The notes below the pieces were generated by a model, which was not told the DNA's origin, searched no databases, and saw nothing but the letters and a program-made list of their open reading frames with translations. The translations under genes were made by a program, and so were the position numbers. Shown one piece after another: positions 1-42,228 of a stretch of 42,228 nucleotides of DNA; the first letter of the stretch is position 1, and the number at the start of each line of letters is the position of its first letter. The DNA is from a virus. Lineage: Duplodnaviria; Caudoviricetes. The stretch lies in the IMG/VR virus record IMGVR_UViG_3300027754_000185, positions 1 through 42,228 of that record. The stretch is one strand, 5' to 3'.

Positions 1-2
1 TG

Positions 3-224
3 TACTTCAACCAACTGGACAACGCAGGGCCAATGGCGGGGTCTACCCAAACTAACGGAACCGATGTAGTATCGGGATTGAGTTTTTTCCCTACGTCTGG
101 CACAGCCCCCAGCCTGCCAACAGACGCCGAATTTGCCAGTTTGCGGATCGGGGACGTTTACAGAGACACCCAGAACGGTGTGATGAGCAACAACCAAACG
201 CTTAAAATAAAGACTGCACTATGA
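3..224 (+). CDS. 5'-truncated virion/tail-region protein (C-terminal part)
   Basis: Frame is open from position 3 (YFNQLDNAGPMAGS...), so the ATG at 33 is probably internal. Stop overlaps the next ATG (ATGA at 221-224). Confidence 0.6.
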   Translation, partial: YFNQLDNAGPMAGSTQTNGTDVVSGLSFFPTSGTAPSLPTDAEFASLRIGDVYRDTQNGVMSNNQTLKIKTAL

Positions 225-3200
225 GCCTACATCAACTAGCCAACCACATGTCTGCCCGAGGCAGAGGCCCAGATTCAATGCTTGTGCACATGACGCCCCG
301 TGAAGTGGCTGGGCTGCAAAGTCTCGCTGTGGCAAATGGTACGTCTCTAACGATCAACCCAGAAACAGGGTTACCAGAAGCGTTTAGTCTTAAAGATCTG
401 TTGCCCACCCTTGCAGGCGCGGCAATTAATTATTTTGCCCCCGGTTTTGGAACAGCAATTGGTGGAGCACTAGGTTTAAGCGGTGCTGCTGGAACGGGCC
501 TTGCTGTTGGGGCTGCTACTGCGGCTCTTTCTGGAGATTTAGGAAAAGGTCTAAGCGCAGGGCTTGGCGCTTATGGCGGTGCAGGCATCACTGAGGGATT
601 GATGGGGCTGGGTACAGGCACGTTATCTTCTGAGGCAGGAAAAGCAGCAGTAACATCAGAAATGGGTGCATTAGAAGCAGATCGGTTAGCTCAAGATGCA
701 ATTGCCTCTAAACTTGCAAGCACCAGTAAATTTGACACATTGTCAGCAGGCGCATCAAAAGCTATGAGCGACCCAATGAGTGCAATAAAAACCATTGGTG
801 GTGGGAGTACAGGTAAAGGTTTGGCATTGGCTGCAAGCGCCATAGCACCTATGTTTGCAGATCAAGCTGCAAATACAGTTCCAACAACCACCTCCATGCC
901 ATCAATTGGAAAGATCAGACCATTCACCTACGATAACTATGAGCAAAGATACACTCGCGGTGAACCCTACACTGCCGCAAATGGTGGGTTAGTTTCTTTT
1001 GCAGCCGGTGGGCCAACGTATTTTGCAGATTTAATTGCACAAGCTAGAAATAACCCTGCTTATAGTTCGCAAGATATTGACGCTGCTATTGCTAGAAATA
1101 TTTCCGCAGGTAACGTAACACAACAACAAATTGACAATTCTTTTACAGCAGCCGCCGCACCAGCAAACATTGCACAGGGAATACTTGGATCGCAAGCGCA
1201 GGGATTTGGTGCTAGTGATATTGATAAAGGGCTTGGGTCTTACAACTTCACACCAACGCAAATACAAGCAGGTCGGGATTACATATCAGATTCTCCTGCT
1301 CAAGCAGCCGTTGTGAGTCCGACTACCAATTTTCAATCCACAAGCACAGTAAATCCTCAAACAGGCATTGCGGGTTTAAATCAAAACATTCAAAACTATG
1401 CGGCTAACATAACTCCAGCCTTTGTTAGCAACATGGGAACAGCAGAGAATCCTTTTACAAATATAAACGCATCTACAGGTAAAACATTCCTAGAAGAAAA
1501 AATACGGACGGACATGGCTAATACGGGTGTGAATGAAGAAGATGTGTTCAATGCAACTGGAAAAACAGTAGCGCAACTAGTTAGTCAGGGTACAGGCGCA
1601 GGCACAAAAACAAATACAACAAATACAACAGTTAATCCAATAACAAATTCTGCTGCTGAAACATTTGTTTTAAATCCAAATAATAATTTTCAATCAGCAA
1701 GCACAGTAAATCCTCAAACAGGCATTGCTGGTTTATATCAAAACATTTCAAATTACTCAGATAAAATTACGCCTGCCTTTGTTAGCAACATGGGAACTTC
1801 AGAGAATCCTTTTAAACTGGCAGATGTAGAAGCCAGAATTAGGACGGACATGGTTAATACTGGTGTAAATGATCAGGATGTGTTCAATGCAACTGGAAAA
1901 ACAGTTGCTCAGTTAGCTAGTCAAGGGTTTCCAAGCGTAGCAAATACAACTACAGGTACAGGTACAACAGCTACAAAAGATACAAATACAGTACTCAACC
2001 CATCTGTAGTTACAGACCTAACAACAGCAGATACAAAATACGTAGCACCCGGTGTTGGCGGTGCTACGGGGGCTGGGCAAGTGGGGGGTGGGACAACCAT
2101 AAACCCCAATGGGACAATCACAACATCCTCACGCATACCCGGCATTCCTGTTGGTGGGTTCACGGGTATGCAGCAAGTACGAGACGCCTACACTACAGGC
2201 GGTGGCGACCTTGGGTATACATCTTATGCGCCAAAAACAATAGAAGAGTTCAATAAAAAGTACACAAACACTGGCGACAGCAAAGCCATGTACGACTATT
2301 TAATGGGTGTACCCGGAGCTACATACCCAACAAAATCTAAAGCAGAAGGCAGTGCTGGCGAGATCATGCGCCCGTACAACGAAGCCACACTAGGAACTCC
2401 AGCTAACCCAAACAAACGCTTAACTTGGAATCCAACCACGCAAAAATATGATCGCAATCCAGATTATGTGCGTAGGGTAGTGACGCCTATTTTAGATGCA
2501 GCAGGTAAGCCTGTACTAGATGATGCAGGAAATCGCAAGAGCAGCACAACAACGTATATGAGTACAAATCAAGCTAGAACAGGACTTGCTTCAAGCGGTT
2601 TAAACAAAGATTCTGGAGCGGCTTTAATTGATTGGGCAACGCTAAACAATGTGGAAGAAGGAACCCTTGCCGAGGCTCTTGGATTGCCTATACAAGAGGT
2701 AATGAGCATGTTTGCAAAAGTTAAAGCAGCTAAAAAGATACCTGCTAAAAATGGTGGTTTGATGCAGCTTGCCAATGGTGGTATGGCTTATGACGTTGGC
2801 GGCTCAGTTAAAGCAGACTACATCGACAGTAAAGGTGACACGCATGTTTGGGATTGGGAAAACGGAATGTACCGTCCTAAAACCCTGCTTAAAAATAACA
2901 AGTCATACACATGGGACAAAACTGCCAACGAATATAAAATAGCTGGCGCTGGTATAAGTGGTTTGATGGATATGTCAGGTAACGGCCCTCCTGCTGGTGG
3001 AGAGAACCCACCCAATACAACACCAGACTACGCCACACTGGCAACGATAGGCCGCACCTTGTCAAACACAGGGCTGACTACTTTGGGGGGATATTTATCT
3101 CAGCAAGCCCAAAATGGCTTTACAGGGCAAACCATCGCTGATTTGAGCAAAGATCCTGAAACGGGGCTATCCCCCGGTGAACTTGGTGGCAGAAATCCAA

Positions 3201-3604
3201 ATACAGGCCCTGTTGGCCCGGATAATCCTACTGGTGACCCTACTGGCGCAGATACTGCGCCTGCTGATTCCGCTGCCAACGGTGGCATGATAGGCCGTTA
3301 CGCCCAAGGTGGTCTAGGCTCCCTCGGTGGCTACTCAGACGGTGGCAGGCTCCTGCGCGGCCCCGGTGATGGTGTGTCAGATTCAATCCCAGCAAGCATT
3401 GGTGATCGTCAACCTGCTCGACTCGCAGATGGTGAGTTCGTTGTGCCTGCCCGAATTGTGTCTGAGCTTGGCAACGGCTCCACCGAAGCTGGCGCACGGG
3501 CGCTGTATAAAATGATGGCTAGGATACAAGCCAACCGCCGTAAGACTACCGGTAAAAACAGTGTGGCTGTGGATTCCAAAGCACATAAATACCTTCCCGC
3601 ATAA
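221..3604 (+). CDS. Virion internal/ejection protein, Gly/Ala/Thr-rich
   Basis: 1127 aa. N-terminal GRGPDSMLVHMTPREV...INPETGLPE motif, Gly-rich hydrophobic stretch, C-terminal GPGDGVSDSIPA...LADGEFVVPA motif of phage virion proteins, internal duplication. Confidence 0.7.
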   Translation: MSLHQLANHMSARGRGPDSMLVHMTPREVAGLQSLAVANGTSLTINPETGLPEAFSLKDLLPTLAGAAINYFAPGFGTAIGGALGLSGAAGTGLAVGAATAALSGDLGKGLSAGLGAYGGAGITEGLMGLGTGTLSSEAGKAAVTSEMGALEADRLAQDAIASKLASTSKFDTLSAGASKAMSDPMSAIKTIGGGSTGKGLALAASAIAPMFADQAANTVPTTTSMPSIGKIRPFTYDNYEQRYTRGEPYTAANGGLVSFAAGGPTYFADLIAQARNNPAYSSQDIDAAIARNISAGNVTQQQIDNSFTAAAAPANIAQGILGSQAQGFGASDIDKGLGSYNFTPTQIQAGRDYISDSPAQAAVVSPTTNFQSTSTVNPQTGIAGLNQNIQNYAANITPAFVSNMGTAENPFTNINASTGKTFLEEKIRTDMANTGVNEEDVFNATGKTVAQLVSQGTGAGTKTNTTNTTVNPITNSAAETFVLNPNNNFQSASTVNPQTGIAGLYQNISNYSDKITPAFVSNMGTSENPFKLADVEARIRTDMVNTGVNDQDVFNATGKTVAQLASQGFPSVANTTTGTGTTATKDTNTVLNPSVVTDLTTADTKYVAPGVGGATGAGQVGGGTTINPNGTITTSSRIPGIPVGGFTGMQQVRDAYTTGGGDLGYTSYAPKTIEEFNKKYTNTGDSKAMYDYLMGVPGATYPTKSKAEGSAGEIMRPYNEATLGTPANPNKRLTWNPTTQKYDRNPDYVRRVVTPILDAAGKPVLDDAGNRKSSTTTYMSTNQARTGLASSGLNKDSGAALIDWATLNNVEEGTLAEALGLPIQEVMSMFAKVKAAKKIPAKNGGLMQLANGGMAYDVGGSVKADYIDSKGDTHVWDWENGMYRPKTLLKNNKSYTWDKTANEYKIAGAGISGLMDMSGNGPPAGGENPPNTTPDYATLATIGRTLSNTGLTTLGGYLSQQAQNGFTGQTIADLSKDPETGLSPGELGGRNPNTGPVGPDNPTGDPTGADTAPADSAANGGMIGRYAQGGLGSLGGYSDGGRLLRGPGDGVSDSIPASIGDRQPARLADGEFVVPARIVSELGNGSTEAGARALYKMMARIQANRRKTTGKNSVAVDSKAHKYLPA
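1327..1928 (+). repeat. Imperfect ~250 bp direct duplication inside the ejection gene (about 1327-1590 and 1685-1928)
   Basis: NFQS(T/A)STVNPQTGIAGL...ITPAFVSNMGT.ENPF...IRTDM.NTGVN..DVFNATGKTVAQL.SQG occurs twice, with near-identical DNA. Confidence 0.9.
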
Positions 3605-3613
3605 GGACTCATC

Positions 3614-4732
3614 ATGGCAGATCCAACAACAACACAAATACAGCAGAACCAATACGGGTTTGCTCCTCAGTTAGCGCCCTATGCTGAAGACATGTTGGGG
3701 CAAGCCTCTGCCCTAACTGATCTTGAACAAAACCCCTACATGCAGTACATGGGGGATCGGGTAGCGCAGTTCAGCCCATTGCAGAAAATGTCTTATGACA
3801 ACGCTGCTCTTATGCAGGGTTCTGGACAACTAAAAGATGCCACAGCAACAGCAGGGCAAGCAGCACTAGGTGCTTTAAACACCGGGTACACCTACAACCC
3901 GTTCTCTGCACAGTCTTTTACTAGTGGTGCAGGGCCAACCTTTGATGCAAAAGGTGTGATGACACCCGGCACGGGTACTGCGGGTCAGTACATGAATCCG
4001 TACATGCAGAATGTAACGGACATTCAACTGCGTGAAGCGCAACGTCAAGCGGATATTGCATCAACTGGACGGCAGGCTGATCAAACAAGCAAAGGTGCTT
4101 TTGGTGGCTCTAGGTCAGCTATCATGGATGCAGAAGCTGCACGTAACCTTGCGATGCAAAAGGGAGACATCCAAGCACAGGGTTTAAACACTGCCTATGG
4201 TCAAGGACAGCAGCAGTTTAATGCGGAACAGCAAGCTCGTCAGAACGCAGCGCAACTAAACGCACAGCAAGGCCAGTATGGTGCTGGTCTTGGCCTGCAA
4301 GGACTTCAGACTGCCCTGACCGGGGCAAGCACACTGGGCAACCTTGGCAACACGCAGTACAACCAGAACATGGGCATCAACCAGATGCAGAACCAACTGG
4401 GCGCTCAACAGCAACAGCAAATTCAAAGTGGTTTAAACAATCAATACCAAGATTTTCAAAGCTCCCAGAACTACCCGTACAAGCAAATCGGGTTCATGTC
4501 TGACATCTTGCGTGGAGCACCAACCACCAATGCCGGTAGCACTATGTACAACTACCAAGCCCCTCCTAGCATGTTAAGCCAGATAGGCGGCTTGGGTGCA
4601 ACTGCACTGGGAGCGTTCGGTGCTTTTGGCGGCAAAGCAAACGGTGGTATGGTTGGAGGTTATGCCAAAGGTGGTTTGGTAAAATCAAAACCACAAGGTC
4701 TTGTTGCGTTGGCTATCCACAACATGACATAA
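3614..4732 (+). CDS. Gln/Gly-rich virion ejection (DNA-pilot-like) protein
   Basis: 372 aa. SD AAGGA upstream; YMNPY...GAFGGSR motif, Q-rich helices, hydrophobic Gly-rich C-terminus. Confidence 0.7.
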   Translation: MADPTTTQIQQNQYGFAPQLAPYAEDMLGQASALTDLEQNPYMQYMGDRVAQFSPLQKMSYDNAALMQGSGQLKDATATAGQAALGALNTGYTYNPFSAQSFTSGAGPTFDAKGVMTPGTGTAGQYMNPYMQNVTDIQLREAQRQADIASTGRQADQTSKGAFGGSRSAIMDAEAARNLAMQKGDIQAQGLNTAYGQGQQQFNAEQQARQNAAQLNAQQGQYGAGLGLQGLQTALTGASTLGNLGNTQYNQNMGINQMQNQLGAQQQQQIQSGLNNQYQDFQSSQNYPYKQIGFMSDILRGAPTTNAGSTMYNYQAPPSMLSQIGGLGATALGAFGAFGGKANGGMVGGYAKGGLVKSKPQGLVALAIHNMT

Positions 4733-4741
4733 GGAATCAAA

Positions 4742-7651
4742 ATGTTTGATGATCGAATTGGTAACCTGCAAAAGATGCTGGCTAGGATGGGGCCAGAAGG
4801 CAGGCAAAGATATGCCGCAGAGCATTCAGACGATCCTATTGCTGTGTCAATGGCGTTGTTTGTAAACAATATTGCCAAAGAAATTAAAGAAGGCAAACGG
4901 GGTGAGCCTGAGATGCCAGCCCCGGTAGTGCAGCAGGCTATTCAAGCCATGAACCAGCCAAGAATGCCACAGGGTATGCCCCCACAAGGTATGCCACCAC
5001 AGGGTCAACCACAGGGTCAACCACAGGGTCAGCCACAAGCCCCGCAGCAACAAGCACCGCAGGCTATGCCACCCCAAATGGCAGCAAACGGTGGCTACAT
5101 GGACTCTCAACTGCCCGAAGAGATGGGCATAGGCGCTCTACCCGAACGCAGCCTGTCTGGCATGGCTGATGGTGGGATAGTTGGGTATGCGGAGAAAGGG
5201 TTAGTTAAACCTAAAGAAAAGAAGCAAGCGTCTTTTGATAACGCTTTAGACGTAGAAGGTATAAAAGATCCAAGGCAACGAGCATTTCTTAAAGCTTTGC
5301 ATGGGCAAGAGTCCAACAGTGGGCAAAACACCACGACTTCAAATCGTGGGGCTGTAGGAGGTATGCAAATTCTTCCGGGTACATTTAAACAAGTTGCCGA
5401 TAAAAACATGGATATTAATGATCCATTTGACAATATGCGTGCGGGTATTCGGTATGGAATGAAGGGATATAACGCTGCTGGTGGCGATCCTGTATTGGCT
5501 GGAGCATATTACTATGGTGGCCCCGGTGGGATGCGTGCTTTGGCACAGGGGACTGCGCGTTCAGATCCAGAGAACCCCAAAGCCCCCAACACACTTGAGT
5601 ATGGACAAAGCATTGCCCAAAGAATGGAAAGGAACCTTCCCACAGAAATTCAAATAGCAAAAGCGCAGGCAGCATCCAAGCCCAAAACTGTTGCTCAAAG
5701 GCTAACGGAAGCTCTTCCAATTGGAACTGCTTATGCCGAAACACCCGCAGCACCCGCAGCACCAGCGTCAGCGCCTGTAGCAGCAGCACCAGCAGCGCCA
5801 AGAGAATCCATAGAAGACAGAATAAGAAAAACTCTGCTTGCTCCAGTAGACACTAAACCATTTACTGAAGTGCCTCGGGCTATGGCTCAAGGCTTGGGTT
5901 CCCAAGTTGCTGGTCTTGTTGGGGGTGTTGCTGGCGCAGTTATGCCGGGAAAAGAAGGGCAAGGTGCTGAAGCAGCAAAACGCGCTGAACAATATGTTGG
6001 AAATATAGGAGGAGGTTCCAACCCAACTTCAGAATCAAGTAAAAGAATACTAGATGCTCTTGGGTATTTGCCAAATAAATTCTCACAATATGTATCAAAA
6101 CCTGTTGGAGAAGCAATAGATAAGGCTACGGGTTCCACCACTGCTGGAGATATAGCAACAAGGATTTCAGATTTATTGCCAGCATTTGTACCGGGTGGTC
6201 GCGGAGGAAAACCAAAATTAAAACCCGCAGAGGCAGCGCCTGTACCAGCGGCAGCACCTGTACCAGCACCAACGCCAGCAGTACGTACCGTTCCTTTGCA
6301 AAAACAAGTAGCCGCAGGAAATCCACCTGCTGTTAAACCCCCTGCTGCTCAACCTCCTGTTGTTACACCCCGTCCAGAAGGGTTACAAAGAATAAATGAA
6401 GCTAATAAAAGAAATGCAGAAGCAAAACTAGCAGAAGAACAAGCAGCAGCAGCAAAAGCAGGAGCACCACCACCTCCTAATTTAACGCCTAACCAAAAAG
6501 TTGTTCCTGCACCTAAAGTTGACGTTGAAGGTGGTTTACCTTCCCTAATTAATCCTGAAGCAGCAGCATTTAAAGCAGAAGCTGTAGCTAAAGCACAAGC
6601 TAGAGCAGCAGAAAGAACAGCAGCGGCAAAGGCAACAGAAAAACCTGTTGCAGTTGAACCTATAGCAGCGGCAACAGACGCAGTCAAAGCAGCAGAAGCA
6701 GCAAAAGCAGCAGATGCACAAGTAGCCGCAGGATCTAGGGCAGCATTACAAATACGACCAGAACCATTAAACTTTCCTAGACCTTCAGTTGAAGGTGCAG
6801 GTGCAGTGGGAGCAGGTGCAGCAGCAACTCAAGGGGCTAATAATGCCGCTGAAGAAGATAGTCCAAATAGTAATATGAGTTTTAGCGAACAAATGCAGGA
6901 GTATGGCAGAGGAAGAAGGCTTGCAGAAAATCCACAAACTTATGAATTTACTAATGGTAGAGAATCTGGAGATGACACAATTCAGTTTCCATCAATCACT
7001 CCAGCAATAGCAGAAACTGCTGTTGCTCTTGCCAAAGATGAAATACCTAAGAAAGAGCAAAGTGGATTTGGCTACGAAGATCTGATGATGTTTGGTTTAA
7101 ATTTAATGGCAGGTCAATCTTCAAATGCTTTAACAAATGTTGGTACTGCGGGTATTGCTGCATTAACTGCTAGACAAGCAAGGGCAAAAGCAGAAGCTGA
7201 TAAACGTAAATCTGAAGCTGAAGCTTTGCGTGATACAGCATATGGTGAATATTACAAAGATAAAATTGCTCAAGGCCCAGAAGAAAGAAGACTTGCTGCT
7301 GAAGATAAAAAACTTGCTGCTGAAGATAGACGTACAAGAATTGCAAACGAAACACAAGACAGAGCAAATGCTTTGGCAAGACAAAGAGAAGCGGATCAAG
7401 TAACTAGACAAGCAAAAGCAGATGACGCTTTAAAAGATAGTAAAGAATACAACACAGCTTTAATGGAAGCACAAATTGCAAGATTAACTTTTGATAAGAT
7501 TTCAAATCCTACTCAAGAACAAAAAGACAAATTTTTGCGTTCACAAGAAATACCAAGAATGATGAAAAGAGAAGCTTATAAAGGTTTTGGTATTAATCCT
7601 CCTAAGTTAAACACTAATTCTGCTGGGTGGAATATAGCTCCCGCTCCTTAA
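4742..7651 (+). CDS. Virion ejection protein with soluble lytic transglycosylase (SLT) domain
   Basis: SLT motifs QES...GAVGGMQILPGT...NMRAGIRY...AYYYGGPG at about 5290-5530. PQG(M/Q) repeats, Ala/Pro-rich linkers, coiled-coil C-terminus. SD AAGGA. Confidence 0.8.
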   Translation: MFDDRIGNLQKMLARMGPEGRQRYAAEHSDDPIAVSMALFVNNIAKEIKEGKRGEPEMPAPVVQQAIQAMNQPRMPQGMPPQGMPPQGQPQGQPQGQPQAPQQQAPQAMPPQMAANGGYMDSQLPEEMGIGALPERSLSGMADGGIVGYAEKGLVKPKEKKQASFDNALDVEGIKDPRQRAFLKALHGQESNSGQNTTTSNRGAVGGMQILPGTFKQVADKNMDINDPFDNMRAGIRYGMKGYNAAGGDPVLAGAYYYGGPGGMRALAQGTARSDPENPKAPNTLEYGQSIAQRMERNLPTEIQIAKAQAASKPKTVAQRLTEALPIGTAYAETPAAPAAPASAPVAAAPAAPRESIEDRIRKTLLAPVDTKPFTEVPRAMAQGLGSQVAGLVGGVAGAVMPGKEGQGAEAAKRAEQYVGNIGGGSNPTSESSKRILDALGYLPNKFSQYVSKPVGEAIDKATGSTTAGDIATRISDLLPAFVPGGRGGKPKLKPAEAAPVPAAAPVPAPTPAVRTVPLQKQVAAGNPPAVKPPAAQPPVVTPRPEGLQRINEANKRNAEAKLAEEQAAAAKAGAPPPPNLTPNQKVVPAPKVDVEGGLPSLINPEAAAFKAEAVAKAQARAAERTAAAKATEKPVAVEPIAAATDAVKAAEAAKAADAQVAAGSRAALQIRPEPLNFPRPSVEGAGAVGAGAAATQGANNAAEEDSPNSNMSFSEQMQEYGRGRRLAENPQTYEFTNGRESGDDTIQFPSITPAIAETAVALAKDEIPKKEQSGFGYEDLMMFGLNLMAGQSSNALTNVGTAGIAALTARQARAKAEADKRKSEAEALRDTAYGEYYKDKIAQGPEERRLAAEDKKLAAEDRRTRIANETQDRANALARQREADQVTRQAKADDALKDSKEYNTALMEAQIARLTFDKISNPTQEQKDKFLRSQEIPRMMKREAYKGFGINPPKLNTNSAGWNIAPAP

Positions 7652-7659
7652 TAAAAATT

Positions 7660-10600
7660 ATGCCTAATTTTAGAGTTACTTCACCTGAAGGTAAAGCTTA
7701 TATAGTTACCGCCCCTGAAGGCGCAACTGAAGAAGAAATCCTTAGTTACGCTCAAAATAATTTAAATACAGAAACAAAAGTTGCTGCACCAACTACAGCA
7801 GCAATCCCAGAACGTACCTATGGTGAGGTTGCTAAAGACGTTGGTGCTGCCGTTGCCACTGGTCTAGGTGGTCTTGGACAATTCCCCGGTCAACTGTATG
7901 GACTTGCCACTGGTGATTTTAGTGATACAGGTCTGTATGGCAAAGCCAAAGAACTTGAAAAATACGGTGAGTCTTTAAAATCACCGGGTCTTGTTGCCAG
8001 AGAAAAGGCTAGTCAAGCAAGAATTGCTGAAGCTGAAAAAGAAGGTCAAGTATCTTCATTTTTTACCGCTATCAAAGAAATTATCACTGACCCTGTTCAG
8101 CTTCCTAATTTTTTAATATCTCAATCTTTACAGTCAATCCCTTCTATTGCGGCTGCATTAGTGCCGCTGGTTGGCCCTGCTGCATCTGCTGAAATTAAAG
8201 CATTACAAATTGCAGCCAAAACTGCAACCAGTGCAGCAGCTAGGTCAATTGCTGAAAAAGAACTAAAAGACTATGTTGCTGATGTTGCTATAAAAACTGG
8301 CACTAGACAGGCAATTGGAACTGGCGCTGTTCAGCAAGGTGCTGACATTGGCACTGGTGCTTATGAAGACATCTACAAAAAATTAATAAGCCAAAACGTT
8401 CCAGAAGACCAAGCGGCAGAGAGGGCTTTGGGGCTTGCTAGGGCGTCTGGGGCATCAGGTGCTGTCATCTCATTGCTGGCGCAAAAGCTTCCCGGCGCTC
8501 GGGTGCTTGAGGAAAGACTTGCTGGGATAAGGTTTGGTTCTCCCGGTGGTGTTGGAGGAAACATTGCAGGACGACTAGCTAGTGGTGTTGGTGTTGGTCT
8601 CAAAGAAGGTTTGACAGAGATTCCAGAGGAAGTTGGTGGGAAATTTTCCCAAAACCTTGCTATGCAGCAAGTTGATCCAACTCAAGCCCTTGCAGAAGGA
8701 TTGGGAGCCACAGGTGGACAAGCTTTCATAGGTGGCTTTGGTTTAGGCACGGTGATCGGCTCCCTAACCAATGGAGACTCAGCAAGAGTAGCTGAAGAGA
8801 AAAGAAGCATTGAGCAAGCAAAACTGCAAACTCAAAAAGAACAAGCTTTAGAACAAGCTTTAAAACAACAGAACCTAACAAAAACACAGCTTGGAATTAC
8901 AGAAGGACAACAGCTTGGATTGCCAGCCCCAGATGAATTGTTTAAACAAACAGTCAATCCGTTGTTTAACCCTTTTGGAAACTACAGCGCAGCAGATTTA
9001 GGCATCAATCCAGAGGTGGATGCTTATGTAAAGCAACACCGTCAACTCACCGGCAAGCCAAACATTGAGTCTTATTCGATAGAAGACATACAAGATGCAA
9101 TGCCCGGTACAAACACTGTCGCTGAAAAAGCTGCAATAGACAGTTTTTTAACAAAAAAAACAGGCTATACACGCGAGGTTACCTATACCCCACAAGACAT
9201 TCAAAATGTAGCTGCACAGAAAAACATTGAAACCAAAACAAAAGGTTTTGATGATTTCTTGACAAGAACAACTGGCATCAGCAATGTGGCAGAAATGTCA
9301 CAGCCACAGCTTCATGCTGCGTTTACAGCATTGGCCCAGTTACCTAAAAGCCCAGATCTTCAAATTCTTCCGCAGGGCACAAATGCCACAAGGTTCACTG
9401 AGGATCAGTACAAAAAATCCATTGAGAGCTTAAAAGCAGTTGGCAACAACCTCTCTAGGGAAGATGTTTTAAACAAGATCTACGATCAAATCAAGGTTCC
9501 TTATGCAGAGCCTGTTGATCCAATTGCTGTTAACAAGGCTCCAAACGCAGAAGCTGAACAACGCAACAAAACATATTTTGAAAGCTTGCAGCTTAAAAAT
9601 GCAGAGTCAATTCTAAGCAAAGCATTGAGAGAAAACGACCTTGAAACAGTCAAGGTTCCAAAATTTGATGTCATTGCACCAGATGGATCTGTCACTGTAT
9701 CTCCATTGACCCGTGAATCTGCTGAAAGAATTGCAGCACAGACTGAAGGTTTTACAGTCAAAGAATCTTCAGTAGAAAAAATTGCTGTTGTAGATCAAAG
9801 CGTTCTGCCTAAAGGATTTGACATCCAGCAGCAATCGTTTAAACAAGATGGTGTGCCGGGTGGCTACCAGATTAAAGCTGGCAATGTTTTAATTTCTCCA
9901 ACAGCATTTGCCACTGAAGAAGAAGCAACTAACAAAGTTAAAAACTACGAAGCTGTTAGAGCAAATCAAATTGAGGCTATAGATAAACAGCTTACAAAAC
10001 TAGAGGCAGAAAAAACCAAAGGTCAAAACGAACTTGATGCAATGGAAGTTTCTGGAAGTTCTTCGACCCCAGCATACAGAGTTGCATCTGCTGCCTTTGA
10101 CAATCAGGTTAGAGGCATTGACACCAAGGTTGTAGGTTTAAACAAACAGAAAGAATTGCTTGCAGTTCCTTTGCAAATTATCCCAACAGGTTCTGCAATT
10201 CGTTCAGGGTTTACAGTCTTTGAACAAGGCATTCCCAGAGCAACTTTGCCTACTAAGCAGGCAGCAGAAGAGCACATCATTGCCAATGCCTCTGACGAGA
10301 CGCTTAAAAACATCTCGACATCCCCAACGCCTAACCGTCTTCGGAATAAAGCAAATGAGGAAATCAATCGCAGGGCTGGGAAAGTTGAACCCGGCATAAG
10401 GGTTGCCAAATCCCCAGAGCTTGAGAAACAAGCTGATGTAGAAAACCAAGCTCAAATGACAAAGCTTGAAGAAGCTTTAAAACCAATACTTGCCAAGTTT
10501 GGTTTAAACACCACCAAGCTGAAGGTGGCTAAAGAGATAGATGGTGGTAAGGCAGAAGCATCCTATGTTGGCATTCAGGATTTAATTAACATAGCTTTTG

Positions 10601-13600
10601 ATGCGGTCAATCCTGTTAGGGCTTTAAGACATGAATCTGTCCATGCTTTGAAAGAACTTGGGTTCTTTACAGACGGGCAATGGAAAGCTTTGGTAAATCA
10701 AGCCAATACCAAATGGATTAACAAATATCTTAAACAAAAAAATGTAAGCGGAAATCCATTGGCTGCGGGTGAAGAGTCCCGCTATGAAGCCTACATGAAA
10801 GCTTATGATGGCAATCAAGAAGCAATCATTGAAGAAGCCATTGCAGATGCTTTTGCAGATTTTGATGTAAACGGTGCTCCAGCAGGATTCATGGCTGCAT
10901 TGCTTACCAAGATTCAGAACTTCTTCAAAGCATTGCTGAACGCTTTAAACGGTGCAGGATTCCAAACCGCAGAAGATGTGTTTGGTAAGGTTGAGCGTGG
11001 TGAGTTACGTGGTACTAAAGAAGCTAAAAAAATAAACAAAATTGACGAGAGAAAAAGTTTAAAAGCAGGGTTCCGTGTTCCATTGTCTACAGTTGATTTA
11101 ATGGAAAGTGATGCATTAGTATCCAGAAAAGAATTGAATTTAAAGGTTGAAAAAGAGGAAGATGAACGAGCGGGTCAGTTAAACAACGTTCGTGAAATTG
11201 CTGTTTCTTTAAACAACCAGACAGTTCGTCAATTTGGAAAGATGGATCGCAATAATCTTACTGAAGAAGATGCTGTAAAAATTTCTGAAGCTATGGCAGA
11301 CGAGGTTCTGTACCAGCTTGACACAACTTCTACAACAGGAACTGGGCTAGGCTGGTACTCAAACAATTACCCAAATGCGGTAAAACGTTTATCAACAAAA
11401 TTCCCAGAGTTAAAAACTAACCGACATGCACGGGCTGTGTTTACAGCATTAGTGGCAATTACCTCCAACGGAGAAAGAGTTAAAAAGAACATTTCCAACG
11501 CTATCAATCTTTATTCCAAGCTGCGGATGGGTAAACCATTGGTGGCTATGGGAAATCGTAGACCAACTGCTTTGCAAAATAATCTAAAAACATTAGAGGA
11601 TTTGCTTATAGAACATGGTGAAAACTTTGAACAGCATTTGTTAAAAGAAACTACAGTTTCTGAAATGAATGTTCAGTTGCGTGCAAGAGGTGAAAAACCA
11701 GACGCAAGCTACTTGGCAGAAACCACAGTCCCAACAGCAGCCATTTATTTTGGGCCAAAGCTAGGTGCTTTCTATGCCAATCTTTCTGGGTCTGAAGGCT
11801 ATTTAACAATGGATCTGTGGTGGACACGTACCGTCAATCGTATGCGTGGTTTGTTAATTCCTATGGCAACTGCTGCATCCATTGGAAAATTCAGATCAAT
11901 GATGGAAAGGCCAAATTTAACCCGTGATGAAATTGTTTCGGCTGCTATTCCTTTTAGAGATAAGTATCTGGAGTATGGGTACAACACTGATTTGGAACAT
12001 TTAACAAAATCCAAAGAACCTGCTAAAAAGTTTTTAAAAGCTGCTTGGTTTAAACGTGCTGAAAAAGTTGCTGGTGACAGTTACGATCAGTTGTTGTACG
12101 AACACAACTTAGAAAAGATGGCAAACACCATCTACAAGAACGAATACGAAATGTTGGCAGAAGCTCCATTCACTGCCTCTGACAGAAAATTTATGTACGA
12201 TGTTGGGAGAAAGACACAGTCCCTATTGCGTAATCAGGGAGTTAGTCTTACACTGGCAGACATACAGGCAGCATTGTGGTACTACGAGAAGCGCCTGTAC
12301 CAAAAACTAAGCGGAAGGAAAGCAGATGATATCGGATACGAAGAAGCAATCATCGCCCAAGCCAATGAGGGTACTGGACGAGCAAGACCCAGTGTGGTCT
12401 TCATTGGAGGGGTTGACGGTGGGTCTGTCGCCACAGGAGAGATCGAAAGTTCTGAGGGACTTCGTGAAGAGCCTACCGCTGAAGAATCCAAAGTAGAAGG
12501 AACAAATGAAAACATTTCACCTAGAGAACCTACCGTTCGACCCAGCGATAGAAGCGGGGAAGGACGCAGTGCGGCAAATGGAACAAAACTCTCCCTCCGA
12601 GAAGACATACGATCCTATAGAGGACGCAATGAAATGCAATCCCGGACTCACACGGAAAAAAGCATTGGAGATGGCAGAAGCGTTCGGGTTCTAGGCGCAA
12701 AGCCTATAGCTGAGTTTACCCCTACCGATTCGTTTAAGGGGATTGTCAACGGGTACGGTCATCAGTCTCCTGTGTTTTATGAGATCAGCGGCAAAGATGC
12801 TGCGATCTATGAACAGGCAATACAGGATTCAAAAGATGCCAGCCCATACGGTGCTGCTGTCTATGTCTATCCCGTAGAAGAATACGCAGACATGCGCCTC
12901 TTTATGACAGAGGATGGAAAATCAGGTGTTGCCCTTAAAGGTGATGACATTGTTTCTGTCTTTTCTGGGCCACCTCACAAAGGTTCTGTCAACTCTTCAA
13001 TGCAACTTGCTGTACAAGAAGGCGGCAGAAGGCTTGATGCTTTTGCAACTGTTCTTCCATCGCTTTACAACGCCAACGGCTTTCAAGTTGTAGGCCGCAT
13101 GAAATGGAACGAAGATTACAAGCCAGAAAACTGGGACAAGAAGACATTCTCTGATTTTAATAATGGTGAGCCTGATGTTGTTTACATGGCATACGATCCA
13201 GATGACAACAGGACAGTATTTGAAAATCCGGGTGAATATTTTGATGACCCTGATAAGCTTTCACAAGCGCAAAAGGATGCTGTAAACAAAAATGTTAAGT
13301 ACTCCCTTGGTAAAGGAATCGTACTTGGAACAAAACAAGAAGGATCTATTTCTTTCAACGGAACCCACTACGGAAAAATAAAAACAGACAATCTAAATTC
13401 CTCTAAATACGGCACTGGTTTACAAGGATCAGAATCCCGTAGACTAAGCGGGTACTGGGATGACCGCATCAAGAAGCGGGTCTATTTCTACGTTCCTAAG
13501 TATGACGGGACAATGCCGCTGCCAGAATCTGGTGTAGGTGGTTATGTTTACACACAAAAGTTTGACAACATAGCCAGCCCTGCGGTTATGAGCAAGCTCT

Positions 13601-16600
13601 ATGCAGAAGCCCGTGGTGATGCCAACACTATGGAAACCTTAGTTGTTGAAGCTGGCTACGATGGCTATGCTGCTCCTTCAATGGGAATGATGGTTATTCT
13701 TAACCATGATGTGCCTGTTAACTACGAAGGAACCAAGGCTGAGTTTGATGCTAAGAAACCTAAGTTAAGCCTACGTGCAGCACCTAATACACCTGAATTT
13801 AAACGCTGGTTTGGCAATAGCAAGGTTGTGGATGAGAATGGTAAGCCGATGGTGATGTATCACGGCACAATTACAGACATTACAAGTTTTGAACCCCGCG
13901 CACAAGGTGGAGGTAATGCAATTTGGTTAACTCCTGATCCTGAGTTTGCATCAAGTTTTGCCGTAGATAGAGAGGGTAGGCTTGATGAGGGTGCTGCTGA
14001 AGGCGGCAATGTTATGCCAGTGTATGTAAGAGCTACAAACACATTTGATTATGAAAAACCAGAACATCTAAAAATATTGCAGGATTATCTGCTAGAAGAA
14101 TACCCGAGTGGACAAATAAAAAATACTGCTGGTGCAAACACAAAAATCCGCAATGGAATTGCAATGTTGCGAGACAAAGATGATGGCATGGCATTTTTTC
14201 TGCAATCAGAATCAGTATTTGATGCAGTGCAAGATTTAGGTTTTGACAGCATGTCTGAGCGGTTTGAGGATGTTAACAACTTAATTGTTTTTAAACCCAC
14301 TCAAATAAAATCAGCCATAGGAAACACAGGTGCTTACGATGCTACAAACCCAGACATCCGCTATAGCTTGAAGAACACAGCTTTCCACAGTGGCGATCTT
14401 GGCTACGGCAAGGACACTGTGCTTGGCAGAATGAGCGGAAGAAGCACAGGCCACTTTGGAACGGGAACGTATTTTACTAGCACAGAGCCAGAAGAATCAC
14501 GTTTTAATCCTAGGGCAGACAGGCCCAAGCATATGGTCAGCTTAGATGGTTACAAGTTGGCAAGACCTCGCACAAAAGATAACGCAAAAATATTGCACAA
14601 AGGGCTGGAGCAAGTTAATGATTTATCATCGTATTTAAATGGTGTTGAGAAGATTGATGGCGAAACTCGAAAGCGAGTAGATAAGCTATCTGATGATGCT
14701 GCATTTAATGTTTTTATATCCATCCTACCGGGTCAAGAAATCAGTGAAATAAAACAGATGACATTAAAGGCGGCTATTGCCGCCACCAAAGAATACGAAT
14801 CTGTTGCACATAAAACAACATATGCGGAAACTGCGGCGACAAGGTTAATGCGTGCATTGGGTTATGACGGCGTTGATGTGCGCCATCTGCCTGATTACGA
14901 CAATACACTCTATGGCACAGTTGTCTATGGAAAAACGTTTAAAGAACGTGCGCCACAAGAGAAATACAGCCTTACTCAAAAGATCAATTCCTTACCAAAC
15001 AGTGCCAAGATACTTGACAGCGTCAATAAGATCGTTTCTGTACAGGAGCAAACAGGCCATGTAGAAAGAATGGTTGCTGCGTTTTCACCAAAGAGCAGAT
15101 CAAATTTCAGAGCAGCTTTCATTGACCGGTACAACCAGATTGGTGTAAACAGCAAGCAGGTTGCTAAACTCAAGGGTGAGAATTGGCTCTTGGCAGATGT
15201 AAGCGCAGAAGCTGCTGCCAACATGTCTGACCTAGCAACTGGTGTCTCTGCATCTGCATTAGGTGTTGGTCAAGGTAAAGGCGGTATACCTGTGTATGCC
15301 AATGGGTTTACCAAAGTTTTCAATGATGATGGCAAGATCAAGGGTGCTGTTGAGATCTTCTCAACGTTAGCCAAGTACAACAACCCAGAAATTTACAGGC
15401 TGTATCAATGGTGGGCAGGTTCTCTTCGCGGAAAACGATTGCTTGACAATGGAAGAGAACAGAACTACACAAAAGAGGATATCAAGCTTGCAGAAGAACT
15501 GTTGGTTTCTTTCCCTGAATTTGCTCAAGTGCAGAAAGAATGGATTGTTTACAACGATGGCTTGGTCAAATATGCTGTAGACACAGGTGTTCTGACAAAA
15601 GAAGCTGGTGAAAAGTTTAGAGAGTACGGGGACTACATTCCGTTTTACCGCCAGATAGATGGTGAACAGACTGTTGGGCCAAACATCTTTAGCGGTATCT
15701 CTGGTGTCAAAGGCCCGAAAGCATTGAAGGGTAGTGAAGCCCCTCTGGCTGATTTCCTAGAAACCATTGTCAGAAACACTCAGTCCATCATTGAGTCTGG
15801 CATGAAGAACGTTGCTGCCGAAAGAGCCATCAGAGATGCAATAATTCTTGGACAGGCAGAAAAGCTAGACTTCCAACCCAAAGAGTTTAAATCTGATGTT
15901 GTGAGCTATCAGGAAAAAGGCAAGACAGTCTATTACAAGCTGGCAGATCCAGCTTTATATGAGGCAATGAAAGGTTTAAACATACCTGATATGCCTTGGC
16001 TCGGCATTCTTTCCGCACCAGCAAATCTTCTTAGGACTCTGGTTACCAAAGATCCGGGGTTCATGCTTGTCAACTTGATGAGAGACTCAGTCTCTGCATG
16101 GGTAACATCAGGCTCTAGCATGACCCCCATCGTGGATACCATGAATCAATTTGTTAAAACGCTTGCAGGGAAATCCCCAGAAGCTGAAGCATTGATGATG
16201 TCTGGTGTCCTTGGTGGTTATGATTTTGCAAGCAATGTTGAGTCTGGTGGTAAGGATCTAGCTAAATATTTGCGTAAAAAGACAAATACAAAAACCACAA
16301 CAGAATTTTTAGCAACACCGTTTACAAGCATTTGGGAAGCCTTGGAAAAAGGAACAACAGCTTCTGATGCAGCAACCCGTGCAGCTATTTATCGCAGGGT
16401 TATGGATGAAACTGGCAATGAAGCAGAAGCAATCTACAGAGCCTTGGAGGTAATGAACTTCAACCGCAAAGGAAACTCTGCTGTTGTTAGGATATTGACT
16501 GCCGTTGTTCCATTTCTAAACGCCCGAATTCAAGGTCTTGATGTTCTGTACAGAGCAAGCTTTGGTGAAATGGCTAGTAAAGATGCCAAAGCAATTCAAA

Positions 16601-17556
16601 AAGCATTTATCATTCGTGGTTTGTTCTTGATGGGCATGACTGCTTTATATTACGCAGCAACTTCTGATGATGATGAGTACAAAAAACAAGAGCAAGAAGT
16701 TCGGGATAATAATTGGCTGATCCCTTCTCTTGGTATAAAGATACCCATTCCTTTTGAGATTGGTGTTTTGTTTAAAGTGATTCCTGAGAGGATCATGGCC
16801 TATCATTATGGAACTGACACTGGCAAAGATCTTCTTGAATCAGCAGCCAGAAACATTGTTAGCACATTTGCATTTAACCCTGTCCCACAAGCAATAATTC
16901 CTTTTGTAGAAACAGCAACAAACCATTCTTTCTTTACAGGCAGAGAAATTGTTCCTCGTGAATTGAAAGATGTAAGTCCAGAGTTTCAAACCAATGCAGG
17001 AACATCTGGGTTGGCTAAAAGAATTAGCAGTGGTTTGGCTGATATTCTGCCAAGTGGATTAAAAGAAAAGGCTCTGTCCCCAATTCAAATAGACCATATT
17101 GTGAATGGCTACACCGGGACACTGGGCATGTATGCCTCTAGTATGCTCAACTCAGTCTTTGACAGATCCACAGATCCAACCAGAGCAGATCTAAGACTTG
17201 AGCAAATGCCTGTTCTGCGTAGGATATTGATTGACAAAGAAGCTAGAGGCAATGCCACTGCCTACTATGATTTAAAGCACAGCACAGACACAATGGTCAG
17301 AACCATTAATCTGTTGGAAAAAACCCAGAACTTTGAAGAATTAGGTAAATACCAACAAGAAAATTTAAACCTTCTTGCAACACAAGATTACATGAAGGAT
17401 TTGGCAAAAATGATGAAAGAACTGAACGAATATTCTGTGATGATTAAGTCATCACAAATGGATGGAGCCTCAAAGAGAGATGCTTTGTTAGCTATCAGCC
17501 AAGCACAGAATAACGTTACAGCAAATATTAAAACAATTAGGAAGATGCTTAATTAA
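7660..17556 (+). CDS. Giant polyvalent virion protein (~3300 aa): HExxH metallopeptidase, HhH-GPD glycosylase-like, GNAT-like, three ADP-ribosyltransferase-like modules, LPD38-like C-terminus
   Basis: ATG 7660 is preferred over GTG 7627. HESVH at 10630-10644 plus EEAIAD; GWY...GPKLGAFYANL...TMDLW...QAALW; DIVSVF...LDAF...LY..NGF; FKRWFGNSKVVDENGKPMVMYHGT...QIKSAIGN (ART-PolyVal-like); IKIPIPFEIG...SFFTGREIVP...SPIQIDH (LPD38-like). Confidence 0.85.
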   Translation: MPNFRVTSPEGKAYIVTAPEGATEEEILSYAQNNLNTETKVAAPTTAAIPERTYGEVAKDVGAAVATGLGGLGQFPGQLYGLATGDFSDTGLYGKAKELEKYGESLKSPGLVAREKASQARIAEAEKEGQVSSFFTAIKEIITDPVQLPNFLISQSLQSIPSIAAALVPLVGPAASAEIKALQIAAKTATSAAARSIAEKELKDYVADVAIKTGTRQAIGTGAVQQGADIGTGAYEDIYKKLISQNVPEDQAAERALGLARASGASGAVISLLAQKLPGARVLEERLAGIRFGSPGGVGGNIAGRLASGVGVGLKEGLTEIPEEVGGKFSQNLAMQQVDPTQALAEGLGATGGQAFIGGFGLGTVIGSLTNGDSARVAEEKRSIEQAKLQTQKEQALEQALKQQNLTKTQLGITEGQQLGLPAPDELFKQTVNPLFNPFGNYSAADLGINPEVDAYVKQHRQLTGKPNIESYSIEDIQDAMPGTNTVAEKAAIDSFLTKKTGYTREVTYTPQDIQNVAAQKNIETKTKGFDDFLTRTTGISNVAEMSQPQLHAAFTALAQLPKSPDLQILPQGTNATRFTEDQYKKSIESLKAVGNNLSREDVLNKIYDQIKVPYAEPVDPIAVNKAPNAEAEQRNKTYFESLQLKNAESILSKALRENDLETVKVPKFDVIAPDGSVTVSPLTRESAERIAAQTEGFTVKESSVEKIAVVDQSVLPKGFDIQQQSFKQDGVPGGYQIKAGNVLISPTAFATEEEATNKVKNYEAVRANQIEAIDKQLTKLEAEKTKGQNELDAMEVSGSSSTPAYRVASAAFDNQVRGIDTKVVGLNKQKELLAVPLQIIPTGSAIRSGFTVFEQGIPRATLPTKQAAEEHIIANASDETLKNISTSPTPNRLRNKANEEINRRAGKVEPGIRVAKSPELEKQADVENQAQMTKLEEALKPILAKFGLNTTKLKVAKEIDGGKAEASYVGIQDLINIAFDAVNPVRALRHESVHALKELGFFTDGQWKALVNQANTKWINKYLKQKNVSGNPLAAGEESRYEAYMKAYDGNQEAIIEEAIADAFADFDVNGAPAGFMAALLTKIQNFFKALLNALNGAGFQTAEDVFGKVERGELRGTKEAKKINKIDERKSLKAGFRVPLSTVDLMESDALVSRKELNLKVEKEEDERAGQLNNVREIAVSLNNQTVRQFGKMDRNNLTEEDAVKISEAMADEVLYQLDTTSTTGTGLGWYSNNYPNAVKRLSTKFPELKTNRHARAVFTALVAITSNGERVKKNISNAINLYSKLRMGKPLVAMGNRRPTALQNNLKTLEDLLIEHGENFEQHLLKETTVSEMNVQLRARGEKPDASYLAETTVPTAAIYFGPKLGAFYANLSGSEGYLTMDLWWTRTVNRMRGLLIPMATAASIGKFRSMMERPNLTRDEIVSAAIPFRDKYLEYGYNTDLEHLTKSKEPAKKFLKAAWFKRAEKVAGDSYDQLLYEHNLEKMANTIYKNEYEMLAEAPFTASDRKFMYDVGRKTQSLLRNQGVSLTLADIQAALWYYEKRLYQKLSGRKADDIGYEEAIIAQANEGTGRARPSVVFIGGVDGGSVATGEIESSEGLREEPTAEESKVEGTNENISPREPTVRPSDRSGEGRSAANGTKLSLREDIRSYRGRNEMQSRTHTEKSIGDGRSVRVLGAKPIAEFTPTDSFKGIVNGYGHQSPVFYEISGKDAAIYEQAIQDSKDASPYGAAVYVYPVEEYADMRLFMTEDGKSGVALKGDDIVSVFSGPPHKGSVNSSMQLAVQEGGRRLDAFATVLPSLYNANGFQVVGRMKWNEDYKPENWDKKTFSDFNNGEPDVVYMAYDPDDNRTVFENPGEYFDDPDKLSQAQKDAVNKNVKYSLGKGIVLGTKQEGSISFNGTHYGKIKTDNLNSSKYGTGLQGSESRRLSGYWDDRIKKRVYFYVPKYDGTMPLPESGVGGYVYTQKFDNIASPAVMSKLYAEARGDANTMETLVVEAGYDGYAAPSMGMMVILNHDVPVNYEGTKAEFDAKKPKLSLRAAPNTPEFKRWFGNSKVVDENGKPMVMYHGTITDITSFEPRAQGGGNAIWLTPDPEFASSFAVDREGRLDEGAAEGGNVMPVYVRATNTFDYEKPEHLKILQDYLLEEYPSGQIKNTAGANTKIRNGIAMLRDKDDGMAFFLQSESVFDAVQDLGFDSMSERFEDVNNLIVFKPTQIKSAIGNTGAYDATNPDIRYSLKNTAFHSGDLGYGKDTVLGRMSGRSTGHFGTGTYFTSTEPEESRFNPRADRPKHMVSLDGYKLARPRTKDNAKILHKGLEQVNDLSSYLNGVEKIDGETRKRVDKLSDDAAFNVFISILPGQEISEIKQMTLKAAIAATKEYESVAHKTTYAETAATRLMRALGYDGVDVRHLPDYDNTLYGTVVYGKTFKERAPQEKYSLTQKINSLPNSAKILDSVNKIVSVQEQTGHVERMVAAFSPKSRSNFRAAFIDRYNQIGVNSKQVAKLKGENWLLADVSAEAAANMSDLATGVSASALGVGQGKGGIPVYANGFTKVFNDDGKIKGAVEIFSTLAKYNNPEIYRLYQWWAGSLRGKRLLDNGREQNYTKEDIKLAEELLVSFPEFAQVQKEWIVYNDGLVKYAVDTGVLTKEAGEKFREYGDYIPFYRQIDGEQTVGPNIFSGISGVKGPKALKGSEAPLADFLETIVRNTQSIIESGMKNVAAERAIRDAIILGQAEKLDFQPKEFKSDVVSYQEKGKTVYYKLADPALYEAMKGLNIPDMPWLGILSAPANLLRTLVTKDPGFMLVNLMRDSVSAWVTSGSSMTPIVDTMNQFVKTLAGKSPEAEALMMSGVLGGYDFASNVESGGKDLAKYLRKKTNTKTTTEFLATPFTSIWEALEKGTTASDAATRAAIYRRVMDETGNEAEAIYRALEVMNFNRKGNSAVVRILTAVVPFLNARIQGLDVLYRASFGEMASKDAKAIQKAFIIRGLFLMGMTALYYAATSDDDEYKKQEQEVRDNNWLIPSLGIKIPIPFEIGVLFKVIPERIMAYHYGTDTGKDLLESAARNIVSTFAFNPVPQAIIPFVETATNHSFFTGREIVPRELKDVSPEFQTNAGTSGLAKRISSGLADILPSGLKEKALSPIQIDHIVNGYTGTLGMYASSMLNSVFDRSTDPTRADLRLEQMPVLRRILIDKEARGNATAYYDLKHSTDTMVRTINLLEKTQNFEELGKYQQENLNLLATQDYMKDLAKMMKELNEYSVMIKSSQMDGASKRDALLAISQAQNNVTANIKTIRKMLN
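12326..12496 (+). CDS. Putative nested 56-aa gene in the +1 frame of the giant protein
   Basis: GGAAGG SD, then ATG 12326 and TAG 12494-12496. MISDTKKQSSPKPMRVLDEQDPVWSSLEGLTVGLSPQERSKVLRDFVKSLPLKNPK. Not in the ORF track (<60 aa). Confidence 0.5.
   Translation: MISDTKKQSSPKPMRVLDEQDPVWSSLEGLTVGLSPQERSKVLRDFVKSLPLKNPK
12506..12694 (+). CDS. Putative nested 62-aa gene in the +1 frame of the giant protein
   Basis: AAGGA SD just upstream, 9 nt after the previous nested stop. Protein-like helical sequence ending DPIEDAMKCNPGLTRKKALEMAEAFGF. Confidence 0.6.
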   Translation: MKTFHLENLPFDPAIEAGKDAVRQMEQNSPSEKTYDPIEDAMKCNPGLTRKKALEMAEAFGF

Positions 17557-17866
17557 ACATTTCCTTTGATGGTGCATCAGATATTTCTGAATCAGTCATA
17601 ATTACACAAGCCTCTTGAATTAAATTGATAGCCTCAAAGTTTTGAATTCCAAGAGCCATAATCTTTATGGCCTCTATTTCTTTAATAATCAAAAGAATTT
17701 GTGATGTAGGTTGTTTTCCATATGCTTTGGAAATCTCTAAAACTGTAAAAGCAAAATGTATTTTTTCTTCAATTGAAGCATCAAGCATTTTTTCTTCCGC
17801 AGCATCAAACAAAGCTTTAAGATGCTTGTTAGGATTAGAAGAATTATTTAATTCATTTAGTATCAT
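17549..17866 (-). CDS. Hypothetical helical protein
   Basis: 105 aa, SD AAGGA. Stop overlaps the giant gene stop within TTAATTAA. Confidence 0.6.
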   Translation of the reverse strand: MILNELNNSSNPNKHLKALFDAAEEKMLDASIEEKIHFAFTVLEISKAYGKQPTSQILLIIKEIEAIKIMALGIQNFEAINLIQEACVIMTDSEISDAPSKEMFN

Positions 17867-18119
17867 GGTTTTCCTTAGTAATCAAGGGCCAAACGTTCCT
17901 ATCTCTTATTGAATGCAGTACTTGCACAAATATTTGGTAGTCAGATGCAGTGTGAAAGCGCACGGGGTCTTTGTCATACGTGTCGTGATTCAACGCAGTG
18001 CCATCGTGATCAATTCTGGCTAGGTTTTTCTCCCAGACTTTGATCGCATGGTCTAAGCGTTCTTCAGTGGTTTGTTCTGACCACCGCTTCTTCACGGGGG
18101 ATTTGTCTTCATCGGTCAT
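17853..18119 (-). CDS. Hypothetical protein
   Basis: 88 aa ORF in the operon, overlaps the next gene. Confidence 0.6.
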   Translation of the reverse strand: MTDEDKSPVKKRWSEQTTEERLDHAIKVWEKNLARIDHDGTALNHDTYDKDPVRFHTASDYQIFVQVLHSIRDRNVWPLITKENHDTK

Positions 18120-18173
18120 GGTAGTATCTTTGATTGTTGTTTAAGATGTCACATTAATGCATCTGGTAATTGC

Positions 18174-18380
18174 TTAAGCTTTTCCTTTTGTGCTGCCCGG
18201 TACATCTGTTCCAGCAGCTTTGGGTCTACCCGCTTGAACGGGTCGTAGAAGTTTACCGGCTTTTTCTTCCGTTTGGAAGATGTGGTCGTTGTAGCAAATT
18301 CTTTTTCTGATGACATAGTTGTCAATCCTTCTTCGTGTATCTTTTACTCTGGTGGGTGAATTACAAATTGGGCACATCAT
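18174..18380 (-). CDS. Zinc-ribbon protein resembling the NrdR N-terminal domain
   Basis: MMCPICNSPTRVKDTR...IRKRICYNDHIFQTEE matches the NrdR-type CPxC...V.DSR...RRR.C...F.T.E pattern. No ATP-cone. Start 18380 inferred. Confidence 0.65.
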   Translation of the reverse strand: MMCPICNSPTRVKDTRRRIDNYVIRKRICYNDHIFQTEEKAGKLLRPVQAGRPKAAGTDVPGSTKGKA

Positions 18381-18690
18381 TGTGTTTTTCAAACCATAGT
18401 TTTTCTCTAACTCCTTCAACACCTCCATCTTCAATAAGTTTAAACTTGACTGTTGGAAAACTACAGCGGTTTTCTTTCACCATCTTGTTCTTGTATTTAA
18501 ACGTGCAGTCTGCACAGTAACCGCTAGGGCCGGGATTTAAAACCCTAGCTGCTTTCTGCCAATCCCTCCATTCAAAAACAGAATTAAAACATTTAGGAAC
18601 TTTATAGCTATCATCTTTATAGTGAACTATAGTGACATCGTTATTTAATTTGGCATAAGATGCTTTGCGTTTTGAATTGAATCCTGTCAT
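18361..18690 (-). CDS. Hypothetical Cys-containing protein
   Basis: 109 aa, PKCF...YCADC...RC. Starts at an array junction. Confidence 0.7.
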   Translation of the reverse strand: MTGFNSKRKASYAKLNNDVTIVHYKDDSYKVPKCFNSVFEWRDWQKAARVLNPGPSGYCADCTFKYKNKMVKENRCSFPTVKFKLIEDGGVEGVREKLWFEKHNDVPNL

Positions 18691-18854
18691 GTGTTCTTCT
18701 CCTTGAGTTTAGCTTCAACTAGGTTGTAGAAAGCAAGCAGCCCTGCTCCATCGTGCTGCTTCAATATTTCTTGGTATTCCTCATCAGTCAGCCCTACCCA
18801 CGGCACTGCATAATCTTGTACATCAGTCTGTGCGTTGCATATAGGGCATCTCAT
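18687..18854 (-). CDS. Array mini-gene, 55 aa
   Basis: Hand-translated MRCPICNAQTDVQDYAVPWVGLTDEEYQEILKQHDGAGLLAFYNLVEAKLKEKNT. ATGA overlaps at both ends. Confidence 0.75.
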   Translation of the reverse strand: MRCPICNAQTDVQDYAVPWVGLTDEEYQEILKQHDGAGLLAFYNLVEAKLKEKNT

Positions 18855-18997
18855 GTGTTACTCCAAGTTCTCATTGCGTATGCACAGTCTCGTTTCAAGT
18901 AGGGCGGTAGCTGCTTGTGTTTAGCCAGCATGTCGGCCCATTGACTGATGTACTTCTCGTAGCGGTCTAGCCATAGGGCTTCTTCTTTTGCGGTCAT
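18851..18997 (-). CDS. Array mini-gene, 48 aa
   Basis: Hand-translated MTAKEEALWLDRYEKYISQWADMLAKHKQLPPYLKRDCAYAMRTWSNT. ATGA overlaps. Confidence 0.7.
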   Translation of the reverse strand: MTAKEEALWLDRYEKYISQWADMLAKHKQLPPYLKRDCAYAMRTWSNT

Positions 18998-19179
18998 GTG
19001 TTCTTCTCCTTTGGTGGTGTGGCATTAAGCACGGCCTCAAGATGTTTTGGGTTTAGCGTCTCCCCAAACTCTTCCTTGTACTTGTGACTGATCTGCCCGA
19101 ACCAGATCAATCGGTTGAGTGCTTCCTCCACGGACATGCCAAGGCGTTCATGTATGTGCTGTTTGTTTGGTTGGGTCAT
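18994..19179 (-). CDS. Array mini-gene, 61 aa
   Basis: MTQPNKQ...PPKEKNT. Start moved to the junction ATG with AAGGAG SD. Confidence 0.7.
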   Translation of the reverse strand: MTQPNKQHIHERLGMSVEEALNRLIWFGQISHKYKEEFGETLNPKHLEAVLNATPPKEKNT

Positions 19180-19391
19180 GTGTTGCGCTCCTTGAGGACG
19201 GACTCCGCACTTATTACTGCTTGGAGTTTTGTTAAGCAAGACTGATCGATTGCCGAAAAGTCTTTCTTCGTCAGCCCTGCCCACGGGCGCTTGGGCGGCA
19301 GGGACGACAACGCCAGCACATCATGCACTTGTCTGAGCACGGCGCACAGACTGTTGTTGGTCTCAACCCACTTGTGTTCTTGCGGTGTCAT
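19176..19391 (-). CDS. Array mini-gene, 71 aa
   Basis: MTPQEHK...RPWAGLT...LKERNT. Start at the junction ATG. Confidence 0.7.
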   Translation of the reverse strand: MTPQEHKWVETNNSLCAVLRQVHDVLALSSLPPKRPWAGLTKKDFSAIDQSCLTKLQAVISAESVLKERNT

Positions 19392-19579
19392 GTGTTGCGC
19401 TCCTTCCAAAAACTGTACCAAAATAATTCTTTCATCCACAAAGGTATCTGCGTGTAAACCGCATTGAACTTGTCGCCGTACTTGCGGTGGTGTTTTACAT
19501 AGGCGTCTTCCAGTGTGCCTATCGGCGGCGGTGGAATGTAGGTCTTGTAAAACTCTAAGTAGTCAATGGGTTGAGTCAT
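19388..19579 (-). CDS. Array mini-gene, 63 aa
   Basis: MTQPIDY...WKERNT. Confidence 0.7.
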   Translation of the reverse strand: MTQPIDYLEFYKTYIPPPPIGTLEDAYVKHHRKYGDKFNAVYTQIPLWMKELFWYSFWKERNT

Positions 19580-20109
19580 GTGTTGCGCTCCTTGAGTCGC
19601 TGCTCAATGGCTCGGGCATCTTTGATTGTTATGTATGGATTTACATCTGAGTCTGCCGTTCCAATCCGACTGACTGCGCTCCAAATCTCCTCATCCGTCA
19701 ACCCTACCCACGGGCGCTGTGCTGCTTTCCACTCAGCCAAAAAGCTGATTGCCTGTAGCCCGTATTCGTCAAGGATGTTCTTGATCAATTCCCACTCGGG
19801 AGGTGGCTGTGCTGCGGGTGGGGTGGCCCTCACCATATGCTTTAGCCAATCAGCCTGAAACCACTCGTCCTGCCCGTTAATCCTGACACATAGGTCTGTG
19901 TGGTGAGCGTGCTTAAGCCGATCAATCAACCGCTGGACAGAGGCCACCTGAATTGAGTTAATGTTTTCGTCGGTCAAAATCCACGCCACAGGCTCCTGCT
20001 CTGGCTGTGCTACTGGCACTGGCAATGCTTTCGTGCCCCCGCAGTCTTTGTAATGACACGCATCTCCGTCTTGGCAGGGGCAGCGAGGGTCTTTTCCTAT
20101 GCATGTCAT
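19576..20109 (-). CDS. Array gene, 177 aa mosaic
   Basis: Cys-rich head (CIGKDPRCPCQDGDACHY), QPEQEPVAW, PWVGLTDEEI...ARAIEQRLKERNT. Confidence 0.75.
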   Translation of the reverse strand: MTCIGKDPRCPCQDGDACHYKDCGGTKALPVPVAQPEQEPVAWILTDENINSIQVASVQRLIDRLKHAHHTDLCVRINGQDEWFQADWLKHMVRATPPAAQPPPEWELIKNILDEYGLQAISFLAEWKAAQRPWVGLTDEEIWSAVSRIGTADSDVNPYITIKDARAIEQRLKERNT

Positions 20110-20339
20110 GTGTTTCCCCTTGCTCTGATTTGCTCTGCAAGTCGTGCGGCTCTTGCTTCATCACATTCCTTCGCACAAGCCTCACGTTCGGCAGCGGTGA
20201 CAAGGGCGGCAAAGGCTTCAAGGTAGTGCAGAAATTTATCTCTGTCCTTGCCCATGCCGTAGAACGACAGCCCGGATGCGTCTGCTATGAGGATAATTTC
20301 ATCTCGTGTCATTGCACCCTCCCTCGACCCGTCTGTCAT
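20106..20339 (-). CDS. Array mini-gene (alternative internal start MTRDEII)
   Basis: EAFAALV.AAEREACAK.C...IRARGNT, a common small phage protein pattern. Confidence 0.7.
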   Translation of the reverse strand: MTDGSREGAMTRDEIILIADASGLSFYGMGKDRDKFLHYLEAFAALVTAAEREACAKECDEARAARLAEQIRARGNT

Positions 20340-20536
20340 GTGTTGCGCTCCTTCAGCTTGGCTTCAATGGCATCGTCTCTACGCCACCAAAAGACCAAGG
20401 TCATCCCATCCCCGCCTTCGACCCCGGCTTCTGGGCTTTCGGTAAAAACAACCCAATCTTCGCCAAAGGAAGGATATGTACCAAGCCGTTCAAACCCTGC
20501 CTTCCGCGCCCACTTGGTGATCTCATTTTTGTTCAT
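20336..20536 (-). CDS. Array mini-gene, 66 aa
   Basis: MNKNEITKWARKAGF...AIEAKLKERNT. SD AAGGAG. Confidence 0.7.
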   Translation of the reverse strand: MNKNEITKWARKAGFERLGTYPSFGEDWVVFTESPEAGVEGGDGMTLVFWWRRDDAIEAKLKERNT

Positions 20537-20678
20537 TCAGTATCTCCTTCTCAAGCACTACTACCGCAGCGTCAATCTGCTCAAACAAGTAGTCGGGCAG
20601 TGTTGTTCTATGGATGGACATTGCACTCTCTATCGCCGACAGTAGGCGTAGGATTCTCAACATTTCTTGCTTAGTCAT
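20523..20678 (-). CDS. Array mini-gene, 51 aa
   Basis: Hand-translated MTKQEMLRILRLLSAIESAMSIHRTTLPDYLFEQIDAAVVVLEKEILNEQK. Confidence 0.7.
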   Translation of the reverse strand: MTKQEMLRILRLLSAIESAMSIHRTTLPDYLFEQIDAAVVVLEKEILNEQK

Positions 20679-20902
20679 GTGTTCTTCTCCTTGAGTTTTG
20701 CTTCGATGGCTCGGGCAAATTTGTCAGCGTGGAGGTCACCGCCAATCGTGCAGTCGTTCACCATTTGCCAAATCTCCTCAACCGTCAGCCCCACCCACGG
20801 CTTGGCGTAGACCTGCGTGTCATCGTCATCGTCAGTTTGCGCTGCCCACAAACGCAAAGCCTCGCGTTCGATCCTTCGGAATTCATCTTCTTCGGAGTTC
20901 AT
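20675..20902 (-). CDS. Array mini-gene, 75 aa
   Basis: ...YAKPWVGLTVEEI...FARAIEAKLKEKNT. Confidence 0.75.
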   Translation of the reverse strand: MNSEEDEFRRIEREALRLWAAQTDDDDDTQVYAKPWVGLTVEEIWQMVNDCTIGGDLHADKFARAIEAKLKEKNT

Positions 20903-21126
20903 GTTTCCCTCTCTTTCAGCATCGCGTCCGCTGCTTTGTATGCTTCTTCTGCAACACCCTCATACCATGTTCCTTCATATGTAGTTAGGCGTGCGTGCAT
21001 AGCCTTGGCAGCAAAGTAGTCGCGCAGGGTCATTCCTTTTTGCGGGTCAACTACTACGTCTTCTTCTCCGGTAAGATAATTATTTCCACGACTTGCGGGG
21101 CGTGGAAACGCTGATTCTTTGTTCAT
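20899..21126 (-). CDS. Conserved small phage protein (GMTLRDYFAAKAM family)
   Basis: AFP...GMTLRDYFAAKAM...AY.AADAML.ER motif. Start at the ATGA overlap, 21126. Confidence 0.8.
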   Translation of the reverse strand: MNKESAFPRPASRGNNYLTGEEDVVVDPQKGMTLRDYFAAKAMHARLTTYEGTWYEGVAEEAYKAADAMLKERET

Positions 21127-21245
21127 ATTAAGGCCCACATTAGTCCCGCAATACCTGCGAGGAAAACAATTGTCATCAAGACAAGAATAATTTTTGTCAC
21201 CCAGTACATAAACTCGTCTATCCCGGTGTAATCGTCATCATCCAT
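21123..21245 (-). CDS. Small single-TM membrane protein, 40 aa
   Basis: Hand-translated MDDDDYTGIDEFMYWVTKIILVLMTIVFLAGIAGLMWALI. SD AAGGAG, fills the operon gap. Confidence 0.7.
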   Translation of the reverse strand: MDDDDYTGIDEFMYWVTKIILVLMTIVFLAGIAGLMWALI

Positions 21246-21546
21246 GTTTGCTCTCCTTGACCGATGCAACACCGTCAGCAAACCCTCTCATGTAATGTTT
21301 CAAATTCATAACTGATCGTGTTTTAAGCACTCGTGGTTTAATTGCAGGAGGTTCTTTAGTCAATAAATCTTTCAAAGCAAAATACCGTTGAAAAGAAGTT
21401 TGTTTTTGCACACCGGTACTCATTTTGCTTATGTTTTGTTCTTTAAGTCCTGAATGTTTGGAAATATCAACCTGTTTCCAACCTTTACTTTTTAATATTT
21501 GAAAAAGTTCTACTAGGGTCAATAGTTTTTCTGTGTTGTTTTTCAT
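21238..21546 (-). CDS. XRE/Cro-like HTH regulator
   Basis: LKSKGWKQVDISKHSGLKEQNISKM HTH pattern. Confidence 0.65.
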   Translation of the reverse strand: MKNNTEKLLTLVELFQILKSKGWKQVDISKHSGLKEQNISKMSTGVQKQTSFQRYFALKDLLTKEPPAIKPRVLKTRSVMNLKHYMRGFADGVASVKESKHG

Positions 21547-21755
21547 GCTTGTTCCTTGTGTTGATTGATATGTTGTTCTAACCGTTTGATGCGAGTGTCG
21601 TTGTAACGCACCACAGAAACAGCATAGTCAACTGCTGTCTCAGCTTCCAGCTTGCACAAATGGGCAATTGCAAGTTCTTTTGAGATCATCTCTAATGGCG
21701 TTGGACGCCGAAAATAAGTTTTGATTAAATTAATCATGGTGCTTAATCTTGTCAA
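21543..21755 (-). CDS. Hypothetical protein
   Basis: FRRPTPLEM...L.A...YA helical small protein, coupled to its neighbours. Confidence 0.65.
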   Translation of the reverse strand: MTRLSTMINLIKTYFRRPTPLEMISKELAIAHLCKLEAETAVDYAVSVVRYNDTRIKRLEQHINQHKEQA

Positions 21756-21966
21756 CTGGCATCACAGAAGATATCCAGAAACCATTGTTGTTTAAACTCA
21801 TTCCTTTCTTTAACATTTCTTTTGAGGTTCTGCATCTTCGGGTAGAACCATGATCACCTGTTCGATGTTTATCAAAGGAATAGCTGCTGTTGAAATATTC
21901 CATGCACCCTTGACATTGATTTTTATCGCCCGTTAATTTTTTAGGGGCAATGTTTACATCAACCAT
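21730..21966 (-). CDS. Zinc-binding protein with FDxHR motif
   Basis: CQGC..YF.S..SFDKHR.G....RRC. Start 21966 inferred. Confidence 0.7.
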   Translation of the reverse strand: MVDVNIAPKKLTGDKNQCQGCMEYFNSSYSFDKHRTGDHGSTRRCRTSKEMLKKGMSLNNNGFWISSVMPVDKIKHHD

Positions 21967-22270
21967 TTTTTGCACCTTGTAATAAACATTTGTAAAGATC
22001 ATCAGACATCAGTTCTGCAAAAGATTTCCCGCTTGGGAATCTCATTTTGCTGGCAGTGTTGGCGCTAACAACCTCAATGGATTTTTTAATGCCATCGTTG
22101 TAGCCGCTTGCATAAGTTGAATCAGACAGACGCATTGAGATTGCCTCTCTAATCACAGAAGACATGGTAAGTTTTTTAGCCTTGGAAAATTTTCTAAGTT
22201 TTGTGTATTCACTTTCCTCAATGTAGGCCATGAATGGCTTCAGCTTTAAATTTTGCATTTTTAAAATCAT
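21959..22270 (-). CDS. Ribbon-helix-helix DNA-binding protein
   Basis: FMAYIEESEYTKLRKFS...TMSSVIREAI pattern. Confidence 0.65.
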   Translation of the reverse strand: MILKMQNLKLKPFMAYIEESEYTKLRKFSKAKKLTMSSVIREAISMRLSDSTYASGYNDGIKKSIEVVSANTASKMRFPSGKSFAELMSDDLYKCLLQGAKNG

Positions 22271-22323
22271 AAGATTTTCCTTGTAAGTTCTATGACCCCC
22301 ATGAAGGGGGCCACAGGATCAGA

Positions 22324-22623
22324 TCAGAATGGAACGTTGTCATCCTGACCAAAGCTGCTTGACAATTTTCTTTCTGCAATTGCATCGTGCTCTGGAACCC
22401 ACCTATTAATTGCAAGCGACAAATAGGTTTGACCTGCGCTGTTTCGTTTCTTCCAGCCACTGATCTTAAACACCGACAAGCCATCAACAACTTGTACCGC
22501 TGTTGTGTTTGACAGGTCAATCGCAATACTCCCCCAATAGTCAGGAGATGACTCAAGTTTTTTAGTGGTGTTTGCCTTCAAACTGCCGCCATCAGGATAT
22601 TCTTTAAACTCTTTTTCACTCAT
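22324..22623 (-). CDS. Putative small single-stranded DNA-binding protein
   Basis: PDYWGSI...ISGWK....G.TYLSL fold pattern, acidic DDNVPF tail, directly after the annealase. Confidence 0.65.
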   Translation of the reverse strand: MSEKEFKEYPDGGSLKANTTKKLESSPDYWGSIAIDLSNTTAVQVVDGLSVFKISGWKKRNSAGQTYLSLAINRWVPEHDAIAERKLSSSFGQDDNVPF

Positions 22624-22627
22624 TTCT

Positions 22628-23290
22628 TTACTCCAAAAAAGATTTCTTCAAGTTGGTAAATTTCTCTAACACTTCCTTGTAAAACTCTAGGTGAGTTTTC
22701 TTCAGGCTCTCTAACTGCGTTTGGTTTGCCATCCAATAGCTTGTCAAACCATCCACATCCTTGCTAATGCTTGTGTACTCAATCATTGCATCAGCGAATG
22801 CTCTCCTGCTTTCGTCGTCGTTGCTCCACTCAGTCACCTGTACCCCTCTGTATTTTTTCTCTTCCTTTGCCTCCTTTACATCATTTACATCATTTACGGC
22901 TTTTACGTCCTTTACATAGCTTTCGGGGATGTCCTCTCCAGCGTAGATGTACAGACCCAGCCCATGCATTGCCACAGCCTTGACCAAGCAGCGCATGATT
23001 GATGTGTTTACATCAAATGAGTTTGGTGTGGCAATCGGTTTGTTGCGGTAGTCCAGAACCGGCAACATGCAGGTCACAGGCTTCTCAAACATAGTCACAG
23101 TGACCCAGACCATGAATGTGCCACCGACAGGCATAAGCGGTGTCCCGTCAAACATCTCCACCTTGAAGTTGGCGGTAGGGTCAGCCTTCAGAGCCTCTGC
23201 CCATGCCCATGCCCATGACAGGTAACTCAGGTTGTTCTTCTTCTCAACCTTGTCTTTAAGATTGATCGATAAAAGATCAGACGAATTCAT
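22628..23290 (-). CDS. Sak/Rad52-like single-strand annealing protein (DUF1071-type)
   Basis: EKKNNLSYLSWAWAW...LPVLDYRNK...FDVNTSIMRCLVKAVAMHGLGLYIYAGED. Confidence 0.9.
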   Translation of the reverse strand: MNSSDLLSINLKDKVEKKNNLSYLSWAWAWAEALKADPTANFKVEMFDGTPLMPVGGTFMVWVTVTMFEKPVTCMLPVLDYRNKPIATPNSFDVNTSIMRCLVKAVAMHGLGLYIYAGEDIPESYVKDVKAVNDVNDVKEAKEEKKYRGVQVTEWSNDDESRRAFADAMIEYTSISKDVDGLTSYWMANQTQLESLKKTHLEFYKEVLEKFTNLKKSFLE

Positions 23291-24146
23291 TGATTTCTCC
23301 TTGATACTGTTTACACCATTTGGCTACACCGCAGTAGTTCCCAGCGCATCTTCTCGGTTCTCCGGGTCTTACCTCAACATAACCTTTCTTCTCTGTCGCC
23401 ATCTCTAGTGCCTCACTTTCATTGGTCAATACTCGGATTGCAGTTTTGCGATCCACCTTTTTTACAGCGTAGGTCGTCTCCGACATCCACCGATCTGCAT
23501 CGGAACATGGTTGTAGTTCCTCTGAAAATTCAATAGCCACCTTGCTCCTCTGATGCATGGCAAGCCTGTTCCTTACAAACAGTTCGGCTTCGTAGCTGTT
23601 CCACATGGGTACATCCACTACGCAGATCTGGCTTTTTGGGTAGTCCTCTTTGTTGCTCCCGTGCTTGTTGAAGTCTTTGAGCAATGCACAGACCTTCAGT
23701 GCTATGACATTCTTCTTCTTGACAGTCTCAATCAGCCACTTGTACATGTTGAGTTGCTCCACCCACTCACGCTTCTCTCCCATGACTGACCAAACAGATG
23801 TAAACTTGTAGTCCCACAAAATGATCCCCTCTGGGGTCGTTTGTTGAGCATCAATCGCACCTGAGATTTCAATGCCATCCAACGTTGTGAAGAGCCTCTC
23901 CTCAGAGACAAACCCATGAGCCTTGACTCCCTCAAACTGAGCGTGAAGAGCAGTGCCTAAAAATCGTGGGAGCATATCGCTAACATCCTCCTCCATCTCG
24001 TTTTCGTACTGTTCTCGGAACCTTGCCACCTTGGGGGGCTGCAACAATCCCGTTACACTGTACTGGCTAGTGCCCTTGCTGTAACTGTCCTTGGACATCA
24101 TATTTACCAATGGCAGAGGCAAATCAAACTTGTTTGTAACCTTCAT
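23277..24146 (-). CDS. PD-(D/E)xK exonuclease (Cas4/RecB-like), recombination partner
   Basis: GTALH, ISGAID...WDYK, QLNMY, C-terminal RC...YC.V..WC. Confidence 0.85.
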   Translation of the reverse strand: MKVTNKFDLPLPLVNMMSKDSYSKGTSQYSVTGLLQPPKVARFREQYENEMEEDVSDMLPRFLGTALHAQFEGVKAHGFVSEERLFTTLDGIEISGAIDAQQTTPEGIILWDYKFTSVWSVMGEKREWVEQLNMYKWLIETVKKKNVIALKVCALLKDFNKHGSNKEDYPKSQICVVDVPMWNSYEAELFVRNRLAMHQRSKVAIEFSEELQPCSDADRWMSETTYAVKKVDRKTAIRVLTNESEALEMATEKKGYVEVRPGEPRRCAGNYCGVAKWCKQYQGEINEFV

Positions 24147-24160
24147 CGGAATCCTTTTTT

Positions 24161-24613
24161 ATGAACCATGATCTGTATGATAGTGCCATTGTAGAGGAAT
24201 TACAAGCGATATCACTAATTATTTTTGGTGAACCTGCAAGTAAGTCAAATTCTAGGAGAGTTGTGCGAATAAACAACACATCTCGCTTGATAAAATCAAA
24301 AAAAGCTTTAAGCTACTCAGACATCTTTAGGAATCAGTGTAGGAAACTGACCACCTTGCTCACTGGGGATCTGATGGTGACGATGCACATCCACTACGCA
24401 TCAAGGCGTCCAGACCTAGACGAGAGTCTGATCTTGGACTTGATGCAGGGGTTCATCTACGAGAACGATAGGCAGGTCAAGGAGCGCCACACCTACTGGC
24501 ACTTGGACAAGGAGAGACCCCGTGCTGAAATTTTTGTGTCGAGGATAGAGGAAATTGAACCCAAAAAAAAGCCCCGTCAACATCGGGGCAAAAATGGCAC
24601 TGCAATGCCGTAA
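24161..24613 (+). CDS. rusA: RusA-like Holliday junction resolvase
   Basis: GEPASKSN, RRPDLD...LDLMQG.IYENDRQV...RAEI. True start may be downstream. Confidence 0.8.
   Translation: MNHDLYDSAIVEELQAISLIIFGEPASKSNSRRVVRINNTSRLIKSKKALSYSDIFRNQCRKLTTLLTGDLMVTMHIHYASRRPDLDESLILDLMQGFIYENDRQVKERHTYWHLDKERPRAEIFVSRIEEIEPKKKPRQHRGKNGTAMP
24177..24205 (-). promoter_or_regulatory. Putative sigma70 promoter for the leftward recombination/mini-gene operon
   Basis: TTGTAA (24205-24200)-N17-TATCAT (24182-24177), 30 nt before the exonuclease ATG. Confidence 0.5.
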
Positions 24614-24632
24614 CGAATTCTACAAGGAAAAA

Positions 24633-24812
24633 ATGGACATCATCGACTACGCTCAACACCTGATCAAAATTGAACAGTTTCTTAGAGAAACACACGATCT
24701 ATGCAACGATAAAAAGATCAACGAAGCTCAACGATTGTGTTTAAACATCATTGTTGAAGCTCGGTTGCTTCAGTCTTGTTTGACCATCATGGGTGAAAAA
24801 ACAACAAAATAA
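24633..24812 (+). CDS. Hypothetical protein
   Basis: SD AAGGA before MDIIDYA. Helical, 59 aa. Confidence 0.6.
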   Translation: MDIIDYAQHLIKIEQFLRETHDLCNDKKINEAQRLCLNIIVEARLLQSCLTIMGEKTTK

Positions 24813-24861
24813 AATATATTTTTTCTGCACTGAAAAACCGAGAAGATTGGGTGTACAGTGC

Positions 24862-25075
24862 AAGTCGGACTCCATCCGTAGCAAGAGTTTTAGTCCCGAC
24901 TGCGTGGAAGAAAAGGGATACACGGTAAGCGTTATGGCGCAGGGCAACTACCCTCAACAACCCGTGCGGCTGGTCGAATCTGCAAGCCGAGGGATCAGTC
25001 TATGACTGACATGCAGATGCCGAAAGGCGGTGAAATCAATCCTCTCTGTCCCTTCAATGGGGAAGGGGGGTCTTT
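24862..25075 (+). ncRNA. Candidate structured RNA in a ~330 bp intergenic gap
   Basis: Nested stems: GTCGGACT/AGTCCCGAC, CACGG/CCGTG enclosing two hairpins, TCTGCA/TGCAGA enclosing TCAGTC-TAT-GACTGA, GCC-GAAA-GGC. Confidence 0.4.
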
Positions 25076-25146
25076 GGGTGAAATTATGATAAGAGCGCGT
25101 TTTGTATTCTCCCCGCCCCGAAGGGGCTTAACTGAAAGGACATTGA

Positions 25147-25401
25147 ATGTTTGCTGAACAAGACCAAGACACCTTGAAATCACTGGTTGAACTGAATGTA
25201 GAAGGATATTTCTCTGGTAGGAAGAACGTCAACCTTGATAAATTTATCCAAGCTTTGATGAGGAACTGCCCCGAGAAATTCCATGATGCAAGGTCGTTGA
25301 AATTGAGAAGGTTCTTTAATGAACCTAGGCCACACAAAGACATCGTCATTCCGATGGCTGGTTGTGTTCATCCCTATGACGAAGTCAAGGAGCCAGCATG
25401 A
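25147..25401 (+). CDS. Hypothetical protein
   Basis: SD AAAGGA, 84 aa, ATGA-coupled to the next gene. Confidence 0.65.
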   Translation: MFAEQDQDTLKSLVELNVEGYFSGRKNVNLDKFIQALMRNCPEKFHDARSLKLRRFFNEPRPHKDIVIPMAGCVHPYDEVKEPA

Positions 25402-25634
25402 GGAACTACAAAAAAGATTACGTCACCCAAGTTGCCCGTGGTGAACATGATGACAGGATGGAGAGACAAAGGGCAAGAAGAGAGATGGACGCCAAGGGTG
25501 TTGATCGTGCAGGCAAGGACGTTGCTCATGTCAAGGCGTTGAGCAAAGGTGGTAGCAACAAGACGGGGGTCAAGCTGCAAGCCCCGTCTAAGAACAGGTC
25601 GTTCCCAAGAAAATCCGATGGTTCAATGAAATAA
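25398..25634 (+). CDS. Small HNH-like nuclease
   Basis: GKDVAHVKALSKGGSN...NRS. Confidence 0.7.
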   Translation: MRNYKKDYVTQVARGEHDDRMERQRARREMDAKGVDRAGKDVAHVKALSKGGSNKTGVKLQAPSKNRSFPRKSDGSMK

Positions 25635-25648
25635 AACTGGAGAGTACG

Positions 25649-26071
25649 ATGATTGATATCTGTTCTTGCTGTGGTCAAAAGATACGCAAACTAAACCCAC
25701 ATAGGATGTGTAAACAAAAAGTAAATTTACTGCAAATATTTTACAAAGCCAAAGATTGGGTGTTCGCACAGGAGGGTTACGGGGTTGAGGTAGAAGGGAA
25801 GATGCAACGTGCGCCCTACCGGGCAAGGGCACATGCAAGCCGTTTGGTTTGGTTTGGCTTGGCAGAACATGGCAAGACGAGATCAGGGCTGTACCGCATC
25901 ACCCCAGAGGGTGTTCAGTTCCTTGCTGGTTCTCATCAAGTGCCTGCGATCATCTATTGCAAGGATGGTGAGGTCGTTGAATCAACTGACAAAAAGGTTG
26001 GCATCAGGGATGTCCGGGGCATTATCCTTGACAAGGATTACTGGGACAACTATTCGCAGATTCAAATCTAA
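25649..26071 (+). CDS. Hypothetical protein with Zn knuckle and winged-helix-like region
   Basis: CSCCGQ; L.WFGL......GLYRITPEG..FL.G. Confidence 0.65.
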   Translation: MIDICSCCGQKIRKLNPHRMCKQKVNLLQIFYKAKDWVFAQEGYGVEVEGKMQRAPYRARAHASRLVWFGLAEHGKTRSGLYRITPEGVQFLAGSHQVPAIIYCKDGEVVESTDKKVGIRDVRGIILDKDYWDNYSQIQI

Positions 26072-26088
26072 GCCTATTTTTCGACCCC

Positions 26089-27870
26089 ATGTTAGCTTTA
26101 AATTTCCTTGAGCGTTTTCATTTCAATGAGAGCGCAAGGGTTAGCTGTCCCTTTTGCTCTTCAGAACGCAGCAAGACAACAGCCAAAGACCTCAGTCTGA
26201 TCAAAAAGCCTGATGGTGCAATCCTTTACCACTGCCATCACTGTCAGGTCAGTGGCTCATACCAACCAACTAAGAAGGAGAAACAATTGAGTGCCATTAA
26301 TTTTGATTTTGATTTTGAACTTGAAAAAACAGAAACAACCAAGATCCATTCTGTCCCTAATTCAACCATCAAAAAACCATTGGAGCAGAAGCATTACAAC
26401 TGGCTTCAAAGCAGAGGAATCAGCAAAGCAACAGCAGACAAGATGAAGCTGTTCTCTCAGGAAAAATTCTTCCAAAAACTCAGCAAGACCAGCGATAGCA
26501 TAGGGTTCCCCTACTACAGGGACGGAGCATTCGTTGCAGCAAAATACAGATCATTCCCGGAGAAAGCGTTTACACAAGAAGAAGGTGGGGCACATGATTT
26601 CTTTGGTCTCGACAACATAGTCAAGGGCAAGCCAATCATCATTGTTGAAGGAGAAATTGATTGCCTGACATTGATTGAGGCAGGGGTTGAGAACGTTGTG
26701 TCAGTGCCTGCGGGTGCTCCCATCAAGGTATCCGATGGCAAGGTCAATGCATCTGAGGATAAGAAGTTTAGCTTTATCTGGAATGCAGTCGCCATACTTG
26801 ATGCAGCCCCTTATGTTGTGTTGGCTACAGACCAAGACGCACCGGGTCAAGCCTTGGCTGAAGAGTTGGCAAGAAGGATAGGTAAAGACAAGTGCAGGCT
26901 CTCAAAGTTTGATGGTAAAGATCTTAATGAAGTTTGGCTGGGAATCATCAATGACCCGTCACGGACAGATGACCCGACACGGAATAGGTCAGAGGCAGTC
27001 CTCAAGGTCAAGGAGATTGTTGAGAAGTCTGTGGCGTATCCAATTGCAGGACTCAGTGACGCTTCAGTCTATGTAGATCGTTTAAACAACTTATTTAACA
27101 AGGGAACCGGCAAGGGGTTCAGCACCGGCTTTGATGCCGTCGATAAGATTTACACAGTGGCCCCGAGTCAGATGACTGTGGTGACAGGATACCCAAGCAG
27201 TGGCAAGAGCAACTTTGTGGATCAGATGATGGTCAACTTGGCTAAGTCAAATGATTGGAAGTTTGCCATCTGCTCGTTTGAGAACCAGCCTGAGATTCAC
27301 ATCAGCAGATTGATGGAGATTTACACAAAGAAAAGATTCTTTGAGGGCACTGACCGAATGAATGACACCGAGAAAGATCGTGCATTCAAATGGGTCACTG
27401 ATCACTTCATCTTCATTGACACCAACAGTGAGGAACCATCGACCATTGAATCAATCCTCAGTAGAACCAAGATTGCCATCAAAAGAATGGGTGTACGTGG
27501 GTTGGTGATTGACCCTTACAACTACATCGATTTGCAGAGAAAATCCACTGAGACCGATGCGATCAGCGACATGCTGACTAAGGTGCAGAAGTTTGTCAAG
27601 GGCTACGACTTGCATTGCTGGTTTGTTGCTCACCCTGCAAAGATCAATCGAACCGGGGTAGATCAGCCAAGGCCAGATGGCATGAGCATCAGCGGGTCAA
27701 TGTCTTGGTGGGCCAAAACAGACAACGGAATCACAGTGCATCGCAAGGATCAGGTGGTAGAGATTGCAGTGTGGAAATGCCGATACCGCTGGGTTGGAAT
27801 GCAGGGAGAGACGACCCTGCTCTACAACAAGACATCTGGAACCTACAGCAGCAACAACGATCATTTCTGA
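26089..27870 (+). CDS. T7 gp4/Twinkle-like primase-helicase
   Basis: Zn finger CPFC...CHHC; TOPRIM VEGEIDCL and ATDQD; Walker A GYPSSGKS; Walker B LVIDP; VAHP.K. Confidence 0.92.
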   Translation: MLALNFLERFHFNESARVSCPFCSSERSKTTAKDLSLIKKPDGAILYHCHHCQVSGSYQPTKKEKQLSAINFDFDFELEKTETTKIHSVPNSTIKKPLEQKHYNWLQSRGISKATADKMKLFSQEKFFQKLSKTSDSIGFPYYRDGAFVAAKYRSFPEKAFTQEEGGAHDFFGLDNIVKGKPIIIVEGEIDCLTLIEAGVENVVSVPAGAPIKVSDGKVNASEDKKFSFIWNAVAILDAAPYVVLATDQDAPGQALAEELARRIGKDKCRLSKFDGKDLNEVWLGIINDPSRTDDPTRNRSEAVLKVKEIVEKSVAYPIAGLSDASVYVDRLNNLFNKGTGKGFSTGFDAVDKIYTVAPSQMTVVTGYPSSGKSNFVDQMMVNLAKSNDWKFAICSFENQPEIHISRLMEIYTKKRFFEGTDRMNDTEKDRAFKWVTDHFIFIDTNSEEPSTIESILSRTKIAIKRMGVRGLVIDPYNYIDLQRKSTETDAISDMLTKVQKFVKGYDLHCWFVAHPAKINRTGVDQPRPDGMSISGSMSWWAKTDNGITVHRKDQVVEIAVWKCRYRWVGMQGETTLLYNKTSGTYSSNNDHF

Positions 27871-27930
27871 TGACCCGTCACGGACAATTACGGGTGGTTA
27901 TCGGGTGGCTATCGGGTGGCTATCGGATTT
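27870..27930 (+). repeat. 17-bp repeat copy followed by three tandem 11-mers (TCGGGTGGCTA-like)
   Basis: ATGACCCGTCACGGACA at 27870-27886 (also 26951-26967); cgggtggtta-tcgggtggcta-tcgggtggcta-tcgg. Confidence 0.85.
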
Positions 27931-28021
27931 CTATTGGACTTCTATCGGAATAGCACCCCCCGGAAAGACGCTATTTTTCCGGATCGATGTATCTCTGTTT
28001 AAACAACCGCATAGTGTGTCC

Positions 28022-28558
28022 TTACGTAAGGTAGGCAAAGCCTAATTTCTGATTCCTGCAACGCCACGCTACTGTTGGTCTTGGCATATTCAATGCTTTT
28101 GCACATTCAACAACGGAACCCCATGTTCCACTTGGTGTGCTAACCATTCGTGCTAAGTAATGTTTTGAACCATGTTTTGCGCTCCTCTTAACCTTAACCT
28201 CTGGCCTATGCATGGGGTTATTTTCTCCCAAACACCAAGGATGTGGGATGCCCCGCATGGATTGAGATTTCTTTTGGCGCGTCTCATCGGTATCAAGTTT
28301 TCCAAGATTGCCCAACCTTGCGTTTTCACTCCCAGTGCCAATAAACACGTTGCCAAGCTCATATGGGCCAACATCCCCATTTCGGCACATACAAAACTCT
28401 GCTGCACCGCGACCCCGTTGCTCCAACTTTCCAGATGCGTTCCAAAGTTCCAACCATTGCTCAAACGTCAGCAAGAATGAAATTCCCCTAGTTCTGGCGT
28501 TTGACTTTTGCACCTTATAAGCCTTTAAAAACTTTGCTTGTTCTGTAGCTGTATACAT
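28022..28558 (-). CDS. Free-standing HNH-type homing endonuclease with NUMOD-like DNA-binding tail
   Basis: RGISFLLTFEQW...MCRNGDVGPYELGNVFI; ETRQKKSQSMRG; GENNPM; SVVECAKALNM HTH. SD AAGGAG. Confidence 0.75.
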   Translation of the reverse strand: MYTATEQAKFLKAYKVQKSNARTRGISFLLTFEQWLELWNASGKLEQRGRGAAEFCMCRNGDVGPYELGNVFIGTGSENARLGNLGKLDTDETRQKKSQSMRGIPHPWCLGENNPMHRPEVKVKRSAKHGSKHYLARMVSTPSGTWGSVVECAKALNMPRPTVAWRCRNQKLGFAYLT

Positions 28559-28737
28559 GGCAACTCCTTTGTTAACTTATTGCCAAATATACCATATTAC
28601 GATATGGCAAGGAGCATGTACCGGCATAGATTTACGACCAAATTGAATTTTCTTTTATTTTTTGTTTAAACAAAATACGAATTCTTAACATAAAGATTCT
28701 TATGACAACGTAAAGATTTTTATGTATGTTTAAACAG

Positions 28738-28785
28738 AAAGTCCACAGAGTCCAAAACCTAGTGGTCTTGAAGTCTATGGACTTT
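28738..28785 (-). other. 22-bp RNA hairpin on the minus-strand transcript
   Basis: AAAGTCCATAGACTTCAAGACC-ACTA-GGTTTTGGACTCTGTGGACTTT, with 3 G-U pairs and 1 mismatch on the minus strand. Confidence 0.65.
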
Positions 28786-28798
28786 GTCTCTACACAAT

Positions 28799-28823
28799 TT
28801 TCAGTCTACATGCAAACTGAAAA
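28799..28823. terminator. Possible terminator-like hairpin just after the 28825 stop
   Basis: TTTTCAGT...ACTGAAAA inverted repeat, weak AT-rich stem. Confidence 0.3.
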
Positions 28824-28824
28824 T

Positions 28825-29061
28825 TTAACTGCTCTTGCGGATGTAAAACACCGCTGAGACCGGGTGATCGAATGACCGGATCACCGCCACTGAGCCATCT
28901 TGATTGATCTTGGTGACTATCCAGCGATCCTTTGCATAGACTAGGTATCGCTTGCGCTTGGGGGCATGACTGACCCCCACCAGAATGGCACTGTACCGGG
29001 CCAGAGCGGCCCTACAGGCGTCAGAATCGCTGGAGAGTACCTCAACCCGCCCCCAGATCAC
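28825..29061 (-). CDS. Hypothetical protein
   Basis: 78 aa, GGAG SD, overlaps the upstream gene. Confidence 0.55.
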   Translation of the reverse strand: MIWGRVEVLSSDSDACRAALARYSAILVGVSHAPKRKRYLVYAKDRWIVTKINQDGSVAVIRSFDHPVSAVFYIRKSS

Positions 29062-29353
29062 TGGAGCCGCCTACAGGCTTGCCCTTTTCAATCTCAGGAT
29101 CGATCTGGACAAAATCCCTGATGCTCATCATCTGCTTATAAAGATCAGGGTTTAGCGCGTCCCCGTGCCTGATCAGCACCAAGGCTATGCAGTCCCACAT
29201 CTCCGGGGCTTGTGAGATAAGCCTAGCGTTTAAACGTTGGCTCTTGATGGTCAATGTCTTGGATGCACAGTCAGCTATCCGCATCATGCCAAAACTGGTC
29301 TGCGCCCATACAGTGCGTTGTTTCTTATCTGCAAGCCAAGGACTGTTAAACAT
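29042..29353 (-). CDS. Hypothetical protein (NARLI.APEM motif)
   Basis: IADC...NARLISQAPEM, a common phage motif. Start 29353 inferred from the GGGAG SD. Confidence 0.65.
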   Translation of the reverse strand: MFNSPWLADKKQRTVWAQTSFGMMRIADCASKTLTIKSQRLNARLISQAPEMWDCIALVLIRHGDALNPDLYKQMMSIRDFVQIDPEIEKGKPVGGSSDLGAG

Positions 29354-29618
29354 AATGAAATTTCTCCCGCTGTTCAAAAGCCCTGATCAAGTTTCTTTTT
29401 CGTTCTGGATCGTCCAATGGGATGGTATATGCTTTCCAGAATAGATTCTGATTAGCATCAGCCTCTTTTCGACTTCTCGCAAGCCAGACTTCATCAAGCT
29501 TTCCCCATCTCGATACAACCGCCTGTTCAATCATTCCTTGAATCACAAGTAAAGCCAATCGGTGAACCTCAAGTTCCTCTGGTTTAACCGGGTGATAAGT
29601 CATAATAATTTTAGTCAT
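29346..29618 (-). CDS. Hypothetical protein
   Basis: GGAG SD and ATGA coupling at 29618. Confidence 0.6.
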   Translation of the reverse strand: MTKIIMTYHPVKPEELEVHRLALLVIQGMIEQAVVSRWGKLDEVWLARSRKEADANQNLFWKAYTIPLDDPERKRNLIRAFEQREKFHYV

Positions 29619-29701
29619 AGTGGTCTCCAAAAAACAAAATCAACCACAACAACAAGAATGCCCATTGTGTAAACAACAGCCCACATAATCTTATCAAACA
29701 T
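29615..29701 (-). CDS. 28-aa membrane peptide
   Basis: Hand-translated MFDKIMWAVVYTMGILVVVVDFVFWRPL. GGAG SD, fills the gap. Confidence 0.6.
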   Translation of the reverse strand: MFDKIMWAVVYTMGILVVVVDFVFWRPL

Positions 29702-29969
29702 TGGTATTCTCCAGTATTATGTGTGTTGTATTAAACAAATCTAAAATATTAACTAATGTATTGATACCCTTAGAATCATTTGCGCCCCACTCGCTATATG
29801 TTCTTAATACCTCCCGTGCATCGAATTGTCGGCCTTCATTTATTGCGTCAGTTATATAATCATTAATCCATTCTGCTGTTATATCTCGAAAATAGTGACT
29901 GTCATGCAACCCCCAATCATCAGCAGATAATGTCAAGGTAATATGCTTGGCGATTTTTACGTTTCTCAT
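29694..29969 (-). CDS. Hypothetical protein
   Basis: 91 aa, SD TAAGGA. Confidence 0.65.
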   Translation of the reverse strand: MRNVKIAKHITLTLSADDWGLHDSHYFRDITAEWINDYITDAINEGRQFDAREVLRTYSEWGANDSKGINTLVNILDLFNTTHIILENTNV

Positions 29970-30042
29970 TTAAATAATCCTTATCAACTGGCATCGGAAT
30001 CAATGCCCGATAACCCTGCAAGCAAGGCTATCAGTCTTCGAC

Positions 30043-30435
30043 TCAGGTGCTGCTGACCTCATTGGGTATATTAATTTCCTCGCCCATCTTGGACGCCACA
30101 TAACAGCGCATGGCTGCGATCAATGGCGTTGGGCCGCAATATTCTTCTACAAATTCCTCATCCTCCCAAGTAGTTGGGGATGGAAGCGCGGCAACCCATC
30201 CGTCAATAATTCCAGCAAGGCGTAAACAATCAATAGCAATACCCTCCCGCTCAATGATCGGCCCACCTTGCGCCCAGTTGGTTGAGGGTTCCCAACTATC
30301 AAATTCGTACCCGTGCCGTGCCATATCGCGCATCGGCCTGCCGTTTTCATTGAAGTAGACGCCGATGGTGTCGTCCTGCATCACCTTCGCCACTGCATAG
30401 TCAAGGGCAGCGCCCTGTAGTTCAGATGTTTTCAT
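30043..30435 (-). CDS. DUF2591/NinX-like phage protein
   Basis: SEL.GAALDYAVA...PSTNWAQGGPIIERE.I...GPTPLIAAMRCYVASK.G. Confidence 0.85.
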   Translation of the reverse strand: MKTSELQGAALDYAVAKVMQDDTIGVYFNENGRPMRDMARHGYEFDSWEPSTNWAQGGPIIEREGIAIDCLRLAGIIDGWVAALPSPTTWEDEEFVEEYCGPTPLIAAMRCYVASKMGEEINIPNEVSST

Positions 30436-30447
30436 TTTATTAATCCT

Positions 30448-32186
<1,739 letters not shown>

Positions 32187-32190
<4 letters not shown>

Positions 32191-33638
32191 AGTTCACCTC
32201 CGATTAAATTTTCGTTGATTGACGCCATGCGGATAGCCTCAAGGGCCAGCGCGGACTCAGGGGGCTGCTTGGCAGCAATAGTGGTATCCCATGCCTCGCG
32301 CACAGTCAGCAAGTCCAGTGCGCGTACAAAGGCAATCAGTTGGCGCAGGGAGGGGGCATCCACAATGTCACCAGAATCAACCTTGGCCCGTGCCAGATTG
32401 ATAGACTTGACAACGTGCCGCGCCAGTTTTTCGGTGCAGTTGGTATGGCGCACTAGTGCTCTCACCTCGGTATCTTCCGGAAGATATTTAAACGATATCA
32501 CTCTAGCAAAACGGTCCAACAGGCTGCTGTTCATAGACCGGGTTCCGGCATAGCGGCCTGAATCGTCACCATTCCCTAGGGTATTGTCCGCGCCCATCAC
32601 CAAGACGCCAGCAGCGCGAGACCAGACCCGCCCCCCAATATTTACATGGCTATTAGGTTCCAACAGGGAGTTAAGGACTGCCAGATTAGCCGGGTCTGCA
32701 TTCGATATCTCATCTAGCAGAATCACCGCGCCGGGGGTTACAAAGGCTCTCAGGAAGTCGCCCGGTACAAATTCAGTTGCGCCATTGACCAGACCAACAG
32801 CACCGACAAAATCCTCCGGGCTTGTATGCTTGGTAAAGTTTATGCGTGTAAACGCACGTTCTGTCTTCGCTGCAAACTGTTTGACTGCCTCCGATTTCCC
32901 GGTAGATTTTGGACCGCCTAGCCAAATATTTTCCCCGGTCCTCTGCGCCAGCACAAAGTGCCTGATCAGGGTCTCGGTCCATATGTAATGGGGGTCCACT
33001 GGAGGGGAATCAGGATACCCCCACAAGTCAACAGTCAGGGTCTGACCCTGACGGTCCATCACCAGTACATCGAATACCCACAAGCAGGTTTCTTGCGCCA
33101 CTGGTGCAGCCAGCACCGTCATCACCGCCGCTTTGACTGTATCAGTCGCCCCCGCCAGTGCATCATTGATGGGCCTGATGGCAGCAGCCACTGCACTCGC
33201 AACAGCAGCAGAGACCGCTGCCGGGTCCACCGCCGGGACTCTCTGAGCAGCCAGACTAGCAGCCTCTGCCCTTGATGCCACTGCACCAGCAGCATCAATT
33301 GCACTGGTCAAATCAGTCGCAAGCTTGTCTATCCTCAGATTAAGGGTAGTCACGCCATGCGCCACTGCACGGGCGGCTTGTATTGCTTGCGCGGCTTGAC
33401 CAGCAGCATCATCAGCCTTTTGCTTGGCGACAGATGCATCAGCAGCAGCCCCGGCAGCACTCGCAGATGATGCCCCGCCAGTGCATACTGCCCTGACCTT
33501 CGCGGCATCAAATCCCTCACGGTCCAACAAGACCGAATCAAGGGCTTTAGACCCTTGTGGTGCAAACCCTGCCGATTTAACGGCCTCAATCAGCATGGTA
33601 GTGGGGAGGGCCAGCAGCCCGGAAAGACGGGCGCTCAT
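32187..33638 (-). CDS. MoxR/CobS-like AAA+ ATPase
   Basis: Walker A GPKSTGKS, Walker B ILLDE, YAGT..MN.SLLDRF, SLRQL. Ala-rich coiled-coil N-terminus. Confidence 0.9.
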
Positions 33639-34147
33639 ACACTGGCCTCCAGCACCATAGCAACCTCATGCACCGGGCAGATGGGCATACCAACCCGCGC
33701 CCACTTAGCGGTCAGGCGTACATGGTACTTGCAGCTAGGGCAGACGGCCTTTAGCATCCTAGTAGACTGCACTGGCCTTTCACCTACAGTCAGGGCAGAG
33801 TGGGGGTATTCTCCAAGTTCTTGAATCAGGTCCAGCCAGCGCCCGTCAGAGAATGCCCCGGCAGTGTCAAGACCAGCAGCAATTGGGTCAGCCTTGGATG
33901 CCATGCACAACTGCGCCAGCAGGACGACAAAAACGGCAGTCGAGTCAGCCACTGTCGGGCTGATCAGTATCTCGAAAGTGCCATCAGCAGAGGCTTTGTC
34001 GGACCAGCACTCGCCAAGAGTGCCAGAGCGGCGAAAGGTTGAGGGAAACCCGCATGTTATGCGGACCCTCGGCAGTGGATGCCCGGTAGCCTCAAACAGA
34101 GGCGCGGCCTCTTGCGCCGCCGCCGTGAGCCAGTCTTCGCGGTTCAC
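33635..34147 (-). CDS. SprT-like protein with C-terminal Zn ribbon, HExxH apparently lost
   Basis: REDWL...VRITCGFP...GECW...EILISP...YPH...TRMLK..CPSC.Y.VR.T.KW...P.CP.H. GTG start at 34147 overlaps the upstream stop. Confidence 0.7.
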   Translation of the reverse strand: MNREDWLTAAAQEAAPLFEATGHPLPRVRITCGFPSTFRRSGTLGECWSDKASADGTFEILISPTVADSTAVFVVLLAQLCMASKADPIAAGLDTAGAFSDGRWLDLIQELGEYPHSALTVGERPVQSTRMLKAVCPSCKYHVRLTAKWARVGMPICPVHEVAMVLEASV

Positions 34148-34284
34148 AGTGCACCGCCATTCGCTTTTACTGAGAGGCAAGCGTTGTAGCTGCCAGTGTA
34201 GATAATCCTGTAACCATCACGTTCTCTATCGCCCTTGCAGACGATCATGTTCCAGTGGCGGTCTCTCTGAGTGGTGTAAACCAT
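34144..34284 (-). CDS. Hypothetical 46-aa protein
   Basis: Hand-translated MVYTTQRDRHWNMIVCKGDRERDGYRIIYTGSYNACLSVKANGGAL. GGAG SD. Confidence 0.6.
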   Translation of the reverse strand: MVYTTQRDRHWNMIVCKGDRERDGYRIIYTGSYNACLSVKANGGAL

Positions 34285-34346
34285 TGTGGTTTCTCCAAAA
34301 AACTGCAAAAGCGCAGTCCAATGCCCCTAGGGCATCAGACTAAGTT

Positions 34347-34466
34347 TTAGGCTTTGACCCTTGAAATAATGCTCAGACCATCATGGTTTAGGCTGCACCA
34401 TGCACGGGCTGCTTTGAGTGTCTTGAATGTGCGCCCGTGGGCTTTCCAAACGTAACGGGTTTTCAT
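34347..34466 (-). CDS. Hypothetical 39-aa basic protein
   Basis: MKTRYVWKAHGRTFKTLKAARAWCSL... GAGG SD, ATGA overlap. Confidence 0.55.
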   Translation of the reverse strand: MKTRYVWKAHGRTFKTLKAARAWCSLNHDGLSIISRVKA

Positions 34467-34621
34467 AATTCAGTCACCTCAATTTCAGACTCGCTCCAGT
34501 GGTCTGCATCAACAGGGTCAAACATCTCACGGGCTGCATCTCTAGCTGCCTCTTCAGATGCGGCCTCAATTTCAAAGGTCTTGTAGCAGGTGAAGGTCAT
34601 CTCCACGTTGAAGGTTTTCAT
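34463..34621 (-). CDS. 52-aa protein with EIEAASEEAA motif (DpnD/PcfM-like)
   Basis: MKTFNVEMTFTCYKTFEIEAASEEAARDAAREMF... GGAG SD, first gene of the leftward block. Confidence 0.65.
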   Translation of the reverse strand: MKTFNVEMTFTCYKTFEIEAASEEAARDAAREMFDPVDADHWSESEIEVTEL

Positions 34622-34660
34622 GGTCTGGTCTCCGGTCAAGTCAAAATCGACTCAGATCGG

Positions 34661-34689
34661 ATTTGAGCAGGGTACTAGCACCTTGTCAA
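34661..34689 (-). promoter_or_regulatory. Possible sigma70 promoter of the leftward early block
   Basis: Perfect TTGACA, N17, TGc-TCAAAT. The -10 lacks the conserved A. Confidence 0.35.
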
Positions 34690-34972
34690 CGCCCATGATA
34701 TTGTCCGACTAAAACTTAGGGGTATTAGGCATCAACTGGTTTCTATGGGGTCTAGCAGAATGCGCGATGCGCCTGTGCGCGCACGTAGCAACTGCCATGC
34801 CATTAGGCAAAAAGCTTGTCGCATATGTGACTTTGGAGGGTGTGGCGTAGAAACAACAAACCGCTCAGGATCGATTTAAACAGAGGGGGTAAGGGCAGGG
34901 TAGCCAAAATGCCTTTGCGTCCAGCCTGAGCCGTTCTGATGCGTTCTAGAGGCATGTATGGATATACAGTTT

Positions 34973-35067
34973 TGTGGATAACTCAGCCATTTTTGACGTT
35001 TTTTGTGGGGATAACTTGATCTCCAGATGTGGACAACTAAACCTGTGGATAACATCCTGTGGACAAC
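34973..35067. promoter_or_regulatory. Cluster of five co-oriented DnaA-box-like 9-mers
   Basis: TGTGGATAA at 34973 and 35044; TGGGGATAA at 35006; TGTGGACAA at 35028 and 35058. Consensus DnaA box is TTATCCACA. Confidence 0.75.
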
Positions 35068-35136
35068 TCAAATGGGGCTAGAATGCGAACAGATGCAACA
35101 GGTCACTAACTGACTGCCTAGTAACGAAGGAAACCC

Positions 35137-35724
35137 ATGAGCCTAATTAAAGACCATCTAGAGCAAATAAATACTGATCAGTCACAAAATGAAATGGACA
35201 GTTCAGAAAGCGACTATGTGGATCAGCCAGATGATGCCCTTGATGCAGAGATGCTGGCATTTGATGCGGAGTCCCCGAGGCGCAGATATGGATCAGTCAG
35301 GGTCAAGATGTTGACCGTCAGTCAGACCAAGTTCGTGGAGGGGATTATTGCAGGGTCTACCCAGCGTCAAGCATACCGAGACGCCTATCCAAATGATCGC
35401 AGCAATGATGCCTGCACCAGTGCAGCAGCAGCCAAGCTGATGAAACATCCAACAGTCAAGCAGCGGCTGGAGGATGCATGGGGCGAGACCATGGAGAATC
35501 TGGCAGACGATTCAAATGCGACAAAGCGGTTTGTATTGAGGAGCCTGTTGGCACTGTGCAAACAAGGCCAGACCGAGGCGACTAAACTCAAAGCACTCGA
35601 CCTCATGGGCCGCTCAATTGGCTTGTGGAAAGACTCACAAATGATCATTGCACCAGCACCTAGTGCAGCACAACTGAAGCGTGATCTAGCCGGGCATCTG
35701 AAACTGTTTAAACAGAAGGCATGA
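35137..35724 (+). CDS. terS: Terminase small subunit
   Basis: LT.SQ.KFV.....G.TQRQAYRDAY...AAAKLMKHPTV...KLKALDLMGRSIGLW. SD AAGGA, upstream of terL. Confidence 0.75.
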   Translation: MSLIKDHLEQINTDQSQNEMDSSESDYVDQPDDALDAEMLAFDAESPRRRYGSVRVKMLTVSQTKFVEGIIAGSTQRQAYRDAYPNDRSNDACTSAAAAKLMKHPTVKQRLEDAWGETMENLADDSNATKRFVLRSLLALCKQGQTEATKLKALDLMGRSIGLWKDSQMIIAPAPSAAQLKRDLAGHLKLFKQKA

Positions 35725-35841
35725 TGCCTTGTGGCGCAGGCCATGCAGCGTAAGTGAGTGCTAACTGGGTGTTTACACGACCCCACCGGGGGGGCATGGC
35801 CCCCTTTTGACCCGCATGACCCCGCTCCCGTATACGCTGTA

Positions 35842-35888
35842 ATCCACTCAAACATTTCCAATCAAACCTATCCACTCAAACATTTCCA
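35842..35888 (+). repeat. 19-bp direct repeat amid G/C homopolymer tracts
   Basis: ATCCACTCAAACATTTCCA at 35842-35860 and 35870-35888. Confidence 0.85.
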
Positions 35889-35981
35889 TAGGTTTACCCC
35901 CCCTTGTCTTTTCCCTTCTGACCCCCCCCGGTATACATAAAAAAAAATTAATGTAGAATGCGAACGTTCTTATTTTGAGTT

Positions 35982-36233
35982 ATGAGAGTTGTTGTGAAGA
36001 AGCTTCCAAAGAAATGTCAGCTTGTGTATGAGTTTTTACAAGCTTACTCAAGGATGCATGGTATGCCACCGAGTTATGAGGTAGTGGCTAAGAGTTTGGG
36101 TTTGTCTGCTAAGTCAAACATCCACAGGATTGTTCATAGGTTAAAGGATGAAGGGTTGATCACAGTGAAGGCGTATAAATTTCACTCGGTGAAGATGATT
36201 GATAGGTCAGTTGACGAGATAAAAAACCTGTAA
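35982..36233 (+). CDS. LexA-type winged-HTH DNA-binding protein (no peptidase domain)
   Basis: QLVYEFLQAY...HG.PPSYEVVAKSLGLSAKSNIHRIVHRL...G.I matches the LexA N-domain. Confidence 0.85.
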   Translation: MRVVVKKLPKKCQLVYEFLQAYSRMHGMPPSYEVVAKSLGLSAKSNIHRIVHRLKDEGLITVKAYKFHSVKMIDRSVDEIKNL

Positions 36234-36404
36234 AAATATATATGCAGATTGACTTATATACGCCACGATAGTAATTTGTTAAATATCTATACAGATCAAC
36301 AACTTACGTACAAATTTTGGAAATAACTTAACATAATATGCGTTTTTTTGCCATTTTTAGCCAAAAACCTGTCAAGTCGGTTTCCCACAAAAACAACACA
36401 ATAA

Positions 36405-36441
36405 TCACTACATGTAGTGGTCAAATCACTACCGGTAGTGA
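36405..36441. promoter_or_regulatory. Tandem 16-bp palindromes resembling NrdR boxes
   Basis: TCACTACATGTAGTGG (36405-36420) and TCACTACCGGTAGTGA (36426-36441), 21 bp apart. Confidence 0.6.
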
Positions 36442-36806
36442 TTTTTGGAAATTAATTGATTTTTCCAAGAAATGTCCAAAAACATGATGTACATTAACTG
36501 TATTGGATGTTTCGGTTACCCGAACCATCCCACAATGTTTTGCAACACAACACAGTCCGTGTTAGCAAAACATAAGACACAGCAACATCTGTGTTTAACT
36601 CCGAATACCCATGTGCTTGCTATAGAGGGATCAGTGCCTTCTGTGAAGGGATCAGTGCCTGCTCAGTGGTTATCAGTGCTTGCTAAGTGGGGGTCAGAGA
36701 TTTCAGGAGTCATCTGCATTGGGTTGATAAGCGGTATGTGGTTGCTAAGGCTTTGCGCTCTAGGAATGGCTTTGCTGGCGCAAAGCCCTGCACGGGGTGT
36801 AAAAAA

Positions 36807-38303
36807 ATGACCTTGTTGACAAGACAAGAAATCAATGACTACATGTCAGTGGTTGAGAAGGTTCCCATTGCAGAACAAAAGAAGATAGCTGCTCTTCTTG
36901 AGATGGATAGAGTGGAGAGGTGCAAGGATTCTTTCTTGTTCTTTGTAGGTCAGATGTGGCCTGTGTTTATTTCAGGTAAGCATCATCAGATCATGGCAGA
37001 TGCTTTTGAGAGAGTTGCAGATGGTTCTCTCAAGAGATTAATCATCAACATGGCTCCAAGGCATACCAAGTCTGAGTTTGCCTCTTATCTTTTACCGTCT
37101 TGGTTCTTAGGTAAGTTTCCAGAGAAGAAGATTATTCAGACCGCTCACACCGCAGAACTTGCTGTTGGGTTTGGTAGGAAGGTGAGGAACCTTGTTTCTT
37201 CAGATAATTTCTCAAAGGTTTTTGATCTAAAACTTTCCTCAGATTCAAAAGCTGCTGGTAGGTGGAACACCAACAAGGGCGGGGATTATTTTGCTATCGG
37301 AGTTGGTGGTGCTGTGACAGGTAAAGGTGCTGATTTGTTGATCATTGATGATCCTCATTCAGAGCAAGAAGCAAAGCAGGGCAACCCTGCTGTGTATGAC
37401 AATGTTTATGAGTGGTACACCTCCGGGCCAAGGCAAAGGCTTCAACCGGGCGGGGCTATCATCATAGTGATGACTCGGTGGTCAAAGAAAGATTTGACCG
37501 GGCAGATTATCAAAAATGCAGAAAAGAGCGGGGTTGATGATTGGGAGGTCATTGAGTTTCCTGCCATCATGCCTTCTGGGACTCCCATATGGCCTGCATT
37601 CTGGTCAAAGAAAGAACTGGAAGCTATCAAGGCTGAGATTCCTGTATCTAAGTGGGAAGCTCAGTATCAGCAGAATCCCACATCAGAAGAAGGGGCTATC
37701 ATCAAGAGGAACATGTGGAGCATCTGGGAGCCTGAGAAACCCCCTGAGTGTGAGTATGTGATTCAGTCTTGGGATACAGCTTTTGAAAAATCAAACAGGG
37801 CAGATTACAGTGCATGTACAACATGGGGTGTGTTTTACAAGCTGGATAAAGATGGTAAGCAAGCTCCTAATATCATTTGTCTAGATGCGTTTAAACGCAG
37901 GCTAGAGTTTCCTGAACTTAAAGAGAAGGCGTTAGAGCTTTGGAAAGAATGGAACCCTGATTCTTTGATCATTGAGAAGAAAGCTGCTGGTGCTCCTTTG
38001 ATTTACGAATTGCGGAAAATTGGTATTCCGCTTTCGGAGTACACACCGGGTAAGGGGCATGACAAGATTGCTCGTGTAAACTCTATTTCAGATCTGTTTG
38101 CTTCAGGGATTGTCTGGTGTCCAGACACAAGATGGGCAGATGAGTTGATGGATGAAATGGCATCTTTTCCAAATGGTGATAATGATGACCTTGTAGATTC
38201 GACTAGTCAGGCGTTGATCAGGTTTAGACAAGGTGGTTTTATTTCGATTGATTCTGATGAAAAAGATGAGTATGAATTTAGGCGCAAAGTGGAATTTTAT
38301 TGA
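36807..38303 (+). CDS. terL: Terminase large subunit
   Basis: INMAPRHTKSE, LLIIDDP, MTRW, QYQQNP, nuclease SWDTA and DDLVDS. ATG at 36807. Confidence 0.95.
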   Translation: MTLLTRQEINDYMSVVEKVPIAEQKKIAALLEMDRVERCKDSFLFFVGQMWPVFISGKHHQIMADAFERVADGSLKRLIINMAPRHTKSEFASYLLPSWFLGKFPEKKIIQTAHTAELAVGFGRKVRNLVSSDNFSKVFDLKLSSDSKAAGRWNTNKGGDYFAIGVGGAVTGKGADLLIIDDPHSEQEAKQGNPAVYDNVYEWYTSGPRQRLQPGGAIIIVMTRWSKKDLTGQIIKNAEKSGVDDWEVIEFPAIMPSGTPIWPAFWSKKELEAIKAEIPVSKWEAQYQQNPTSEEGAIIKRNMWSIWEPEKPPECEYVIQSWDTAFEKSNRADYSACTTWGVFYKLDKDGKQAPNIICLDAFKRRLEFPELKEKALELWKEWNPDSLIIEKKAAGAPLIYELRKIGIPLSEYTPGKGHDKIARVNSISDLFASGIVWCPDTRWADELMDEMASFPNGDNDDLVDSTSQALIRFRQGGFISIDSDEKDEYEFRRKVEFY

Positions 38304-38311
38304 AAGAACAT

Positions 38312-40861
38312 ATGGCAACCAACATTGATAAATCGTTGTACCAAGCCCCTATGGGTTTGGATGACATGGGTGATGAGGCAATTGAGATAGAGATTGTTGA
38401 CCCGGAGTCAGTGAAGATTGGTATAGGGGGCATAGAGATTGAGATTGATCCTGATGCAGAAGATGATGAAGATTTTTCTGGAAATCTTGCAGAGGAAATG
38501 TCTGAAGGGGCCATGCAGACCCTTAGTTCTGACTTAACTTCAGAAATAGATAATGACAAGGCAGGACGCAAGGATTGGGAGAAAGCCTACACAGAAGGCT
38601 TGAAACTGTTGGGCCTACAGTATGAAGAGCGCACAGAGCCTTGGAACGGTGCTTGTGGCGTATTTCATCCCATGATCACAGAGGCAGTGGTCAGGTTTCA
38701 ATCAGAGACTATCACCGAAACCTTCCCTGCTGCTGGCCCAGTAAAGACCAAGATTATTGGTAAAGAGACTAAGGAGAAGAAGGAATCAGCAGTTCGTGTT
38801 CAGGCAGACATGAATTATCAATTGACTGAGAAAATGGTTGAGTTCAGGGCAGAGCATGAGAGGATGCTGTGGAGCCTACCAGCTACAGGCTCGGCGTTCA
38901 AGAAGGTTTATTACGACCCAAGCCTTGGCAGGCAGATATCCATATTTATCCCGGCAGAAGATATCTTGTTGCCTTATGGGGCATCGGACATACAGTCTTG
39001 TTACCGTGTAACCCATGTGATGCACAAGACCAAGAATGAAATATTGAAGCTGCAAGCCGCTGGGTTTTACCGGGAATGTGACATTGGTGATCCAACCAAA
39101 GAGACCACCGACATTGAGAAAGCCAAGGACAAAGAGACCGGGTTCAGTGATTTAAACGATGACCGGTTCACCTTGTATGAGATTCATGCAGACCTTGATT
39201 TAAAGGGGTTTGAGGACACCGACAAAGACGGTGATGAAACCGGGATCATGCTACCGTATGTTGTAACCTTAATAAAAGGTACAGGAGAAGTTTTGGCGAT
39301 TCGCCGCAACTGGGAAGAAGATGACGACCTCCGACTTAAACGACAACACTTCGTTCACTACCAATACATCCCGGGTTTTGGGGCTTACGGCTTCGGCCTT
39401 TTCCACCTCATCGGTGGGTTTGCGAAGTCGGCTACCAGCATTATGCGACAGCTTGTGGACTCAGGAACACTGTCCAACTTGCCGGGTGGTCTCAAGACCA
39501 GAGGACTCCGAATCAAGGGAGATGACACCCCCATTGCCCCCGGTGAGTTCAGAGATGTAGATATTGGCTCTGGGGTGATGAGGGACAACATTATGATGTT
39601 GCCCTACAAGGAACCAAGCCAAGTTCTCTACACCTTGCTGGGAAATATTGTTGAGGAAGGCCGTAGATTTGCCGCCACCGCAGATTTAAAAATCAGCGAT
39701 ATGTCCGGACAGTCTCCGGTAGGAACAACGCTGGCATTGCTGGAGCGCCAACTCAAGGTGATGACCGCAGTGCAGGCTAGGGTTCATGCGGCGTTTAAAC
39801 AAGAACTCAAGCTGCTGGCCCGGATCATTGCCGACTACACCGACCCTGACTATACCTATGAGCCTGAAATTGGGGACAGGAAAGCCAAGAAGGAAGACTA
39901 CGACGATGTAGATGTGATTCCGGTCAGTGATCCCAATGCAGCCACCATGAGCCAGCGGGTTGTCCAGTACCAAGCTGTGATTCAGATGGCGCAGATGGCC
40001 CCGGATATTTATGACTTGCCTCAGTTGCACCGCAACATGCTGGAGGTTTTGGGGATTAAGAATGCAGAGAAATTGGTTCCCTTGCCTGATGATCAGAAAC
40101 CAACAGACCCGGTAACTGAGAACATGATGATTATCAAAGGAGAGCCGGTCAAGGCGTTCTCCTATCAGGATCAGAAATCGCACATTGGCGTCCACATGGC
40201 AATGATGCAAGACCCCTCAGTGACGCAATTGATTGGGCAGAACCCCAAGGCTCCTCTTATCCAAGCAGCCATGATGGCTCACATTGCAGAGCATGTTGGG
40301 TTCCAGTATCGACAGCAGATTGAGCAGCAGCTAGGAATGCCGTTGCCACCACAAGATGAGAAGTTGCCACCCGAAGTTGAGACTGCTCTATCTGGAATGA
40401 TGGCCCAAGCTGCTCAACAGGTCTTGCAACAAAATCAAGCACAGGCTGCTCAACAACAAGCACAGCAAAATCAACAAGACCCGTTGATTCAAATGCAGCA
40501 GATGGAGCTTCAGATTAAGCAGCAGGAGTTGCAAATCAAAGCGCAAGACTCCCAAATGAAGAATCAGCTTGCTATGCAGCAGCTACAAGCTAAGAACCAG
40601 CAAATGGCTCAACAAGCCGCTATGCAAGAAAAGAAATTACTAGTTGATGCCACAACACAAGCTGACAAGCTCAAACTGGAGCAGCAGAAAGCTCAGTTGC
40701 AGAGCCAGCTTGCAGGGTTGAAAGTTGGGGCGCAGATACAGGACAGCAAAGCAAAACTGTCAGCGCAACAACAAGAAGCTGGCGTCAGGATGGGTATTGA
40801 TGTTGCCAAGAGCAAGGCACAAGCCATGCAACAACCAAAAACACCGAAAGAACCAAAATGA
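38312..40861 (+). CDS. Portal protein with long Gln-rich C-terminal barrel (P22-like podovirus type)
   Basis: Follows terL. HPMITEAVVRFQ, GSAFKKVYYD, GTTLALLE, Q-rich coiled-coil tail. Confidence 0.85.
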   Translation: MATNIDKSLYQAPMGLDDMGDEAIEIEIVDPESVKIGIGGIEIEIDPDAEDDEDFSGNLAEEMSEGAMQTLSSDLTSEIDNDKAGRKDWEKAYTEGLKLLGLQYEERTEPWNGACGVFHPMITEAVVRFQSETITETFPAAGPVKTKIIGKETKEKKESAVRVQADMNYQLTEKMVEFRAEHERMLWSLPATGSAFKKVYYDPSLGRQISIFIPAEDILLPYGASDIQSCYRVTHVMHKTKNEILKLQAAGFYRECDIGDPTKETTDIEKAKDKETGFSDLNDDRFTLYEIHADLDLKGFEDTDKDGDETGIMLPYVVTLIKGTGEVLAIRRNWEEDDDLRLKRQHFVHYQYIPGFGAYGFGLFHLIGGFAKSATSIMRQLVDSGTLSNLPGGLKTRGLRIKGDDTPIAPGEFRDVDIGSGVMRDNIMMLPYKEPSQVLYTLLGNIVEEGRRFAATADLKISDMSGQSPVGTTLALLERQLKVMTAVQARVHAAFKQELKLLARIIADYTDPDYTYEPEIGDRKAKKEDYDDVDVIPVSDPNAATMSQRVVQYQAVIQMAQMAPDIYDLPQLHRNMLEVLGIKNAEKLVPLPDDQKPTDPVTENMMIIKGEPVKAFSYQDQKSHIGVHMAMMQDPSVTQLIGQNPKAPLIQAAMMAHIAEHVGFQYRQQIEQQLGMPLPPQDEKLPPEVETALSGMMAQAAQQVLQQNQAQAAQQQAQQNQQDPLIQMQQMELQIKQQELQIKAQDSQMKNQLAMQQLQAKNQQMAQQAAMQEKKLLVDATTQADKLKLEQQKAQLQSQLAGLKVGAQIQDSKAKLSAQQQEAGVRMGIDVAKSKAQAMQQPKTPKEPK

Positions 40862-41052
40862 TCCAAAATTTTGTGCGGGTACTGCGCGAAAAGATTCGTA
40901 CCGACATGAACAACTACGCCGATGACTTGGCTGGGGGTGCTTGTCGCAATTTCGAAGAGTACCAAAAACTCTGCGGGACTATTCAGGGTCTAGCTCTCGC
41001 AGAGCGTTATCTAATTGACCTTGCTGACAAAGCAGAAAGAGCCGATGAGTAA
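40858..41052 (+). CDS. Small conserved head-region protein
   Basis: 64 aa, EEYQKLCGTIQGL, coupled to the portal stop. Confidence 0.75.
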   Translation: MIQNFVRVLREKIRTDMNNYADDLAGGACRNFEEYQKLCGTIQGLALAERYLIDLADKAERADE

Positions 41053-41473
41053 TCTGATTCTTCCACCCGGCATTAGTTTGCCAAAAACTATCCGACCTAG
41101 GGAAAACCCTAATGAAGATGCGTCCCAAGAAGAGAAAGCCACACAGTTGCCCGACCCCACAGGTTGGAAATTGTTGTGCGTTGTGCCTGATGTAGAAAAA
41201 ACCTTTGAGAATTCCAGCATTGTCAAAGCCGATCCCTACATGCGACAAGAGGAACACGCCACCACCGTGCTCTTTGTTGTAAAAATTGGCCCTGATGCGT
41301 ACAAAGATCAGACCAAGTTCCCCGGTGGTGCGTGGTGTAAGGCTGGAGATTTTGTTTTGGTCAGGACGTATTCTGGTACGCGCTTCAAAATCTACGGCAA
41401 AGAGTTCCGTTTACTAAATGATGACCAAGTAGACGCTGTTGTTCAGGATCCGCGCGGTCTATCGCGTGCATAA
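41045..41473 (+). CDS. groES: GroES-like co-chaperonin
   Basis: P.GWKLL...VVKIGPDAY...WCKAGDFVL...YSGTRFKIYGKEFRLLNDDQV.AVV. Confidence 0.85.
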   Translation: MSNLILPPGISLPKTIRPRENPNEDASQEEKATQLPDPTGWKLLCVVPDVEKTFENSSIVKADPYMRQEEHATTVLFVVKIGPDAYKDQTKFPGGAWCKAGDFVLVRTYSGTRFKIYGKEFRLLNDDQVDAVVQDPRGLSRA

Positions 41474-41483
41474 GGAGTAAAAA

Positions 41484-42228
41484 ATGGCTGAAAAGTTTGA
41501 ATTTCCTGATGAAATTGCAGCGAAAGCTGATGAAAAAGAGCTTGAGGTTGAAATTGAGGTTGTAGATGACACCCCAGCCCAAGACAGGGGCCGACAAGCC
41601 CTTGACCGACCTGTTGAAGACCCCACGGATGAGGAAATTAACTCATATTCGGACAAAGTAAAGGGTAGGATCAAGGAATTGACCCATGCCCGACATGATG
41701 AACGCCGTGCTAAAGAGTCTACAATCCGCGAAAAGCAGGAGCTTGAGAATCTTGCCCAGCAACTGCTGGATGAGAACCGGCAACTGAAAGAATATGCCAA
41801 TACTGGGGCCAAACAGTATGCAGAAACCGTAAAACAGGCGGTTGGCGGTGAACTTGAGACTGCAAGGCGTAACTACAAGGCAGCACAGGAGGCTTTTGAT
41901 ACTGATGCTATTATTGCGGCACAGGAAGCCTTGACAGATGCCAAGCTGAGAATGATTTCAGCAGAAAATTTTAGACCGGCCCCTTTACAAACGGCTTCAG
42001 ATAATGTACAAATACGGAAATCGGAACCTGTAGCGGTAGAACCTGATGACAAAACCTTGCGCTGGCAAGCAAAAAACCAGTGGTTTGGCGCTCCGGGGAA
42101 CGAAGAACTAACCAGCTTTTCACTAGGGCTGCACCAAAAACTAGTGAATTCGGGGGTAGACCCCCGCTCGGATGAGTATTTTGAACGTATTGATGCCCGG
42201 ATGCGGAGCACCTTCCCAGAATCATTTG
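41484..42228 (+). CDS. Probable capsid scaffolding protein, 3'-truncated
   Basis: SD TAAGGAG. Open to the window end: MAEKFEFPDE...YSDKVKGRIKELT...W..KNQWFG...GVDPRSDEYF. Acidic/coiled-coil. Absent from the ORF track because it has no stop. Confidence 0.7.
   Translation, partial: MAEKFEFPDEIAAKADEKELEVEIEVVDDTPAQDRGRQALDRPVEDPTDEEINSYSDKVKGRIKELTHARHDERRAKESTIREKQELENLAQQLLDENRQLKEYANTGAKQYAETVKQAVGGELETARRNYKAAQEAFDTDAIIAAQEALTDAKLRMISAENFRPAPLQTASDNVQIRKSEPVAVEPDDKTLRWQAKNQWFGAPGNEELTSFSLGLHQKLVNSGVDPRSDEYFERIDARMRSTFPESF

Follow-up and report, generated by a model that had tools for sequence, protein, structure and literature searches.

A palindromic octamer dispersed through a podophage genome and its proposed reader, an SprT-like zinc-ribbon protein

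Introduction

The KorB operators of IncP-1 plasmids are dispersed palindromes, some of them intragenic, for a protein which the element itself encodes near its partition genes; KorB is an HTH protein of the ParB family. The sites described here, in a window of 42,228 nucleotides (the whole stretch of DNA analysed), resemble them in being dispersed palindromes, some intragenic, with a probably element-encoded reader, and differ in that this candidate reader is a ribbon protein for which no ParB-family match was found.

The stoperators of Cluster A mycobacteriophages (L5, TipsytheTRex), as portrayed in PMC9283540, comprise more than 20 dispersed sites for a phage-encoded protein, some of them promoter-proximal. 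The window sites are likewise many and dispersed (44 in 42 kb); unlike stoperators they are 8-bp, mostly palindromic, intragenic and unoriented, their word occurs also on plasmids and is conserved across host phyla, and their reader would be a zinc ribbon carried on a zincin, not HTH domains.

HIP1 (GCGATCGC) of cyanobacteria is, according to PMC4390886, PMC5861425 and PMC13756078, spread chromosome-wide and tied to host methyltransferases. Like HIP1, the window word is a conserved, quasi-periodic and hyper-abundant palindromic octamer, over-represented more than 15-fold (22 copies vs. 0.83 expected); unlike HIP1, it appears to be confined to mobile elements, and it is linked to an element-encoded gene.

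In the DNA-dependent metalloprotease SPRTN, activity is switched on by DNA structure and cleavage takes no account of substrate sequence (PMC7534798, PMC7826251). The protein encoded in the window shares a modelled zincin fold with SPRTN/Spartan and Wss1; unlike in SPRTN, its targeting appears to be DNA-sequence-specific and its catalytic motif is lost, neither HExxH nor the third zinc ligand being present. A described homologue is gp46 of phage Lizalica, an SprT-like protease of Cluster AZ/EB/EH actinobacteriophages (10.1101/2025.05.26.655371), which matches P0035 of the window's phage family (39%, E 2e-30); Lizalica carries 24 copies of GTGTAAAC. SPRTN-like repair or lysogeny was proposed for such proteins in that work, whose main text gives no binding site and holds 0 matches to the word on either strand. 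In comparison with gp46, the window protein is without HExxH and heads a MoxR-vWA operon.

Results and Discussion

The window belongs to an HTVC023P-like podophage (record 69% complete), and no tRNA genes were found in it. It lacks 24 of the 64 six-base palindromes (summed expectation of the missing ones 205.6), and many GC-containing palindromes have been purged from this genome. The main form of the word, GTTTAAAC, an 8-bp palindrome, is present in 22 exact copies, namely at all the starts listed in the preliminary description and none besides; 19 copies lie in coding sequence and three (27997, 28664, 28728) are intergenic. The sites of the word and its two enriched variants are:

2598..39800, unstranded, exact GTTTAAAC sites, n = 22 (starts 2598, 4182, 4431, 8940, 9837, 10136, 10502, 12048, 15974, 18438, 21790, 24739, 27080, 27997, 28664, 28728, 29228, 30993, 31660, 35706, 37889, 39793)
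13546..38081, unstranded, GTGTAAAC/GTTTACAC variant sites, n = 12 (starts 13546, 15143, 19452, 23309, 25708, 26568, 29667, 31912, 32846, 34274, 35771, 38074)
1374..39157, unstranded, ATTTAAAC/GTTTAAAT variant sites, n = 10 (starts 1374, 5383, 7095, 13797, 15885, 17363, 18495, 32486, 34874, 39150)

These amount to 44 sites in 42 kb; the word with its close variants thus recurs about once per kilobase, and 37 of the 44 sites lie within genes. No longer repeat family surrounds the sites, the flanks carrying little signal past T/C at −1 and A/G at +8.

The expectation of roughly one copy from base composition was borne out (0.86, 0.80 and 0.83 for Markov orders 0, 1 and 2), and 100 dinucleotide shuffles gave a mean of 0.84 and a maximum of 3. 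GTTTAAAC ranked first among 8-mers at orders 1–3. Its expectation rose to 2.2, 4.9 and 9.8 at orders 3, 4 and 5, and at order 6 a small excess was left (22 vs. 16.8), the values at orders 4–6 being inflated by sub-words of GTTTAAAC itself. The excess, whose loss under a codon-preserving null the preliminary description had named as its refutation, persisted there: when synonymous codons were shuffled within 49 genes over 2000 rounds, the coding count was 1.72 ± 1.23 (maximum 7) against 19 observed. The copies occupy two reading frames, as described earlier (x-L-N in 11 copies, x-F-K-x in eight), and a protein-motif origin, already doubted, is rejected by the same shuffle. The peptides themselves are mildly over-represented (x-L-N, 16 vs. 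9.0, P = 0.012; F-K-x, 13 vs. 7.3, P = 0.046), as is the control peptide x-I-N (P = 0.046). Where the protein allows the word, 19 of 29 positions carry GTTTAAAC, compared with 0–4 for 31 control palindromes. The "many one-mismatch copies" noted before proved to be a mixture: GTGTAAAC (12 copies; coding 9 vs. 1.57 in the codon shuffle) and ATTTAAAC (10 copies; coding 9 vs. 2.64) are enriched and CTTTAAAC weakly so (6 vs. 1.78), while TTTTAAAC (4 vs. 2.98) is not; the remaining five observed variants have one or two occurrences each. At orthologous positions in relatives the exact word was found in 127 of 403 aligned instances, which are not independent rows, against 8.3% for all aligned 8-mers. 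The word and its variants are maintained by selection acting on the DNA.

Codon bias, repair bias or a restriction avoidance sparing AT-rich palindromes might be thought to create such an excess, given that TTTAAA is common in the window (61 vs. 17.5) while many GC-containing palindromes are purged. We consider such a mutational or compositional artefact extremely improbable; it is largely refuted by the codon shuffle, which falls short of the observed count more than tenfold, and by phages of 63–71% GC in which the word is present where 0.0–0.1 copies are expected, and the 31 control palindromes show no enrichment.

The presence of the word follows one gene, which with its module and neighbours is placed in the window as follows:

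33635..34147, minus strand, SprT-like zincin domain with a C-terminal zinc ribbon, 170 aa, the putative word reader
33647..33784, minus strand, zinc-ribbon module with Q127-x-T-R arm, C136-x2-C139, R144, W149 and C157-x2-H160, whose presence and sequence track the word
34274..34281, plus strand, GTGTAAAC site about 127–132 nt upstream of the SprT-ribbon gene's start, possible operator for autoregulation
32187..33638, minus strand, MoxR-type AAA+ ATPase (CobS-like) encoded immediately downstream of the ribbon gene, a possible partner suggested by synteny only
30448..32190, minus strand, vWA protein (CobT-like) with an intact N-terminal HExxH at residue 70, candidate partner

The zincin fold was modelled at pLDDT 93. 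Among the VIA structural matches, abylysin (Z 6.5) and Wss1 (Z 6.4, rmsd 3.3, 90 residues) ranked highest with middling scores, and SPRTN 6mdx gave Z 5.6 (rmsd 3.6, 86 residues). Atlas neighbours are SprT-like at 0.95 and homologues carry PF10263, the window protein itself having no Pfam match and none in NCBIfam. In Foldseek, neither the full model nor the ribbon matched any PDB entry at E ≤ 0.001; weak fold matches include IrrE (E 0.27) and CapP (E 0.38). The 46-residue ribbon (2277 clusters at 50% identity) resembles only generic rubredoxin, MCM and ribosomal ribbons (best Z 3.8, rmsd 2.2, 34 residues).

With loci of at least 8 kb and canonical arm dereplicated at 70% identity, and enrichment called at P < 1e-3, 38 of 54 canonical-ribbon loci were enriched for the word, compared with 0 of 43 control loci of the DSL-LC04 terminase lineage; the ribbon itself was detected in 0 of 21 control contigs (5 of 5 in the positive control). 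The other 16 canonical loci fell below the threshold, 15 of them above expectation and one (L312) with zero sites. Four of 11 non-canonical rows were enriched, one being cut by a contig end. Among cultured ribbon-bearing phages, the observed/expected counts of GTGTAAAC were 24/0.1 in Lizalica, 22/0.1 in Zeta1847 and 35/0.1 in Marky, and those of GTTTAAAC 20/0.0 in R26L, 7/0.1 in Mica, 34/1.7 in Venkman and 6/0.7 in the E. coli phage Bas97 (6–7 sites in all). SprT genes whose tail has diverged (CN1, PSA20, Epa43, G028) were accompanied by 0 GTTTAAAC each, a Ralstonia plasmid with an altered arm by 0 sites, and terminase relatives lacking the SprT-ribbon gene by 0–3 GTTTAAAC (1.1–2.5 expected). 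The top row of one search, P0121, was a false match to a repetitive 2078-aa protein and was discarded. On plasmids and integrative elements the ribbon gene adjoins rep, parA or mobC/relaxase, and in the integrative elements no more than about two sites fall within 20 kb.

Arm and word also change together, each arm-linked shift representing a single clade. Clades with QSTN and QPTR arms use ATTTAAAT/ATTTAAAC (G half-site fraction 0.25–0.53 vs. 0.64–0.89), and a DKCR arm is accompanied by GTATAAAC (7/0.6). In the QPTR clade ATTTAAAC, ATTTAAAT and GTTTAAAC number 32, 5 and 1, the last falling short of what free pairing of half-sites would give; it could be that host restriction of GTTTAAAC drives the word shift instead of readout. 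No residue code was found for the choice between GTTTAAAC and GTGTAAAC, which follows mostly GC content, though not in R26L and Mica. Judging from these sequences, direct reading of the word by the ribbon is very probable; a dimer would likely sit on the palindrome, with the Q-x-T-R arm reading the outer base pair, and the upstream site would serve autoregulation. The sites are likely to serve as the address at which the zinc-ribbon protein encoded by the phage docks, and the earlier suggestion of a selected dispersed signal bound by a phage protein is backed by the codon null, by the saturation of permitted positions and by the linkage to one element gene. In the open-access literature, no paper tying the word to phages or SprT was found.

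The suggestions of a methylation mark and of a host-protein or HIP1-like signal fared otherwise. Among the 48 ORFs scanned (record 69% complete) there is no methyltransferase, leaving the former without support. In 61 genomes of the candidate host family, which is that of a Burkholderiales MAG holding a relative of the element and may differ from that of the actual host, GTTTAAAC reached at most 68 per 3.0 Mb and never exceeded the reversed-word control, so that the enrichment in candidate hosts for which a check had been proposed was absent from all. Ten gene-bearing bacterial genomes had no chromosome-wide enrichment, the word being concentrated on element contigs with the gene. On this evidence it is very unlikely that the reader comes from the host (a protein or methylase, in the manner of HIP1, DUS or GTWWAC) or is a different phage protein, for instance the LexA-like HTH encoded at 35982–36233; the LexA-like gene went undetected in enriched Lizalica, Marky, R26L, G008 and L066. 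Such a reader would draw on the possibility that the actual host lies outside that family, on the LexA-like gene being common in the window's phage family, and on two partial contigs enriched without a gene match (G003 and G012, 65% and 43% complete). Since the word recurs in phages of Arthrobacter, Microbacterium, Streptomyces, Dinoroseobacter, Burkholderia, E. coli and Methylophilales, it is useless for host prediction, for which it had been put forward.

The same ribbon reader might instead be a genome-wide repressor, stoperator- or KorB-like, which keeps the element silent and which the zincin would switch by self-cleavage or as an anti-repressor; we hold this to be rather doubtful. A site lies at most 120 nt upstream of the ribbon gene in 14 of 54 loci (3.8 expected), this cut-off being post hoc and excluding the window's own site, and intergenic DNA being freer to vary; in Lizalica one GTGTAAAC is 44 nt upstream of gp46. 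Such promoter-proximal sites, those in early intergenic gaps of the window (27997, 28664, 28728, 29667, 34274), several Venkman sites overlapping early-gene stop codons, and IrrE and CapP among the weak fold matches are consistent with repression. In 10.1101/2025.05.26.655371 no immunity repressor is identified in Cluster AZ phages, and the Arthrobacter phage Liebe, with truncated SprT, forms clear plaques while its near-twin Maureen forms turbid ones; however, three further changes separate the two. Against repression, most window sites are inside genes rather than at promoters or in short intergenic stretches, and show no sense/antisense bias: in-gene GTGTAAAC/GTTTACAC sites are about equally numerous in both orientations, the asymmetric variant standing four times sense and four times antisense in ORFs. 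Stoperators, by contrast, are 13-bp, asymmetric, intergenic and orientation-dependent (PMC9283540). The word would also be expected to diversify as immunity sites do, whereas it is nearly constant across host phyla; Bas97 encodes a cI-like repressor of its own and forms clear plaques (10.1101/2024.09.12.612763), and no integrase was found among the 48 ORFs scanned (record 69% complete).

Returning to docking, we find HExxH unaltered in 87 of the 97 full-length representatives, so that catalysis usually matters. In the window protein it is replaced by A78-Q-L-C-M82 and the segment with the family's conserved third His is deleted, for which reasons the protein is predicted to be protease-dead. 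The HExxH state changed at least four times on the tree with sites retained throughout, and enrichment extends to nine of the 11 loci lacking the motif (median 0.75 vs. 0.44 sites/kb, P = 0.16); from these sequences catalysis is dispensable for site maintenance, to which the window adds a case. Three motif-less proteins have N-terminal DnaJ-like domains. In the window's phage family the SprT-ribbon gene comes first, then MoxR and then vWA, as an operon, and all three are jointly missing from four cultured terminase relatives. MoxR-vWA was found in 0 of 80 distant ribbon loci, and the adjacency may therefore be plain family synteny.

The 44 window sites are more evenly spaced than chance (CV 0.65, P = 0.003 vs. 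sites drawn from permitted positions), an evenness depending on the wider, post hoc word set (P = 0.002, vs. 0.087 for the two core words). Pooled over 20 records, gaps below 200 nt number 31 (55.6 expected), and R26L has a spacing CV of 0.37; when the two core words are used, only five of the 20 records show significant evenness, and in Venkman, G044 and G033 the sites are clumped. Even spacing and the deficit of short gaps would suit a structural role of the same reader, in which dimers bridge or compact DNA, aid partition or packaging, or stand as passive roadblocks to exonucleases or translocases such as RecBCD/AddAB (Chi- or matS-like). The dispensable protease, the parA adjacent to the ribbon gene on two plasmids, and the Sak annealase and exonuclease encoded in the window point the same way; we nevertheless judge this role unlikely, as HExxH is mostly intact, integrative elements have so few sites, and J-domain fusions suggest a recruited activity.

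Conclusions

Under the docking reading, the zinc-ribbon protein would bind the word sites early in infection, and every site would license action in its surroundings, within a range of hundreds of bases to a few kilobases, a reading for which the even spacing and the deficit of short gaps speak as well. Within that range the N-terminal module would remove DNA-bound host proteins, such as silencers, stalled or cross-linked proteins and non-restriction defence machines, by proteolysis in most relatives. As its protease motif is lost, the window protein is proposed to be a docking adaptor, a motif-less zincin for the adjacent MoxR-vWA remodeller; J-domain fusions elsewhere would recruit DnaK. The rarity of the word in candidate host chromosomes would keep the protein from being titrated away. 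That site-directed clearing or blocking of host proteins on phage DNA is the purpose seems to us conceivable, if somewhat less than an even prospect. A general anti-restriction role is unlikely, because Bas97, which bears the ribbon, is described as "very sensitive to RM systems" (10.1101/2024.09.12.612763) and the window lacks 24 of the 64 six-base palindromes.

Only tentatively do we propose a widespread, undescribed self-addressing system of mobile DNA. In it, a 46-residue ribbon would read, by a decipherable residue-to-base code, an 8-base word that the element writes about every kilobase into its own genes, and would tether an interchangeable module for removing proteins. This module, which would strip host proteins from the incoming DNA, could be a protease, a J-domain or, as in the window, a dead protease that recruits a MoxR-vWA machine. 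Selection filling two-thirds of the protein-permitted positions with a DNA word is rare in phages, and especially unusual in one purging other palindromes. The dispensability of catalysis moves the focus from "DNA repair protease" to "tether". Should the ribbon indeed be the reader of the word, this would open a way to the function of a gene family that is abundant in phages and plasmids and uncharacterised, and would provide a very small module for sequence-specific DNA binding of which nature already offers specificity variants.

Enrichment of GTTTAAAC and selection acting on it

A scan of the window for the palindromic 8-mer GTTTAAAC (the word) gave 22 exact copies, the same 22 that had been located by eye in the preliminary description, with all coordinates right and none missing. 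The estimate of roughly one copy from base composition was in agreement with Markov models of orders 0–2, which expect 0.8. The expectation was 2.2 at order 3 and reached 4.9, 9.8 and 16.8 at orders 4, 5 and 6, these high values arising because such models are trained on sub-words of the word itself. The claimed over-representation also survived a codon-preserving null: after 2000 rounds of shuffling synonymous codons inside 49 genes, 1.72 ± 1.23 coding copies were expected (highest count 7) and 19 were observed. The word was realised at 19 of the 29 coding positions where the protein permits it; for 31 other palindromic 8-mers in the window, only 0–4 were realised among 1–33 permitted positions each. 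The enrichment is real and under selection. Two variants, GTGTAAAC (12 copies) and ATTTAAAC (10 copies), were also enriched, which together with GTTTAAAC makes 44 sites, 37 of them intragenic.

Conservation of the word in relatives and its counts in candidate-host genomes

The record is that of a linear virus of 69% completeness, with a podophage gene set comprising portal, terminases, large ejection-type proteins, primase/helicase, Sak, RusA and GroES. Its terminase is 50–59% identical to those of HTVC023P, HTVC027P, 023Pt_psg01 and DSL-LC04, and 75–83% identical to those of 80 IMG/VR loci, 59 of which carry at least three copies of GTTTAAAC (expectation at most 0.42). The exact word was kept in 127 of 403 aligned orthologous instances; over all aligned 8-mers the rate was 8.3%, the rows being related and not independent. 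At site 32846 the relatives alternate between the two main words. Three close terminase relatives on contigs too short to reveal the ribbon gene had no GTTTAAAC; L001 contained GCTCGAGC (6 copies against 0.11 expected in 7.3 kb), and in L052 and L055 GCTAAACA was enriched (4–5 copies in 5–6 kb).

A host-wide, HIP1-like repeat, one of the origins proposed earlier, was not borne out in 61 genomes belonging to the same family as a Burkholderiales MAG in which a relative of the element resides: no count rose above that of the reversed word, and the highest, 68 per 3.0 Mb, was about 23-fold under the phage density. The reversed-word control is not TA-matched, and therefore no avoidance is claimed in host genomes. 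In gene-bearing bacteria the palindromes clustered on the contigs that carry the element, with all 4 there in G043 and 3 of 4 in G073.

Linkage of the word to the ribbon gene

The gene to which the word was compared is:
33635–34147, minus strand: SprT-like gene with zinc ribbon (predicted model, pLDDT 93)

Loci of at least 8 kb were dereplicated at 70% identity (65 rows), and enrichment was called at P<1e-3. With the canonical Q-x-T-R arm of the ribbon, 38 of 54 loci were word-enriched; 15 of the remaining 16 were above expectation and one was without any copy. Rows with a non-canonical arm were enriched in 4 of 11 cases. No enrichment was found at any of 43 control loci of the DSL-LC04 terminase lineage, and 80 such loci together held 11 copies against 18.4 expected. 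The ribbon was found in none of the 21 longest control contigs, including four near-complete ones, in a search run with a positive control. All seven cultured ribbon-bearing phages, from unrelated hosts, were above expectation, the weakest being the E. coli phage Bas97 (6 against 0.7). No excess of the word accompanied four diverged-tail SprT genes, and none was seen in four gene-less terminase relatives. Among plasmids, 74 records matched; a Novosphingobium contig had 11 copies and pSAMIE_5 had 3 (0.1 expected in each). On a Ralstonia plasmid whose ribbon arm is altered there were 0 sites. The partial contigs G003 (65% complete) and G012 (43%) were enriched and the ribbon gene was not found in either; in G009 (52% complete) variants were enriched. 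The word is linked to the ribbon, and is best explained by an element-encoded reader. No description of this pairing was found in the literature searched.

The ribbon protein and its family

The HExxH protease motif has been lost from the window protein, which has AQLCM in its place and a deleted third-ligand segment; the ribbon is intact. In the predicted model the zincin-like domain matched Wss1 (Z 6.4) and SPRTN (Z 5.6) with middling scores, and the ribbon (residues 123–168) formed a separate domain with generic structural matches only. The ribbon profile matched 2277 clusters among 1.84 billion representatives. A locus of the unpublished genome G074 served as one row of a seed alignment, and none of the conclusions depends on that genome. 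Most full-length representatives (87 of 97) retain HExxH, and it was missing in 15 of 57 tree rows (one truncated row excluded), with at least four state changes on a quick tree. The word was still enriched at 9 of 11 HExxH-less loci. Among 30 long proteins scanned, a J-domain was fused to three HExxH-less ribbon proteins (P0231, P0236 and P0257). In P0134 and P0219 the ribbon is attached to unrelated N-termini. In phage CN1 (L194, 26376–27424) a diverged-tail SprT homologue labelled 'antirestriction protein' adjoins a second anti-restriction gene.

Other features of the window

7627–17556, plus strand: polyvalent protein of 3309 aa; domain matches to the ADP-ribosyltransferase ART-PolyVal (2069–2236) and to LPD38
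18686–20928: 31-nt repeat in seven copies, located where small leftward genes meet (stop/start junctions)
28022–28558, minus strand: HNH/homing-endonuclease-like gene, after primase/helicase
34973 and 35044: DnaA-box-like TGTGGATAA, within 34973–35070
35982–36233, plus strand: LexA-type DNA-binding domain, stand-alone and lacking the peptidase portion
41015–41473, plus strand: GroES-like co-chaperonin gene, after the portal

The polyvalent protein, whose gene follows one bearing a transglycosylase and one for an ejection protein, is likely an injected virion protein. Several of the small genes at the 31-nt repeats share one terminal peptide tail, and the region looks like recombination-shuffled gene cassettes. 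Degenerate copies of TGTGGATAA, a word high-ranking in many relatives, also occur in 34973–35070, upstream of the small terminase gene, a candidate host-DnaA origin. The LexA-type gene, which lies between the terminase genes, is conserved in the phage family.

Probable reading of the word and proposed function

The ribbon very probably binds the word. In clades with QSTN and QPTR arms the word is shifted to ATTTAAAT/ATTTAAAC, and sister clades retain GTTTAAAC, each shift being that of a single clade. The pairing of Arg-to-Asn with G-to-A agrees with the textbook readout code; host restriction of GTTTAAAC could also have produced the shifts. A word site was present within 120 nt upstream of the ribbon gene at 14 of 54 loci (3.8 expected; cut-off chosen post hoc) and, at a 200-nt cut-off, at 14 of 51 (6.7 expected), intergenic DNA being less constrained. 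The window's own upstream site, at 132 nt, falls outside the shorter cut-off. The ribbon protein would autoregulate its own gene; extension of the same binding step to a genome-wide repressor seems fairly unlikely.

The 44 window sites were evenly spaced (CV 0.65; P=0.002 against uniform and P=0.003 against permitted positions), this set having been picked post hoc and the two core words alone giving P=0.087. Equal evenness was reached by 1 of 255 similarly abundant 6-mers. For the core words in 20 records, five were significantly even and three clumped. Pooled gaps of less than 200 nt numbered 31 against 55.6 expected, a deficit which suggests diminishing returns for nearby sites, i.e., local action. 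A structural or roadblock role following the same binding is considered unlikely.

The window is without 24 of the 64 six-base palindromes (summed expectation of those absent 205.6), a pattern suggestive of hosts rich in type II restriction systems; examples over 1–42228 are CTGCAG (0 against 23.7 expected) and CAGCTG (0 against 24.4). A general anti-restriction function is disfavoured because of this purge and because the ribbon-bearing Bas97 is reported to be very sensitive to RM systems (10.1101/2024.09.12.612763).

The ribbon gene is the first of a leftward operon adjoining the small terminase gene, and in the window's phage family it is followed by MoxR AAA+ and then vWA genes; none of the three was detected in four cultured terminase relatives. 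HExxH is kept at the vWA N-terminus in 29 of 29 aligned members. MoxR-vWA was absent at 80 of 80 distant ribbon loci, and on plasmids and integrative elements the ribbon gene adjoins rep, parA or mobC. The alphaproteobacterial integrative mobilisable elements L179–L190 have two sites each, of which one lies upstream of mobC/relaxase and the other is contained in the SprT-ribbon gene (8769 and 10359 in L189); in pSAMIE_5 a site also lies within the ribbon gene. As a tentative proposal, the ribbon would tether the N-terminal module, which may remove or block host proteins on the element's DNA, in the window phage through a putative MoxR-vWA partner.

Follow-up and report, generated by a model that had tools for sequence, protein, structure and literature searches.

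Two small genes nested in the +1 frame of a giant phage polyvalent protein gene as putative partners of its enzyme modules

Giant virion proteins that carry several enzymes raise the question of how the cell makes such a protein unharmed before it is packaged, and the locus described here poses the further question of whether the linker between two of these enzymes encodes part of the answer in another frame. The window (the whole stretch of DNA analysed, 42,228 nucleotides of IMG/VR record IMGVR_UViG_3300027754_000185) is a 42-kb tailed-phage genome with terminase, portal, primase-helicase and Sak genes. An initial annotation, made from the letters of the window, had placed two small +1 ORFs with spaced SD sequences between a glycosylase-like and a GNAT-like module of its giant protein, and had suggested that they encode cognate inhibitors or chaperones of these modules.

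The giant protein gene and its nested reading frames

The gene of the giant protein is the third in a block, following those of a DNA-ejection protein (PHROG) and an SLT protein. Only ART-PolyVal and LPD38 were found by profile in the giant protein, the enzymes of which sit internally. Being large and multidomain, combining LPD and enzyme domains and lying among virion genes, it has the makeup of a phage polyvalent protein. The LPD38 protein gp47 of phage phi24B is present in virions and has been proposed to be an ejection protein (10.64898/2026.04.10.717836), and by analogy the giant protein is likely to be delivered by the virion and injected into bacteria. Both +1 ORFs were confirmed from the sequence. 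The features of relevance are:

7627..17556, + strand: gene of the giant polyvalent protein, main frame, 3309 aa (ORF and domain matches)
11224..12351, + strand: HhH-GPD DNA-glycosylase-fold module, aa 1200-1575 (predicted fold and structure matches)
11758-11760, + strand: codon of the HhH Lys (Lys179), invariant in 44/44 aligned rows
11812-11814, + strand: codon of Asp197, 18 residues past the Lys, invariant in 44/44 aligned rows
12313..12318, + strand: SD of ORF1, GGAAGG, 7 nt ahead of the ATG
12325..12693, + strand: hydrophilic main-frame linker, aa 1567-1689, open in all homologues that continue
12326..12496, + strand: ORF1, 56 aa, +1 frame, ATG start, unit paired with the glycosylase module upstream
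12497..12501, + strand: SD of ORF2, AAGGA, immediately after the stop of ORF1 and 4 nt ahead of the ATG
12506..12694, + strand: ORF2, 62 aa, +1 frame, ATG start, two separable units
12515..12559, + strand: N-unit of ORF2 (ORF2-N), motif L-x-N-L-P-F-D-P-A, tracking the HYG domain 266 codons downstream
12608..12691, + strand: C-unit of ORF2 (ORF2-C), a 28-aa amphipathic helix-turn-helix pattern as predicted from sequence
12685..13209, + strand: GNAT-fold acetyltransferase module, core 12763-13209 (predicted-structure matches)
13312..13746, + strand: 'HYG' domain, downstream of GNAT (alignment; atlas lead)
aa 2069-2236 of the giant protein: ART-PolyVal (profile match)
aa 3015-3197 of the giant protein: LPD38 (profile match)

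Near-identical DNA was found in freshwater and lake metagenomes, and contigs of two other runs (X2, 11767-12717; X7, 11974-13058) bridged both ORFs without a gap, which argues that these are not an assembly artefact. Relatives from the same runs were observed to split or rejoin near the unit boundaries at approximately 12500, 12590 and 13290, with joints or loose ends at 12402-12631 of the window. This divergence weakly fits frequent module exchange, the contig sides being short. The RNA assemblies of four of the six runs listed contained short contigs only, one of them covering exactly 12272-12682, and are silent on strand, level and translation. No sigma-70-like promoter was found in 11800-13000, with 1.8 expected. 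Elsewhere in the window, a MoxR-like AAA and VWA pair (CobS/CobT-like, 30448-33638) and a GroES-like gene (41015-41473) were observed, along with an H-S-G-type domain lacking a Pfam match after ART-PolyVal (14374-14940). No SD-led +1 ORF of at least 40 aa was found in the window near ART-PolyVal or this H-S-G-type domain.

ORF1 and ORF2 are separated by 9 nt, and the first ten codons of ORF1 overlap the last helix of the glycosylase module. Each SD was calculated to pair with the anti-SD at -5.7 kcal/mol, 10 of the 13 ordinary genes of the phage that were checked falling between -5.4 and -9.3. The giant gene holds 138 ATGs in the +1 frame, twelve of which open at least 40 codons, and only those of ORF1 and ORF2 possess such an SD (next best -2.2). 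Its further +1 ORFs (e.g. 12914-13093) were set aside as by-products without an SD, as was a 108-aa ORF on the minus strand (12282-12608). No Pfam family was found for ORF1 or ORF2 at E 0.01 and no PHROGs family for either peptide, while the ESM Atlas gave no usable match for ORF2.

Conservation and selection in the +1 frame

The ATG of ORF1 was found at the same codon in all 29 unique close homologues (the window and L001-L035, duplicates dropped), with neither a stop nor a gap over 52 codons. Codon choice in the main frame was examined in 33 loci, consisting of these 29 and four selected for an identical ATG. The Asp codon under the ORF1 start was GAT in 32 and AAT in one (background GAT 43%), while the Gly-Arg under the SD was encoded by GGR in 31/32 loci (background 23%) and AGR in 27/27 (background 16%), choices that preserve the SD of ORF1. 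Retention of the ATG and SD among homologues, on which the initial annotation had been staked, is thus seen in constrained main-frame codons.

Behind the glycosylase module, a 36-codon window was open in the +1 frame in 63 of 66 unique homologues, reaching down to approximately 30% identity (L036 excluded for its lack of the anchor motif), and in the +2 frame in 5/66. Six +1 control windows within the module were open in 2, 11, 19, 20, 26 and 49 of 65-66. Among the 29 close homologues, the pairwise pN/pS of the glycosylase module in its main frame was 0.25. Over ORF1 codons 11-52 it was 1.46 in the main frame against 0.58 in the +1 frame, although the alignment followed the main frame, and it was 1.1 for the +2 frame over ORF1, where the most variable base was the third position of the +1 codon. 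Codon models on trees gave main-frame omega values of 0.08 for the glycosylase and 0.05 for the GNAT module. For the ORF1 core omega was 0.22 in +1 versus 2.7 in the main frame, for ORF2-C 0.35 versus 1.4 (12 rows) and for ORF2-N 0.2-0.3 versus 2.6-2.8, the last on 23 rows selected by motif and hence biased. The suggestion that the other frame is under selection was therefore borne out by omega values of 0.2-0.35 in +1 against 1.4-2.8 in the main frame, and past its first ten codons the main-frame linker was found to be without purifying selection.

The linker is also as rich in R, G, S and E as had been described, these accounting for 50% of aa 1567-1689 against 27% of the whole protein. The first base of a nested codon is the second base of a main-frame codon, and T at this position made up 0.10-0.16 under ORF2 and 0.06-0.38 elsewhere; the rarity of hydrophobic residues in the linker follows from the scarcity of T there under the nested gene.

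These data are characteristic of nested out-of-frame genes, with a conserved start and ribosome binding site of their own and purifying selection in the nested frame without closure of the host frame, and judged by sequence ORF1 and ORF2 are almost certainly real and conserved genes. That they are instead untranslated and a side effect of linker composition or an RNA element is extremely improbable: an open +1 frame is common in coding DNA, as one of the control windows (49/66) illustrates, but such openness would account neither for the low +1 omega and the variable third +1 position nor for the retention of the sequence in L036, with its closed main frame, or the fusion of units in register, both described below.

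Another possibility is that ribosomes enter the +1 frames by frameshifting, giving shorter polyprotein isoforms with C-terminal caps in cis. ORF1 begins under the last helix of its module, in many distant homologues the SD is weak and the first ATG variable, and a cap in cis would co-fold identically. However, the ATG is conserved and the SD codon choice kept; shifted ATGs in L045 and L187 are each preceded by a GGAGG of their own, the L187 start also having a +1 stop two codons ahead; and the ORF2 units precede their modules, so that a frameshift there would delete the partner domain. Such caps are accordingly considered very improbable.

Pairing of peptide units with enzyme modules

The labels given earlier to the flanking modules agreed with predicted structure, which returned an HhH-GPD fold and a GNAT fold. 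The glycosylase module was modelled alone at pLDDT 91, and the top 23 VIA matches were all HhH-GPD-type folds, the best being 3n0u (Z 11.7, rmsd 4.1, 197 aligned). Fold, HhH hairpin and the Lys-Asp pair 18 residues apart place it in the HhH-GPD superfamily, Lys179 and Asp197 being residues that we take to be catalytic as in Nth/OGG1. The fold matched by VIA also covers queuine salvage and base-modifying enzymes, and base excision is a putative activity of this module. Foldseek on the model gave no match at E < 0.001, with only AGOG at a probability of 0.80, and profiles of the modules found nothing of use among PDB sequences.

A profile of ORF1 (44 rows) matched 83 of 198 loci. Each of these is one of the 117 loci with the glycosylase module (34/117 were without a match), and the 81 that lack it gave no match. 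Co-occurrence with the adjacent domain, which the initial annotation had anticipated, was thus found for ORF1, as it was for the ORF preceding GNAT (30/32) and in the shuffled architectures described below. These loci are related and partly redundant, meaning that the counts overstate the number of independent events. In three of the 66 glycosylase homologues (L046, L069 and L076) the +1 frame behind the module is closed, yet Lys and Asp are retained, which argues against the peptide being necessary or an obligatory subunit. The module of L036 ends at a stop codon, and the ordinary gene that follows starts with an ORF1-like segment (hhalign E 4e-6). It was also observed that L036:1248-8565 encodes a portal-fused polyvalent protein with the glycosylase module at its end, and that the next gene continues from its ORF1-like start into Zeta-toxin-like and DUF3626 domains.

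Co-folding of ORF1 with the glycosylase module in ESMFold2 gave a complex score of 0.77, the best of three controls reaching 0.37. This mark was attained by 116/157 solved complexes and 2/215 mismatched pairs, a calibration that is approximate with own alignments. Runs concurred in at least 89% of contacts, and the pLDDT of ORF1 was at least 76 on the module against 34 with an unrelated protein (score 0.00). The predicted interface comprises module residues 118-171, 173-182 (HhH hairpin, Lys179), 190-197 (to Asp197) and 315-325, thereby taking in residues 177-179 and 190-197 of the hairpin and the catalytic-Asp loop. The best-resolved contacts (122-127, 143-151 and 174-175) lie off the catalytic Lys and Asp. 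The model supports binding of ORF1 to the module and fits a blocking of the DNA cleft, occlusion not being certain.

ORF2-C is paired with the GNAT module, which begins under the ORF2 stop codon and was assigned to the superfamily by its fold (Foldseek probability 1.0; 1y9k, Z 12.6, rmsd 2.5, 129 aligned). An ATG-initiated +1 ORF of at least 40 aa was found to end just ahead of the GNAT core in 30/32 loci, compared with 0/32 for the +2 frame and 6/32 and 9/32 for control windows. The 32 loci are the window and 31 of 65, 18 duplicate, near-duplicate or truncated loci and 16 of a stand-alone clade having been excluded. These ORFs follow many different upstream modules and share a two-helix pattern. 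Embedded GNATs without ORF2-C were found in L014, L066 and L137, ORF2-C is also absent from the 16 loci of the stand-alone clade, and such stand-alone homologues indicate that ORF2-C is not an obligatory subunit. In L114, L120, L123 and L139 only a short main-frame leader precedes the nested ORF and GNAT, so nesting is retained even at the start of a gene.

An ORF2 profile matched the cultured Limnohabitans phage DC33 (PQ492659.1; E 7e-7), which was not part of that profile and whose record annotates the giant CDS only. Two unannotated SD-led +1 ORFs were observed in DC33 (L089), at 7067-7282 (the ORF2-C homologue, positions 27781..27566 on the minus strand of the record) and 7916-8104; its record gives the taxonomy as Inoviridae although the genome measures 39 kb and has a polyvalent gene of 3125 aa.

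Other arrangements near GNAT were also observed. In the minor capsid protein gene of Microbacterium phage UtzChips (L090), a 47-aa ATG-initiated +1 ORF lies between VG15 and GNAT (GNAT match at 3001); this was rejected as an ORF2-C homologue, the ORF2 profile giving no match, and is a positional analogue only. In Methanobrevibacter virus vir075 (L091:3666-3935), an overlapping ordinary ORF of 89 aa follows a minor capsid protein that ends in GNAT, the classical position of an immunity gene. The +1 ORFs ahead of GNAT in L109, L121 and L125 are longer (approximately 95 aa) and have a different conserved N-part, MKENHIP-x-TRENYL, which is probably the partner of the upstream domain there.

The initial annotation had counted two small genes; both exist, though ORF2 was found to consist of two separable units, of which the N-half is paired with a third domain beyond GNAT. 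None of 20 members of this HYG domain had a Pfam match. An atlas feature match of 0.89 to an ART-PolyVal cluster points to a likely ART-fold relative of ART-PolyVal, a weak result to be taken as a lead only. When scored by a matrix built from 17 of the HYG rows, the ORF2-N motif reached at least 34 in 26/29 close HYG loci (two more had a weak motif at the usual place and one locus was truncated) and in 36 of the 58 HYG rows overall, and exceeded 30 in none of the 129 loci without HYG. Among distant HYG rows, 18/19 and L116 were without the motif and only L063 had it. ORF2-N was always in the +1 frame, at 13-577 codons from HYG and with different modules in between. The proposal that module and antidote are embedded side by side holds for ORF1 and ORF2-C and does not cover ORF2-N, which can lie as far as 577 codons from its domain. 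Tracking at such distances, together with absence where HYG is absent, points to an action in trans.

Units were also found to be shuffled and fused. In L002-L010, which have GNAT and no HYG in the stretch examined, ORF1 is fused straight to ORF2-C, and phages lacking both GNAT and HYG have ORF1 alone. The database protein P0019 is a single chain of ORF1, ORF2-N, another motif and ORF2-C, and other subsets of units are joined in P0015 and P0033. As far as sequence comparison can tell, the glycosylase, GNAT and ART-like modules each have one peptide unit tied to them, making three in all.

Further +1 families were noted as side observations. One SD-led family lies directly ahead of a recurring domain in L001 (7081-7245), L014 (4159), L057, L065 and L078 and behind GNAT in L002, L006, L007, L009 and L010. 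In the main frame this domain starts L-[AP]-P/A-x-[LV], followed by a GPDP/AEQYA-type region, and the window possesses neither peptide nor domain. Another family (MAxV...GQMFGGKG) lies just upstream of HYG in L015, L020-L031, L035 and L177, following a domain that ends F-H-S...D-Y-L-x-x-T-R-Y, and is fused to the ORF2-N motif in L177.

Proposed role of the nested peptides

The peptides are probably cognate binders of the modules of their own polyprotein, and it is somewhat favoured that they act as inhibitors, muting the payload enzymes in the producing cell. The inhibitor-or-chaperone reading given at the outset is supported by the pairing, the dN/dS values, the kept starts and the co-fold of ORF1. 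Two further readings of the pairing were weighed.

ORF1 and ORF2-C adjoin their modules, and linkage alone could yield such co-occurrence if the peptides were aimed at other host or phage targets and hitch-hiked with the modules as recombination cassettes. This is quite improbable, given that ORF2-N tracks HYG over 13-577 codons and disappears without it, and that the ORF1 score falls from 0.77 on its module to 0.00 (pLDDT 34) on an unrelated protein.

The peptides could instead be positive partners, i.e. chaperones, activators or packaging adaptors of their modules. Cas11d for Cas10d is an example of a positive cognate partner. Co-occurrence, selection and a predicted complex would suit any binding partner, and the predicted contacts of lowest error lie off the catalytic residues. 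Weighing against a positive role, stand-alone GNATs and three glycosylase homologues manage without peptides, the glycosylase module models well by itself and the predicted interface extends to the HhH hairpin and Asp loop; such a role is judged unlikely.

Under the inhibitor reading, the linker would be a second gene layer, with small products that attach to particular enzyme modules of the giant protein and silence them. The peptides would be translated from the same late mRNA as the giant protein, so that their dose is matched to the modules, and would be lost as the polyprotein enters the virion or unfolds during ejection, so that the enzymes are free in the next host. Later synthesis would switch the enzymes off again. 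We infer that the arrangement may have arisen when cassettes of an enzyme and its partner were spliced into the polyprotein by read-through of the small gene, the off-frame of which makes a hydrophilic linker because the first base of a codon is seldom T.

The chances are about even that this reflects a general 'shadow frame' of injected phage polyproteins, in which each payload enzyme has a short +1 antidote unit in the linkers, and the units are shuffled and fused into multivalent peptides wherever they lie. If so, natural inhibitors of glycosylases, acetyltransferases and ADP-ribosyltransferases could be catalogued by reading the +1 frame, which would also reveal which payload domains are toxic. 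The proposal offers a testable answer to the question raised at the outset, together with short candidate inhibitors for three enzyme folds and a rule that pairs them with their targets. It also suggests that the 'floppy linkers' of giant phage proteins can be unannotated genes, as the record of DC33 illustrates.

Small genes that overlap a larger gene out of frame are known from Rz1 in Rz, ComS in srfAB and E in D of phiX174, and Rz1 binds the Rz product. Those are single fixed pairs, whereas the units described here recombine and are module-specific. A small gene directly upstream of GNAT is also reminiscent of the type II GNAT toxin-antitoxin systems AtaRT and TacAT; as far as these are described, they differ in that the peptides here gave no DUF1778/RHH match and are nested in a polyprotein, and the GNAT is, among the matches listed, nearest to RimI/NAT-like enzymes and not to tRNA-acetylating toxins.

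Temperate phages encode MuF polymorphic toxins with immunity ORFs downstream of them (PMC5576092). The layout of L036, with a stop behind the module and an ORF1-like segment in the next gene, is that of a MuF toxin and its immunity gene (PMC5576092). The protein of the window is not a MuF protein, as it has no MuF domain and its enzymes are internal, while MuF proteins have an N-terminal MuF, a C-terminal toxin and a gene behind the portal. Moreover, several modules share one polyprotein here, their toxicity being putative, and the small genes lie within internal linkers in another frame, upstream or downstream of the module or far from it. The intragenic antitoxins of Rpn (RpnL/RpnS), in which a small internal product blocks the long one, share the gene-within-gene arrangement (PMC10327210). 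RpnS is in frame, equals the C-terminus of the toxin, occurs once per gene and serves host defence (PMC10327210), and the peptides described here, being out of frame (+1), one per module and in phages, lack the in-frame start of that class. By analogy, the peptides may work like MuF toxin-immunity pairs and Rpn antitoxins while being a member of neither.

With ART-PolyVal, LPD38 and a late virion context, the giant gene resembles the polyvalent proteins of PMC5512222, for which autoproteolysis has been proposed to activate inactive polyproteins, with no partner peptides in the text available (PMC5512222; 10.64898/2026.04.10.717836); neither overlapping genes nor glycosylases are mentioned in what is available of PMC5512222. 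A literature search, with subscription papers mostly outside its coverage, found no account of out-of-frame genes in the linkers of polyvalent proteins. Like effector-immunity systems, the locus has small genes genetically tied to specific enzyme modules, with exceptions, and what appears to be new is an effector-immunity-type layout in which single units pair with single modules, can follow them at a distance and fuse into multivalent peptides, together with a modelled complex.

What the first reader, a model, noticed from the sequence alone, without database searches (positions are those of the whole stretch)
18687..20920. Cassette-like mini-gene array joined by a repeated RBS-stop-start junction
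Seen: about ten consecutive 48-177 aa genes whose boundaries carry the same minus-strand sequence AAGGAG(AAG/CGC)AACAC-ATGA. Full copies are at 18687, 18994, 19176, 19388, 19576, 20336 and 20675, with variants at 18851, 20106 and 20899. The 18-mer does four jobs: it encodes the last codons of one gene (KE[K/R]NT), the SD of the next, its ATG, and the overlapping TGA. Eight of ten downstream genes start Met-Thr, although the gene bodies are mostly unrelated. Known: Sak/Rad52-type annealases recombine short, imperfect homologies, and one is encoded with an exonuclease and SSB-like gene in the same operon. Inference: this is an integrase-free, integron-like system in which any crossover at a junction adds, drops or reorders a gene while keeping frame and translational coupling.
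Basis: partly seen in the sequence, partly recalled or inferred. Interest (0 to 1): 0.88.

Follow-up and report, generated by a model that had tools for sequence, protein, structure and literature searches.

The report
Shared gene joints shuffle phage mini-genes
A freshwater phage chains ten tiny genes with an 18-letter joint that ends one gene and starts the next, and related phages carry the same genes beside different neighbours with the change falling mostly at that joint, which likely serves as a shared landing pad for ordinary recombination rather than for a dedicated enzyme.

Summary
Observation confirmed: 7 exact copies of AAGGAG(AAG/CGC)AACACATGA, all in the array, none elsewhere in 42 kb (chance 0.1). 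About 4,700 IMG/VR stretches carry it. Relatives carry two of the window's genes at 90-96% nucleotide identity, even where the terminase is 53% identical, but beside many other neighbours. 59 of 91 window breakpoints fall at the 18-mer (10% of positions), and its silent codon positions are frozen.

Three corrections. (1) The 18-mer is one of several joints: an intragenic PWVGLTDEE block swaps half-genes as often, and array boundaries without the motif also switch (0.54 vs 0.80). (2) Sak is not required: it is in 1 of 39 carrier records. (3) Order is mostly kept (23 of 659 marker pairs inverted), and there is no attC hairpin or integrase, so this is not an integron.

Best reading: a translationally coupled version of the known linker-sequence/PeSL shuffling model. 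The enzyme, circles and protein functions are untested; only contigs were available. The scan noted similar arrays on other DNA before.

The parts
20675..20692 (-). exact 18-nt junction (AAG allele); homology to the 18687 copy extends to 31 nt
20336..20353 (-). exact junction (CGC allele)
19576..19593 (-). exact junction (CGC); upstream limit of homology for the 63-aa gene in many relatives
19388..19405 (-). exact junction (CGC); 17 boundaries with this upstream end lead to 7 different downstream genes
19176..19193 (-). exact junction (CGC); 27 boundaries with this downstream gene have 12 different upstream ends
18994..19011 (-). exact junction (AAG); 22 boundaries with this upstream end lead to 12 different downstream genes, many through register-shifted variants
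18687..18704 (-). exact junction (AAG); distal end of the array
18851..18868 (-). variant junction (…GGAGTAACACATGA, 4 mismatches); also a breakpoint
20106..20123 (-). IRARGNT-type junction, a second junction family sharing the 3' core AACACATGA
20899..20916 (-). ADAML-type junction at the proximal end of the array
20768..20800 (-). intragenic PWVGLT hub; L125 diverges from the window just upstream of it (20803)
19681..19713 (-). intragenic PWVGLTDEE hub
19254..19286 (-). intragenic PWAGLT hub; L188 shares the gene only up to 19269
18771..18803 (-). intragenic PWVGLTDEE hub
20675..20902 (-). 75-aa ORF of a large unnamed family (at least 1,188 protein clusters); predicted helix, linker and C-terminal helix pair; no Pfam or PDB match
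20523..20678 (-). 51-aa ORF (MTKQE…), present in relatives with or without the 18-mer in front
20336..20536 (-). 66-aa ORF, likely a chimera; absent from L125; its start lacks the motif
20106..20339 (-). 77-aa ORF (…DEII…AEREACA…IRARGNT); 5' part shared with relatives up to the REACA block
19576..20109 (-). 177-aa mosaic ORF built from separately shared pieces
19388..19579 (-). 63-aa ORF moved whole, junction to junction, at 90-96% nt identity
19176..19391 (-). 71-aa ORF; absent in 8 representative loci that join its two neighbours directly, replaced by other genes in 5
18994..19179 (-). 61-aa ORF moved whole at 91-95% nt identity
18851..18997 (-). 48-aa ORF, 96-100% identical in other arrays with other neighbours
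18687..18854 (-). 55-aa chimera: start of an NrdR-like zinc-ribbon gene fused to the PWVGL…KLKEKNT module
22628..23290 (-). Sak single-strand annealing protein; candidate but not required enzyme
23277..24146 (-). PD-(D/E)XK exonuclease
22324..22623 (-). SSB-like ORF (weak hit)

Best explanation
The array is a hypervariable stretch of small accessory genes whose neighbours change between phages mostly at a few short shared DNA blocks, and these blocks likely act as linkers for general homology-driven recombination between co-infecting phages. The 18-mer is the main between-gene linker. Because it holds the last codons, the Shine-Dalgarno site, the ATG and the overlapping TGA, a crossover inside it would leave both neighbours in frame and coupled, so such recombinants would be both made more often and kept more often. 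A second block inside genes (PWVGLTDEE) does the same for half-genes. Genes that end in or start at the linker would join a pool shared by distant phages, which would keep its DNA spelling fixed. Shown: motif, variable content, breakpoint positions, frozen codons. Inferred: that homology drives the crossovers, co-infection, and the enzyme (Sak here, host or unrecognised proteins elsewhere).
For: 59 of 91 window breakpoints, from 25 representative loci, lie at the 18-mer, which covers 10% of positions; as distinct 10-nt bins, 14 of 35. Over 162 arrays, 264 of 963 unique breakpoints lie at motif starts, 4.6-fold over random, against 0.36-fold inside genes. Shared segments start at the 5' edge of the 18-mer when the downstream gene is shared and end at its 3' edge when the upstream gene is shared, so both partners hold it. 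Switch fractions: KE[KR]N junction 328/410 pairs, other array boundaries 96/177, outside array 49/163, mid-gene 49/681, PWVGL hub 41/46. A rare junction allele (KEHST) precedes the same gene after two different upstream genes, each of which also occurs with the KERNT allele, so crossovers fall inside the junction. Silent sites in 70 gene ends from loci fetched by protein: CGC 37/39 Arg (background 0.28), AAC 67/70 (0.65), AAG 28/31 (0.52). In IMG/VR the AAC form is in about 4,700 stretches and the synonymous AAT form in about 680. 251 motif boundaries link 186 upstream and 179 downstream clusters; 54 of 166 upstream ends matched neither pattern for the longer module. Genes at 91-94% nt identity sit in phages whose terminase is 53% identical.
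Against: Boundaries without the motif also switch often. In the first cut, ATGA-overlap boundaries with and without the motif had the same per-site rate (0.81 vs 0.81); the gap (0.84 vs 0.66, p 0.011, sites not independent) appeared only after I regrouped register-shifted variants with the motif. Pairs with unlike junctions switch as often (235/281) and share a median of only 5 nt before the ATG. 19 of 39 clean indels had neither junction within 2 mismatches in register. The closest relative, L125, differs at non-18-mer sites. Window junction pairs share 19-37 nt, often with a mismatched middle codon, which is mostly below the 23-27 bp quoted for Red-beta and 31-34 bp for RecA (PMC3945230). 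No known annealase was found in 9 of 14 near-complete carriers. Most informative pairs come from loci fetched with the window's own junction-flanked genes, and all data are assembled contigs.
Confidence: 0.68

Rival explanations
1. Breaks are random or use microhomology of a few bases, and selection keeps only those at gene and domain edges. The 18-mer is common because it is the tail of one very large gene family and hitchhikes with it, not because it directs crossovers.
For: Non-motif array boundaries switch at 0.54 and mixed-junction pairs at 0.84. ATGA boundaries were equal in the first cut. 112 of 166 motif-bearing upstream ends carry the longer PWVGL or helix module. This is the standard alternative model (PMC3233612 passage).
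Against: Both partners usually hold the whole 18-mer and hybrid alleles exist. Unrelated genes carry the 18-mer alone, starting exactly at AAGGAG. Silent sites in the hub are also fixed (GGG 26/27, CTG 24/27).
Confidence: 0.2
2. The motif is kept for expression: an optimal coupled start or a binding site for a translational regulator, like the Start Associated Sequences of cluster K mycobacteriophages. Recombination there is a side effect.
For: The same 18-mer occurs singly at what look like coupled gene pairs in ordinary bacterial operons: about half of the 16 genome hits, for example in Chitinimonas, Nonomuraea and Bradyrhizobium. It always lies on the coding strand at a start.
Against: It is absent from all other starts in the window. 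It does not explain the intragenic hub, which behaves the same way. No antisense copy of the AACACATGA core exists elsewhere in the contig (record 69% complete).
Confidence: 0.08
3. The 18-mer is the core site of a dedicated, still unknown site-specific recombinase, as attC is for IntI.
For: Strong sequence fixation across distant phages.
Against: No tyrosine recombinase or serine resolvase in the window record; tyrosine integrase in 2 of 40 records. No dyad or hairpin (12 folds, z from -1.8 to +1.9). Crossovers fall on both sides of the middle codon and at several unrelated blocks.
Confidence: 0.04

Closest known systems
Linker / conserved boundary sequence model of phage mosaicism (Susskind and Botstein 1978; Clark et al. 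2001, HK620). Originals not read; seen as cited in passages of PMC3233612, PMC2327257 and PMC2839356
   Same: Short sequences shared between genes of different phages mark where modules are exchanged, with gene order largely kept.
   Different: Here the linker recurs 7 times within 2 kb, delimits single 48-177-aa genes, is itself coding plus SD, start and stop, and is paired with an intragenic linker that swaps half-genes.
PeSL cassettes of T4-type phages (PMC2839356: abstract and Discussion read; PMC4122927: abstract read)
   Same: Repeats inside hyperplastic regions act as recombination points for gain, loss and replacement of small unknown genes without an integrase. The authors already drew the integron comparison.
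   Different: PeSLs are intergenic promoter plus terminator elements that isolate transcription, and mini-circles were shown. This joint has no promoter or stem-loop, lies within the reading frames and couples translation; circles are untested.
Relaxed homologous recombination by Rad52-like recombinases (PMC3945230 and PMC2327257, passages read)
   Same: Mosaic patches above 90% identity with homology traces at their borders; the window encodes Sak with an exonuclease.
   Different: There the traces are longer diverged flanks in temperate phages. Here they are 19-37-nt fixed blocks, and most carriers have no recognised annealase or integrase.
Start Associated Sequences of cluster K mycobacteriophages (PMC3203893, passages read)
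   Same: An asymmetric repeat containing an SD-like site just upstream of start codons of small genes of different families.
   Different: SAS are described as possible translation or binding signals, about half with 17-bp inverted repeats. This motif also supplies the upstream stop, is confined to one array and marks breakpoints.
Integrons (defining features recalled, not from a call)
   Same: Tandem single-gene units of unknown function, with variable content.
   Different: No IntI, no attC hairpin, several exchange blocks, mostly conserved order.

Membership tests
Integron | IntI tyrosine recombinase next to the array | tested here: not met
   PF00589: 0 in the window record, 2 of 40 records. 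The window record is about 69% complete, but both flanks of the array are present.
Integron | attC sites folding into a hairpin on one strand | tested here: not met
   6 of 7 junctions folded on both strands: no shared structure, z -1.78 to +1.92; no inverted repeat at the junctions
Integron | circular cassette intermediates | not testable with these tools
   All 8 runs laid were contigs, none raw reads
PeSL cassettes | sigma-70-like promoter plus terminator stem-loop in the repeat | tested here: not met
   No promoter-like or minus-strand terminator-like site at any junction
PeSL cassettes | indels and replacements of small genes bounded by the repeat | tested here: met
   10 of 39 clean indels have the motif at both ends, 10 at one; 59 of 91 window breakpoints
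PeSL cassettes | mini-circles | not testable with these tools
   No raw or long reads were available
Linker / boundary-sequence mosaicism | short sequence shared by both partners at the mosaic joint | tested here: met
   126 of 144 both-motif switched pairs share at least 14 nt before the ATG (partly by definition of the class)
Linker / boundary-sequence mosaicism | joints enriched at the linker beyond ordinary gene boundaries | tested here: inconclusive
   0.80 vs 0.54 after regrouping variants; no difference among ATGA boundaries in the first cut
Linker / boundary-sequence mosaicism | exchange shown to depend on homologous recombination | not testable with these tools
   Needs a cross or plasmid assay
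Sak-driven shuffling | Sak present in phages that carry and trade the cassettes | tested here: not met
   1 of 39 records, 1 of 14 near-complete, 0 of the 13 fetched through the window's genes
Start Associated Sequences | repeat immediately upstream of start codons, mostly in one orientation | tested here: met
Start Associated Sequences | role in translation or regulator binding | not testable with these tools
   No expression data

The most novel reading that the evidence does not exclude
A self-maintaining, enzyme-independent plug standard shared by thousands of freshwater phages of distant lineages. One fixed 18-nt stop/SD/start joint and one or more fixed in-gene joints let any phage add, drop or rebuild small proteins from a common library of whole genes and half-genes, with selection acting on the DNA spelling itself because only correctly spelled genes can enter the pool. 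Single genes may travel as junction-closed circles.
Probability: 0.3. Interest if true: 0.8.

Novelty: new variant of a known kind. Interest (0 to 1): 0.55.

Why it matters
Whether phage mosaicism comes from recombination at short shared linkers or from random breaks filtered by selection is described as open in the papers read (PMC3233612, PMC3945230). This array gives a large natural data set and a clean experiment, because the joint can be scrambled silently while protein, SD and overlap stay intact. It also points to a large unnamed family of modular small proteins whose variable middles are swapped between fixed ends, a likely source of host-interaction or anti-defence functions (inference; no function was found). 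For annotation, many 'hypothetical' freshwater phage proteins ending KEKNT or KERNT likely share that end because of a DNA joint, not a common function.

Tried and rejected
Preferred RBS: rejected; no other match in the contig, and in the 36 of 39 records with a match the copies lie on one strand within about 2.2 kb (these records were chosen by motif or cassette).

attC or PeSL structure: none.

Sak dependence: rejected as a general requirement. Sak4, ERF, Gp2.5-like, RecT, Rad52 and RecA families together with Sak cover 10 of 39 records over cut-off and 5 of 14 near-complete ones.

Read-level joints: the 8 runs laid were contigs. Listed joints mostly have sides under 35 nt and can come from other phages, so I did not count them as deletions in this population.

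Protein function: no Pfam hit for the ten ORFs, one unknown PHROG for the 177-aa ORF, one spurious Pfam hit in 15 of 117 family members, no PDB fold at E <= 0.001, nothing over the bar in the ESM Atlas.

Cultured relatives: only short matches among 50,697 phage records. Host: three or four hits in Rhodoferax or Burkholderiales bins look array-like, but bins are unreliable, so the host is not assigned.

Literature: nine searches showed no paper on this motif or on a coding stop/SD/start linker array. The library lacks most subscription papers, and supplements were not read.
Full report
Setting. The window is a whole 42,228-base phage contig, estimated 69% complete. It encodes terminase, portal, ejection proteins, a primase-helicase and RusA. 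The three runs holding most of the array are freshwater metagenomes. The array lies on the minus strand downstream of exonuclease, Sak and an SSB-like gene. Its G+C is 51-52%, against 37-43% in the 1-kb bins on either side.

Observation. Seven exact copies of AAGGAG-NNN-AACACATGA sit at the stated places and none elsewhere at up to 2 mismatches (shuffle mean 0.10). Each supplies KE[K/R]NT*, an SD and an ATGA overlap, and 8 of 10 downstream genes start Met-Thr. One boundary in the run has no motif. Contigs of runs X1 and X2 span the 18687, 18851, 18994, 19176, 20336 and 20675 junctions with no differences; these runs may be the source samples.

Spread. About 4,700 IMG/VR stretches hold the exact pattern, estimated from 2 of 64 parts; the synonymous AAT form is in about 680, from 12 of 64 parts. 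I pooled the loci with the window. I dropped L220 (the window's own record) and the 16 bacterial-genome loci, and collapsed 250 sequences to 198 representatives, 162 of which had a motif-bearing array. No site lay on the opposite strand. The middle codon was AAG in 119 and CGC in 58 of the 219 exact sites. In 77 loci fetched by protein rather than by motif, 70 distinct KE[KR]NT* ends used CGC for 37 of 39 Arg (background 0.28), AAG for 28 of 31 Lys (0.52) and AAC for 67 of 70 Asn (0.65). These positions lie in the SD-start spacer, so peptide, SD and overlap do not explain them; recent common descent could contribute.

Variable content. The 63-aa gene (19388-19579) and the 61-aa gene (18994-19179) occur at 90-96% nucleotide identity in other arrays, and the identity typically starts and stops at the junctions. 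The 61-aa gene has 12 different upstream ends among 27 boundaries and 12 different followers among 22. The 63-aa gene has 7 followers among 17. Between these two genes the window has a 71-aa gene, four loci have another gene, one has a third, and eight have none. Carriers G001 and G005 share these genes at 91-94% while their terminase is 53% identical to the window's, and G005 and G007 encode a DNA polymerase, exonuclease and helicase module. L180 shares both flanks but has a different run of genes between them.

Breakpoints. Of 91 breakpoints mapped on the window from 25 loci, 59 fall at the 18-mer (10% of positions), 15 at hubs (15%) and 11 elsewhere (69%); as distinct bins, 14, 10 and 7 of 35. 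Over all arrays the enrichment is 4.6-fold at motif starts, 2.3-fold at starts without the motif, about 3-fold at the PWVGL and REACA hubs and 0.36-fold inside genes (963 unique breakpoints). Among pairs sharing one side at about 87% or more, the other side changes in 0.80 of KE[KR]N junction pairs, 0.54 of other array boundaries, 0.30 outside the array, 0.07 at mid-gene and 0.89 at the PWVGL hub. Against my reading, the first version of this test found equal per-site rates (0.81) for ATGA boundaries with and without the motif. The difference appeared after I moved one-base-shifted variants into the motif class, a choice made after seeing the data. Pairs are not independent, and most come from loci fetched with junction-flanked genes; the subset not so chosen shows the same direction on few pairs (per site 0.90 vs 0.65 vs 0.21). 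The best sign of crossovers inside the joint is allele mixing. The KEHST allele precedes the 61-aa gene after two different upstream genes, each also seen with KERNT. The middle codon tracks both the upstream gene (77 of 84 pairs) and the downstream gene (137 of 163), against 53% at random, with exceptions on both sides.

The closest relative, L125 (93.5% over 20803-24300), diverges inside a gene just before the PWVGL hub, keeps the MTKQE gene without the 18-mer, and lacks the 66-aa gene by a start-to-start change at a plain SD plus ATGA. The window's 55-aa gene is a fusion of an NrdR-like start to the PWVGL module. Order is mostly fixed: 23 of 659 co-occurring marker pairs show both orders, although L188 does reverse two window genes. 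Sak is in 1 of 39 records, and any of seven annealase or RecA families in 5 of 14 near-complete ones; some of the motif-scan records may be single chance carriers. There is no integrase or resolvase in the window record, and no hairpin or promoter at the joints.

Mechanism. The most likely reading (0.68) is general homology-driven exchange at short fixed linkers, helped by the fact that any such crossover preserves frame and coupling. The window's junction pairs offer 19-37 nt, around or below the 23-27 bp quoted for Red-beta (PMC3945230, passages), so single events would be rare, and one end of an exchange may often use a longer shared gene body. Selection for intact genes also acts, and with hitchhiking it is the main rival (0.20). 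The same 18-mer at single gene pairs in bacterial operons suggests that it began as an ordinary good coupled start. Misassembly cannot be excluded without reads. The joints are shorter than usual assembly word sizes (recalled), but shared gene bodies could fuse contigs.

Proteins. The module-bearing 75-aa protein has at least 1,188 relatives among 7,996 candidates scored, with fixed ends around a variable middle. The model (pLDDT 85, pTM 0.51) shows three helices with no PDB match. Function is not established.

Comparison. It works like the linker model and like PeSL shuffling (PMC2839356, abstract and Discussion read; PMC4122927, abstract). It is neither a PeSL nor an integron by the tests listed. 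Nine searches found no paper on this motif. Earlier scan notes describe similar arrays on other DNA; I did not check them and take no support from them.

Verdict: real, widespread and well supported at the comparative level; a new variant of a known kind; interest 0.55.

Noticed in passing
window 7660-17556 (+): 3,298-aa protein after the DNA ejection genes, matching only unknown PHROG families in its C-terminal half; probably a giant injected protein.
   Followed up: no
window 30448-33638 (-): CobT-like and CobS-like/AAA ATPase gene pair.
   Followed up: no
window 41045-41473 (+): GroES-like co-chaperonin after the portal gene.
   Followed up: no
window 18174-18434 (-) and 18814-18859: NrdR-like zinc-ribbon gene downstream of the array; a second copy of such a gene's first 46 nt forms the start of the 55-aa chimera inside the array.
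   Followed up: partly
window 20310-20339 (-): After the junction's ATG there is a 27-nt leader with its own SD and a second ATG, where relatives start the gene: a likely relic of an earlier exchange.
   Followed up: partly
L270:6354-7316 and L269:7334-8239: Unclassified 301-320-aa protein (phrog_27714) just before the primase and after a 140-aa ORF (weak Gam-like hit in L270), in carriers that lack any known annealase; candidate unrecognised SSB or annealase.
   Followed up: no
L246, L247, L249, L251-L253, L255: The same 18-mer, encoding KEKNT*, joins single gene pairs in ordinary bacterial operons, apparently a regulator followed by a coupled gene (gene types judged by eye).
   Followed up: partly
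L222:450-1150: Three successive paralogues of the …EREACA…IRARGNT gene type with different middles, suggesting expansion by unequal exchange at a second junction family.
   Followed up: no
window 28022-28558 (-): Free-standing HNH-type endonuclease gene downstream of the primase-helicase.
   Followed up: no
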